Of a stretch of 64,000 bases of DNA, positions 1-64,000 are shown in pieces (position 1 is the first letter of the stretch; each line of letters opens with the position of its first letter). Made by a program: the position numbers and the translations under genes. Origin of the DNA: Octopus sinensis (Eukaryota); NCBI RefSeq assembly GCF_006345805.1, contig NC_043003.1:71114001-71178000 (forward strand), in the 5' to 3' direction. Below the pieces are notes generated by a model. The model was not told the DNA's origin and ran no database searches. It saw only the letters and a list, made by a program, of their open reading frames with translations.

Positions 1-187
1 GTTACTTATTGAAACCAGCCAAAACTGATGTGGCCAAAGTCCGTGTTATATTTCGATGGATTTCTGGTCAAGACTTACTACGATACAAACACATTCATGC
101 TCCACCGAAGGAATCTGCTGCTATGTATCTGAATGATTTGAAACAAAACAAAGGAAGCTACGAATCACTCTTTCGCCAAATGTGCAA
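1..187 (+). CDS. Exon E1 (5' part outside window) of KY/Hillarin-like transglutaminase-like domain protein
   Basis: Frame from nt 3 reads YLLKPAKTDVAKVRVIFRWISGQDL...NKGSYESLFRQMCK, matching the KY/Hillarin D..K.R.IFRWI and Y..LF..MC motifs. Donor AA|gtaagt at 187/188 (phase 2). Confidence 0.85.
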
Positions 188-679
188 GTAAGTTATCTCA
201 AAAATTTCATTTCCATTCCACATGAATGATGATTTTTTGCCCTCTTACCTTATTTTGCGCGCGTATTTGATGTGTCGTAGCAACCAAAAACACTACATAG
301 ATCAACAGTGTCTTTAACTGTATACACAGTACCGTTGTACATATATAAAGCGTCAACAAAATGAATTATCCCAACTAATGAAATTGGTGCTATATTTTGT
401 ATACTTTGCTATAGTTAAAACCCTTCCATTTGTAGAAAAATTGGTCTCCCTAAGGAGGCTTAAACTGATTCTCAAATGTGACACTGGGAAGCAGTGAATT
501 CGCTGTTTCGCATCAACAACTCTTTTGTATTCTTTTGTATTCGTCACAATAAATATGAGGTGATTAGTAAATATTGAAACTGTTCAAACATTAATTGGAC
601 ATAGACGCGGGAGTGGCTGTATGGTAAAAAGCTTGCTTCCCAACTACATGGTTCCAGGTTCAGTCCCGGTAACTAACAA

Positions 680-894
680 ATAATGGTCCTTATTTAGGAA
701 AGTTTTTAGTCGAACGGGATTTATTTCTTAAAACTAGTACCCTTTTGCTGAACCGCTTAAAACTAGGTCCCTTTTGCTGAACCGCTAGGTTACGGGAACG
801 TAAACACCGCGATGATGGTGGACAAACACAGACATGCACACGCATATATATATATATATATGTGTGTGTGTATGTGTGTGTGTGTGTTTGTATG

Positions 895-926
<32 letters not shown>

Positions 927-986
927 TATATATATGTATGTATATTTATATATATATATATACACATATATATATATATGTATGTA

Positions 987-1069
<83 letters not shown>

Positions 1070-1197
1070 GACAGGCTTCTTTCAGCTTCTGTCTACCAGA
1101 TTCTACTCACAAGACACATGTCCAACTTTCCACGCACTTGGACTCAACTCAGAACCATGTGGTTGGGAAGCAAGCCTCTTACTACACCTCACGCCAT
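680..1197 (-). mobile_element. SINE with tRNA-like head and an expanded internal (TA)n/(CA)n tract
   Basis: Minus strand has a tRNA-like head at 1197-1130, gtagacagaagctgaaagaagcctgtcgtata, the microsatellite, then gtttacgttcccgtaacctagcggttcagcaaaag. A second head lies on + at 604-668. Confidence 0.7.
840..1068. repeat. (TA)n/(TG)n microsatellite
   Basis: Direct inspection. Other long (TA)n tracts at ~4905-5002, 29600-29700, 59018-59100. Confidence 0.95.
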
Positions 1198-1302
1198 ATG
1201 TGTGTTTGTGTGTATTTCGCATAAGCATTGTGAAACTAATAACCTGGAGTAGAACTCAATATACACATGTCTAAGAAAGCGTTAGTCGAGTACAGAGCAG
1301 TA

Positions 1303-1633
1303 ATAAGAAACTGAGATGACGAAGGAATAACCGATCATCTTATGAACTTCAGTAGCTTGTAGTTGTTTCTGCTATAAGATGCAGTGGACTGATAGTTGAG
1401 TATCTGAGTAACGTAGCTTCACGGGAGCTGCGAATATGAAGTGTAATTTATTTGGTAATAATGTAGTTCTTTTCTTGAATAAATTGCACTTCTTATTCGA
1501 GGTTCTGGTGATGCTATAACGTGTTATTCAGGCACTCAGCCATGAGTCCACTGCATCTTGGTAGCAGAAACAGCTGCAAGCTACTGAAATGCATAAGATA
1601 ATCGTTTATTCCTTTGTCATCTCAGTTTCTTAT
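1303..1633. repeat. Inverted repeat (MITE-like), ~110-bp arms
   Basis: ataagaaactgagatgac...gagtaac (1303-1412) versus its reverse complement at 1523-1633. A related fragment lies at ~46370-46440. Confidence 0.7.
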
Positions 1634-1649
1634 ACATATGTATATATAT

Positions 1650-1705
<56 letters not shown>

Positions 1706-4420
1706 AATTGAATTCAGAACGGAAAAAAATAGCGTAAGGCATTTTCTCCATCACTATCAATTCTACCAGGTTATCGACGTTAGACATACACGTATACGCG
1801 CGCGCGTGATAGTATCATACCAATAAGATTAATGTACTCTTTAGTTATTTCCCCCCACCCCACCCAAACGGATGTAATGTATCCTAGTATAAGCATTTTA
1901 GACCATACTATAAACTTTATTAGCGTACATGCTTCGATAATTTTATACAAATACAGGAGTGTGTGTTTTTATGTATTTGTGTCAATGCCTTTGTATGATT
2001 AATACGCCACTGTAGGTAATCATGTATATTCAGAGGCGTGAATGTGCGCACGCGTGCACATATCATCATTCAAATGTTACATCATATATAGACTGTCACC
2101 AATAGACACCTCAAATGTAAACGCAAAAGAAAAAAAGTAATCTTTTAGATATTTACTTGGTAAATAAACAAAAGATTATACACTAATTCGCTTCCCGCCC
2201 TATAGTTGAAATTACAATGAATGACGCCTCCAAACCAGACACATTGAATACTCACCTCACCTTATATATTGCAGGTGCATCCGTTTTTATTCATTGTCAC
2301 TATCAGTCAAGAGTGACACTAGAGTAAACATTTTTGTTATAATATGTATACATGCACATACACGTTCTCTTTCTCTCTCTCTCTTCCACGCACAACACAC
2401 ACGATACCATAATTATATATATGTATGTGTGTGTATGCATGAATGTACACACACACACACACACACACACACACTACAATATCCACTTAAGCCACAGAAA
2501 AAGAGAGCTCGCTATTTGTACACATATTGATCTGAAGAGCAAATATGATTAACTCCAATCGGATTTATTGCACCAAGTCTTCGCTGCTTCCAGATCTTGC
2601 AAGGAGAATGTGTACTTTAATATTGTTAACATCCAATGGCGACCTGAACTGCATTTCAAGACAACAAATACACCAACTGCTCGGTTTGGAGTCAAATATC
2701 CTTATGAGATACTCGCAGATGATTTCAAGCATCAAGCTCAACATTATACATAGCCGAAATTTATAATGTAGCTCTTATCAACAATCTCAAGGATACAAAT
2801 TTTCAAGAATTTCAAAGATATATCGCTCTCAATCTAACAATACTGACGTGAATAATCTAGCAACAGACATTTTGAAAGACACGTAACAGTGTTCGTACTT
2901 GAATAGCTTATATTAATGACTCTGAACACAAACTCGCTGCAGTCAAAAGTCAGCTAATTTTGACAGGATTTGGCAGTAAGATGCTGGAATTTACTTCTTT
3001 GATATTCATTGTGGATTCATCTATGGCTTGCCAAAATCATCCCTCTCCAACGTACAATAAGCGTGCCTAGAGAACATGCAGCATCAAAATATTATTTTGA
3101 TGCATGTTCTCTAGGCACGCTCCTTTCCGCACGTTGATTTTATTTCCAAGGATGGTTTATTTCCTGACAATCCAATTTACATTTGTTTATTCTATGGTTT
3201 TAAGAACGAAAAAATTTCACGAATGAAAATAATGCACCACCTTCAAAATTAGTTTCGAATGAAATATAGGTATTTTCACTTTTACATACATAATCCTATG
3301 TCCTATAAAACTTGAATTTGATAAATATAATTTACACGAATTATGATCAATTATTATTGAGCGCTTATGTGTAGCACCGTGTATTAAACCCTGAACTGCT
3401 ATAAACACATTGGAAACCCTAACTTCGAACATAGCTGGAAACTAAAGAATGCAAAACATTCTATTTACTTTAACAATACCGTCAACACAGCTATAACGAA
3501 AATACGATAAAACCATTAATTAGTTGAACAAAGTCATTTAATAAAATCTATGTTAACAAGTCTGGTAAAAACACTTATGCTAAGAGACTGATTACTTGTT
3601 AAGCCATTAGTCATGTGGGTGTGAGCATGACACGTTTAAGAAAATTAACAACAGAAGTATATTTGTGTGCTATAAAGGAAAAGTATTTAGTTTCATTTAT
3701 TTGACAACTGATTTTTATCTGAGATGGTGAGATAGGATCAAAGCAATAGCACGGTGGTAATAACATTCGCCTTTAAAATCATACGTACTTATGTACTTTT
3801 GTTTTATTTTTATTATTTCGTATTCATATTATTATTGGTAATTAGATATAAAAGTTTCTAGTCGTACATCTACAATTACCCTGCGTAATATTCGTCGATG
3901 GCAAATATGTTTTAGTAATCAAAGGAAACCCCGGAAAACAAATCTTGTTTCTTCACTTCTTGATGGCTTCCTCGCTAAGAATAGCATGTTGCCGATCGAG
4001 TTTCCTCTAGTACGAACGCAAGCAGTATGGTTTGCGAATTGGCTAATACTTCAATAGATCACAGATTAAATTGGTCTTGGACGCCATCCGGATGATAATT
4101 AGATGTTTCCTGTGTACATTGACAGCGAAAACGTGCATAAAACATAAGGCTTGTTTAAAAATTTATAAAATATAATGTTTCATTTTATAATTTTAAGCGA
4201 AATCAGCCAACTCATTTTTCAATTGCTGATTCTAGAGGAAGAGGTAATACTCCTAACCTTGAAAGGTGCCTCCAGGACGGTGCTGTTGAGGCCGTTATTT
4301 GAGTAATCTAAGGCGAAAAAAAAAACTCAAAGAAAGGAAAAACAGATTTTTGACACGTAAAGAGTCATAGAAACGAATACTTAATTGTACAACAAAATTC
4401 GAAGAAGCTTGTACGTCTAT

Positions 4421-4511
<91 letters not shown>

Positions 4512-4739
4512 ATCTGATTATGTGCATGTGTGTGCGTGTCTGAGTTTATGTTTAAATGTTTGTGCGTGTGCTAACTGTGTTTGTGTTAGCGTGATTTGCA
4601 AATGCAACTAATCTGAAACTTCGAAGCTATTGCTGAATGTTTCCTTGTGAAAATCATATATGTATAATATACATACACACACACACCTACCTATCTACCT
4701 ACCTACCTACCTACCTATATACATACATACATACATACA

Positions 4740-4791
<52 letters not shown>

Positions 4792-4912
4792 AGCTACCAG
4801 GCGTAAACCATTCGTTTTATTATCCATTATATAGATATGTATTCATACATTCGTATATTTATGTGTATATCTTTATTTACACAAACACACACGCATACAT
4901 GTATATGTATAC

Positions 4913-5004
<92 letters not shown>

Positions 5005-5959
5005 CTGTATAAGTTAGAGGTTGAGAAACCAACTAAGAGATAGTAGCTATCCAATATACTGCTGGTAGTAGTGCACCCAATTATTCATATCCAAATGCTA
5101 GTTATTGCATGGCAATCTCGCAATCGGGTATTATATATGGGCGGGGTAACAACTGGTTTACCTTGATTTATACGGCAAATAAGAAAACGGAGAACATATA
5201 AAATCGACAGACATCAGCCGGTAAACATTCCAGTATGTCTATTCAAATGTATTGGATGAATATACACACATGTATGAGTGGTACAGATTAGCGAGTGGAA
5301 AAAAGACTGGTAACTGCATAAACAAGGGTGTGAATACATATAAGCATATAGAAACAACTGAGCAAATTGGCAAAAAACTAAATGGCTGTGCAGGTGCTAG
5401 TTCCTTACGGCCGTTTCTGCCTAGAGGCAACGAAATCTTCCAGGTTATCTCCACCTCTTCAGTGTTATGCAAGGATAAGCAGACAAGACTTGGATAATAG
5501 ATGTGCCCCTAGGCTTGTTCAGAGGGTCTAAGTGGTTGGTGGGGGCTAATACATATAAAAGACAGTTAAGAATAGCTAAGATGTGTTTATCCTTTTAAAT
5601 AGAGTAGAATAATAAAAATAAGAATGAGAGTAAGAGCAAACACAAGAGTATAAGTGAAGTACAGCATAGTAAAATGATACGGGCATAGAAAGGAGAAATA
5701 AGGTACAGACTTCTGGTAATATATTATAAGATCCATGTTATTTCATCCAGTGGTGGGTAGGTAAATATAGTCGTTCTCAGGAGGAATTTTTCGGGAGGGA
5801 TAATTTTAGTCAGTAGTTTACATTGACTTTCCATAGAACTTCAGTGGTGGGTTTGTTGGTATGGTCCGTGTTACAGGGGTGAAAGTTTATATGTAAAGTT
5901 CCAGTTAGCTTTTTGCCAATTTCCTCACTTGTTTCTATATGCTTATATGTATTCACATC

Positions 5960-6520
5960 TTTGTTTATGGAGTCGGTCAAGTTTCCCTAAAAGATGGTCA
6001 ATAAAGACGGCGAGATTGCGTAGAACATATTCATATTCGGTGAGTCCCTCATGTACTCAACTGTGGCATAGGGATTTTCTTACTCCTAAATGCGAACATT
6101 ATGTTTGTTGACTTTGCCATTCCTATGAAATGTGGCCTCATCACTGAAAACAAGACGCTTTTCGAACTCCTCATCTTCAGGTTTCTCTTGTATAGCGACA
6201 CAGAATTGCTTGCGCGTTTCCCTGTCATCTGTGTTTAAGTCTTGAACGAGTTGAAAATTATAGGGTATCATTCGCAAGCGTTTCCAAACGAATCAGGGTT
6301 TCTGTTGATGCTCTTCTTACAGACTTTCTAGAGTTTTGCACAAATATTTCCCGAACCTGATTGAGGATATCTTCCAATGCTGGTGGTCGTCAAGATCCCT
6401 TTGGCCTACACTGACAGCCTTCCTGTTTGATTTTTTTGTGACGTGTCCAAATCTGCTTTCCAGTTGATGCATTTTTATAGAATATTCCCGGAAATGCACG
6501 CTGAATATACTCTTGTTTGA
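5960..6520 (-). mobile_element. Degenerate Tc1/mariner-superfamily transposase fragment
   Basis: Minus strand reads QRAF...RKSVRRAS (HTH region), PYNFQLVQDL..DDRETRKQFC...LVFSDEATFHRNGKVNKHNVRI and ENPYATVEYMRDSP, with stops and frameshifts. Confidence 0.85.
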
Positions 6521-6671
6521 CTGTATTCAAGCATATTCTAACACACACAATAACTTTTTATTTTACCCTGATAAAGAAAACAGAAAACAAACCTAAGTTT
6601 TATACATTTTGTGAAAATTTGAGCTCATTTGGGCGAGAATTGGCTATGTTATTAGGCTACGAAATGAATGT

Positions 6672-6706
<35 letters not shown>

Positions 6707-6848
6707 CCGAAACTGCTGAGATAAGCTGGAACTCGACTGAGGATAGAAAGCTCCGAATGACCCGTCCTTGTTATTTCTTGTTCTTTTTTGTATAATTGTC
6801 CGGATGTTTTGTTGTAGCTTGTTACGTTCTTGTTCCATTTTTTGTTTT

Positions 6849-6913
<65 letters not shown>

Positions 6914-6915
<2 letters not shown>

Positions 6916-7524
6916 CTGTAAATGTAATATGTGACAATTATTCAGTAGCCATGATAAAACTCCGACTTTCGGATGCCGAGGTGGAAAACCACGCCGCCAT
7001 CTCTTCAGTTATCCGACCATCGGAAAAATGCTATGAAAATGACCGTTATACAAAGGGAAATTACTGTGTAATTGACAGTTATTAAGACAAAAGAGCTATT
7101 CGAATGACCGCTAAGTGAGGGGAGAGAGTAAAAGTAAGGGGTCAAAAAAGGTCGTAGTATTCGCGTAAGCGCGCATATCCATACCTACACACGCGCACCC
7201 GCACACCCACGTACATGCGCCTAAAAGTATACACTCGCGCATTTACATGGGTGTGCGGGTGCGCATGTGTAGGAATGGACATGCGCGCTCACGTTAATAC
7301 TATGAACATTTTTACCCCCTTACTTAGCGGTCATTCGAATAGCTCTTTTGTCTTAATAACGGTCAATCACACAGTAATTTCCCTTTCTATAACGGTCATT
7401 TTCATAGCCTTTTTCCGATGGTCGGATAACTGAAGAGATGGCGGCGTGGTTTTCCACCCTGGCATCCGAAACTCGGAGTTTTGTTATGGCTACCGAATAA
7501 TTGTGACATATTACATTTACAGAT
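6914..7524. mobile_element. Foldback/MITE-like element, near-palindromic along its length
   Basis: 6914-~7130 is the reverse complement of ~7320-7524 (e.g. ggtggaaaaccacgccgccatctcttcagttatccgacc). Inner arms ~7165-7210/~7245-7290 also pair. TA at both ends. Confidence 0.8.
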
Positions 7525-7837
7525 AAATTTCCCCTATTTACATAATACTAAAGTCTCTTTCTTTCTTTTGTTATCTTACCGTTTTTACCAATATATATAT
7601 ATATATAATGTACTGTTCCGTGATGGTAAGACCAGCAAAAAATGTACTCCATCTGGTGAGAGAGAAATATTTGTTAATAGACACACGTTTTTATTATTAT
7701 ATAGAGAGATTATGTGAAAACCCTTACATAATACAACCTTCTTCAGAAGACATTTCAGTATACATACATATACACACAGACACACATAAACACATATTTT
7801 ATTAAATATCTAAAATTTCCAATATTTATTCATTTAG

Positions 7838-8240
7838 ATATGCCGGGATACCATGTGAAAAAATTACAGGCTATGCGAAAGGTGTTTCTTACAATGTTGG
7901 TGAAGACATTGGAGACACTGCTCGCAACACCTGGAATGCTGTACTGGTGGATAAGTCCTGGCGCTTGATTGACATGCAATGGGCATCAAGACAAGTGGTT
8001 ACGCAAGACAAAGGCGAATGGGAACTGATTGACGATGGCACTGGCTCAAAACCAGCCAAAAGTGAAGACAGTGATGTCAGCTATGATATATATGCTTACG
8101 AAGAATTTTATTTTCTTACTGACCCAGAAGAATTTGTATACAGCCATTTCCCAGATGAAGAAGCATGGCAGTTACTTGCTCGACCAATGACTTTCGAAGA
8201 ATTCCAAAAAATTGCCTACTTGAGATCAAAGTTCTTTGAG
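7838..8240 (+). CDS. Exon E2: transglutaminase-like core
   Basis: Acceptor tttag|A completes the phase-2 Lys codon. Reads YAGIPCEKITGYAKG...NTWNAVLVDKSWRLIDMQW...EEFYFLTDPEEFVYSHFPDEEAWQLLARPMTFEEF, the KY/Hillarin signature. Donor GAG|gtaacg (phase 0). Confidence 0.92.
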
Positions 8241-9659
8241 GTAACGTAGATTTAAAGCTTTCGCTTACAACATGAAGTTTCAGATCTTTAATAGAACTAG
8301 GAATTAGGAAGCTTTAAGTTTATTCCTTTCCCATGGGCAGCAGTGAAGTTAAATGAATTAGATCAAGTTTGTTGTGGGTTGACCCATTTCAGCCCCAATT
8401 GAGCAGACGTGTAGGTATGAATTGGGAGAGTTTTGGTTGCTATTTCTTGTAGGTGTTGTCAAATTAATAATCAGAACAGGTTTAATATAGATATGTCCAT
8501 AATTTAATACGAAGCTCACACAAGAAGTGAGGGTAACAAAGTAGTTCTAAAATACTTCGATTAAATTCAAAGCATTTTAGCAAATTATACATTCGCAGTG
8601 TTTCGTCTAATACAGCAGTGGCTAATGGCTAAATTGTAAACTTCTTGTCTTCATATTCAATATAAACCCTTAACAATAGCTGGTTTAATTAATCGCTGAT
8701 GAAATCCTTATAGAGGGATTTATCTGAAATTCCTCTGGTTCAATCTGCTTTATTTAGTCTACATCTATAAAGTCAAAGTGTTATCATTTCAATATACATA
8801 CAATCTGTAATATTAAATTTTAATGGAAGTAGCCATAGCTTCCAATGAAAATTAAAATCTTGTTTCGAACTTTAATGGCGGAGAGATTCATTGTTTTATT
8901 CAAATGAACAATGAACAGTAATAACGATATGTTACTTATGCATAACAGGTATACAATTGAACATTAGGAGAGAGGGATTTAACAGCATATACGTCTTAAC
9001 AAAAATACATCTCCCTCTTTATCCAGCTAGCCCTCTACCTACATACCTATCTGCCTACTGAAGATTATTCGTAACATATGATGGGAAATATCCTACAGAA
9101 TGTACATCTTTAATGTGTAAAATAAATATCTCTCCGTCATACTAATGTCTTCACTAAAATTCTGTTTCACAGGGTGGTAACATATACGGTAGTCAATATG
9201 TATAACCCATAGCAGTCATTTAGTTTTATAAATGGCCACAACTCATGGGTTGAAACCGGTTCAATTCAATTATTATTGTTTAGAGTGCGTATATTCTTAT
9301 GAATTATTTACGCGTCAGCAATATTTATACTTTATACTAAACTTTGCTAAGTGGTATATCCATCGATATGCACTCAAATTAATTTTAATTATTCAAATAC
9401 GTTAGAGAGTTGTAAACGCCTGTCATGTTTATACAACCAGACAGGAAAGAGTATCCAGTAGACCCCTTTTTTCTTGTCCACGGTGACAGACATGTACGAC
9501 CATTTTATGAATCTTATATATTTTATTTATGAGTGCAGTGACGTCTAAAATCTATGCGTATATCCCATAAAGTTTATCTTGTTAATATCCTCTTGTTAAT
9601 TTGTTCATGCTTGAATGTTTTCACATTTGTTGATTTATTGTTTTTATTTATTTTGTTAG

Positions 9660-11012
9660 CTCTCAATGACAGTGATGTCCCATCCATGGTGTGTACTTCA
9701 AGCAGTAAATGGCGAAGCTAACTTGGATATGGGATTCATTTCCGATACTATGAAGTTTTCCTACAACCTATATCGCTCCACTAAAGTCGAGCATAAACAG
9801 ATTCAAGGAAACGTTGACATGGACAAGTTTCTCTTCCTTGAAACAATACCCGACGACAAAACACTAAGTGTAGAAATTTTCTTCCCGACAACTGGAAAAT
9901 TTAAAGCCGAAATCTTTGGTCGTGACACGAACGAAACCGATACAGTCTTGAAGTGGCTTTGCACCTATGTATTTTATTGTGAAACTCCCAAGACCAATTG
10001 CAGACCGCTTCCCCAAAACCCTAGGAAAGAGTGGGGTCCTGGCTCTGATACCATAAGTATGGGTATGGAAGCTATAACTCACAAGAGGGGCAAAATAAAC
10101 GTTGATGATGGTGAAGTTGAAGTGAAATTCTCTCTCAACAAAGATCGAGACTTTCTTCATAAACTAACCACAGAAGACAACAAAACCCTGGACAATTACA
10201 CCGTTCATCGGATAGAGAATGGAGAAGTTATTTTTCACGCTCGTGTTCCTGGCAAAGGTCAGTATATGTTGAGCATCATGGCAAAAGAAGACGATGAAGA
10301 AGGGGGTTATCCAAGCGTCTGCAATTACCTATTGAGATGTGATGAGGAATTTCCTCCTCTCGAGCCGTTTCCTGAAATACCTAACGGAGAACTTGGCCCA
10401 ACAGATGAATTCAAGAAACTTGGTTTGGCTCTTGTTGAGAATTGTTCTGCTATGGTAACAGTCGATAAAACTGGACAGTTATATTTCAAGATGAAAATCC
10501 CTAAAACTGTTGAATTCTTTGCTAAACTAGGTCTTTTAATTGATGGAAATGTAGAAGACAAATCTGAATATGTTTCCTGGTACAGGGAGGGAGAAATAGT
10601 TACTTTTGAACTTCGCTTTGGACAGAAAGGATCATATCGCTTCAATCTTTTTGCCAAACCTGCCGGCCAACCCGGTGGGTTTCCCAGGGCGTTTAGCTCC
10701 ATCATCGAAGTTCCTATTCCGATGATGGTAGCTATGAGCTTCCCTGAGAAATACGCCGGCTGGACGGACGAGTGCAAACTGATTGAACCGTTTAATAAAA
10801 ATTTGCCCTCCAAAGATAAAGTGGATTTTGCTGCCGTGGTGCCCAATGCTAAAGCTGTTGCAGTAGTGGGTAATGAATGGACACAGTTAAAGAAAGACAA
10901 AGATGGGGTTTGGAAGAACTCAGTTGCTACCATTGAAGAAGGGAAACCAATGTTTTTGTCAGCTAAATTTGACGAAGCTGGGAATTCATTTTCCCATTTA
11001 CTGAAATATGAT
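9660..11012 (+). CDS. Exon E3: KY/Hillarin-type beta-sandwich (Ig-like) repeats
   Basis: Acceptor gttag|CTC TCA ATG. 451 open codons with recurring F.....P..G.Y.L.IFAK/V..Y motifs and a terminal FPEKYAGW...VPNAKAVAVVGNEWTQL..DGVW...LLKYD unit. Donor GAT|gtaagt (phase 0). Confidence 0.92.
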
Positions 11013-12845
11013 GTAAGTTGCTTTTAACTTATTTTCAGTTATCTTAAAATGTACTTCATTGATTTCTTTAAAAACATAGATGGTTATTGATAAGTGATTT
11101 TTAAGGATGAATTTGCTTATTATTTATTATTATATCAATTTGAGTCTCGACGCTATATAACTTTTATATATTATGTGTCAGTTTGCAATCTAATAGTAAT
11201 AGGGATTGTTATGTGCACCATGTCTTCTTACTCGTTCTTGAATGTATCTAGAAGAAATGAGTTTCATGAAAATCGCCTTCATTAAGGCAGTTTCTACACG
11301 CAAAGCAGAACTAATCACTGTAAGCTTACTAAATGTACGTAAATTTCAATTGCGACTGCACCTTACAGAGGTGCGTTGTATTTACTGTAAGCTATCTACT
11401 TACAGACTGGTGGGTTGTGTAAAGTTGTAAGTCAAACGTCGTAGCTACAGACACAACGTAGTATCACTGACATGTTACTAATCGTGGAGCTCTATTGACA
11501 CACCAATACTTTACTGGACAGTGCAAACGCGCTTTGAGACTGTGTAACATCACATACAGCGGGATGTTATTTTACTTCCATGATCTCTTAAAGTCCATTA
11601 TATTTTCCCGTTCTAGAAGCAATATAACCCTGTTGGTTAACTCGATTAACTACGTCTCATTTTTTCCTGAGCCCTTGGACTCATAAGGCCGTTTCTCGAT
11701 TTCCAAAACATATAAGTAACCGAGATCACAATATTCCCATAAACGGGACGTTTGTTCGTCGCTGGATGTAAGGTCAGCAATTTTACTTATTTTTAGGGAA
11801 GGTTACAATTCGATTACATCAAATTCAGTACTTGATTGATACTTTATTTTATCGACTCCAAAAGGATGAAACGTAAAGCTGTCCTCGGCAGAATCTCAAC
11901 TCAGGGCGTAAAGAGACAGAAGTGCCACTAAGTATTTTGTCCGACATGCAAACGAGTCTGCTATGACTCATTGTCTTCTTAAAATTACATCAACGGCAGA
12001 AAATAGTTTACATCAGTCATACCGCTTTACATTATGGCTTGAAATCATGTCCTAGGGTCAACTTTGTCTTTTATCTTTCATAGATTTTTGTTTTTATTGT
12101 GCCGCAAGGTCAGCTCCGATCGTGCCACTCACAGATCTTTCTTTGGTTAATAAAATAGTTACTAACCGAGTAGCAACATCGATTTAATCAACTACCTCTC
12201 TCTCTCTCTCTCTCTCTCTAAATCATGTAAGGGAAAAAATTCATGTTTTTATCTTATGACTTATTAAAATTAAAGAATGGACTGGAACGAAATTATTATT
12301 ATTGGCCTGAAATTTAAAGCAATGGGATCCAAACACCTCGCATTCAGCAAAAATATAGAGTAAAATAAGGATTTCAAGTTTTAGCACCAGGCCAGTAAGT
12401 TCGTGAGTACTCAACTAGCACTCATTTTATCGGCCCCGAAAAGATGAAAGGGAAAGCCGACCATGACAGAATTCTATCTATAGTGAATGAACGATAAATC
12501 TGTAGATACTAAACCCAGACTTTAGGATTCTATCTGCGTTTATTCATAATAGCAAGCCATTAATAGAACAGTAGAAATATGCAAAACTTTCTGGAAATTT
12601 AGCTTATATTTACTACATAACCATAAATCATAGCATTTACACATGCATATACACACATGTATACAAAACATACATGCACATATACATATGAAAATGCATA
12701 CAAACTTATGCTTAGATTGTAATGAAAGAACTCTCCTTTGAATCGGAGACTAGATTTTTCTCTATTAGAGAGGCATTTGAAGAATAAAGCCTGAAGAATA
12801 TACGCATATTTTAAAAATATATTCTTTTCTATTTCCTGTTTCTAG

Positions 12846-13223
12846 GTAATATCAAAAGAAAAAATGGATGAAATTGCAAGAGACCAGAAAAAGGCTCACA
12901 GCGACGCCGATGCTGAATACCATGAGAGAACGAAAATGAAGGAAACCCTGAAGAAAAAAGCTGAAGAAAAACGTAAACAAGAAGCTTTGGAAAAGAGAAG
13001 ACGAATGGAACTACAAATAATGGAAGATGGCGAAAAGAAACAGATCGAAGAAAGGTTAGACTTTGAAGAAGCTGGTAAAACATTATCAAGCAGCGACAGT
13101 ACAGCTCGACGTCTGGAAGAAGAACGGAAGAAAAGAGAGGAAGACAGAAAGAAAAAAGATGAGAAAATTAGGAAAAGAGAAGCTGACATTATTCAGAAAA
13201 GAGATTCTCGTTCTCCTGCTACT
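12846..13223 (+). CDS. Exon E4: highly charged E/K/R-rich helical linker
   Basis: Acceptor tttctag|GTA ATA. Reads VISKEKMDEIARDQKK...EEERKKREEDRKKKDEKIRKRE...RDSRSPAT. Donor ACT|gtgagt (phase 0). Confidence 0.88.
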
Positions 13224-13808
13224 GTGAGTATTAAAATTGTTTCGCGATTCTTTTGATATAAAAATTCATTTTACAGAATATCACTGTACGTACACCATTT
13301 ATTATACAAGGTTGTAAACAGATCCTTTTACTATAAGCTTCAGTGTAGGTTACATTTTATTGTATACCACAGCATGTATATTTTAGCGTGCACCATTGTA
13401 TAGACACCATTTTATATACACCACAGAATATATGCCATATTACTTTGAATAACTATATATAACAATTATTCTACACCATTGTGTAAATATTGGATTGTAT
13501 ATCTATGAACATGCACCATTTTACAGTACATCATTGTATCATCGTCGTTATCATCATCATCAAACTTACGTCTTCGATTTCCAAGCTAGCATAGAATAGA
13601 TGCGACTTGTTTGAGGCAATAATCCATGGTCTAATATTACCTTACCTGTCGCCAATACTTGCTTTTTTCCGAGCTAGTTACTTATTACCCCGCTTTTTCT
13701 TTTTTACATGTACAGTTTATTGGCCGGAGAAGTTTTATGGTACACGCAAACAACGACAGTCCCTCTAAAATAGTGGGATCGTTTCAAGCCAAACGTGTGA
13801 CCGTGTCA

Positions 13809-13857
<49 letters not shown>

Positions 13858-13972
13858 CACTCATTTATGTACAGTGTAAAGTTAAAAGAAAACAGAAAAA
13901 CACACAAAAAGTATGACGGCTGCGGGATAGGTGTAGCGCCTCAGAAGTTTGAGTGTAGCGTTTAAAAATCCG

Positions 13973-14833
13973 GATGTTTACCTTTTGACCGGCAGATGTA
14001 GAAAATAATTTTTTGTAACTAAACACTTTCAAACTTCGTATACTGGTAGAATGTGTCATATAAAACAAATTTTACTCTTAGCGTTTTTGAGAAAACTTTA
14101 TATTTACGAAGTTATTTCTTGTTAAAGTTGTCGTATTTCAGTAATTTCAACCAATCACTGACGTGTATTCAGCTGAATAAAATTACTGCTGTTGTTTTTC
14201 AACAACAACTTCCGGAGGTGTATATTTCGTTTGTCACTGTTATTTATGACATATATCATCTCAGTTACGTTTGTATGAATAAACGAGTGTATCTGAAGCA
14301 TGTTTACTTCATGGCACCACCATAATCGTTCATGCATTTCTACTGCTTTAATTTTTTTCCTGTTTTTCAGCTACTATTTTCGAAAAGCCTTTTTTACCCC
14401 ACTTACATCTCCAATTTATTCCTTTTTCTTTTTTGCCATAACTCCAACTCTAAAACCGTAACCCTAACCTAACCCTAAAACCTTAACCCTGACTCTAAAA
14501 CCCTAACCCTAACCCTAAAACCTTAAAGTTAAAACCAGTACAAACGCACGAACGATGTCATAAATAACAGTGATAAACGAAATACAACCGCCGATAGTTG
14601 TTGTTGACAAACAACAGCAGTAATTTTATTCAGCTGAATACACGTCAGTGATTGGTTGAAATTACCGAAATACGACAACTTTAACACGAAATAACTTCGT
14701 AAATATAAAGTTTTCTCAAAAATGCTAAGAGTAAAAGATGTTTTATATGACATATTCTACCAGTATACGAAGTTTGAAAGTGTTTAGTTACAAAAACTTA
14801 TTTTCTAAATCTGCCGGTCAAAAAGTAAAGATC
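13973..14833. mobile_element. Foldback element with ~300-bp arms and a CCCTAA-rich core
   Basis: 13973-14275 pairs with 14539-14833 (ttttgaccggcag...gtaactaaacactttcaaacttcgtatactggtagaat...). Core 14450-14525 has degenerate (CCCTAA)n. Confidence 0.8.
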
Positions 14834-16029
14834 TTCAAATGCTAGTCCTTCATTAGAAGAAAAGCAATAATGGAAGAGAGAAATAGTGCGTGTAGCGGAA
14901 ATTGTTTTTATAATTTTAAAAATGTAACAAAGAAAGAATAGTGAAAAAGGGGTAGTGTAAAGGAGATGAGTTGAAAAGTAACTGGATGAAAGCCTTTCTG
15001 TTGATGAAGGACAAAGCAGTTTATAGATGTATGTTTGTGTGTCTGAGAGCGGACTTAAGTGGGGATATGGTGTAGGCGTTTGCTGGTAAGATATATGAAT
15101 ATGTATACATATGTGTAAATGTGTAAATTTCGAGCCGTTGGTTAGCGGGGTGTCAGAGATGTTGATGTGTGTTTAATTGTTGCGTATGTGAGCGCGTTTA
15201 TGTAAAGATGCAAGCGTATGTGTGACTAAAGGTGTGAAGTGATGTAGGAGTGTGTGAGCATGCGTTTACGTAAAGATAAACTTATAAGACCGGGAAAACT
15301 TTCTTTAAGGTATGTATCTGTAAAACAAAGAACAAAAGGCTGAAAAATGTACGGGAAGCTGAAAAAGAGTTCGATGTCAAGACAAAAAAATCGAAGGAGA
15401 AAGTGAAATAGTATGGATGCGAAAACGTGTGAAAATGGTCCACACGTGCTACTGGTATGACGGGAAATGGCCGACGGAAGAAAGCTCAAACGTAGTTTTT
15501 TATTTTTAAATAAGAACGGATGCGATGGAGTGAATGGTGTAAGCGTGGTTGAGTGAGTGACTGTTATGTCAAATCAGCAGCAGTAAAGCAAGTAGTCAGA
15601 TCGCTGCTGACTTAACGAGTGAAAATGGAGGGAGGGGTTAGAAGAAATGATCAGGGTTGATGTGTGTGCTGGGTGGATGTGGGGATGGGTATAAGCGTGA
15701 ATAAGTAGAGGGTGTGTCAATGTCTGGGGGAAAGGAAAGGCGAAGAGAGGTGTGTGTAAGTGTGAATATGAAAGCAGGGATTTTAGTGTATATTTGATGG
15801 GAATATGTAAGCGTAGGTGAAAGGTTGTATGGCGTGATTGGTGGACGATTAGAGTATGTGACAATGATGTTGTGTAAGTACATAGAAGGTTTATAGTTAT
15901 ATATCTTTTACTCGATACAGCCATGAAACTGCAGCCATGTTACGGCACCACTTTGAAGAATTTTAGTTGAATGAATTGACCCCTGTAGTTCTTAAAAAGC
16001 CTGTTACTTAGTATATCGGTCTCTTTCGC

Positions 16030-16470
16030 CAACACCAATTCTTCTTCTTGTCTTGAGACAGCATTCACCCGGGGTGGGTTGAGCTGGCTTCATTCATCCT
16101 CAATGCCGCATCTCTCACAAACGCCGAAGAAGGTGAGATGTACATGAGGAATGTTTGAAGGATCTGGGGAATAGGAAGTTCGCTAGCGGTCCCCAGCCGC
16201 AAGTATATCCCCGTTGGGAAAACGTCTTGTTTGCCGTAGATTTTCCACAGACGCAGAGACAGGACGGAATGAAGCCGCCGGTTGCCGGATCAGACGCTTC
16301 TGTACACCAGAGCCCCGTTAGCTGGGTGCGGCCCTGATACCGCTGGGTGTCAGAACAATCCGCCTTGGGTGGCCCTACCAGAAACCGAAGTCTCCGACGG
16401 CATAGCTCTGACACTCCCGTTTCATCCCCTTACCACGATGAGGAGGGGTTGGACTTTATCAAGCGGTATT
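16030..16470 (-). mobile_element. Probable RTE-like LINE 3' remnant
   Basis: GC-rich island. Minus strand ends ...gctcaacccaccccgggtgaatgctgtctcaagacaagaagaagaa with an (AAG)n tail. Resemblance to RTE 3' ends is from recall only. Confidence 0.4.
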
Positions 16471-17401
16471 ATGGGACAAATACACAGACACACATACACA
16501 GCCACATATACGACAGGCTTTCAGTTTTCCTCCACCAAATCTCCTCACAAAATTTTGGTCGGCTCGAGGATCTTTTCTGTTTGGCTGCACCTGTGGAAAT
16601 TTTAAAGTTTAGTGAAAATTTTAAAATTTGATGTATTGACGTAATTTTCCACGCTGAATCTCAGGGGATAAATTCACTTTTTCCAGAACAAGTTTTTAAA
16701 AAGGTTACAGACGTTTTAAGTTTTTACCTAGTCGGAAAATAGGATTTGAAAGCTGTCATTTTGTGCGTGACTGTACGTGTTGCCCACAAATGAAATATTG
16801 GCAGAATTTTGATTTACACACGCCATATAAACCCCCGTAACCTTTATTATTATTTTTTTCGATTTCTTTCGATTTTTTAAAAATATTTTGCGAATTTGTA
16901 TTCTACACACAGTAATTTATACGATTATGCAAAACCAAAACAAAAAAATGTTGAAGCATGATTTAAAACCTGTTTAGCAATTACTTTTAACACATCTCAG
17001 GACCACTTCTTACCGCCTGTATTTTAAGCATTTAATAAGCAAAAATAACCACGTGGATGAGCAGCTTGTGACTATGGAAACAGGCATCTATATGTTTGTG
17101 GATTTCGATTGGCTAAAATTATCCAAGATTTGCAAATTTTAAAGGCTATTTACTCTTTTTATTGATTCATTGCAAAATGAATTTCATCTCAATGATTACC
17201 ATTCTAAACTACATCAACACATCAAATATGAAATCAATTGGGACAAAAATTGAACAAATTGAAAGGTGGAAGCCAAACAGATAAGATCCCAGCCCGAGAC
17301 TATAGCAGAAGATACTTGCCCAAGGTGCTACGCAATGGGACTGAGCCCAAAACCAAGTGGTTCGGAAGCAAACTTCTTACCATACATCCAAGCCTACCCC
17401 T

Positions 17402-17934
17402 ATTAAAAACACAAGAACGCCGGTGATAGTCCAAGAAATATTCCTCTTAAAAAATTATGGCCGGGCGTGTTGTCTTCCTTCGCTTGGTAGCTAGATTTTC
17501 CAATTTTGAAGTAAAAAATTCCGAAAATGTGGACAGCTCCCCACGGCTTCTGTCTAGGTGTTCAGATAGCCTCCTGGCTCATGTGAATTCATGAGGATAA
17601 TATATCTTTCTGCCATACACAATTTACACAATCTTGTTCCATTGCGATAGGGGCCACAAGTTTCCAGTAGTTTCTACCTGATGTTAAAGGGCGTATTATC
17701 GCCCTTTAGGCTCCATACGTATGCTGCGAGTGTTCTTGTGTTGCGTCTCTCGGGGACCCTGAAAGAAGATCTGTGGTTGTTCAGGCGAATATTAAATTTG
17801 GATTCACAAGATCCGACATAAATTTTAGTGTGTGTCCCTGTGTTGGCATTGATGTTACTAATATTTGTGCTGCTTCTGTTTGAGGCTACCTTTGCTTGGT
17901 ACACTGTAGCCTCGGTGTTACACTGGCTGTCCAC
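17402..17934 (-). mobile_element. Penelope-like element: GIY-YIG endonuclease and 3' end
   Basis: CNTEATVYQAKV...IYVGSCESKFNIRLNNHRSSF...TLAAYVWSLK, then PYRNGTRLCKLCMAERYIIL...LN...CPH, the typical PLE endonuclease pattern. Confidence 0.85.
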
Positions 17935-17944
17935 TAGGTATTCG

Positions 17945-18408
17945 TTTCTAATCTTTCAGGACATCATACACACCCTCAATGACCTTGGCTTTAAAATCGT
18001 CATAGAAATTAACTTCACCGTGGTGAACTTCTTGGAAGTCACGCTTGATCTAGTTAGTGGCACCTACAGACCATACCGTAAACCGAATGATAGGCTATCG
18101 TACATTAATATAGCCTCCTGCCACCCACCCATAGTGTTCAAAAACCTAATAAAAAGTGTCAGTAAACGGATTTCAATCTTATCTTCAAATAAAGATAAGA
18201 TATAATATCCTCATGAACTCATTTGAGCCAGGAAACTACCTGAACATCTGGACAGAAGCCGTAGGGAGTTGTCCACATTTTCGGAAATTTTTACTTCTAA
18301 ATTGGAAAACCTAGCTACCAAGCGAAGGAAGACATTTCGCCCGGCCATAATTTTTTAAGAGGAATATTTCTTGAGCTATCACCGGCGTTCTTGTGTTTAA
18401 AAAAAAAA
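17945..18408 (+). mobile_element. Penelope-like element: RT C-terminal fragment joined to a second copy of the 3' end
   Basis: LGFKIVIEINFTVVNFLEVTLDLVSGTYRPYRKPNDRLSYINIASCHPP..K...R.S..SS. 18203-18408 is the reverse complement of 17402-17602. Confidence 0.82.
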
Positions 18409-18502
18409 TTCTTTGCAGAGAACAGTTATCGTTTAGAAAAACTGAAGAAGTGTTTAGTTCACGCTAGAAATGAAACCAAGGGTTTTTTCAAAACACATAC
18501 AA

Positions 18503-18539
<37 letters not shown>

Positions 18540-19118
18540 ATATATATACGTAATTCATATATATATATATATATATATATACGTAATTTATACATACATG
18601 CACACCTGCGTGCAAACACACACACATATATAAAACGCCTTCCTATACTTGCTTAGCTCCACACACCGTCATTTACACCAAGAAATCCTCACGCACCCAA
18701 TACAGTGGGATTCACACATCCCACTCTCTACCCATCTCTATACATGCACGGTCCATCTCTTCCTAACCCTCCCCATAGAACTATGTTCCCACCTGGTCTC
18801 TAACTTTTTGTTTCTTTTCGAAACATCTTTTTCCATACGCTTATTTTTCTAATGAAGGACTGGCATCCTAAACGCCAGAACTCTCCTTTCTTTTTAAGCG
18901 TTAAACTAATACAAGATTTGTTAAAATTTGTCCCTTTCGTGATATCTTTTTTGTAGTTATTGTCTTTATATGTGTTTGTGCGTGTTTGGCTGTTTTAATG
19001 TACATTAAATCTTTTCCTAAGCTAAGTTGTCCTACACACTATTTTCTGCAAATAACATAAGAGTTTTGTTGAGATTCCAAACTTCGAAGTATTACCCGCT
19101 TATATTTTTGCCTTTCAG

Positions 19119-19158
19119 CCTGAAGATTCCTACTTTGGAAGGCCGTCTTCAACTCGAG
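19119..19158 (+). CDS. Exon E5: 40-nt phase 0-to-1 adaptor exon (PEDSYFGRPSSTR-G)
   Basis: Strong acceptor tatatttttgcctttcag and donor G|gtgagt. Supplies the phase change needed between E4 and R1. Not in the ORF track. Confidence 0.8.
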
Positions 19159-19216
19159 GTGAGTCAAATCAAAAATTGGAATTGTTAGCCAGTTAATTTT
19201 ACGTAATGATTCATAT

Positions 19217-19273
<57 letters not shown>

Positions 19274-19613
19274 TACCCACACCAAACCGCACACATTTGA
19301 ATGGGTATATCTCATTTTGTTCATGTATTGCATGGAATGACAACGTCATCCAGAAAATCGAAAATCGATGTTTACGAACGAAATCACTTGAGAATTTTGT
19401 TCAAAATCGACTTCTTGAAATTCCTTGATCCATTTTGCCGTTGTCAGAAATCCAGTCAACCATGGTTTAATCCATTGAAAACTTATTTTCTCCTGCGTTA
19501 TGCTCACCAATTTCAATTTAAATAACTACCATGGTTTTAAGTATTAATGAATTGCAATATTACTGCTTGTTTTAAAAATGAATTTAATTTCAGTTGTTTT
19601 TAATGTTTTGCAG

Positions 19614-19787
19614 GTTCAAAATCTGCAGATGCTTTGCGTGATCAGTTGAAGCTGGCAATTAAACAGAAAAACAAAGTCAATTTAGAAAGAGCTATTGCAG
19701 AATGCGAAGCGGCTAAATTACCAGAAATTGAAGCTGATCTCTACCAAGCTAAATCCTTTCTCAACTCTCTCGATAGTGGACGTCCAG
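19614..19787 (+). CDS. Repeat exon R1 (174 nt)
   Basis: ttgcag|GT...CCA G|gtaaat; GSKSADALRDQLKLAIKQKNKVNLERAIAECEAAKLPEIEADLYQAKSFLNSLDSGRP; not in ORF track. Confidence 0.88.
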
Positions 19788-20216
19788 GTAAATTTTCCAA
19801 TGGAATTTATTGATATATTTTATACTTTGTGGTGGCAATGCGACACGTTATAAGAGGTCCTCCTTGAAAGACTCGTTATAACATAACCGCTCATATTTTT
19901 CTATGCTGGTAGTTTTACCTGATAAACCTATACTGTTTCATGTTAACTAAAGAAAGTTTTTGATAATGATATAAATCTTATCACAGAAGCCCAGGATACT
20001 GTTATGGATATTCAAGAATTAATGAGAATCAAGATATCGTATTTTGGTCCAGCAAGATAAATGTACAAAATCAACAGAAATCTACCGTACTGTGCAGGAG
20101 CCAGCAAATATGGAGCAGTGTTTACAGGATAGTGTAGCAAATGGAGAAAGCAAATGGGATAGTGTTTACAGACAATCTTAAAAATTCAGACTACATAAGA
20201 CCCTATAGTTCTAGAT

Positions 20217-20475
20217 CAATGGTTCCCAAAGTGGCAGTACTGCCCTCTTGGGGGCGGTGGAAAGACGTTGAAGAAAAGTGGGATGACAATGGGGTGGCCT
20301 AAATGGGGTGATACATGTAAAAAAACATCTTAATAGGTAAATTAGGTTTAAGTTTTATTTGTGAAATACAGCTGTTTTGAATTTGCTGCAGAAAGTGTTC
20401 TATATTTGTGGTGGGAAGGGAAATGTGGCCTGGGTGCCAAGGGGACGACAGCCTGAAAAAGTTTGGGAACTACTG
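20217..20475. mobile_element. hAT (Charlie/Buster-like) MITE, 259 bp
   Basis: TIRs caatggttcccaaa / tttgggaactactg; 8-bp TSD ttctagat (20209-20216) versus ttctacat (20476-20483). Confidence 0.8.
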
Positions 20476-21246
20476 TTCTACATAAATAAAGTCTGGAGAG
20501 AATTGGAGATATTAAAGTTTCTCAATTTTTTGAGGTGTTCGTTTTTATGTTCGTTCAGAGAAAACTTTGGTGGTTTTTTTTTACAATAAAAAGGATGTTT
20601 ACATTTTCGAATATCCCGATAAAAAGGAACAGAAAAAAAGGAAGGTAAAATTTTTTCATAGAAAATTGTAGACGAAGTTTTTGAAATTTACTGGAGATAA
20701 TCTTTTGTCTGTCGGACAGAGAAAACTGTAGTGTTCTTGGAATAAAGAGGATGTTTACATTTTCGAATACTCAGTGGGGAGGGAAATGATAGGTATTCAC
20801 AGATGTAGATATTATGGGTTTTAAAGCTGATTGTTTATGTGTTCGAAAGCTGTAGACATGTAAGTTCCTTAACTTAGTTTGAGGGAAATTCAAAATACTC
20901 ACAGGAAACTGTAGATATTCCAGTCTTTTAGAGTTATTTTTCAGTTGTCCTATTGGGTTCTATCAGTGTTTCTGTGTCTTCAGCTACTGACAGATCAGAG
21001 CTGAGAAGAACACGTCCAGCCGCTGTCACGTTTTATTATTATTATATTCTTTCGGAGTCGATAAATTAAGTTCCAGTGAAACATTGGAGTTGATGTAATT
21101 GACTACGCTCCTCCTCCAAATTTGAGGCCTTGTACCTCCAGTAGGAAAGATTATGATTATTATTATTATCATTACTATTATTATTATTAATAATATTTAT
21201 AGGATTAAGGTAACTCCTCCAGAAGATATAGAAGCAAAAAAAAAAG

Positions 21247-21417
21247 AAGAGTGCCATTGTCATCAAGTGAACGATATTTCGATATCTCGTGTAGAGGAGT
21301 TATCTCAATCCTATAAATTTTAACCAAAATGAAGTAGATTGACACGTTTATTTTTTGAACCTGTGGAAGACACATGATATGTCGAAATATCGTTCACTTG
21401 ATGACAATGGCACTCTT
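21247..21417. repeat. Short inverted repeat (46-bp arms, ~77-nt spacer)
   Basis: aagagtgccattgtcatcaagtgaacgatatttcga pairs with tcgaaatatcgttcacttgatgacaatggcactctt. Confidence 0.75.
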
Positions 21418-21444
21418 GCTTTTTTTGCTATTATTATTATTATG

Positions 21445-21500
<56 letters not shown>

Positions 21501-21513
21501 CATTATTATTATG

Positions 21514-21795
21514 AAGCATTTCGTCCGCCTTTATATTCTCAGGTCAAAATCCACCAAAGTCGACTTTGCCTTTCATTCTTTCGGAATCGATAGATTAAGT
21601 ATCAGCGTATTCGACTAGTCCCCTCCTCCAAAATTTCAGGCCTTGTGCCTTTAGTAGAAAGGATTATTATTACTTTTATTAATAAACGTTTCGTCCGTCT
21701 TTATTGTTAGTTTTATTACTATAGCCTCGGGCCGATCAAAGCTTTGTCAGTGGATTTGGTAGACCGAAACTGAAAGAGGCCCGTCATATATATGT

Positions 21796-21833
<38 letters not shown>

Positions 21834-22255
21834 GTTTGTGTGTCTGTGTTTGTACTCTCGCCATCGCTTGACAACCGATGTTGGCGTGTTTACGTCTCTG
21901 TAACTTAGCGGTTCGGCAAAAGAAACCGATAGAATAAGTACTAGGCTTACAAAGAATAAGTACTGGGGTCGATTTGTACGAGTAAAGCTAGTGCCCCACC
22001 ATGGTCACAGTCAAATGACTGATACAAAGAGAAAAAAAAAGGAAAAAGAATAAGCATTTCGTCCGTCTTTACATTCTGCTGAGGTTGACATTGCCTTTCA
22101 TCCTCTCGGGTTCGATAAATTAAGTCGACTTTACCATTCATATTTTCGGGGTCAATGAAATAAGTACCAGTTGAACACTGGGGTCGATATAGTCGACTCA
22201 TCCCCTACCTCAAAATTGCTGCCCTTGTGGCAAAATTTGAAACTATTATTATTAT
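21514..22255 (+). mobile_element. Cluster of three SINE copies from two families
   Basis: 21514-21668 and 22052-22255 carry gtcgactttgcctttcat...gataaattaagtaccag. 21715-22040 carries ctatagcctcgggccga...gtaacttagcggttcggcaaaag...cagtcaaatgactga. Confidence 0.75.
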
Positions 22256-22489
22256 CGTATATCTGAGTTTTTGATTCCAAGTCTCAGCCAGAGACCTCAA
22301 GAGACAACACGATAGAAGTTGGTATTATGCCTTGGGTGTCATGTATTTGGTTTTGTACACAGTATTGTTCTAGAGGATGTTTAAGAAAGCATAAGAAAAT
22401 TATGAGCTTGTTTTAAAATTTGAGATTACATAGACAGTATTTTATGTAGGATATGGGCAGTTCTCATGAGCACTATCTTTTGAATTTCT

Positions 22490-22612
22490 GCTATTTCCAC
22501 TCACAAGACTTCGGTCGTACCCAAGGTGCCATTCAGTGGGACTGAACCCACAACCATATGGTTGGGAAGCAAGCTTCTTACCACACACCCACTCCTGCGC
22601 CTACAAACCACA
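22490..22612 (-). mobile_element. SINE 5' fragment with tRNA-like head
   Basis: Reverse complement of ggagtg...gtggtaagaagcttgcttcccaacc...ggttcagtcccactg...gcaccttggg. Similar fragments at ~17285-17398, 29900-30190, 46590-46730, 59135-59222 (all -). Confidence 0.7.
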
Positions 22613-22701
22613 CAGCTACTCCTGCACCTATCAGTACTTTTTTTTTATAAAAAAGAATATTTCTTCGAAATATTTAGTTGATTTTATTTTAATTCTTTCA
22701 G

Positions 22702-22875
22702 CTTCTGCATCTCCAGAAACTTTGCGCGACCAATTAAAACGAGCTATTATCCAAAAGGACAAACCCAATCTTGAGAAGGCGATTGAAGAATATGAAGCTT
22801 CTGGCATCCGTTCTGCAGATGATGATTTGCAGAAAGCCAAATGTCTTCTGGAAACACTTGGAGGAGGCAGAGGTG
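22702..22875 (+). CDS. Repeat exon R2 (174 nt)
   Basis: tttcag|CT...GGT G|gtaagt; ASASPETLRDQLKRAIIQKDKPNLEKAIEEYEASG...LETLGGGRG. Confidence 0.9.
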
Positions 22876-24174
22876 GTAAGTCATGATTTTGCTTTCACTG
22901 AAAGAAGTTGACATAAGTAAAAAAAAAAAATAAATAAAATAAAAAAAAAAAAAAAAAAATATTTCTTTAAGAAAATGAAATCGTAAATTTTATGCGAGTT
23001 GATTGAAACTTTAAATGTCGTCTTCAAAAAGGCAGGCAGAGATGCTGGATAATAGTCTTTGAGATTTACTTCAGATATATATATATATAAGGATTTTAGA
23101 AATAAGGCACAGCTGCTGGATTTCGTTTTGCTTATATTGAATTGAAAATGTTATGTAACTGAAAATGGCTTACTATTCTAGAAATGGGGGCAGAGCTGCT
23201 GGATTTCTAGAAATTGTATCCATTGAACATTGGGGAATAAAGTGGTATATTGGTTCCATTATTTGCAGGACAGATGAGCTATTGATTAGATATTGGAGAT
23301 ATTCATTTTAGTTGTTGAAATTCAATGATTAAGATAAAGACAACCGAAATATTTTTTGTCAGTATTATATTAAATTAAGGAGGTAAAACCACTGGAAACA
23401 TATATAAAACAAAACACATCACGTGAATCATCACACACACACACAAACATACAATTTGAGTGATATACAATTCTTTGGTTTCTTGAAGTTTTATTGTTTA
23501 CTACTTGTGTTTCTGAACGATATTCCAACTTCCTATTTGGTAATTGATATAGGTTTTTTAATTTTTTGTTACGATTCCGTGGTTTACATAAATAAAAATA
23601 TAAAACCTTATTACGATAGCAGAAGGAAATATATACAAAAGTTACACTCACACATACACACACACATTGCATTGAAAACACAAATATATTCTAGTTTTTA
23701 CTTTTGCTGATTATCTTTTATATTTTCGAATATGTCACTCGCAATTTCTTTGGAATAACCTTTTGAGAACACAATAGGAAAGGCCAAGTGGTTTATAAAT
23801 TCTGTTATAAGTGTTAAAGTTGTAACTTCATGACTTCAGTTCTTACATTGAATATGCAACCCAAGTACTTCTTAAGCTCACCATTCACTTAAAACATGAA
23901 GTAATTTCAATAAAATACGTCATAACAAAAACCAAAACTAAAGTAAGATACAACTTTTTTTCATATTTTTTTTCATGTGTCCGCCATAGTTCAACATTTA
24001 TAAGGTGTACAGAATTTCCAACCAAAATCTATAAATTAACATCCGCGATTGTACCTCCATAAAATACGTGTAATGCTTAGGGAAGTAACACAAATAAAAA
24101 ACTGGTGGTTGTTATGCTAGTTTTGTAGACGGTGGTGGTGACGATGGAGTTGATAATAGTGAATGAATACGAGA

Positions 24175-24209
<35 letters not shown>

Positions 24210-24222
24210 TGTGTGCGTGTGT

Positions 24223-24261
<39 letters not shown>

Positions 24262-26694
24262 AGTAATACAGGGCGTACTAAGAACTGAGAATCAGTGTGA
24301 CCTCACTGCATCTTTAGTCATTCCATTTTTCTGTCTTTCTCTTTCTACGTTCGTTTGAAGTGGCTGGGAGCTCATTTTAGTATATAAAGTAACGAGATCA
24401 TTACTTGAAAGTATTATACCGATGCAAGAATGAAAAAATACAAAAAAAATTGTTGTATCAAACTCCGTACTAGGCGTAGCTCATTATATAACTCCATCCT
24501 TCTTTAAATTCTTAAAATTTCTTATTGATAGATAGCACTCTACTTTACTATAACTGCAATTCCCTAAATGTCTGATCTGATTATTTGATGGTCCTAGTAT
24601 CCCCCACTATTTCTGTCCCTCTCCCCTGGTCATTTGCCCTTAGCTAGAGATTCCTGCATCCCGATCCTATACCTGAGTGGCTTGTATGCTTTTATTTTTA
24701 TTTTTCCTTCACCCTTGCGTTTCATTTATCTATTATTTCCTTTTGTTTTACGACATCTCCATTACATCTCACTACTCTAAACCTGCTATAATAAATTATC
24801 TCCTACACCCCCCTCCGGTCAACTTATGATTTGGGCTAGCAGACTCTTTCTCACACGGATCACTGACTTCAGATATCATATTACACACTTTCAAGAACTA
24901 CATTCTTAACTTAAACGGCCAACATAGTTGGTCATTCTCCCATTGCAAATAAATGAAGGAAGAAAAATGTTACCGTTAGTTGAAATGGTCCTTTATTTTC
25001 GTTACAACCATCATTACAAAGTAAGATACCCCTTCTTTGGGTTGTAGTTATACACATGTTAGTTATTGTTCTGCTATCCCTTCTGTAGGTAGTGAAATTC
25101 ATCTATGGTTGACTACTATAGGGAGAAGAGAGTCAGACAATTAGAAAGAGTAAGAGCTCTGTGGTCACGCGTTTACAAGCCATAAGTGAAGGGAGAAAAA
25201 TAGATGCCCTTTGACCAGAGACCAAGCAACCAAAGAGGGAGAACAGATCTGGGGTTCTGTATTTATATTTTTATTATCTAAATTAGGACAGGATGAAAAA
25301 ATGCTCTTTCCTCTGTAATCTGCCTTAACTCAAGTCTGACTCTCTCCTTCTCGTATTCATTCACTTACTCTCAAATTTCCTAGTGCAGAAAGTGAGCCTT
25401 TGGTAAATTGTTTTTCCGAGGTAGGTGGAGCTACGTGGAATGATAATTATGTTTTGTGTATGTACGTCAGGGAGGCTGATTCATTAAGAAACCAGTAAGA
25501 AACCAGTATATCTGTTGCAAGTGTTGATGAAAAATACCATACTATGAAATTTTTAGAGTTGTCAATCGTGTAAAACTTTGTTGTCAGGTGTATTCAGTTT
25601 AGGTATATTAGATTCAGGTCATGGGATTGTTTTTAAAGACATTTGGTTATCGTTGTGTTTTAGAGTTCCCAAAAGAAACACTGGTCTTACAAACATACGT
25701 GTCTTATATCCTCCTCTATCAGTCCATCTGTACCCCTACCTCCTAGACGTATATAGACAATTATCATCACATATAGCTCTACCTACTTCAGAAGAAAACA
25801 ACTTGCCAAATACTATGTAAAACCGAAATGAACCGAAGTGTACCATAATCCAACGAAGGCTACCAGGCCGAAACTTCGAAGTGACCCCTCTTCTTGTAAA
25901 AGTATAGTAAATGTGTATCCCACAAAAAGTATTCAATAATTCTTCAGTCTGTGCTAAATTGTTTTTACTATGGATATAAACACACACACGTTCGCGTGCG
26001 CGCACGGACACACACACACACAAAACGTGCATAAACGTCTTCTAAAATACCGTTTTCATCTCTATATCTATAAACGGCAAAATGTCTGTGTCTTCGTGTC
26101 CTTTATACAAATCCACAGTTTTTTCACGTTAAAGGCTCGCATTTTCTATGGGCTTTCAAAACTGTCTGAGGGTGGTCAGGAAGATCTTTTCATTTCCCCA
26201 GTCACCCTAGAAAGTCATTAAAAACATCGATAAACCGACCCCTTATGCACATAAGTTATGGGCATATCTATTCAGAATCGCTAAAACATAGAAATTTGTA
26301 CGCGGTGCGTGCGTACAGCTAGATACGTCAATAGACTACCAGCTGTTTGGACGGAGATAATTTTACTCTTGATTAAGCGGAGATAATTTTACCCTTGACA
26401 GTTGAATGCGCGTGCGCATTTACAGACAGCGCAATTTTGTTTTGCGAAGACGTGTTATCATGTGTTTTGGCTTTTAAATGTGCACGCTTTTTTTATTTGA
26501 GAAATGCAGGGGATAATTAACGAGTTAGATCAAGTGAATGACAAGAGAGCGGGATTTTCATGAAAGACCAAATATGCTTGATATGCTATCATTTCTTAAG
26601 TATGCCATAAAACGACCCGGCAACGAACAACAAGCACTAGCACTAGACCCGGCGACACCGGGTCATATTGCTAGTTATAATTATACGTTTGTAG

Positions 26695-26995
26695 TGAAAG
26701 AGCGTGGCTTAGTGGTTAGGGTATTCGACACACGATCATAAGATCGTGAGCTCAATTCACGGCGACGTGTTGTGTTCATTGAACATGACACTTTATTTCA
26801 GAATAATAACTGTATTGCAAAGGACCAACATTGGTACACTCTGTGTCACGCTGAATCTCCCTGAGAACGAGAACTACATCAAGAGTGCACGTGCCTGTGC
26901 AGTGCTCAGCAGCTTGCACGTTAATTTCACGAGCAAACTGTTCCGTTGATCGGATCAACCGAAATCCTTGTCGTCGTAAGCGACGGAGTGCCAGT
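26695..26995 (+). mobile_element. tRNA-headed SINE of a third family
   Basis: A-box-like gcgtggcttagtggttagg, decayed B-box gagctcaattc, tail gtcgtcgtaagcgacggagtgccagttttt. Confidence 0.55.
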
Positions 26996-27160
26996 TTTTT
27001 TTTATAGATTTGTATGTTCCACGTTCAATTTAACAGATAAAGGGGAAAACTCAAGTGTATGTTTATATGAAATGTTACTACATACCAGTTTAAAACATTT
27101 ATATTTCATCAAGTTATAATTGATTCTGTTTATTTCAAGCATTAAATTTTTTGTTGTCAG

Positions 27161-27334
27161 GAATTAAAACTCCTGAATCGCTACGAAAAAATTTGGAAAC
27201 TGCTTTAAAGAAAAAAGATGTAAACCTTTTGGAACAAGCAATAAATGAATGCAAGAGTAGTGGCTTTGCAGAACTTGATTCTCATATAGACCCTGCTCAA
27301 GAAACATTGGAGAATTTGAAAAATAACCTGAGAG
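27161..27334 (+). CDS. Repeat exon R3 (174 nt, A-like)
   Basis: gtcag|GA...AGA G|gttcgt; GIKTPESLRKNLETALKKKDVNLLEQAINECKSSGFAELD... Confidence 0.87.
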
Positions 27335-28054
27335 GTTCGTTACCTACTTAGTCATTCATCAGTTATAAATATACGATGCTACTTTCGAATATAATATCGC
27401 AAATTTCTAATTGTATTTGATATCTGAACACAGCATTAGTATAGAATTTAAGGAAAACACCCTTCGTTTTAAAATAAACTTTCTGTACTCATTTTTATCC
27501 AGTAACGTTGTAACTAATTGTAAAATATATAATAAATGTGTGTTAAATTTCGCTGAAAAAGTTGTTTTGTAGTTAAAGCAAGTGAGGATTAAATTCAGTA
27601 AATTTAGGGTATCTGAAATATTTCAGACATCAACTTAAAATACATTTACACGAATTGATTTTAATTCAAATAGTAGATGATAAATAACCTGAAACATTTT
27701 TCAAAAGTTAGGCTCAACCATTTGTGAAATTGTGAAAATTTTCAAATGTATCCGGCGTATGCTAGACAAGTGAAAGCTCGCTACGTATAGTCGAGATCAT
27801 ATATTTGCAATTACTCTACACGATTAGTTTTGCATAAATTCCGTTTCTCCAAATATTATCAATGAAATTCGTTGTAAGTTAACATAGGTTAGGTAAGCAG
27901 TTATGCGAAAAGGAAAATTATTGATAATCTGCAAAGTAAACATTGTGTCAACGAAGAGCTTCTCTCCATTGTACGTTGAACAGATGTAATATCTTCAGAA
28001 ATGAATTGAAACAAAGCTTCGATTCGTATTGTTAGGGCTGTCCATAACATTCAC

Positions 28055-28190
28055 ACCTACACACACGCGCATGTTACACACATACACACACACACGCATA
28101 TTACACACATACACACACACACGCGCATATTACACACATACACACAAACACACGCATGTTACACACATCCACACACACAAACACACATAT
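28055..28190. repeat. ~30-bp CA-rich minisatellite, about 4 units
   Basis: Unit approximately acacacgc(g)cat(g/a)ttacacacatacacac. Confidence 0.7.
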
Positions 28191-28392
28191 ATGTGAGTGT
28201 GTATATTTATTGATTGATAAATATAGATATATATTAAAAACCTAAATATTATCTTAAGTCGAGAATGAAGTAAGCATCTTACATTAAATCTAATTATATT
28301 AGATGATAACGCAAAACTGAAGTATTGTTTAATAGTTTCTAGTTTACACTTGTTTGTGATCATTATTACTAATGCATATCTAACACCAAAAG

Positions 28393-28563
28393 GAAATACT
28401 CTCAAAAACCTGCAAAGTCAAATTCGTACAGCGATAAAACACAAGAATAAACCAAGACTAGAAAGACTTGTTGATGAGTGTGAATCATCAGGATACGAAG
28501 AGCTACAACCGGACATTTTAATTGCAAAGGAAATTTTGGAAGAGCTTGGAAACACGCGTGAAG
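28393..28563 (+). CDS. Repeat exon R4 (171 nt)
   Basis: Weak ccaaaag|GA acceptor; GAA G|gttaga; GNTLKNLQSQIRTAIKHKNKPRLERLVDECESSGYEEL... Confidence 0.78.
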
Positions 28564-28587
28564 GTTAGACATTATAATCATAGTTCA

Positions 28588-28628
<41 letters not shown>

Positions 28629-29043
28629 AATGGCAGTTTATTGAGGGGTATTATATAACACCTTGCCATTTTGTGTTTGCGTGTATATATAAATAAATAT
28701 ATATATATATAGGAATAGAGTAGCTAAAATCTGGGCTACATATGTTTCATAGCGAGCAGAACCTCGGAAGTGGTAAATATTACAGGCTCTTCAGGCAAAG
28801 AGTATATTGATTAAGTGAAGTTTATATTATCGTTAGAATGCCCATGTTAACACACGGAGCATTCGATATATATATACATAAGGATATCTGCTATTGCAAA
28901 GGTGATAATCAATTTGTTGAATGCAAATTAATAATGTTGTTAAAAGGCCAAATTCACTAACTTTCTATAATCGTTGTTACTCTTTAGTCACTTATACTTT
29001 TAAATCAAAGAAAGCTCATCGCAGCATCCATCGTTGTTTGATA

Positions 29044-29252
29044 CAGTAATCTCTCGACTATCGCAGGTGTAACGTTCCAAAATCCCTGCAATAGGTGAAA
29101 ATACACGCAATAGAAACAGTATTGTTCTGTATATTTTTAAAAAATTATTTTTATAATTTGTATATATTTATTTTATTATGAATGCAAAACAACACCACAG
29201 AGGAACCGACGTAAGTTTAAATAATAAACCGCGATATGGCGAGAGATCCATT
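29044..29252. mobile_element. pogo/Tigger-like MITE
   Basis: Left end cagtaatctctcgactatcgc, right end ccgcgatatggcgagagatcc. A related end (cagtaatccctcgccatatcgcgg) lies at ~44836. Confidence 0.55.
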
Positions 29253-29596
29253 CCGTCCAAATTATTTAACCTTTTGAGAGCAGAAATGATGTAGTTGCGA
29301 ATTAACTGTCTTGTAGTAAATATGTGTGTATGAATGCTTGCATTTTATTTATATACTTCTGGATATGTCATGCCGATGATTTTTAAAAAGAATGAAATAG
29401 TGTTATACTTATTACTTCTGAATCAGATAGCGACAAAAATAAATAATAAGCAAAGAAATAAAAATGAATTCTTCGCAACTTTTCTTTATAATTTCTGAAT
29501 TTCAAATTCAAAGTTCTAACCCCACCAAATATTATGAAGAAATGAGTATTTTCCTTGTATTACAGTATACTACGAGTATGTATGTATGTATGTATG

Positions 29597-29704
<108 letters not shown>

Positions 29705-30275
29705 ATCATGTGAGTGTGCACGCGATTTTACTGTATTTTTACCGGCTGATAGTGACTTCAACGTTTCGGCTCAAAAAGGCAGCTTATAAGAAACTTAAAT
29801 GTGACATTCGGCTTTGGATACTATTTTCCCTACACCAAATAACATAAATGGCTGGGCATGTTCATTTTATCGTTTCACTCTTAATTTATTGGAATGTGGC
29901 AATGTTGAGGCACTGTCTTCAAAGATTTAGTCGATGAAGGTGATCCACGTGCCTATACTTTTAAGTCTGGCGTTTATTCTATCGGTTTTTCATTGCCAAA
30001 TTACTGTGTTGCAGTAAGCAAACGAACACCGGTTTTTAAGCGTTGAGGCACAGTTTACATCTTCAAATTTTACTCACAAAGCATTGATTAAGTCTGGACA
30101 TTTGCCCAAGAAGCCTCGCAGTGGGACGAAACCCGAAACCACGCCGTTGTGAAGTGCACTTCTCAGCTATGCAGTCATACCTTCGCCTATACATATATAA
30201 ATACACTTACATTAGTTTCCTTACAATAAGGATTGATAATTAATTTTTAAAGCTCATTGACTTTCATTTTCTCAG

Positions 30276-30449
30276 GAGCGAAATCTCCGGATCTCTTTCG
30301 TGACCGGCTCAAATCATCATTAAAATATCAAAATAAGCCAAGAATGGAGAACGTGATATCTGAAATGGAAGGAGCCAAATATCCCGAGTTATTTAACCAA
30401 CTTCATGAAGCTAGAGCATTTCTGGATGCATTATCAGAGGGTGATAAAG
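30276..30449 (+). CDS. Repeat exon R5 (174 nt, B-like)
   Basis: ttctcag|GA...AAA G|gttagc; GAKSPDLFRDRLKSSLKYQNKPRMENVISEMEGAKYPEL... Confidence 0.88.
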
Positions 30450-30817
30450 GTTAGCAAATGCTCTAAAAAACGCCAACAACATTTCAATGTCATGTATTAA
30501 TTTGGTTAATACACTTGTCGTTGAGACAAGTGCATTATGAAAATGATTGTGTATTCATGAAAATGAATCTAATTTGTTGTAATGATAATTAAAATGACTA
30601 TATTAATCTTTGATATGTAAGTATCTTTGTATCTTTGCTGTAAAAGTTCAACGTTAATGCATGCATAATCATAGCGGTGTAATCAAATATACAATAAACT
30701 GTCTTTCGATGGCATGGTTTAATCTTTTCACACAAACAGGTTATAGGCTAAACGTATTTAGATATCAACTTTGATATTGTATTCAAGAGTTGATAAAATG
30801 TGTTATCTGGTTGATAG

Positions 30818-30988
30818 GATTATCGGTTGAATATTTGCGTGAAGCCTTGAAGAAAGCAATGAGAAAAAAAGATAAAGAGAGTCTAGAAGAAACCATTGAA
30901 AAATGCGTAGAGTTCAATTATCCTGAGTTAGAATCTGAAATACACCACGCTAGAGATATTTTGGAACTTATGCGCACTGGCCGAGCAG
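30818..30988 (+). CDS. Repeat exon R6 (171 nt, type A)
   Basis: gatag|GA...GCA G|gttaga; GLSVEYLREALKKAMRKKDKESLEETIEKCVEFNYPELESEIHHARDIL... Confidence 0.85.
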
Positions 30989-31779
30989 GTTAGAATTTCT
31001 TTTGTACATTAAAACAAAGAAAAGTATTTATATGATTATTATGTAAAGTAATCATTTGGATAAATGATTGTAAATTATCTTTAAGAGATCACTGTTAAAT
31101 ATATTTAAATCAACGTATGTATTTCTAAAAATACTTGCCCTCGCTAATGTCAAGAAATTTATTTGAAATTTGTTTTGTAAACCGAATATTACATGTGTTT
31201 ATGTGTGTGCGTGTGCATGAGCATGCGGGAATACATACACGCATGCATACATACACACACAGACATATGGTGATATGAATATATGTTTGATATGCTAATA
31301 CTGACAGTATATATTTGAATTATCGTTTTTGTTAATTCTTTTCATTTTACTAATGGCGGTTTTTATATCTTCTGTGTGTCGGAATCCAAATTCCTCATCG
31401 ATTTGTGATGGTGTGTGAGTTGAGCGTATGTTGTGCAAAAAAATTGTGGGTAATTTTACAATTTGTTTGACCGCTCCTCTCAGAATGCATACTCAGTTTT
31501 CTTTCACAATGAACATAGAATACGTACGGAATATATATATCTGTCATAATTTCCCTTCTGATTGTAAGGAGTAACTTAATTTATATATCTACATTTTAAC
31601 AGCCTGTCATTAATTAAACAATATATTTTCTCTTCTCTATAAATGTCTGTATGATGGAATGCGTGTATGTATATTTATATATTATATTAATTAAATGTTG
31701 TAGACTTCATCATTTTTTGAGATTTTGGCAACGTGTAAATTTCTCAATCAGTCTGTTTCCTTTTGTGTAATTGTCTCTA

Positions 31780-32060
31780 TCCCTCTCTCTTTCTCTCTTC
31801 CTGTTTCTTTCTTTCTTTCTTTCTTCTTTCTTTCTTTCTTTCTTTCTTTCTCTCTCTCTCTCTCTTCTTCAATTTGTCTTTTTCTCTGAATATGTCTGTG
31901 TATGCCTTTATCCTAGTTTTTGCCTGTCTTTCTGTGTCTGTCTTTGTGTATATCTCTTTGTTTTTGACTGTATCTCTTTATGTTGTCAGTTACTTTCTTC
32001 CTGTTTGTCCGCGTCTCTCTGTTTACTCGTCTGTGTCTTCTTTCTTTCCTTCCTTGAAGT
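31780..32060. repeat. (CTTT)n/(CT)n pyrimidine-rich tract
   Basis: Direct inspection. Confidence 0.85.
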
Positions 32061-32184
32061 AAATATGTACAGTAATATAGATTTACAACATTTCTGATAT
32101 ATAGTAAAGAATACATAGAACAGATATAATTGAGAACAAGGAAACTGTTTTCATATCTGATATATGGAATTCCTAATCCACCAG

Positions 32185-32358
32185 GTTCTAAATCACCATT
32201 TGCTTTGCGGGAACAACTGAATAAAGCGATAGATGAAAATGACATTGATGCTTTACAGAAAACTATTGAAGAGTGTGAAGAAACCGGATATGCCGAGCTT
32301 GGATACGACTTGAGTCGAGCGAGAGATAAATTGCATAGTTTAGGATGTGGTAAAGGAG
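32185..32358 (+). CDS. Repeat exon R7 (174 nt, type B)
   Basis: ccag|GT...GGA G|gttagc; GSKSPFALREQLNKAIDEND...ECEETGYAELGYDLSRARDKL... Confidence 0.88.
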
Positions 32359-32831
32359 GTTAGCTATATTTTCTAGTATTTCCTACCCTTTAAAATACCT
32401 ATTAGAAAATGCATTAGCATTCAGCAATTTTTTTTCTATCAAGTGGCATTACTGGAATTTTAAAGTGCATTAAAATTTGTAATTAATCAGCTAATTACAG
32501 ACACAAGTTTGCAATAATGATAAAAGAATATTGTACTTTCTGATGACAGAAACAAAACAGACCTCGAAGTGAATTTCTTAGCTGTGAGTTAATAGTGTCT
32601 TTAGATTTTACTAAAGCAGCTATCGATAATTTTAAATGTAATGAACTCTTTTAGTTTACCTTATAAATATCCAACGCCACAGAACACATGGTAAAATATT
32701 AGGAATGCGAATCGATATGGTTTAATACGTAACGGCTTTCAAATAATTAACCTCAAATGTCATGTTGATACGTTTTCTTTCATTTAACTTTATAGATAAA
32801 ATTTTAAGCTTTGTTTCATTTTATCAAAGGC

Positions 32832-32886
<55 letters not shown>

Positions 32887-32888
<2 letters not shown>

Positions 32889-33296
32889 TGTACAAAGGAG
32901 CGTGGGTAAGGCCAGAACAATTCGAAGTAAATGCAAGGCAAATCTCAAGAAAACAAATATATGAATTAATAATGTAGGCTTACCTTTCATTCAATATTTC
33001 GTGGTTATGACCTGATTTTCAAGAAATTAACGAATGTTGCCGATGTGCGTGTGTGTGAGCGTGTGTGGAGTGGACATGCGCGGATAGATGTTGCTATAGT
33101 AACCAGCTAGCTTCCGGTAACTTTCTTCTGTTGTTGATATTTGATTTTCTTTAATGTATGAGGATGGCCCCGGATGGATAACCCCAAAATATTGCATGCA
33201 AGGGAAGCCTACATTAATTCAAATATTTGTTTTCTTGAGATTTGTTTTGCATCAGTTTCACATTCTTCAGGCCTTACCCACGATCCTGTATACAAT
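32887..33296. repeat. Inverted repeat, ~110-bp arms, in the R7-R8 intron
   Basis: cgtgggtaaggcc...aaatctcaagaaaacaaatat...aatgtaggctt at 32887-33000 mirrored at ~33186-33296. Confidence 0.7.
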
Positions 33297-33328
33297 ATAT
33301 TCTACACAATGCTTCACAGTAATTACTC

Positions 33329-33377
<49 letters not shown>

Positions 33378-33404
33378 CGATTCTTAATTCATTCCATTAA
33401 TCAG

Positions 33405-33578
33405 GTACACAAACACCTGATTCGTTTCGTGAAAAACTAAAATCCGCAATGAAGTTAAAAGAGAAGCAAAAACTAGAAGAAGCGATTAACGAATGTGTAG
33501 CAGCGGGATTTTCGGAACTTCAAACAGATATCCATGAAGCAAGGGATATGTTTTATGTTCTTGGTGGAGGTGTTGGAG
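33405..33578 (+). CDS. Repeat exon R8 (174 nt, type A)
   Basis: atcag|GT...GGA G|gtacaa; GTQTPDSFREKLKSAMKLKEK...ECVAAGFSELQTDIHEARD... Confidence 0.87.
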
Positions 33579-33959
33579 GTACAACAGCTATCATGATTTA
33601 TTTTCATACAATTTTTATATGTTGGCATAATTTTAAGGGAAAACAAAATTATTTAATTTATGCTCTTTTCTTTTTAAAGTCGTCTTAGTGAATTATTAAG
33701 TCGTGTCTCAAAATATGTTTTTTTTTATAAAATTACTCAGTTTTGTTTTTATCAAATTTCGTGGACTATAAAATCTTTATAATCACCAAATTTATAATGA
33801 TAACACAGCTTTAAATGAATTCAGTAATTCGGCATATTCTAATATTTGTAGCATGTAAATCAATTTTCAGAGTACTAATGTTTAAACAATCCTTACGCAT
33901 ACAGTAAATAATTTTAGTAAACTTTGATGGTTGTCAATGTAATGTAATATAATTGCTAG

Positions 33960-34133
33960 GTATTGAGACTCCCCAGAACTTACGCGAAAAATTGAACTCA
34001 GCAATAGAAAAGAAAAATGTTGAAGATCTTAAAAGTGTTATTGCAGAATGTGAACAGATTGGTTATCCAGAACTTGGAGCGGAATTGTCTAAGGCTCGTG
34101 ATACGTTGGAAAGCTTAGGTGGTGGCCGAGGAG
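33960..34133 (+). CDS. Repeat exon R9 (174 nt, type B)
   Basis: gctag|GT...GGA G|gttagc; ...ECEQIGYPELGAELSKARDTLESLGGGRG. Confidence 0.88.
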
Positions 34134-34477
34134 GTTAGCTTAAAGATTTTCAATACTGTGTTTTGAATTGACATTAAAAGAAAAAAAAGTAAAAGTGGTT
34201 ATAAATTTCTTTTTTGGTGGCTATTTCCTGGATAACAAATTGAATATTACTTAAAAGTTAGAAATTTGTAAAGAAGTTTATTAAATAAAATGTTCAAATG
34301 AAGATAAAAATTTCAAGCGTAAACAGTCGTACGAAAGATTGGATTTTATCGTAAATAATATCTAAAATTATTTACTATTAAATACGTTAGAAAAATGTTA
34401 AGATATGCATATTTTGATAAAATTTATCGTTCATTTGCTGTAATATAATCCTCAAGATCTATTACTTTGTAAATCAG

Positions 34478-34651
34478 GAATCAAATCTCCTGATGAATTA
34501 CGTAAGAAATTAATGGCCGCAAGAAACAATGACGATAAGTCAGAGCTTGAACGAATTATTCTTGAATGCGCTGCAGCTGGAATGCACGAATTAGAAGCTG
34601 ATATACAAGAAGCAAGAGATAGCTTATATTTGTCAGGAGCAGCATTGCAAG
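34478..34651 (+). CDS. Repeat exon R10 (174 nt, type A)
   Basis: atcag|GA...CAA G|gtcaga; GIKSPDELRKKLMAARNNDDK...ECAAAGMHELEADIQEARDSL...; not in ORF track. Confidence 0.87.
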
Positions 34652-35204
34652 GTCAGATAATGCTTATATAATAACGAACTTATTTATTTGCTTTGATTTG
34701 TGGTTCATGAATTATTGCTGAAAATAGAACTGTCGAGATGTTTGGAAAAAAAAAACAAAAACAAAAGAACATCTTTATTACTTTTTATTCTAGTATTAAT
34801 ATTTTGAAATTTCAATGATATATGTTCATGCTAAAGTACTTTTATATGCGGACAGTACTTTCATGATAAATGATTTTGTTACATAATTTCCAAATGGACC
34901 ATTGTGAGACATATATTATAGACAACACTGTCGAAAACTATGGGGCGCCCTACAAATAAAAAAAAATTCAATCGCGTTTTAGTTCATTCTGTTGGGGATC
35001 GATATATAATTTTTAAAATGTATATATATTCCAATTTTATATATGATACCATACATATTTTAAACATTTCCCAATGTACAGACTCATACATGCCCACTCA
35101 ATCATTTAACTATGCGTCTTTATAGTAAAAATAAATCGTAAATTAAAAAGAATATTATTTGTTATTACAAAATTTATATAAATTTGTGAACGTTTCCTGT
35201 TCAG

Positions 35205-35378
35205 GTCAGAACTATGCTGAAGCATTACGTCATCGCCTGCAAACTGCAATTACAGACCAGGATAAGAGAGCATTGGAAACTTTAATCTATGAAAGTGAAA
35301 ATGCTTGTTTACCAGAACTTGGCTTTGAGGTTTACAAAGCCAGAGAAATGCTTGAAAGTTTAGGAGGTGGTTCTGGAG
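35205..35378 (+). CDS. Repeat exon R11 (174 nt, type B)
   Basis: ttcag|GT...GGA G|gtattg; ...ESENACLPELGFEVYKAREMLESLGGGSG. Confidence 0.87.
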
Positions 35379-35599
35379 GTATTGAGCAATATTCTATTTT
35401 CAAAATTGAGTGATTGGTTTGACATCATATTTGTAGTTCTCATATGTTATTAAAATCCTTGCACCATTCAACTATCTGCTGATGTATCGGATGAAACAAC
35501 TGATTAAAATAAATTATATGATTATTAATTAAACTTAAAATTAGTAAACAATAATCGTAATAGTATCCAATTTATGACAACAAATTCTAATAGTGTTCA

Positions 35600-35667
35600 C
35601 GGTGATATATGTATATATGTACGTATGTATATATTTATATGTGTATATCTATATATGTATATATATT

Positions 35668-35714
<47 letters not shown>

Positions 35715-35716
35715 AC

Positions 35717-35747
<31 letters not shown>

Positions 35748-36010
35748 CATGTATATATACATGTATATATATATATGTACATCTATATGTATATATATAT
35801 ATATGTATATATATACATATATATACATGTATACATATATATGTATACATATATGTATACATATACATGTATACATATATATGTATATATACATGTATAT
35901 ATATGTGTATATATAGATGTATATATACATGCATGTATATATATGCATATATAAATATATACATACATATATATATATGTATGTATATATATTTATATGC
36001 ATATATCTAT

Positions 36011-36058
<48 letters not shown>

Positions 36059-36130
36059 AGATGTATATATGTATATATGTGTATATGTATATGTGTATAT
36101 GTATATATGTGCATATATATATATATATGC
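35600..36130. repeat. ~530-bp compound (TA)/(TG)/(CA) microsatellite
   Basis: Direct inspection; source of the YI/YM-rich spurious ORFs. Confidence 0.95.
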
Positions 36131-36606
36131 ATTCGTAGCCTGCTCTCCTTACAGTTTCGTCCGGTTACACTTGAGACTGCTCAAATCTGTCTGACTCCAA
36201 TTATCTAAGCTAAGAGCATTAAATATTTAGGAAGATAGGAAGGGAATGTGTACGACAAGAAAGACAAAAAAAAACTAAAAATACGAAGAAAATGTTACTC
36301 ATTTACACATATACAAACAACAATAAAATAACAACAGGTGTCTTTCGACTAATAGAGACGAATCAAGTTGATCTGGCGTGTGTGGATTGAAAGCCTCGAG
36401 GCAGGAACGAGACCGACATTTTTTTGCTGACATTCGTAGCCTTGTTATCAAAGTGCAAGGATACTTGCCATTAGCAACTGATGCTTTTTTTCCCCCAAGA
36501 GCCAAGTCTCCCCCTACCCTAGCTTCAAGTGAAATTGTATTATATTTAGTACATGTGTTTATACTCTAAAGCTATCTCTTCTAATATGAAACGTTTTATT
36601 TCTCAG

Positions 36607-36954
36607 GATATTTATCTCCTGACATCCTTCGTAAGAAGCTTAAGGCGGCTAAAGAAAGAAAAGATATTGATGACCTAGGAAGAATTATAAATGAATGTGT
36701 AGCAGCTGGCATGCCGAAGTTAAGTTCCGACATCATTGATGCCAGAGAGAGCTTAGATATTCTCTGTGGGGGAACAGGAAAGATGAAACCCTCCGAAATT
36801 TTGCATAATGAGCTAAGGGAAGCAATATCAAGTAAAAATATAGACAACCTGAATAAATCTATTGATGAGTGTGAGGCTGCCGGTTATCTTGAATTAAGCC
36901 ACGATTTAAAGAAAGCTAGAGCTACACTGGAATCGCTTGGTGGATGTTATGGAG
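36607..36954 (+). CDS. Repeat exon R12 (348 nt, fused A+B double unit)
   Basis: tctcag|GA...GGA G|gtgaga; two tandem units (ECVAAGMPKL then ECEAAGYLEL) in one open frame. Confidence 0.88.
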
Positions 36955-37712
36955 GTGAGATAACTATCACGTGTTTCTCACTCGTAATTGTAATTCATGT
37001 TTTAAATGAAAATATATTTGGTACATAGTTACCCATTTCTTAACTTTGCTCATAGAAAAAACAGTGATGTGATTTTGTCACTTAAAAACAAGGAATATGA
37101 ATGTGGAATATGGAATTTTTTATTAAACATGCATGATTTTTACAACGTATAATTAAAAATTGCCACTTAAAATTAATTAAATATTTCGCATGGTGACGAG
37201 CATTATCGAATTGCTTTAATTAAATAAATGGAATTAAATGCTCTATTAGCAAAACCTGATTTAACACTGTATGGCAGTGAACACTATATAACAATTCTGT
37301 TGTTACCATTTTAGCCAACAATGTCGGCAGACTCATATTGTAGTTACTGTATCTACTGCTAACTGAAGGCATTTGAAATACCTTATGTAACTAATACTCT
37401 TGGGATAAGCAGAGGAAGTATATCCCCAATTCTATTCCTCTCAGATCTGAAGACTAGTGATTGCGTAAATATCAATGCTATTGATGACGCTACATTGGTG
37501 GAAGTGGTGGAAACATTAGAACGCCGAACAATAAATTACAGTATTTTAGTACTGTCAATGTCGCTTTTGCATTTAAACCTTGCCATCGTGATTTACTCTG
37601 CTTTTACACCGTCGAGGGTGGGATGTGATCGTGATTTAGTATTCACTAGAAATATTGAACTTATATACTGTCAAATGTCATAAATATCATTCATATTATT
37701 TGATTTGTCCAG

Positions 37713-37886
37713 GTTCCAAGACACCAGATATTTACCGGAATAAAATAAGAACTGCAATTAAAGAAAAAGATAAATCGGCATTGGAAAAAGCCATTAACTC
37801 TAGCATAGCTTTAGGCATGCCAGAGTTGGATTCTGAAATACTCCAAGCGAAAAAAGCACTAAAGCGTTTGAAACAAGACTTTAAAG
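37713..37886 (+). CDS. Repeat exon R13 (174 nt, type A)
   Basis: gtccag|GT...AAA G|gttaca; ...SSIALGMPELDSEILQAKKAL... Confidence 0.87.
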
Positions 37887-38664
37887 GTTACATAAGCAGT
37901 TTTTTCATTTATATAACACACCAAAATAATTAATGTGATATTGCAACGTCTCCATATACCTACCTGCTTGCTTACCTACCTACCTACACAGAGTGTAGGA
38001 CCGTTGATAAGATTCGAAAGGACAACTCTGTAGACTCGTCTTCTGTAGGCCTGTTTATTTATTACTTTCTTGTTCACTTTATGAACGAGAAAAAAAGCTA
38101 AAAATTAAATTTAAAACTCATTTGTGAGTCGATTTCACTTGTAAAATCTAACGCGGGCAATTTAAGTTGTAGTGATTTGAGATATAATTAGATTCTTTAA
38201 ACATTTAACTATTTAAAAAACAAATCATACCCCAAACAACTTCTATAGGAATTTCACTGCTATTTAAAACGAAATGGCAATCCAATATACCATAGAAAAT
38301 TAAGATAGTATCACCTAAGATGCATCTTATTTAATGGTCTGGTTGCCATAAAGTTATTTGGTGAAACCTTTTGATTGGGTAAATCGCCAGCCCATGTTAG
38401 TCAATAGGTGTCACACATATCTAAGTTTTAAGATGAATTACACGGTCAATTTCGTGTTTCTATGGTTTATACAAAGTTTAGCTCATGTTCGCAAGGCGAT
38501 TACAATACGGACTAACGTGAGCATAGAGAGAAATATTCTGTGGTTCAATCAAAAGCATGAGAAATGATATAATGTTAGGTTACCTGTATATTTTTTATTT
38601 TCAGTTTACTCTATATTTTTGTTTTTCTTTTTATCTGTTTCTTTTATATTTTAAAAAAAACTAG

Positions 38665-38838
38665 CACGTAAACCCGTTGAAATTCTTAGAAGTGAGTTAC
38701 AAGAAGCTACGAGAAGCAAAGACAAATCAAATTTGGAAAAGCTTATTGGTGAATGTGAAATAGCTGAATATCCTGAATTAAGCATCGATCTATGTAAAGC
38801 GAGAGATGCCTTAGAAAGCTTAGGTGGTGGTCGTGGAG
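38665..38838 (+). CDS. Repeat exon R14 (174 nt, type B)
   Basis: actag|CA...GGA G|gtcagg; ...ECEIAEYPELSIDLCKARDALESLGGGRG; not in ORF track. Confidence 0.86.
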
Positions 38839-39249
38839 GTCAGGATGACAATGATAATTACTTTAAAAGCTTTACATTGTTCTGTATGAACATGCGATAC
38901 GTTTCATGATTACTGTTTGATAGATATGTTATTAATTTTGGCTTGGATAACTGTTCTGTAACAAGATGAAATCAGTTTGCTTTCGATTTAATATCTTTTA
39001 AAAGATAACGATTTGTATAGATGATAATTTTGAAGTTCTTTAACTACTACCAGTCTCAATCCTTGCGCTGTCGTATATTCAATAATATATAAACATTAAT
39101 CAGAAAGACATTATAAGGAAGCTACTTGGCTTGTTTATAACTTCGTCTTGTTAGATAAGCATTCTCAAGAAGCGATTATTGTAATTATATCAGCATTTTA
39201 ATTTTATAAAGCCATGTTACGACTCTATTAAAAAATTTATATTCATCAG

Positions 39250-39597
39250 GATCTAAAACATCTGCTACTCTTCGAGAGAAAATTAAGACAGCTGAGGAAA
39301 GAAAAGATATTGATGGTCTAGAGAAATGTATAAACGAATGTTTATCGGCTGGCATGTCCGATTTGGATTCTGATATCAGTCGTGCTAGAGATAGTTTACA
39401 TGTTCTACGTGGAGAATCAGGAACGGCGAAGAGCTCTCAAGATTTACAGGACAAATTGTCGAAAGCAATTTTAAGTAAAGATAAAGAGAGCTTAAGCAAA
39501 TCTATTGACGAGTGTGAAGATACTGGTTACCTTGAATTGAGCCCCTACCTGAAGAATGCAAGAGATATATTAGAAAGTCTTGGTGGAGGCCGTGGAG
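39250..39597 (+). CDS. Repeat exon R15 (348 nt, fused A+B double unit)
   Basis: catcag|GA...GGA G|gttagc; ECLSAGMSDLD then ECEDTGYLELS units in one open frame. Confidence 0.88.
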
Positions 39598-40146
39598 GTT
39601 AGCATTATATATACATATTTAATTGTCACAGTACAAATATTTTGAAACCAAGAAATTTTTTCTTTGCTAGAATGAGGATGAACTTTTATTTGAATTTGTC
39701 ACTCGATTTCCTTTAACAATTTTAAAAGAAGCAGCCAACAAATACAGTCAAAATATTCATTTCTCAAGTTCACGGAACAATTGTACTGATTTCTATGAAA
39801 TTCGAGTTTTTAGCACAGGATTGAAGTTTATACCTTGTACTAATTGTAGTTTATATCTTGTTATACTAATAATGGATGTATTTCAATCAGATATTTTCTT
39901 ACTTTTCTAGCACTTTGAGTATATAATTCTTACCCTGTCCGTCCAGGTCCGTGCATCTTTTAAGGCGTTTTTGTAACCACGATATTTATATTTAAATGTT
40001 ATTATTAAAGTATAAAACAATATAAATGAGCATGTCTACAAACGATTAATTGGCATATAATAAGTAATGTAGCATGCAATATATCTCAGTAATTACCCAA
40101 AACTTTAAAGAAATCATTCCGTTCATTGTTCCGCTTCTATTATCAG

Positions 40147-40320
40147 GCCTTAAGACACCGGAAATATTGCGTCAAAAACTTGAAAGTGCCAGGAATCAGA
40201 ATGACAAACAACATTTGGAAAAAGTATTAAATGAGTGCATTGCTGCTGGTATGCCAGAACTGGACAATGATATTGAGTTAGCTAGGAATGATCTCGATTA
40301 CATAGGATATGATGTTAGAG
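40147..40320 (+). CDS. Repeat exon R16 (174 nt, type A)
   Basis: tatcag|GC...AGA G|gttaga; ...ECIAAGMPELDNDIELARNDL... Confidence 0.88.
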
Positions 40321-40484
40321 GTTAGATCTGAAATTACTATTGTCAAATATAAATATGAAATTATGCAAATATGTGTATACATATATATGTACGTACACAC
40401 ACACAAACATGCTCGTATACCATTTTAATCAATAATAAATTGTTTTTGTTGTAAAACTTTGTGTGTATGCATAATGTGTGTGTG

Positions 40485-40543
<59 letters not shown>

Positions 40544-40959
40544 GTATGTGTAGATGGGAAGGTTGCAAAAGGTATGACAGCTTCAATAGGGGACAAGAAT
40601 CGTTGACATGCCGGCACTGACTGGTCCTTATTAGTTTCGGATGTCACTTGGACAATGGTGGTTTTCAGTGAAGTTAATGTATAGGGAAGAAGTCAATTAA
40701 TCTCCCTTTCAACAACCCTATGAACATTGTAGTCCATAGGATATGAATCTGGCGAGTTTGGAGGCCACAAGTTTAGTGATACATAATCGTAAAAATTGCC
40801 TTACATCTATTCTTGGGTTACATGTGCTTTGTGAGAAGGTGATGGGTCTTAATGAATAGTATATGGCTTTGCATTTTGCACTTCATTCATCTAGGGCTTA
40901 ACAACTGTATCCAGCATCTCAACATTTTCAGAAGCATTAAATCTAACATCTTTACTACA

Positions 40960-41312
40960 ATCCCGGAGTCAGTGAAAGACTTGGGGATCAGTATGTGAAA
41001 TGACGTATCATTTCATATGCAAGATGGCAGCAAAGTGCAGAAAACTGGCAGGATGGATACTGATGTCCTTCAGGACAAGAGACCAAGAAACTGTTTTGAC
41101 CCTGTGGAGAACCTTTGTTCTCAGCCGCCTAGACCACTGTTCCCAGTTATGGTCACCACATAGTGCCAAATTAACAGTGGAGCTTGAAGCAGTCGAACGC
41201 CGCTACACTAAAAAGATTGAAACAGCGCAGCGGATGAGCTATAAAGATAGGCTGAGAAAACTACAGCTTTACTCCCTGGAGCGAAGGCGTGAGGGATATG
41301 CAATAATATACG
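40960..41312 (+). mobile_element. CR1/L2-like LINE RT C-terminal fragment
   Basis: VKDLGI...GWILMSFRTRD...LWRTFVLSRLDHCSQLWSP...LEAVERRYTK...SYKDRLRKLQLYSLERRR. Confidence 0.85.
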
Positions 41313-41791
41313 TGACGATCTGGCAGAAACGTTAGCACGCCGGATGAAATGCTTATCGGTCGACTTTGCCTTTCATTCTTTCGGGGTCGATAAATTAAGT
41401 ACCAGTTGCATACCGGCTCGATCTAATCGACTGCCCACCCTCACCAAAAATTTCGGGCCTAGAGTAGAAAAGATTATTTACAGGTGTTATGCAATATTTG
41501 TTGATCTACTAATATAATATGCTTATAAGGTTTTTCCTTATATAACGGATATTACCATTCATGAAAAACGTGTAAGATGACTTAACCAAATAAGTTATGA
41601 ACAAAATCCCATATTTTGTGTGAGTGTGTATGTGTATGTGTGCGTGTGTATGTATGTATGTGTGTATGTGTGTGTGTGTTGTATGTGTGTGTGTGTGTGT
41701 GCGTGTGTACTTCTCTACGCAATAAAACCATTATTCTTAAAATTTCCAAGTAAGTCATATGAGACATAAGCCTAATGTTTCTGTTTACTAG

Positions 41792-41965
41792 GAATAAAAA
41801 CCCCTGAAACTTTACGCGATGAAATAAAATCTGCGGTTAGACTGAAAGATAAAAATGCTCTGAAAAGGCTCATTGATGAATCAGAGAAATGTGCATTTCC
41901 AGAAGTTGCAGGTGATCTACGAAGAGCTAGAGATACACTGCAAAGTCTCGGAGGAGGTCGTGGAG
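41792..41965 (+). CDS. Repeat exon R17 (174 nt, type B)
   Basis: tactag|GA...GGA G|gtttga; ...ESEKCAFPEVAGDLRRARDTLQSLGGGRG; not in ORF track on + strand. Confidence 0.86.
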
Positions 41966-42907
41966 GTTTGATATTGAAATATTTAGCTGCATGAATTAAC
42001 ATGAGTATCTCATTATATGCGCTTCTAAATAGTTGCCAAAAAATTGGGTTGCTTTCTTTAAGTAGACTCATTGTTTTGGCAATAAAAATTTGTTTCTATG
42101 TATATTGTGTATGAAATAGGCTCTGGTATTCACTATTCCATCAAATAATGTAGGTTGTCATAAACTATTGTAGAACTGTGTGGAAATAGTTTTGCGGAGG
42201 TTAATACGGTTTCTGTTTCAGTCATTTTCTTCTTTTCAAAGCACTGAAAACAGAAATATGCAGACAGTGAAATCTTAAGTGATAAGTATTTGTGAAAATG
42301 CAGTATAAACTTAATGATTTAAGCGTTTTGCATATCATAGGATATGTACAAAATAGTGGTTGAATCGCGAACTGAGCGTGAAAAGCAATATACTCAAAGG
42401 TTTAGTTATTCTTTGTTAAGTGATATTAGGGACATCCATAGCTGCTCTACTTTCACTTTCACTTTCTTCCGATATTAACATTTTATCCTTATTGCTACAC
42501 CTTAATTGTCTCTGTTTCAGTTGTTGAGTCTTTATAATTATACATACATTTTTCCTACCGAGATTTTATCTCAGATTCATATAACATGGAAGATCCATCT
42601 CAGGCACATCAAGATCTTATTCATTTATTGGTACTTTTGGTCATCAGTCCGCTTAGTCAGTTAATTTATGTGGGGATTAGCAACAGCAGCCTTGTACTAG
42701 ACGTTATTCTTTTTCTTTAATAATAACTTACAATATAATAAAAACTATGTAGAAATCCAATGTAAGATGTTGCCTTGTTTGTTATAGGAGATATATTTAT
42801 TTAAAACAATCGCATAATTACTTTAGTCTAAAAGTCTAAATTAGCTGTTGAGTATAACATTTTTCATACGATTATATGATGTCACTATCCTTTATTTTGA
42901 TTACCAG

Positions 42908-43081
42908 GAAGTCTAACTCCAGATGACCTTCGTAAGACTTTACAGAATGCAGTTGCACAAAAAGATAAACCTGTAATACAAAGGGCAATTAGTAAATGCA
43001 TTGCAGTTGGTATGCCAGAACTTGACAATGATATTCTTCAAGCTAGAAAAATGTTGGAAATACTCAAAGGAACTTCGGGAG
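42908..43081 (+). CDS. Repeat exon R18 (174 nt, type A)
   Basis: taccag|GA...GGA G|gttagc; ...KCIAVGMPELDNDILQARKMLEIL...; not in ORF track. Confidence 0.87.
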
Positions 43082-43691
43082 GTTAGCCAAATTTGAAAAT
43101 CCAAAGCAATTTACTGAATTTTCCAGAAATTGATCACAGAAATATACAAATGCCCCTCTCGCGCGCATGCACATACACACACAAATGTGTATACATGTAT
43201 ATAAATGTAATATATATATATATATAAATATATGTTACACACACAATGTATGTGTACATATATGTGTACAAATATATGTGTTTATATAAATTAATATATA
43301 TAGGTTGGTTTATGAATTCGTTTTGCAAGATTCCTGAGATGAAATCGTGTGTTGAAACAGGAATTGTTGTATGTCGGGATGCTTATTTTCATTTTTTTTT
43401 GCCAAATAAAGTAATAAACACACATACTATATATTTTTTCCAATTACTCCATTCTCTGAATGGAGTAAGTGGAGCAAGAGCACACACGAAAACGAAAAGT
43501 GTCGCTGAAGAGGTCACAGGTGTGTGACGAAAGATTTCCGAACAATGGGCATGAGTTAAAATAATAAGATAGTAACAGCAATAAACGACTGAAGAAAACA
43601 ATATATAGTGCGTGTGTTTATTTGGCAAAAAAATTACCACCCCGAAATACAACAATATATATATAGGTATATATGCATGTACGCGCGCGTG

Positions 43692-43727
<36 letters not shown>

Positions 43728-43937
43728 CGAATATACTTATAAATGTAATCAACCGCAATATATTATTACATAACTTATCACATGAAATGATTTTCATGCA
43801 ATGACCTTAAAAGCAGTGTTATCGAAACAACTGTAACCATTAATGCAGATGTACTAAATTCTTCAACACCTGTTTTATATATATATATAAAGGAATGATG
43901 CATTTTTTTTTCACACAAATATTTTTTCAATCATTAG

Positions 43938-44111
43938 ATTTTAAACCACCCAATGTTTTACGAGATCAATTAAAGATGGCAATGAGGCAGAAGAACATTC
44001 CTGCCTTGCAGAAAGCAATACAGGAATGCGAAGCGGCTGAGTATCCGGAGATAGGGACCGACCTCCGAAAAGCCAGAGAAACTTTAGAAAGCCTAGGAGG
44101 TGGTCGTGGAG
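43938..44111 (+). CDS. Repeat exon R19 (174 nt, type B)
   Basis: cattag|AT...GGA G|gttagc; ...ECEAAEYPEIGTDLRKARETLESLGGGRG. Confidence 0.88.
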
Positions 44112-45055
44112 GTTAGCTGTATCATTTTTTCGTATCAATATTTGCATGAAGATTGTACTCGAAATATAACTCAGAAGTATCTTAAAAGTATCTGTCATAT
44201 ATTATTCTGCGCCCAATATGTCTGCATTTAATATAGTTTCAGTTTTTCATACGATAATACTTGAACGTATATATATATATATATATATATATTACGGAGA
44301 TGTACTTGCATAGCGAGTGACTTCATCTGAGATCGTGTGCTGGAAGGAAAACAATTGCAACGGGGAAGGTGTTTATGAGCCATTTAAGAAACACAAAAAC
44401 CGTTAGATTCACTTCAACATTTAAATTTAATTTGTCAAAATATTTTCGTCGCTTTGAGACCGCGACCTGTTCCCTGAAAAAACTTCGTGCGAAATCTGTG
44501 TTGTTATATATATATATATATATAATTGCATACATAAAATCATACGCACATAATATTGTGTATTTCTATATACACACATATTATACACAGACTCCTACAC
44601 TCCCATGTATAAACATACGTCCACACATACGCACTGAAACATCATTCCCTATAGCACCCGTATTTATTTACGTATACACGCACCCGCTCCCATACGCACA
44701 CACTAGGTTCACATAATCTTATGCGTTCATATCAATCACTTAATGTATACAGTATTTGGCACTGTTACGACTTGTCTACGTATCTTCACTTAGTATTCTG
44801 CTGTCTTTCATAGTCGCATACATTTATTGAAATTACAGTAATCCCTCGCCATATCGCGGCTCACTTATCGTGGTTTATTATTTAAGCTTGAAGTGACGAT
44901 TTAACCTAATTTATTCCTGTGTTGGAATAGATCTTCAGTCGATATACAGTGATATATTCTCTCACCACAATAAATCGTACATCGCTGTATTAGTCAACTA
45001 AATTAACCACACCTACAATACTTAAAATTCACAAACTGTATTTTTTAAACTTCAG

Positions 45056-45226
45056 GAACTAAGTCACCTGATTTGTTACGTGAGAAACTGAAACTGGCAA
45101 TGAGAAAGAACGATCAAGATTTAATTATGGATAGTATTAATGAGTGCATAGCATCTGGTTTTTCCGAATTAGACGCTGATGTACAGAAAGCGCGTGATAC
45201 TGTGGGATATTATCAGGAAACTGAGG
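45056..45226 (+). CDS. Repeat exon R20 (171 nt, type A)
   Basis: cttcag|GA...GAG G|gtaaca; ...ECIASGFSELDADVQKARDTV... Confidence 0.85.
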
Positions 45227-45574
45227 GTAACATAACCATCATTTATTCGTGTGTTTATAATTTGCTTTGGCTTTTGTTTAGTAATACCGTAAATATGCAT
45301 TTGGAATATATGTCGGAAAAATTATTCATTAGTATATGTTTGTTTATCAATCTAGTTGTACGAATAGCAAATGGGATGATGAATATATCCCTTAACTCCA
45401 TAATGCTGCGTCAGTGTCATTCCTTAGCTAGGCATCTGGTAGGTTGTGGTGTGTGTGATCTTGGTGAAAAGGGACATTCTCCTGGGCGTGTACAAATTAT
45501 AGGCAGGAGAATTAGTACTGAATAGATCTGAAAGTTATATTACAAATGAAACCAGATACTTAGAACACTACCTG

Positions 45575-46039
45575 TCTGATAAGGGTACACCAGGCACATG
45601 CGTCACAACCATATGTGCGCGACATGGTCCTCTCGTAGCGAGATAAACACCGTTTCACCTTGAAGGTGGGGCCCAGTTAGAATTTTCTTCAGACTGAGTA
45701 GCCTGTCCCGCACAAAAGGCCCCTGAATGAGGCATGTTTAAGGATGTCGAACGAAACACACATATTTCCAAATATGAATTATTCAAACCCCAAAGAATTC
45801 CTCTCAACACATGGCTATGATTCTCTCCTACAGTTTTTGCTCGTGATCAGAGATACGCATATCACCAGTCACTAAGGGAACTGGTCAAGGTCAAACAACT
45901 GACAAGCAAATCTGTGGTATTGAGTAGAATATTTGCTGTAGCCCATCTTTTATGCCAAGAAAAAACATGTAAATGATAACACTTCCAATCAGTTACGATC
46001 AGAAGCCATGTGAGCAAGTGCCTGATATTACATCAGGGC

Positions 46040-46106
<67 letters not shown>

Positions 46107-46360
46107 GAGTGAGAGTGCAGTGCATGCCATCAAAGTGACACTAGGGTAAAAAAATACGACGCCCAGTATACCCATCACGACTACCCGTTTGATAAGGGTA
46201 CGTTAGGCACATGCATCACAACCATATGTGTGCGACATGGTGATCTCATATCAAGATAAACAGCACATGACCTTGCAGGTGGGGCCCAGTTAGAATTTAG
46301 AGTAACCCATCCCACTTAAAAGGTCCCTGAATAAGGGTCGTTTAAGGATGTTGAACAAAT
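45575..46360 (+). repeat. Two copies of an interspersed repeat separated by (ATT)n
   Basis: gataagggtac...ggcacatgc.tcacaaccatatgtg.gcgacatggt...ggtggggcccagttagaattt at ~45578-45750 and ~46190-46357. Confidence 0.7.
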
Positions 46361-46927
46361 GTTATGTAATGAACTTCATTAGCTTACAGCTGTTTCTGCT
46401 CTATGATGTAGTGGACTCATAGCTGAGTTCCAGGATAACATCCTATTGCTTCATCAGAGCCTTGAATATAGAATGTACTTTATCTGGGAAAGTTACATTT
46501 TCAGTACATACAGGCGTTATAAGTGAGAACGTCTATGCTTATCCTTTTCTCTCGTTCTCTCTCTCTCTCACCACACACACGCACACAAAAGTTTCTTCAT
46601 AATTTCCGCCTACCAAATTCACTCATAAGGCATTGGGGTAGCCCAGAGCTATAGCAGATGATATTGGAGGAAAGCATGTAGTTATAAATCGAACTTTTTA
46701 ATCACACAGACATACCTGATCTAAGAGAACAACTTTTCCTTATTAGTTTACTAGTCTGCGTGTGGTAAGAGAATGTTTTATTTTATTTGTCTTTATTAAA
46801 ATTATTCTATATCAAAATTAATTTCTATTAATAAAAGATAAATAAATAAATAAATACACCAAAGCAAAATGAAAAATATAAATATATTTATTTACACCTT
46901 TGTTGATGATAATTATTCCAATGACAG

Positions 46928-47101
46928 ATCATAAGTCACCCGAAAAATTACGAGACGAGTTAAATGCAGCCATGCGGCAGAAGGACAGATCAAGTTTAGA
47001 ACGTTCTATATCTGAATGTGAAGAAGCTGGATATCCTGAGATCAGTTCAGATTTGAGCGAAGCTCGAAATGCACTGGAGAGTTTAGGTGGAGGTCGTGGA
47101 G
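46928..47101 (+). CDS. Repeat exon R21 (174 nt, type B)
   Basis: gacag|AT...GGA G|gttaga; ...ECEEAGYPEISSDLSEARNALESLGGGRG. Confidence 0.87.
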
Positions 47102-47429
47102 GTTAGACTGCTATGATTTTTTCATTGAAATGAAAAGAGAAACGATATGCAAATGCATGCACATTCTGTGAACATACATGCATTATTCTGTATTTTTTCG
47201 TGTATGCCTTATTAGTATCTAAGCGTGCGTGTGTGTATGTGTAAGTATATGCATACGCAAGGAATCGTGTGGTGCGTGGTATCTGTTTATAAAAACACCA
47301 TTCTAATACTATAGGACGGTTTTGACACTGATATCAAGGTGGATGTCAGTGATTTCCACTGAATCTACTTTCTGAGGATCAGTGAAATGCTCGTATGAAT
47401 ATTCACGTGGCGGTCGACGTGAAAATATG

Positions 47430-48563
47430 ACAAGAATTTAATAGTGATGCCTTTTAATGCCCCCGTCGGTTTTTTCTTCACCTGTTCCAGATCTGAAAAA
47501 CGTTTTCATTTAAGAACTTTTTCATCCGGGGTAACAGAAAAAAATTGCAAGAAACAAGATCGGGTGAACAAGTGAGGTCATGCCATGTTTGGCAAGACCT
47601 GTCTCACGCTGAAGGAAGTGTGTGCAGGTGCATTCTTGTGATGAAACCATCACTCTCCACTTTGCATTCGGGGCGTTTTCGTCTCACTGCCTCTCGAAAA
47701 CGCTTCAGAACAGTCAAGTAAAATGTCTGGTTAACAGTTTAACCAAAAGGAGCAAATACTGTGTGGACAATTCCTTTCACGCCAATGAAACAAATCAGCA
47801 TCGTCTTGTCATTGGACTTCACTTGACGCGCTTGAATGCTTCCATTGACTTGATTGCTGCTTCGTTTCCGGGTCGTAGCCGTAGCACCAGCTTTTGTCAC
47901 CAGTGATGACCTTCGTAAAAAGGTTCGGATCAACTTGTGACTGTTCTTTCAGTTCACGACACGCATGCAGTCGTGACTGTTTTTGATTTTCCGCGAGCAA
48001 GCAAAGTATAAATTATACTGCAACTCTTTTCAGTTGCAATTCCTCGCTCAAACTTCGTTGGTAGGAGATCCAGCATACACCAGTCATATCAACAAGTTCG
48101 TAAATTGTTCAACGACAGTCCTTCAAGATCACTTCATGAATATTTGTGATGTGAACGAGGTTAATCTACAAGTTAATCGCCTTGAACAAGCTTAATCTAT
48201 AAGTGACAAGTGATATTGCTAAAGCGTGAAAACCACTTGTAAACTTGTCTTTTGCTCATGGCAGCGTACTTGTAAGCTGTTTGAAGCATGGCAACTGTTT
48301 CAGCCGCGTTTACCTCAGCAGAGAACAGAATTTCACGGAAGTACGCTGTTTCTTAGTTTCGGTCATCGCAAAAATCGACGAACAAGGGAGAAGCACTGCA
48401 AAATAAAGACGTACCACGTGGCACAAGGACCACACCAGACGCTGCCGGTCGGCAGACTGATGCCTGAGGGTCGCATCAAGTGGCTTCTAGCGAGGGAAGC
48501 CTGAACTACAATGGGCTTGTCCCACAGAGAACGTTTCCGGTTACTTTTGTGTACCCCATCGTA
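47430..48563 (-). mobile_element. Degenerate mariner transposon, one TIR visible
   Basis: QRTSVKFC...VYKWF, ...KVITGDKSWCYGYDPETKQQSSQWK, KTMLICFIGVKGIVH, plus decayed HH.NAPAH and PDL regions. TIR-like tacgatggggtacacaaaagtaaccggaaac at 48533-48563. Confidence 0.88.
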
Positions 48564-48824
48564 CACCTATACAAAACATATACACATAGACATACATACA
48601 TATATACATAACTTACATGCACACACACACACACACATACACGCACACACAGTTTTTTTTCCGGGGTTATCTCTTTCTATTACCACTCTATACTTATATA
48701 ACATTGTGTTCTGAACCATACGTATTTTGAGTTCACCAGATTATTAGTCTCGCTAAGCCTGAGCGAAATATTAAAATACATCACATACACATGTATGCGT
48801 GTTGCGTGTACGTGTATGCGCTGT

Positions 48825-48877
<53 letters not shown>

Positions 48878-49134
48878 TGTTGCGTGCAGTGTGTGTATAT
48901 GCGATGTGCGTGTCGTCATGCACAGGTATATATACATGTATACTTCTATGCAGAGTATATTTTAATATAAATACATTTGTGCTTGCGTATCGGACTGTGT
49001 GAATGTATTTATTAAATAATCCTGCTTGTACCTTGAATAAGGGAAACATTTGAGCCAGTATGTAGCATTTTGACATGACAACGCTTACGGAAAGTAAAGG
49101 TGTTTTTATTGCTAATATATTTTCGGTTTGTTAG

Positions 49135-49308
49135 GACTAAAAAATCCCGACAGTTTACGTGGCAAGCTGAAGATGGCAGTAAGATGGAAAGATAGACCTC
49201 ATTTGGAAAGCGTTATAAATGAATGTGTAGCATCGGGTTTTCCAGAGCTGGAAACAGAGGTACACGAAGCTAGAGATGTACTTAACCTACTTGAAGGAGG
49301 AGTTGGAG
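49135..49308 (+). CDS. Repeat exon R22 (174 nt, type A)
   Basis: gttag|GA...GGA G|gttagg; ...WKDRPHLESVINECVASGFPELETEVHEARDVL... Confidence 0.88.
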
Positions 49309-49840
49309 GTTAGGTTCATCTGAAAATTTTGACATTTTTAATAGAATCGATTTGCATTGAATCATAATTGGTAAATTTTTTCTACTTAATGCCGTAATTA
49401 ATCTCCTTTTTGTACATATTTGAAAAACTTAAGATTTTAAATACGTTTTGGTTCTAAAAACTAAGCAAGAACTATTATGCAAAGAGAGAATTGATGCCCC
49501 CAGGATCAGAAATTTTAATTAGATTAAAATAGCTTCATTTGACAATTCCAGATTTATTAGTTTGGCATAAATTTTGTTTTGCTGTACATTACACATTGAA
49601 GACATGTAAAATTAGTATTAAAAGGTAGGAGTTAATAACAAATTTCTGGTTATGTATCAAAGGAACAATTTTTATGCGTGATCTGCACATATAATATTAG
49701 ATTGTTTTCACAATGTATTTGTAATGGGTTGAATTTCGTGTTTTCCAATTTCCACTAGTGAATTTATTTAATATTTGGTTTAATTATACATTATTTCTCA
49801 TTCCCCTCTCCAATGTTTATTTATTTTGTGATTGTCTCAG

Positions 49841-50014
49841 GTAAAATGTCACCGAAAGATTTACGTGATAAACTCAAACAAGCAGTCAACTGGAAAGATA
49901 GATTACATTTGGAGAAAGCCATTGATGAATGCGAAGGTGCTGGTTACCCTGAACTGGGTAGCGATCTTCGTAGGGCACGAACAACTTTGCAAAGCATAGG
50001 AGGTGGCCTCGGAG
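49841..50014 (+). CDS. Repeat exon R23 (174 nt, type B)
   Basis: tctcag|GT...GGA G|gttagc; ...WKDRLHLEKAIDECEGAGYPELGSDLRRARTTL... Confidence 0.88.
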
Positions 50015-50849
50015 GTTAGCAACTGGTTTCTGCAAATCCCATCAATTATTTTTAATAGCGCATTAATTGCATCGTTAATTGAATCGTTAATTGCGCATTA
50101 ATTAAATCGTTAGGAAAGATTTTCGGTTTAAACTGCCGCTTCCAATTTTATTTAAAATTTGTACACATATGTAGTTTTTCATGCCAGCTACCAAAATCAC
50201 AACCGTTTTGAGATTAGGATTAAGGCTTGGAATAGGATTTTGGGTTTCTATTTAGAGTTAGGATTTAGGGTTAGTATCGCAAAATTTCATTGCAAAAAGT
50301 CTGTTTTAATTTTCTTTCGTCAAATACTTCAAGCTTTTACTTTGCGTGCGTAAGCGGAAGCAGGGTATTGTAGTCACTCATCTCAGTCTGTTTGTCTGTG
50401 TGTTTGATCGAACTTACACATTTCCTGACAAGCTAGTGATCATGTTATTTATATCCTACAACGAACTACTGTACGTTTGATTCGCCTGCCATCATTGAAA
50501 GACGTTGAAAACACTTCTCAAATTCTATGCAATATTTTATCAAGTCTACTTTAAGCTGTCATCTTCTTAGGCTTCTAATCCTCTTTTAGTCTAACACTTA
50601 CAAAGCTTAATTCAGTTAAATTAAAAAGCACGGGTAAGAAACGCATTGTAAGACACTATGATTTGCGAAAATTTATCTGCGCGCAGGGTATGCAGTTAAA
50701 TGATTAAATTAAAAGAATAAAAGAATAATCACGTTCAAAACAATTATACCTTGAACAAGGTAGCGATAAACACTTATACTAAACACGAGCACGAATAGTT
50801 TCTATTTTGTGGAATTGCATTTTTATTATAATTTCAAACATATTCTTAG

Positions 50850-51023
50850 GACATAAAACCCCAGAAGATTTGCGTGAAAAATTGGAGTCTGCAATGTTAC
50901 AGAAAAACAGACCGACTCTGGAAAGAATTATTAATGAATGTGTTGCCTCTGGATTTCCTGAATTGGATTCTGATATAAGCCGAGCTAGGGACCTCTTGAA
51001 AAAGTTAGGTGGTGGTCGTAGAG
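50850..51023 (+). CDS. Repeat exon R24 (174 nt, type A)
   Basis: tcttag|GA...AGA G|gttagc; ...ECVASGFPELDSDISRARDLL... Confidence 0.88.
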
Positions 51024-51246
51024 GTTAGCACTTTTATTTGCCCTTTTATTTGCTTTGAAACTTTATCATCCAATTAGACATTTCATAAATATTTTATTTC
51101 TAAGTATATTCATACAATATATGTAATATTCTGTGCGATGTATAATTATAGAAAAAGTAACTTAAGAATTACTTTAAACTAAATGGTTTATAATCATGAC
51201 ATCTAGGTCCTTCAAAATAATTTTATGTGGTTTCTCAATTTATTAG

Positions 51247-51420
51247 CTCACATGACTCCCGATGCATTGAGAAGTCGGTTAAAAATGGCCATCGATGAAA
51301 AAGACCAAGGCAAATTAGAAGCTGTTATTATTGATTGTGAGGAAGCTGTCTATCCAGAACTAGGGTCGGAACTTCGAAAAGCTAGAGATACTTTGGCGAG
51401 TTTGGGCGGTGGACGAGGAG
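51247..51420 (+). CDS. Repeat exon R25 (174 nt, type B)
   Basis: tattag|CT...GGA G|gttagc; ...DCEEAVYPELGSELRKARDTLASLGGGRG. Confidence 0.88.
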
Positions 51421-51701
51421 GTTAGCAGCGTGATGACGTTTATTTTCAAAAATTAGATGAAGTATCAATTCAAATCATTTAATTTTCTACAAGATTTCTT
51501 AATGCCTTATTTTCTAGAAGTTTTCAGTAAAATATATGTGTAAATTATATAAATAGATTTTTGCTTTTGTCATATTTTGAAAGATGCAATTGAAATATCA
51601 AATTTTGAGTCATGATTGTTATTTAAATGTATATATCGGTGCATGACGATCTTTAATATGAAGCAATGTTTGAATGTATTACTTCGCTTTACATCTTGAA
51701 G

Positions 51702-51875
51702 GTGTAAAAAATGCAGAAGCCATTGCGGATAAGATGAAGCGAGCTATTAGACGAAAAGACAGACTAAGTTTGGAAAGAATTATAAATGAGGCAATTGCAG
51801 CAGGATTGCCGGAATTAGACGAAGAAATTGAAAATGCTCAACAAATTTTAGGTCAACTGGACAATACAACAAAAG
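51702..51875 (+). CDS. Repeat exon R26 (174 nt, type A)
   Basis: Weak cttgaag|GT acceptor; AAA G|gttgga; ...EAIAAGLPELDEEIENAQQIL... Confidence 0.82.
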
Positions 51876-52214
51876 GTTGGAATATATTGCGAGTATTCTC
51901 TTCGAAGTATTTCTTTAGGGAAACAGATAAAAAATATTGCATTCCGAATGCAAATTGAAACATACTCCTAGATTTATTTGCAAAGCTATTATTGTTATAA
52001 ATAATTTTGTATTGTTTTATGGATTAATATTATTCGATTTTGCCTATATCTCTTCCTATTCCTCTCCTCCTTTCCTCTCTCCCCGTCTCTCATCCATCCC
52101 CTGTCTTGTTCCTCCCCCTGCTCCTCCTCCTTCTCATCTCTCTCTTCCCCTTCTCTCCTCCTCCCTCGCTCCCCTCCCCCTACTCCTCTCTATATATAGC
52201 ACACACGTATATGT

Positions 52215-52560
52215 ACCACATATTCGGCTCCTTGCCATACTTCCGGAAAAGTCAGAAGTAGTTGCTGGAGAATTTCTACGACTTTACTAGCCCCAATTTT
52301 GACTTCATAAATTCTTCCGACTGTAATCCCATGGATTGCTATGTGTTGAGAAAGACACCAGTTATTCTGTCTGCAACACCAAGGAAAACTGTTTGTGAAG
52401 ATCATGGAGATGTTCGAAGGTCTTCACAGGGGCATAGTAAGGAATGCATACACCAAAGTTTAGTAGCCACCATGAGGTCGCGGTGAAAGCTAAAAGCGGC
52501 TAATTTGTATAAACTGCTATCTCCCAGCCATGATCTAGTTCATACTTTTAAATTCATAAA
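52215..52560 (+). mobile_element. Tc1/mariner-superfamily transposase C-terminal fragment
   Basis: SAPCHTS...LLENFYDFTSPNF...SSDCNPMDCYV, a decayed SPDLNP.D motif. Confidence 0.7.
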
Positions 52561-52879
52561 ATACTTTAAAAATTTTTGGGTGGGTTACTCTGCTTTCTTT
52601 TCCAACTTTAGCCCGAAAAGCCTATACGTACATGCATATATACAGACATGCATGCATACGTACATGTATGTATGTTTATGTAGGGGGTGGGTTTGTAAAT
52701 GTTTGGGTTGTAAGCGAACATACGTCTTCACATTGTATAATCTCGGAAAATGCTTGACAATATACTCTCCCAATCAAATCTGCAAAGCTTACGAAATAGT
52801 CAATTTCAAAATGGTGTCACAGCATTTTGCAGTAACATATTATTTCTACATAGTAAATACGTATCACAAGTGCCCATTT

Positions 52880-52944
<65 letters not shown>

Positions 52945-53099
52945 AGTTAAAAATTATCCGCACTTTCGCCATAGCATATTTTTGTTACTGTCACACTGCC
53001 TTCTGCGCATGTGTGCTTATAGTTGGTAGTATTGTGGTCACGGGATCAGAGTTTGAGCCTGATCGCGTCATTTTTCTTTCTGGCTCTACCAGTGCAAAC

Positions 53100-53325
53100 A
53101 TCGCTGCTCCACTAGCAATGTGCACCGATGAAGGACAATGAGTAGTGACTCGAGAGATGGTAATGGTGAACCGGTTCACTATTACAGTCTCTCGAGCTTG
53201 CTGAATTTTCTCGTCAATGGTGGAGATTGATTGGTGTCCTGCTCCCTCTTCGTTCGTCACGTTTGTCCGGTCACTTTTAAACTTCTCGATCCACTCATAC
53301 ACACTTCTACTTTTGACTCGTATGT
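53100..53325 (-). mobile_element. mariner HTH fragment
   Basis: SRSVYEWIEKFKSDRTNVTNEEGAGHQSISTIDEKIQQARETVIVNRFTI. Confidence 0.75.
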
Positions 53326-53438
53326 ATGTATGTATTTGATACACAAAAATACAAAATGTGTGTGTATGCGCACGAATATGAGTGTGAGATATTTCTAATC
53401 AACATTTCTTTATTAAATAATCATTTTGTGAATATCAG

Positions 53439-53612
53439 ATTCTAAATCTCCTGACGCACTCCTTGCCTGGCTGAAAGACGCTTCTAGACAGAAAAATGTT
53501 CAAGAATTGGTAAAAGCTATTAATGAGAGTGAAAAGGTCAAGTCTCCAGAGATTTCTTTTGCTCTTCGTAAAGCCAGGCGTGTTCTGCAAAGTTTAGGCG
53601 GACATAGTGAAG
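53439..53612 (+). CDS. Repeat exon R27 (174 nt, type B)
   Basis: tatcag|AT...GAA G|gttagc; ...ESEKVKSPEISFALRKARRVLQSLGG...; not in ORF track. Confidence 0.85.
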
Positions 53613-54012
53613 GTTAGCTGTTCCATGTCTATCTACATATCTTTAATAACCAAGATCTTTATCAGTTAAATTCAAAGTATAGAATGTTAATTAAACTACA
53701 AAAATAATCTTTAAATGACATCAAGTACGTAAATGATAATATAATGTGTGACATCAAGTACGGAAATGACAATATAATGTGTAAAGAAAGTCAATTCTCA
53801 TCAAGTTCAATTAAAATTGAAACGTCATAAAAAAGTGGGTGAATGATTTTATAAGGACGATATTTCTATCAAAATGTAGTCCTATTTATATAACTAAATA
53901 TTGGAATTTGAAAAACGTTCGGACATTTTATAAAGAACATATGAGATTTTAAGATAATTAGCGCAATCAGTAAACTAAAACACTTTATAAATTATTTTAA
54001 TTTGGTTATTAG

Positions 54013-54186
54013 ATGCTAAGACTACAGAGAACCTTTCGGAAAAACTAAGAAATGCAATTAAAGAGAAAGATATCGTAAAGTTAGAAAAAACAATTAATGA
54101 TTGCGTGTCAGCTGGTATACCAGAACTTGATTTCGATATACAAGAAGCCCGAGACCTTCTCAGCATATTACAAGGTGGAGCAGGAG
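54013..54186 (+). CDS. Repeat exon R28 (174 nt, type A)
   Basis: tattag|AT...GGA G|gttaga; ...DCVSAGIPELDFDIQEARDLLSIL... Confidence 0.87.
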
Positions 54187-54694
54187 GTTAGAAATATAAT
54201 TTTTTGTCAATGAAGTATTAATATGAAAATTATTATCAAATATGTGAATTAAACATTAAAAAATATCTCATACAAAGAAAAATATTTCCTATGCAAATTA
54301 TTATGGAAATAAAATTATTTTTCAATTTCAATTTCTCTCACAGAAGCATCTTTGCTTAAAAGTAAGACGTAGAGCTGTTAGTTTAAATAATTCTATTCTT
54401 CTTTTTTCTAAAATTAATGTAAAAAACTTTAGCTTGATCTTTTATAGTAATTATCTCTCAGTCAAACTCGTATAAGAAACTACAAATAGGCAATGCTACA
54501 TAATTTTGAAATAACTATAGTTTAAAACGAAACGAAAATATGAAATTTCTTCTTAAAATTTAATATTTCTATTTGATACGAAATACGACACTTCTATACC
54601 GTGATTAATATTTCGAAAGTTTATCTGAAGAAAAACATAAGAATAATATATGATATATTTCACAATATTCCAATTCTCTGAACATTTTCAACAG

Positions 54695-54868
54695 GTTTCA
54701 AAAGCCCTCATATATTGCGAGAAGAAATGAAGCAAGCACGTCAAAAACAAGACAAAGAAGCTTTAGAAATAGTGATTAAGGAATGTGAAGCTGCCGGATA
54801 CCCGGAACTAAGCTTTGACCTGCAAAAAACAAAATACATGTTACGGTCTGTTACTGGTGGTCGTGAAG
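54695..54868 (+). CDS. Repeat exon R29 (174 nt, type B)
   Basis: caacag|GT...GAA G|gttaga; ...ECEAAGYPELSFDLQKTKYML...; not in ORF track. Confidence 0.87.
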
Positions 54869-54914
54869 GTTAGACTTTGCAATAAATTTCATAACGAATC
54901 TTAATCAAAATACC

Positions 54915-54957
<43 letters not shown>

Positions 54958-55067
54958 ACAGGGGGTGATTTGCAACGTATCTGAAATATTATTATGGCAT
55001 GAATTTCTTCAGCTATGCAAGGTTCATAAACATATAAAGCGGTATAAACACAGACTAGTATACATAC

Positions 55068-55103
<36 letters not shown>

Positions 55104-55328
55104 TAAGGCGGCGAGCTGGCAGAATATTTACCGCGCTGGACGAAATACTTAGCGGCATTTCGTCCGTCGCTACGTTCTGAGTTCAAATTCCACTAAGGTC
55201 GACATTGCCTTTCATCTTTTAAGGTCGATAAATTAAGTACCAGTGAAACACTGAGGTCGATGTAATCGACTACTCCCTTTCCCCAAAATTTCAGGCATTC
55301 TGTCCATAGTAGAAAGGATTATTATTAT
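55104..55328 (+). mobile_element. Near full-length SINE with (ATT)n tail
   Basis: ggcggcgagctggcagaa...gagttcaaattcc...gtcgacattgcctttcat...gataaattaagtaccag...gtagaaaggattattattat. Related copies at ~11797-11965(-), 12305-12475(-), 21047-21190(+), 41318-41480(+). Confidence 0.75.
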
Positions 55329-55561
55329 CATTAATACTCTAATTTGTGTTTTGTGTGTACCTGACGCGTATGTCACACTTAAGCGAAAGAAATTTTGTTG
55401 CTTAAATAAAAATTTCTTGTCACTAAATCTCTTGTAATTTCTGGAAGTGATCTGAAATCACCACCTACGTGTTAGTATTACTACATCTCAACACCCATAC
55501 CTACTGGGCCACCGAAGCAGCAACGATCTTAATGAGAAAATTAACATAAATATATATACTT

Positions 55562-55640
<79 letters not shown>

Positions 55641-55983
55641 TATATATATATATATAAGTATATATATATATATATAAGTATATAACTGATATTAATTTTA
55701 GGAAAATACCACCGGTGGCATCAGTATACAACATCAGGGAAATAACTAACACTCTAGTTTGTACTACCTGTTATCTTGCGAAATCTAGTTTGTAATCTCA
55801 TTTGAAAAAAAAAATGGCTAGACTGCTTGCATATTTGTACCTGTGTGTGTGTATGTGTGTGTGCGTGTGCGCGCACATAATTTACTCTTTCTGACTTGTA
55901 ACGATTTTTACACATTCTCGTATGTATCTGAGATAACATAGTTTGAAAATAAAGATAAAATCTATTTTTGTCTCCTTTGTTAG

Positions 55984-56157
55984 CCCTTGCTAGCGCTGAA
56001 GTTCTGAAGGAGGAAATAGAATCAGCTGTTGCACAGAAATCTCGTTCACGTTTAGCGAGATTAATTGAAGAATGCGAATCTGTTGGGTATCCTGAACTTA
56101 GTCACCATCTACGTCGTGCACGCGACGCATTGGAAAATTTAGGAGGCGGTAGAGGAG
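55984..56157 (+). CDS. Repeat exon R30 (174 nt, type B)
   Basis: tgttag|CC...GGA G|gttaac; ...ECESVGYPELSHHLRRARDALENLGGGRG. Confidence 0.87.
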
Positions 56158-56648
56158 GTTAACCATCTTTTTGTATCACTTTACTATTAAATCATTCGGT
56201 TTTGAAATGGCTATTAATCGCAGAATCCTTAAGAATCGAACTAAAAATCTTTGAAAAATTCAACTACATTATAAATCCATCGAATCTAACTATTACATTC
56301 TTCTCGAATAAATAAAGTGTACATCTGTTAATTTTTGGGATCAGTTTAGTTATATTTAGAATTATTTTATTATAATGTGAAACTTCATTAGGTCACGAAA
56401 ATTTGCATAAGCCAAGACATATAAAATACTCTTCTATAAATCCATAATTAGCTTGTAAATGTATATTGAAGTAAACTTAGAACACTAAAACTCACAAATT
56501 AAATACGCTTGGAAAATTCATGTTAATTTCTAGAAATCATACTGTCGGTAGTTTTGAAGGAAAATATATATGAATAAACAAAACAACTCTATAAAATTTG
56601 AATTTATAGTTCTCAGTATAATTCTCTTTTGTGTATTTTGATATTTAG

Positions 56649-56822
56649 GGAGTAAATCGGCTAGTGAGCTACTTGAAAAATTAAAAAGTGCCATTGAAGG
56701 AAAGAATGTATTAGCTTTAGATAAAGCTCTAAGCGAAAGTGTGTCTGCTGGAATGCCAGAACTCGATTTTGAAATCCAACATGCCCGGAACGTATTAAAT
56801 ATTCTAGATGGTGGATCTGGAG
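56649..56822 (+). CDS. Repeat exon R31 (174 nt, type A)
   Basis: atttag|GG...GGA G|gttcgg; ...ESVSAGMPELDFEIQHARNVLNIL... Confidence 0.86.
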
Positions 56823-57158
56823 GTTCGGAAAATTCCAAGAATATTTTTTATATTTATAAAACCATTTAATCAGATTACTTTTAGAAATTAATTTTCCTTT
56901 GTTACACTTGTTTAACGTCAATGAAAATACTTCTGAAACATATACAGTTGATATTTAATTTAAATTTAAAAACTTTAATGCAATTTGCACATGAAATCGT
57001 AATGCAGAGTATACAATGCATAATTAAAGAAAATAATATGGTTTCATACTTATCACTGTGTAATTTGAAATATTTGATTAGGTTAAAATATAGCATGGAT
57101 TTATTTCTGTTGATATTATTTTATTTTTATTTAAAGTAATAAATACTTGTGTTAACAG

Positions 57159-57332
57159 ATCTTAAATCCGCAGATGTTTTACGAACCGAACTAGATAATG
57201 CTATAAAAGACATGGATATACCACAACTGGAGAAAGTTATCAAAGAATGCGAAGATGCCGGATTTCCGGAACTTGGTTACGACCTACGTCGTGCAAGAAA
57301 CACTTTGAAGAGTTTAGGGGGCGGTTACGGAG
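57159..57332 (+). CDS. Repeat exon R32 (174 nt, type B)
   Basis: taacag|AT...GGA G|gttagt; ...ECEDAGFPELGYDLRRARNTLKSLGGGYG. Confidence 0.88.
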
Positions 57333-58120
57333 GTTAGTTTTGATATTTTCTTATGGGGTATGATGTCATCTATATCCCTTTACATGATATGAGGTTGGTG
57401 GTAGAAAGGAAAGAATTTATTCTTACACCTGCGGCCTGGATCTGGCCAGGATTATGGCAGGAAACAAGACTCTGGAAATGTACGGAAGACGTTGAGCGAT
57501 TACGTGTATCACCCAACAACAGAAACACTTGTTTCATCGGGCTTCCACGCAATTTCCGTCTACCAAATGCTTCCCAGAAAGCTCTGGGTATCCTTAAGCT
57601 GTGGAAGAAGCAACTTAATTTAAGGTGCTATCCTGTGGGATTGAATTCAAAAATACATAATTCCGAGGTGAGCTGTGTAACTACCTGCAAACATATTTAT
57701 TTGTATTTCAGTAAGAAACAAACTTTAGATTTGTTTCCAGGAGGTACTTTAGCATATTTAGAATTCTTTAAATACTTCAAATTTTACTAGTTTTTATAAA
57801 TTTTAATCTTATCTACAGTGGGTAAGTCATGTAATGCACTGCATTCAAGAAATTTGGATATGTTTCTCTATATAATGAAGCTCTATTAAGAATTGAGTTT
57901 TATATCGGTTGATGACGGTATTTGAACATTTAGAGTCCTTCAAATTGCAGGAGATCCCAGGCATTGCAGTCTCTGGATTATGCTATCCAAAATAAATATC
58001 GGTTTAAACACAACAGAAACAAAATATTTATGCACGAATTAAGTGCCTTGCTGATTTTTATTTTTTTTTTATTTAAATAAGATTTCCTGAAAAATCAATG
58101 ATCGTATGGTTAAGGCTATG

Positions 58121-58124
<4 letters not shown>

Positions 58125-58154
<30 letters not shown>

Positions 58155-58240
58155 TGTATGTATGTATGTATGTATGTATGTATTTATGTATGTATGTATG
58201 TATGTATGTATGTATGTATGTATGTATGTATGTATGTACG
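58125..58240. repeat. (TATG)n tetranucleotide microsatellite
   Basis: Direct inspection. Confidence 0.95.
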
Positions 58241-58402
58241 AATTTATACATGTATAAACATATGTATCCATGTGAGTATGCATGCATGCTTGCTTATATG
58301 GATGGATAGATGTGTATAGGTATATATTTATAAGCATGAAGACTTGCTTATTCATAAGTATAGTTTTAATCAAGGAACATTTTTATATATCAATTTCGAT
58401 AG

Positions 58403-58576
58403 GCAGTAAAACAGTTGAAACTTTATCGCAAAGACTTGCTGTCGCGGTAAAAGAATGCGACCCGGAAAAAATACAGAAAGCTATAAACGAATGTTTGGCA
58501 TCAGGTTTCCCGGAACTTGAAACCGATGTGAAAAAGGCCAGAAAATTCCTCCGAAGTCCTCACTTTTATGACGCAG
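58403..58576 (+). CDS. Repeat exon R33 (174 nt, type A)
   Basis: cgatag|GC...GCA G|gtcaga; ...ECLASGFPELETDVKKARKFL... Confidence 0.85.
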
Positions 58577-59007
58577 GTCAGATACCGTACAATATTTGCC
58601 ACCCAAATATTTTATTAGTTATCGTAATAAATGTTTTAAATAGTGGTTATTTACGAATACACTTTTGCTTTTGTTGCTAATAAACTTCAAGTATAGTGGA
58701 TGATGTGAATAAAATCAAAGACATGAATACAATCAACGATGTACGCAATATTTCTATGTTATTCTATATTTGTTTCAGTCATGAATTACAGTCACACTGG
58801 AGCGCTGCTTGTACTTATTTTAAATCTAGTACTTAATCTATCTTGCTTTTTGTCCGAGTCGTTACATTACGGGAGTCATAAACCCCGATTGTCAAGCGTT
58901 AAGAGACTAACACAAAGACGCACAGAATTCGCATCTGTGTGTGTATGTATTTAGGATGTTTCGCTATATAATGAAGCTGTATTTAGAATTGGATTTTATA
59001 TCGGTTG

Positions 59008-59103
<96 letters not shown>

Positions 59104-59913
59104 GCATACCAAATTTACTCACAGACATAGGGTAATAATAGAAGATACTTGCCCTAGGTGCCGTACTGTAGGATTGAACGTAAAACCATGTGGCTAAGAA
59201 GCGAACTTCGTTATCACGAAGATATGCTTTCATCTAAAATGATATGACTCTCTGAGGAAAATCTCCGGCCTTCCACCTGAGAGTTAGAGATATGCCACAA
59301 TACAAACATTTTTATAGCACAATAATAATTTTAAACGAGTAATCGCTCCAAATTTTTTAAACAAATATTTTAATTTTTGTTTTAAAATTCAAAATGTGAT
59401 TTTTGTAATGCAAAAATGTAAATTCCTTTAAATTCCTTTATTGAAAACAAGAACCCAAAGATATTTTGTTAAAGAAAGTCGGAGTGCTTAATGAAGACGT
59501 CCGGCTGGACATTGTCGGATAATATTATTTCGACTTCCATTTTGCAATGACAAATCAACAGAATACCTTAAAAAGAGATCGCTGGATAATATTGTAAAAG
59601 ACATGTGTAAGAAATAAGATATGCTGCTTACCAGAAGAATAATTTCGGTTATATGTCTGTCCGATTAAGGCCTTGTTGAAATCATTATGTACTCTCAAAG
59701 AAGTTAACACAAATGTTAAACAGATAATATTTCATACAGATTTTCACTTATCACCCTTGGCTCCTTCCTTTCTCTTTTACGAAGCTGGCATCGATTTTCG
59801 ATTTCAAATTTAACTTCTTTAAGTTTCACATGAAATTTATTCGTAGTGTCGCTAATCTTATTAGCCAGTCGTATAGTTGTGATAAATTGTTACATGTTTA
59901 TTCCAATCGTTAG

Positions 59914-60072
59914 AAACTCTACGGACCAAACTAGTTACAGCAATGAAACAAAAAGAACCTGGAGAACTAGCTAAAGCTATTAGGGAATGTGAGAGAGCCG
60001 AGTATCCTGAACTAAACAGAGATCTTCGGAAAGCCAGAGACTTACTTAAATCCCTTGGTGGCGGCCTCGGAG
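59914..60072 (+). CDS. Repeat exon R34 (159 nt, 5'-shortened type B)
   Basis: cgttag|AA ACT CTA...GGA G|gttaga; ETLRTKLVTAMKQKEPGELAKAIRECERAEYPELNRDLRKARDLLKSLGGGLG; not in ORF track. Confidence 0.8.
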
Positions 60073-60392
60073 GTTAGAGTTCAACAGTCTTTTATATTAA
60101 GAATATGCTTTATTTGTAAATTGGAATTAATTATGTAATAATATTAGCATGGCTTAATAATTAAAGTGAACGCATGAGACAATATTTTTATAGCATGTAC
60201 TTCATCACTGAGATTGCTGACGCTTAAAAAATGTAATAAACATAAAATCTTTTAACTGAAACCAAAAAACCAAGAGAAGCAATGTAATTATTATGAATGC
60301 ATTCGGTAAAAGTTGATAATCTACGTGCGCATTACATTCTATATGTTATATCTTTATGCTCTGCTTAAAAATCGGTATCTAATTATTAATAG

Positions 60393-60566
60393 GAACAAAG
60401 ACACCTGATTGTTTAATAGAAAAACTGAAATCAGCTCGAGCAAAGAAGGATAGAGATTTAATTAAAAATACGATAAATGAATGTGTATCGGCTGGAATGT
60501 CAGAACTGGACAATGAAATACAACTTAGTCGTGAAACTCTCGATATTATGGAAGGTGGCACAGGAG
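60393..60566 (+). CDS. Repeat exon R35 (174 nt, type A)
   Basis: taatag|GA...GGA G|gttaga; ...ECVSAGMSELDNEIQLSRETLDIM... Confidence 0.87.
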
Positions 60567-61169
60567 GTTAGATTATATTTATTTGTTCTAGGATAAGAAT
60601 AATAATTGAAAACGCAATTGAATTTTTAAACTATGTTTAAAATAGTATTTTCTCATATAAAAATGACGATTATCATAGATTAGCATTTTTATTATTTTCT
60701 TTTAACAATCTCACTATTTTGTTCTTTTATAATATTTTTTATTTACAGTTTAAGAATGCTTATTTTTTAGAGGGTTATAATTTGTTTTTAATATTTATTT
60801 TAAGAAATTGTTATTAGTCTTTATATTTTTATTCTTCACTGATAATTTGCATCACCGAATATGTTGGAAATCAAAGTTATATTCCGATCGCTTAACTCCA
60901 GCACCATACTTATGATAATTCTTCAAAATATTGATTATTTGTCAAGTTGTAAAATCTAAATACAACGCTTTTTATGTGTTCCATATTATCATTTACATTG
61001 GATGCAAAATGGTCTAGTACCAATCTCAAGGAAAGGAAATATATACACTAAATATTGAAAAACTATAAGTTTATCAGTTATTGTAGCTATAACCTATAAC
61101 GAAATATTGATTTTAAGAATCCACTCATGTTTTACTACAACTGAGAATCAACCAAACTGGTTTTCCTCC

Positions 61170-61985
61170 TTACAGACGGTATCTAATATCAGAGCCTAAA
61201 TGTTGCTATATAATATTCCAGACACCATCGTAGATGCAATCAAAATTCTCTATAAAAACACCATCGCTCAGATTTTATCAACTGTTGGTAATGAAAGTTA
61301 TCTGAAATCATGACTAGAGTAATACCCCCTTGTTGTTCATTGGAGCCCCGGACTACTTATGAATTGCAGCAACTAATGCAAAAGAAACAGACGTCATGCT
61401 TCAACTGTAATAATTCATACAGACTATGCAAATTGAGAAGACTAGGAAATAAATCGAACGTCAATGACAATAAGACTGGTTTCAACCATCCGGAAGAAGA
61501 CATTAAATCATCAAAAGCTACAAACTTCTGTTGCCTGGGATCATGGACAGAAAGCTCAAAGAGAAACAAGAGAGTAAGAACTAAATTGGCGTAATCAGCG
61601 CAATGAACAAGATATCTGTAAGATTGCAAAGAATTCTATTTAGTAGGCTCAAAATACAGTTTTATAAGAGGAACTGTGGAAAACATATTGGTATTTGTAT
61701 CTGAAAACAATAAAAAGCAGGTTAAATGGAACGTGTACCAAGATGTTAAGAACTATCATTCATTGAAAAGCGTACTATATGGAAATTAGCCAATATTATC
61801 AGACTTAATTTATGGGACATATTTGGCAAAGAAAAGACGAAGTTGTACATCAACTATTAATATGAGAAACAGTACATGATAAAAGAGGCAAACCTTGTTG
61901 AATATATGTGGAGCAGTTGCTGGATGGCAGTTACATTGAAAAATTGTATTGCAGAGATGATACAGGAAAGGGAATTATCTAATCG
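61170..61985 (+). mobile_element. Degenerate RTE-like LINE RT remnant
   Basis: Fragments YNIPDTIVDAIKILYKNT, F.CLGSW.ESS..., L.GTCTKMLR, LYG. across many frameshifts. Confidence 0.65.
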
Positions 61986-62247
61986 ACTGCTCACTGGAAT
62001 TCAAGTGTGCTCAACTGAAACATACACACACATCATTCTTCCTCTTTATCTCTCACTATTCTACCCCATCTGTCTCTCTTGCTGTTGCAAAAATGCAGAT
62101 ATCGAAACTTTATTAAATTAAAACAGGAAAAAAAAACAAATGGATAAATCGATTATAATTTATTTATGTTTAACTACATTACGCTTAGATAGGGGTTAAC
62201 ATACTAAAATGTTTTTCTTTATATACACTTTTATTTTTAATCATCAG

Positions 62248-62421
62248 CTACAAAAGCTCCTGATGTATTGGTCAGTCAACTGAAAAGTGCTACAAGACAA
62301 AAAGATAAGGCAGCTCTAGCAAAACTTATCATTGAATGCGAAGAAGCAGGTTATCCAGAGATTGCCAATGATCTTTGGAAAGCTAGAGAAACTCTTCATA
62401 GTATTTGTGGAGAATATGGAG
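62248..62421 (+). CDS. Repeat exon R36 (174 nt, type B)
   Basis: catcag|CT...GGA G|gttaga; ...ECEEAGYPEIANDLWKARETL...; not in ORF track. Confidence 0.87.
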
Positions 62422-62907
62422 GTTAGAGCATATTCTATTTTAGGAATACATATTTCAGTTTGTATTATATATGGTTAACTAGGAAGTTGAATGAACTTAT
62501 ATTTTGTTTTCCTTTGGAATTATAGTCATAGAATTTTAAAACGGAAAGACGATATATATTATTTTCTAGATTCTCTTTTGAGCACTAGCTCCCTAGTATA
62601 CTTCAGAAAATTGTGCGTAAATAACATTCTTAATACCTTTCTTGCATAAACTTATGTTTATTCTAGTTATTCGTAAATTAACTATTTTATAGAATATTTA
62701 TTTTTCTAAATGTTTCTGAAAACAGAAGTATTGCAAAAGTGATTATATTACCCTAATAAAAGAGCAACTATAACAGAAATAGAAGAAATTTTTATGATCT
62801 ATTCTCTGATAGAGTATCTGAGAAAAACAACGAACATAAACATTGCTGCTTTATATAATGACGATAATGTGATATATGTTACTGACTCGTATATATAATA
62901 TTACCAG

Positions 62908-63080
62908 GGAGTCAAACTCCAGAACTGCTTGCTGCTAAATTGAAGAGAGCTACTCGAACAAAAGACAAATATGCTTTAGAGAAAGCAATCAATGAGTGTG
63001 TAGCTTCTGGATTTCCTGAACTGAAACTTGAAATAGCAAAGCAAGAAATTTCCTTTTCAATCTTGAAGATTATGGTAGAG
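62908..63080 (+). CDS. Repeat exon R37 (173 nt, type A, apparent 1-nt deletion)
   Basis: taccag|GG...AGAG|gttaga; ECVASGFPELKLEIA, then the repeat consensus (ARNFLFNLEDYGR) continues in a shifted frame after gcaaagca at ~63035-63042. Confidence 0.75.
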
Positions 63081-63583
63081 GTTAGATATATTTTAAAATT
63101 AATTATGAGCTAAATCTGAAAGTCGTTTTTAAAAGTCGTTTTTAAATCTGAAAATCGGTGTTTGTAAAAATTTGAAAAATATTTATAAGTATTAAAATTA
63201 AATAATAACAAGCTTTTATTATGATATTTTATATTTTCATTTTGTTTTATTCTCTTAAGGCGGTACATATTTAAACTTAAATCACAATTGACTGCATGTA
63301 ATCTGAAATTAAATTTAACAACAAGGAATATAAGAACATCAAATGAAATCAAAATGTGTGGCATAAATGACACTTTTCTATATTTAACAAGTAAATAGAT
63401 ACGAATCAGAGAAAGGTTAACAAATATTGTAAAAAATACTTTTACTCTTATTATGTAACTAAATGACATGTCTACACGTAGTCAATAATGTTGAATGTAA
63501 AAATCGGATAGTATGGATCAAGCTAATGCATGCTTTAGCGAATGAATTATGTTACTTTAAAATAATCCATATTTGATTGGTAG

Positions 63584-63757
63584 GAAGAAATCACCGGGAT
63601 GTTTTGCGGGACATGTTATTGATGGCTATGAAAAGAAAGAGTCCACCAGAATTAAAGAAAGCAATTGAAGAATGTGAAGAAGCAGAATATCCAGAGCTCA
63701 ATGAAGAGCTACGAAAAGCTCGAGATATCCTGGAGAACTTGAGTGGTAGTAGTGGAG
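63584..63757 (+). CDS. Repeat exon R38 (174 nt, type B); gene continues beyond window
   Basis: tggtag|GA...GGA G|gtcagc; ...ECEEAEYPELNEELRKARDILENLSGSSG. Confidence 0.86.
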
Positions 63758-64000
63758 GTCAGCATGAGTTCATGCTATTTAGAAAATTAAGATATTGCAA
63801 TTTATTTCTGATTAAGTCTTACTAAGAATTAAATTGTTTAGTAGTGATTGCTTTTAAAACTGTTGTATAATAAATATACACATTTCTTAAAATGAACATC
63901 CACGAAAATTTAAATGTAAAGAAGAATTTATATATATATATATAATATGCCTAATTTATAACTAAAAGTAATTCATCATAAATTTCATTATACAGAGGGA

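Follow-up and report, generated by a model that had tools for sequence, protein, structure and literature searches.

The repeat exons in the window (the whole 64,000-nucleotide stretch of octopus DNA analysed here) form a real but fairly ordinary super-repeat of two old subtypes, A and B. This super-repeat has a true period of four units, A1-B-A2-B, or approximately 232 aa. The window, which most likely comes from Octopus sinensis, contains the first 40 of approximately 95 small helical repeat exons of an octopus KY-like giant gene, whose whole product has 6,596 residues in the public model P0156.

The host gene and its N-terminal part

The product runs from a KY-like N-terminus through an array of approximately 95 units to a C-terminal domain, which lies beyond the window. 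The N-terminus consists of a transglutaminase-like core, three Ig-like_KY domains and a K/E-rich coiled coil, all encoded on the + strand. Part of the core (P0156 residues 96-157) is encoded by the exon at 3-188 and the remainder (residues 158-291) by the exon at 7839-8240. The large exon at 9660-11015 (residues 292-743) encodes the three Ig-like_KY domains (Pfam PF23265, E = 1.7e-59, 3 stretches), a feature of the KY family. The coiled coil (residues 743 to approximately 868) is encoded at 12846-13223 by an exon with a GTGAGT donor. The translations of these four exons match P0156 exactly. Just upstream of the array, a 40-nt exon (PEDSYFGRPSSTR, 19119-19158, + strand) takes the phase from 0 to 1. 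The PF01841 core is divided between the exons at 3-188 and 7839-8240, neither of which scores by itself; the Argonauta ortholog P0005 matches Transglut_core at residues 94-202 (25.1 bits, cut-off 23) and also has Ig-like_KY. The spliced translation of R1-R38 is identical to P0156 residues 882-3077. An annotation of the gene, as an uncharacterised protein, already exists.

The repeat exons

When the window was translated in all six frames and searched with a profile, 40 units were identified, all on the + strand, between 19614 and 63757. A DNA profile (nhmmer) returned the same 40 units and no extra or decayed copies in the window. We number all 40 units, while the preliminary description counted 38 exons (its R30 is our R32 and its R38 our R40). 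The unit is 58 aa long and is nearly always encoded by a 174-nt phase 1-1 exon; 34 units are single 174-nt exons of phase 1-1 bounded by AG and GT. Odd lengths are seen in R4, R6 and R22 (171 nt), in R36 (159 nt) and in R39, which has 173 nt and a 1-nt frameshift. The two 348-nt exons are fused pairs, R12 with R13 (36607-36954) and R16 with R17 (39250-39597). Their splice sites define both, and both are A then B, as had been claimed. In a DNA self-comparison the fused exons align with each other end to end (69.7% over 366 nt), and the repeat exons are only approximately 70% identical and the introns are unrelated. The repeat exons have a common unusual donor, GAG|GTTAG, which is possibly weak.

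Two unit classes and their alternation

The preliminary description had proposed that the units alternate between two subtypes. When run without labels, spectral clustering recovers its classes in 40 of 40 units, and so does the sign of PC1. The units before the regular alternation fall with either class in the clustering. R1 (19614-19787) and R2 (22702-22875) are B-like by exon anatomy, clustering and the 93-unit tree, and each has a 1:1 Argonauta ortholog. R3 (27161-27334) is A-like by exon anatomy, tree and clustering. R4 (28393-28563; splice sites and clustering) and R5 (30276-30449; exon anatomy and clustering) are again B-like.

The regular alternation starts at 30818, the first base of R6 (30818-30988), which is type A with a non-Gly tail (tree and clustering). 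The order described earlier is correct once renumbered: A and B alternate from R6 through R31, R32 adds a second B in a row, and the A,B order resumes from R33 to R40, whose last base is 63757. The first type B unit of this series is R7 (32185-32358; exon anatomy, tree and clustering). Exon anatomy and clustering likewise place R9 (33960-34133), R11 (35205-35378), R15 (38665-38838), R19 (41792-41965), R23 (46928-47101), R27 (51247-51420), R29 (53439-53612), R31 (54695-54868) and the extra unit R32 (55984-56157) in type B, together with R21 (43938-44111), which is also placed by the 93-unit tree. The other B units are R25 (49841-50014; exon anatomy), R34 (57159-57332; exon anatomy and the 93-unit tree), the short R36 (59914-60072; splice sites, with a boundary consistent with P0156), R38 (62248-62421; exon anatomy and match to P0156, of which it is the last window unit) and R40 (63584-63757; exon anatomy). 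No remnant of an A exon was found with the nhmmer DNA profile in the intron preceding R32. The O. bimaculoides model P0001 likewise terminates in B-B.

The chance of at least 34 runs given 17 A and 18 B units is 7.7e-9. Across P0156 units 6-93 the alternation breaks only four times (84 runs in 88 units, P = 4.5e-20). The class motifs are as first noted. Column 32 is V, I, L or A in every A and E in every B, and across the 88 units it is wholly class-specific, with several different hydrophobic residues. The classes also differ at columns 36 (M/F in A, Y in B), 40 (D/E, G/S), 43 (I/V, L) and 52 (hydrophobic, S), and B ends in GGGRG.

A tree had been proposed as the check on the two classes, and it separates them. 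The ML tree of the 40 units needs one change, on a branch with support 88/78. In a 93-unit tree, built from the window units plus distal and Argonauta units, the A/B split is a single branch (99/91). When the 12 diagnostic columns are removed this signal is weak (7 changes, compared with 11.9 in shuffles) and identity is 0.44 within a class and 0.41 between classes. Identity over the whole unit is 0.37-0.39 at odd lags and 0.44-0.476 at even lags (0.455 at lag 2). By these lag identities and the runs tests, units at the same position are more alike than adjacent ones, as in a super-repeat.

A nested period of four units

The linker of A had been called variable. It is not simply so, being of two alternating subtypes, A1 with an IL.GG.G tail and A2 with a charged tail without Gly. 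Type A1 includes R8 (33405-33578) and R20 (42908-43081), identified by exon anatomy, clustering and tail type; R24 (49135-49308), R30 (54013-54186), R33 (56649-56822) and R37 (60393-60566), identified by exon anatomy and tail type; and the A units of both fused exons, R12 and R16. Type A2 includes R10 (34478-34651), R14 (37713-37886) and R18 (40147-40320) by exon anatomy, clustering and tail type, R22 (45056-45226) by splice sites and tail type, R28 (51702-51875) and R35 (58403-58576) by exon anatomy and tail type, and the frameshifted R39 (62908-63080) by exon anatomy. R26 (50850-51023), a type A unit in the tree, has the tail GGGRR; it is A2 by the tail rule and clusters with A2-like units.

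The 43 A units form 37 runs of the two alternating subtypes (P = 2e-6). The subtypes differ also in columns 1-50, and the B that follows A1 differs from the B that follows A2 (permutation p = 5e-4 in each case). The paralog P0002 is built of near-identical four-unit copies. Because this period of four is nested in the repeat, a pair of 116 aa makes up only part of the module.

The pattern is shared with a more diverged octopod-like genome (L001), which has the same unit order, the same A1/A2 pattern, both fused exons (that of R12 and R13 at the same place) and all three linker types. R24 is 83% identical to its ortholog there. This conservation, along with the low DNA identity of the exons and the unrelated introns, marks the pattern as old.

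The A-B pair as a candidate module

Each 58-aa unit is predicted by AlphaFold2 to be a three-helix bundle of approximately 50 residues with an 8-residue tail. The A-B target paired the O. bimaculoides orthologs of R24 and R25, and the latter was present in both targets. The A-B pair has a pTM of 0.60 and a 10-residue block containing its linker is ordered (mean pLDDT 75). The B-A pair has a pTM of 0.45 and its GGGxGG linker is disordered, with pLDDT below 50 at GGGLGG. The difference is modest, with a single A-B and a single B-A pair modelled from an alignment that is shallow (33 sequences). As modelled, the contrast between the linkers fits a Gly-rich hinge after B.

The preliminary description took a 116-aa AB pair as the real module and suggested that the hydrophobic residue of A might pack against B. 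In favour of the pair are the split in the tree, the fused A+B exons, the alternation over the whole array and in the diverged genome L001, the joint omission of R39 and R40 from P0156 and the higher pTM of the A-B model. Against it are the four-unit period and the lack of any sign that an A and the next B co-evolve or were duplicated together (Mantel r = 0.07, p = 0.2). In-register unequal crossing-over would also keep the alternation without any packing, and alternation in itself requires no selection. From the helix geometry we infer that columns 32, 36 and 40 would lie at the N-terminal end of the bundle, facing the preceding linker and not the next unit. The length of A2 units varies through their tails from 53 to 62 aa, which is odd if the A-B interface is fixed. 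As a physical module the 116-aa pair is thus weakly supported and incomplete.

Inclusion of units in gene models

The exons are all phase 1-1, so that skipping them in any combination keeps the frame. Co-inclusion of units had been favoured over mutually exclusive choice, and the gene models, which are the whole basis for this claim, agree in part. P0156 (R40 excepted) and O. bimaculoides P0001 include every intact unit in series. What P0156 omits in the window is the frameshifted A unit R39 and, with it, the partner B unit R40, even though R40 is an intact 174-nt exon. Other models omit large blocks. P0161 retains U1-2, U48-55 and U89-95, and Argonauta P0005 has 10 units. Where an A precedes the gap in these models, the skip joins A to B (U55 to U89 in P0161, U83 to U89 in Argonauta). 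No conserved docking or selector-type intronic elements were found in the self-comparison of the window. A mutually exclusive exon cluster was rejected on the models, which carry units in series, and no conserved intron sequence connects the units.

Comparison with known proteins

The N-terminal layout, with Ig-like_KY domains after a transglutaminase-like core, is that of KY, KY-like and LTD-1-like proteins. Haliotis proteins of KY-like layout (one named 'lim and transglutaminase domain protein ltd-1-like') carry a related helical repeat in 2-6 copies, compared with approximately 95 in octopus. Unlike the octopus units these have no Gly-rich linkers and no A/B classes. By eye, the C-terminal region of the Haliotis proteins looks similar to that of the octopus protein. 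Vertebrate KY is not known to have such a repeat array.

The likeness to titin and nebulin that was drawn earlier holds as an analogy only. Those proteins are also giant and modular, with higher-order periodic units in which equivalent positions are more alike and with symmetric exons that can be skipped in frame. However, they are built of Ig/Fn3 domains or 35-residue nebulin modules, whereas the octopus units are all-helical three-helix bundles with no Ig, Fn3 or nebulin homology, and the octopus period is a 2 within a 4 instead of 7 or 11. Spectrin-type repeats are likewise tandem three-helix bundles in an extended cytoskeletal rod, but a spectrin unit is approximately 106 aa with a continuous helix joint and the octopus unit is approximately 50 aa with Gly-rich linkers. 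The unit is half the length and has no Pfam spectrin match, and a spectrin repeat was ruled out.

The unit profile matches helical repeats ('L..AI...D...L..AI.EAE.AGL') in protist myosin tails of Rhodelphis and Symbiodiniaceae (E = 1e-13 to 1e-21, 15-18 stretches per protein), mostly over helices 1-2 or columns 8-50. Unlike the octopus protein these have a myosin head, no Gly linkers and no A/B classes. The likeness may be due to either homology or convergence. The repeat units have no match in Pfam, the unit has no significant match in the PDB by sequence or fold, and no literature on the repeat family was found, so that the family and its hierarchy look undescribed.

Origin and maintenance of the alternation

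The explanation that we favour, and consider somewhat probable, combines duplicated exon blocks, selected classes and a segmented tether with hinges. Tandem duplication of multi-exon blocks would have generated the pattern, which in-register unequal crossing-over may have propagated. Selection would keep the class-specific residues (columns 29, 32, 36, 40, 43, 44 and 52) and the three kinds of linker. In favour of such selection are the nearly equal identities within and between classes outside the diagnostic columns, and column 32, which separates the classes throughout despite its varied hydrophobic residues. The protein would act mechanically as a long segmented tether or spring, in which the invariant GGGRGG after every B may be a flexible hinge and the A-to-B junction stiffer. 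The alternation could also hold adjacent bundles below approximately 40% identity and so reduce misfolding between neighbours.

A purely historical origin, in which the array grew by amplification from an ancestral block of two or four exons and the units are independent beads with no pair function, is unlikely in our view, though much of the pattern agrees with it. Alternation persists when unequal crossing-over between like exons inserts or deletes only entire periods, and P0002 shows a recent amplification of just such four-unit blocks. The Mantel test gives no A-to-B coupling, both AlphaFold2 models are two separate three-helix bundles, and the A/B signal is weak outside the diagnostic columns. 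Such an origin does not fit so well with class residues that stayed fixed though the rest diverged to approximately 44% identity and the introns became unrecognisable, with three linker types retained in a diverged genome, or with the greater order predicted for the A-B linker than for the B-A linker. Also unlikely, though a little less so, is the proposal that alternation was selected chiefly to keep co-translationally folding neighbours dissimilar, which would make an A-B interface unnecessary. The protection of tandem Ig domains from misfolding by divergence of neighbours has been described (PMC4660218), and the lower identity at lag 1 (0.37-0.39) than at lags 2 and 4 (0.455-0.476) agrees with this principle. 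However, the gap between neighbour and next neighbour is only about 8 points and lies in about 12 columns, small helical bundles may mis-pair differently from Ig domains, and the occurrence of the same class residues in all 88 units and the conserved linkers are left unexplained.

We regard as very improbable that the pattern encodes isoforms, with A and B, or single units, chosen by alternative splicing as mutually exclusive exons or regulated cassettes. The uniform phase, the shorter block-skipping models and perhaps the shared donor would allow it. The full-length models carry units in series, though, the self-comparison found no docking or selector-type elements, and the skips in the models drop long blocks rather than one exon per pair. 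A more speculative reading, and an improbable one, is that the four-unit super-repeat serves as a structural ruler along a periodic cytoskeletal or sarcomeric filament, with every super-repeat corresponding to a single period of that filament and with block-skipping isoforms that tune the length. If true, the protein would be a lineage-specific helical-bundle counterpart of nebulin and titin, derived from a KY-family protein of Z-disc type.

Implications

Little is understood of the KY family, whose members are scaffolds of the cytoskeleton and of muscle. As read from sequence, the finding is architectural. It describes a KY-family member with a rod of approximately 5,500 residues, made from 95 exon-sized three-helix bundles, whose strict two-class, four-unit order has outlasted substantial sequence divergence. 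The array offers a clean natural system in which to study the origin and persistence of super-repeats, the alternation of neighbours as a guard against misfolding of tandem domains, and symmetric exons that permit length isoforms.

Unit and exon structure of the array

The window contains 40 related units (R1-R40) of approximately 58 aa each, which lie on the + strand between 19614 and 63757. They were located with a profile built from a few motif matches, and a search of the window with a DNA profile recovered the same 40 and no further units. The sequence is eukaryotic in composition, with about 34% G+C and many microsatellites.

Every unit is bounded by AG and GT in a fixed register, and the 58-column alignment of the 40 units is gap-free. 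The standard unit exon is 174 nt and phase 1-1, with two bases of a split codon at the start and one base of the next at the end. R4, R6 and R22 have exons of 171 nt and R36 has one of 159 nt. Two fused exons, R12+R13 and R16+R17, are 348 nt each and carry two units apiece. The fused exons align with each other through their junction (69.7% over 366 nt), which suggests a single intron loss followed by duplication.

R39 (62908-63080) is 173 nt; it is one base short in a short A run, and the frame shifts by one base midway through helix 3. Either a genuine pseudo-exon or a fault in the assembly could account for this. R40 (63584-63757) is intact.

Several repeated structures lie in the introns. 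The intron preceding the array has a telomere-like (AACCCT)n tract at 14446-14526, flanked by 280-bp inverted repeats (13973-14252 and 14555-14833) with 94% identity to each other; the whole (13973-14833) probably represents a transposable element or foldback structure. Large palindromes or inverted-repeat pairs, 78-91% identical, at 6913-7525, 1303-1633, 21150-21506 and 17407-17608/18197-18398 resemble elements of the foldback or MITE type. The introns also carry, dispersed on both strands, a family of short interspersed repeats (about 110-190 bp, 72-91% identical), with copies at 11791-11942, 21046-21684, 22054-22256, 41358-41478 and 55138-55336.

The host gene

Spliced repeats used as a query matched octopod proteins only. 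The 90%-identity cluster of one match contained P0156, a KY-like NCBI gene model of 6,596 aa. Residues 882-3077 of P0156 are identical to spliced R1-R38, and the exon boundaries are thereby independently confirmed. One of the octopod matches, an Argonauta model, is complete in architecture: it has Transglut_core, three Ig-like_KY domains and a K/E-rich coiled coil, followed by the repeats and a C-terminal domain. N-terminal exons matching this architecture are found in the window at 3-188, 7839-8240, 9660-11015 and 12846-13223, together with a 40-nt exon at 19119-19158; the large exon (9660-11015) scores E = 1.7e-59 for Ig-like_KY. These exons and the identity of R1-R38 to P0156 place the entire window within one gene.

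P0156 skips both R39 and the intact R40, so that an A-B pair is absent together, and resumes with an A unit outside the window. A search with the N-terminal region yielded no further giant orthologs, and a profile of the A-B pair retrieved unnamed fragments only. Literature searches on KY in cephalopods, on hillarin and on the gene's LOC number found nothing relevant.

Alternation of two unit classes

The preliminary description held that the units alternate between two classes, A and B, from 30818 to 63757, the coordinates at which R6 begins and R40 ends. Label-free spectral clustering and PC1 reproduce these classes exactly over the 40 units. A and B alternate from R6 to R31, R32 is a second B, and the alternation continues from R33 to R40. 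Units R32 and R40 had previously been numbered R30 and R38, by exon rather than by unit. Before R6, clustering and PC1 place R3 as A-like and R1, R2, R4 and R5 as B-like. The probability of so many A/B runs arising by chance in the window is 7.7e-9. A decayed A exon was sought ahead of the extra B (R32) and was not found.

On a maximum likelihood tree of the 40 units the expected split of A from B requires one change, with branch support of 88/78. A larger tree of 93 units, which adds Argonauta units and, from O. bimaculoides models, distal units of the same gene, splits the classes on one branch with 99/91 support. It was rejected as a comparison with distant species: P0003 and P0004 are orthologous to the gene's distal part, so this tree shows that the classes hold array-wide and in the Argonauta orthologs. 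The differences between A and B are concentrated in columns 29, 32, 36, 40, 43, 44, 52 and 54-58. When those 12 columns are left out, a weak signal persists (7 changes versus 11.9 in shuffles).

P0156 as a whole has 95 units (U1-U95). U6-U93 alternate with four breaks only (BB at 31-32, AA at 55-56, BB at 75-76 and BB at 88-89), giving 84 runs among 88 units (P = 4.5e-20). The alternation is confirmed and reaches well beyond the window.

A period of four units

A/B alternation is real, but two units are not the full period. The A units fall into two subtypes. A1 has the tail [IL]L.GG.G, and the tail of A2 is charged, without Gly and often one residue longer. A1 and A2 alternate (37 runs among 43 A units, P = 2e-6) and also differ in columns 1-50 (permutation p = 5e-4). 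The B units that follow A1 likewise differ from those that follow A2 (permutation p = 5e-4). The true period is therefore four units, A1-B-A2-B, with three types of linker: A1 is followed by IL.GG.G, A2 by a charged tail that varies, and every B by SLGGGRG-G. Whole-unit identity within the window gave no period of four, which emerges only from the A tails and the complete array. Restoring R39 (A2) and R40 (B) in genomic order makes the local A1/A2 alternation regular, provided that U39 of P0156 (tail VLEFGSG), which the tail rule scored as A2, is counted as A1-like.

A repeat-only paralogous model of 2,023 aa, P0002 (O. sinensis LOC115214251), is located on the same chromosome-sized contig. 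It is built of near-identical four-unit copies (B, A2, B, A1), which indicates that the duplicated blocks are blocks of four. P0002 represents either recent amplification of a paralogous array or an artefact of assembly or annotation.

Age of the array

DNA identity among the exons of different units is only about 70%, and their introns have nothing in common but interspersed repeats. The duplications are therefore old and have proceeded without concerted evolution. The units of L001, a diverged octopod-like locus of 20 kb from another assembly (ENA ERZ21867824), are 41-83% identical to their positional counterparts. Their order also matches: A B A B [A1+B fused] A2 B [A1+B fused] A2 B A1 B A2 B A1 B A. 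Mean identity in the comparison with L001 is 0.53 at offset 8, 0.41-0.46 at the other even offsets and 0.37-0.39 at odd offsets. The Argonauta units are 1:1 orthologs of particular A and B units. The substitution rate per column between O. sinensis and O. bimaculoides is flat (4-10%) and uninformative.

Splicing and donor sites

The longest gene models contain every intact unit. A shorter model, P0161, skips two long blocks (U3-47 and U56-88), and its junction from U55 to U89 is still A to B. Both P0161 and the Argonauta ortholog P0005 retain U1-U2 and U89-U95 and lose much of what lies between. A border between a variable cassette region and constant C-terminal units may be marked by the BB break (U88-U89). 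Co-inclusion of units had been favoured over mutually exclusive choice. Nothing in the gene models suggests mutual exclusion, but co-inclusion is seen in gene models only. P0001 (94% identical, source 'metaclust') was dropped as a marine metatranscript that would prove co-inclusion; given its UniParc accession and its place in a cluster with the 6,596-aa NCBI model, it is probably an O. bimaculoides gene model.

The donors of the repeat exons carry T at +3 in 28 of 38 cases. Of these, 23 are GAG|GTTAG or GTTAA, in which the split Gly codon is followed directly by an in-frame stop. Donors of the four N-terminal exons are ordinary (GTAAGT, GTAACG or GTGAGT). GTTAG is found at 11 of 15 donors in L001; these donors are conserved in introns that are otherwise unrelated. 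Judged from sequence, the GTTAG-type donors may be weak or regulated splice sites.

Predicted structure and the A-B pair

AlphaFold2 was run on A-B and B-A pairs with 33-sequence alignments. Each unit is predicted to form three helices, at roughly residues 5-18, 21-34 and 37-53. The A-B pair (ortholog of R24-R25) has a pTM of 0.60 and a mean pLDDT of 75 over the 10-residue block that holds the linker. The B-A pair (ortholog of R25-R26) has a pTM of 0.45, and pLDDT falls below 50 at GGGLGG. This contrast, which comes from one pair of each kind, agrees with hinging after B and greater stiffness at the A-to-B junction.

No solved structure matching the unit was found by sequence or fold search. 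Sequence searches of the PDB returned designed helical proteins only (E of 0.003 or worse), and Foldseek of the A-B model gave no match below E = 0.3. Pfam scans with the units taken singly, in pairs and as the set of 39 identified no family.

The 116-aa A-B pair had been proposed as the module, by likeness to titin and nebulin. This proposal is partly supported. The super-repeat is real and long-kept. Its period is four, physical A-B packing is only weakly indicated, and titin and nebulin serve as analogies. Mantel and nearest-neighbour tests for an A-B versus a B-A register of duplication were not significant, nor was coupled divergence of an A unit with the next or the previous B.

Alternation itself needs no selection; whole periods are gained or lost when like units cross over. 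Selection is indicated instead by the class-defining positions, which stayed fixed while the remainder drifted. Across 88 units, every B has E in column 32 and every A has a hydrophobic residue there (V, I, L or A); elsewhere in the unit, identity within a class is about 44%, versus 41% between classes. The data are compatible with a semi-rigid A-B sub-module inside the four-unit super-repeat. They are also compatible with selection for dissimilar neighbours, a principle described in PMC4660218; identity between units is 0.37-0.39 at lag 1 versus 0.455 at lag 2.

Relatives and origin of the repeat

Among 1.84 billion representative proteins the unit profile matched 252 at E of 0.001 or better, most of them single-exon fragments. 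The long matches form two groups. One consists of protist myosins with 15-18 related helical repeats. Long helical-repeat arrays, some with myosin heads, are seen in P0018 (Rhodelphis), P0110 and P0164 (Symbiodiniaceae), P0012, P0087 and P0147; the octopus profile matches these protist proteins at E = 1e-13 to 1e-24, through homology or convergence.

The other group consists of Haliotis KY-like or 'ltd-1-like' proteins. These share the N-terminal domains of the octopus protein but have 2-6 repeats, whereas the octopod array has about 95. On this comparison the octopod array is a lineage-specific expansion, on a large scale, of a short repeat region that molluscan KY-like proteins already had. 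New features of the octopod array are its Gly linkers and its A/B and A1/A2 order.
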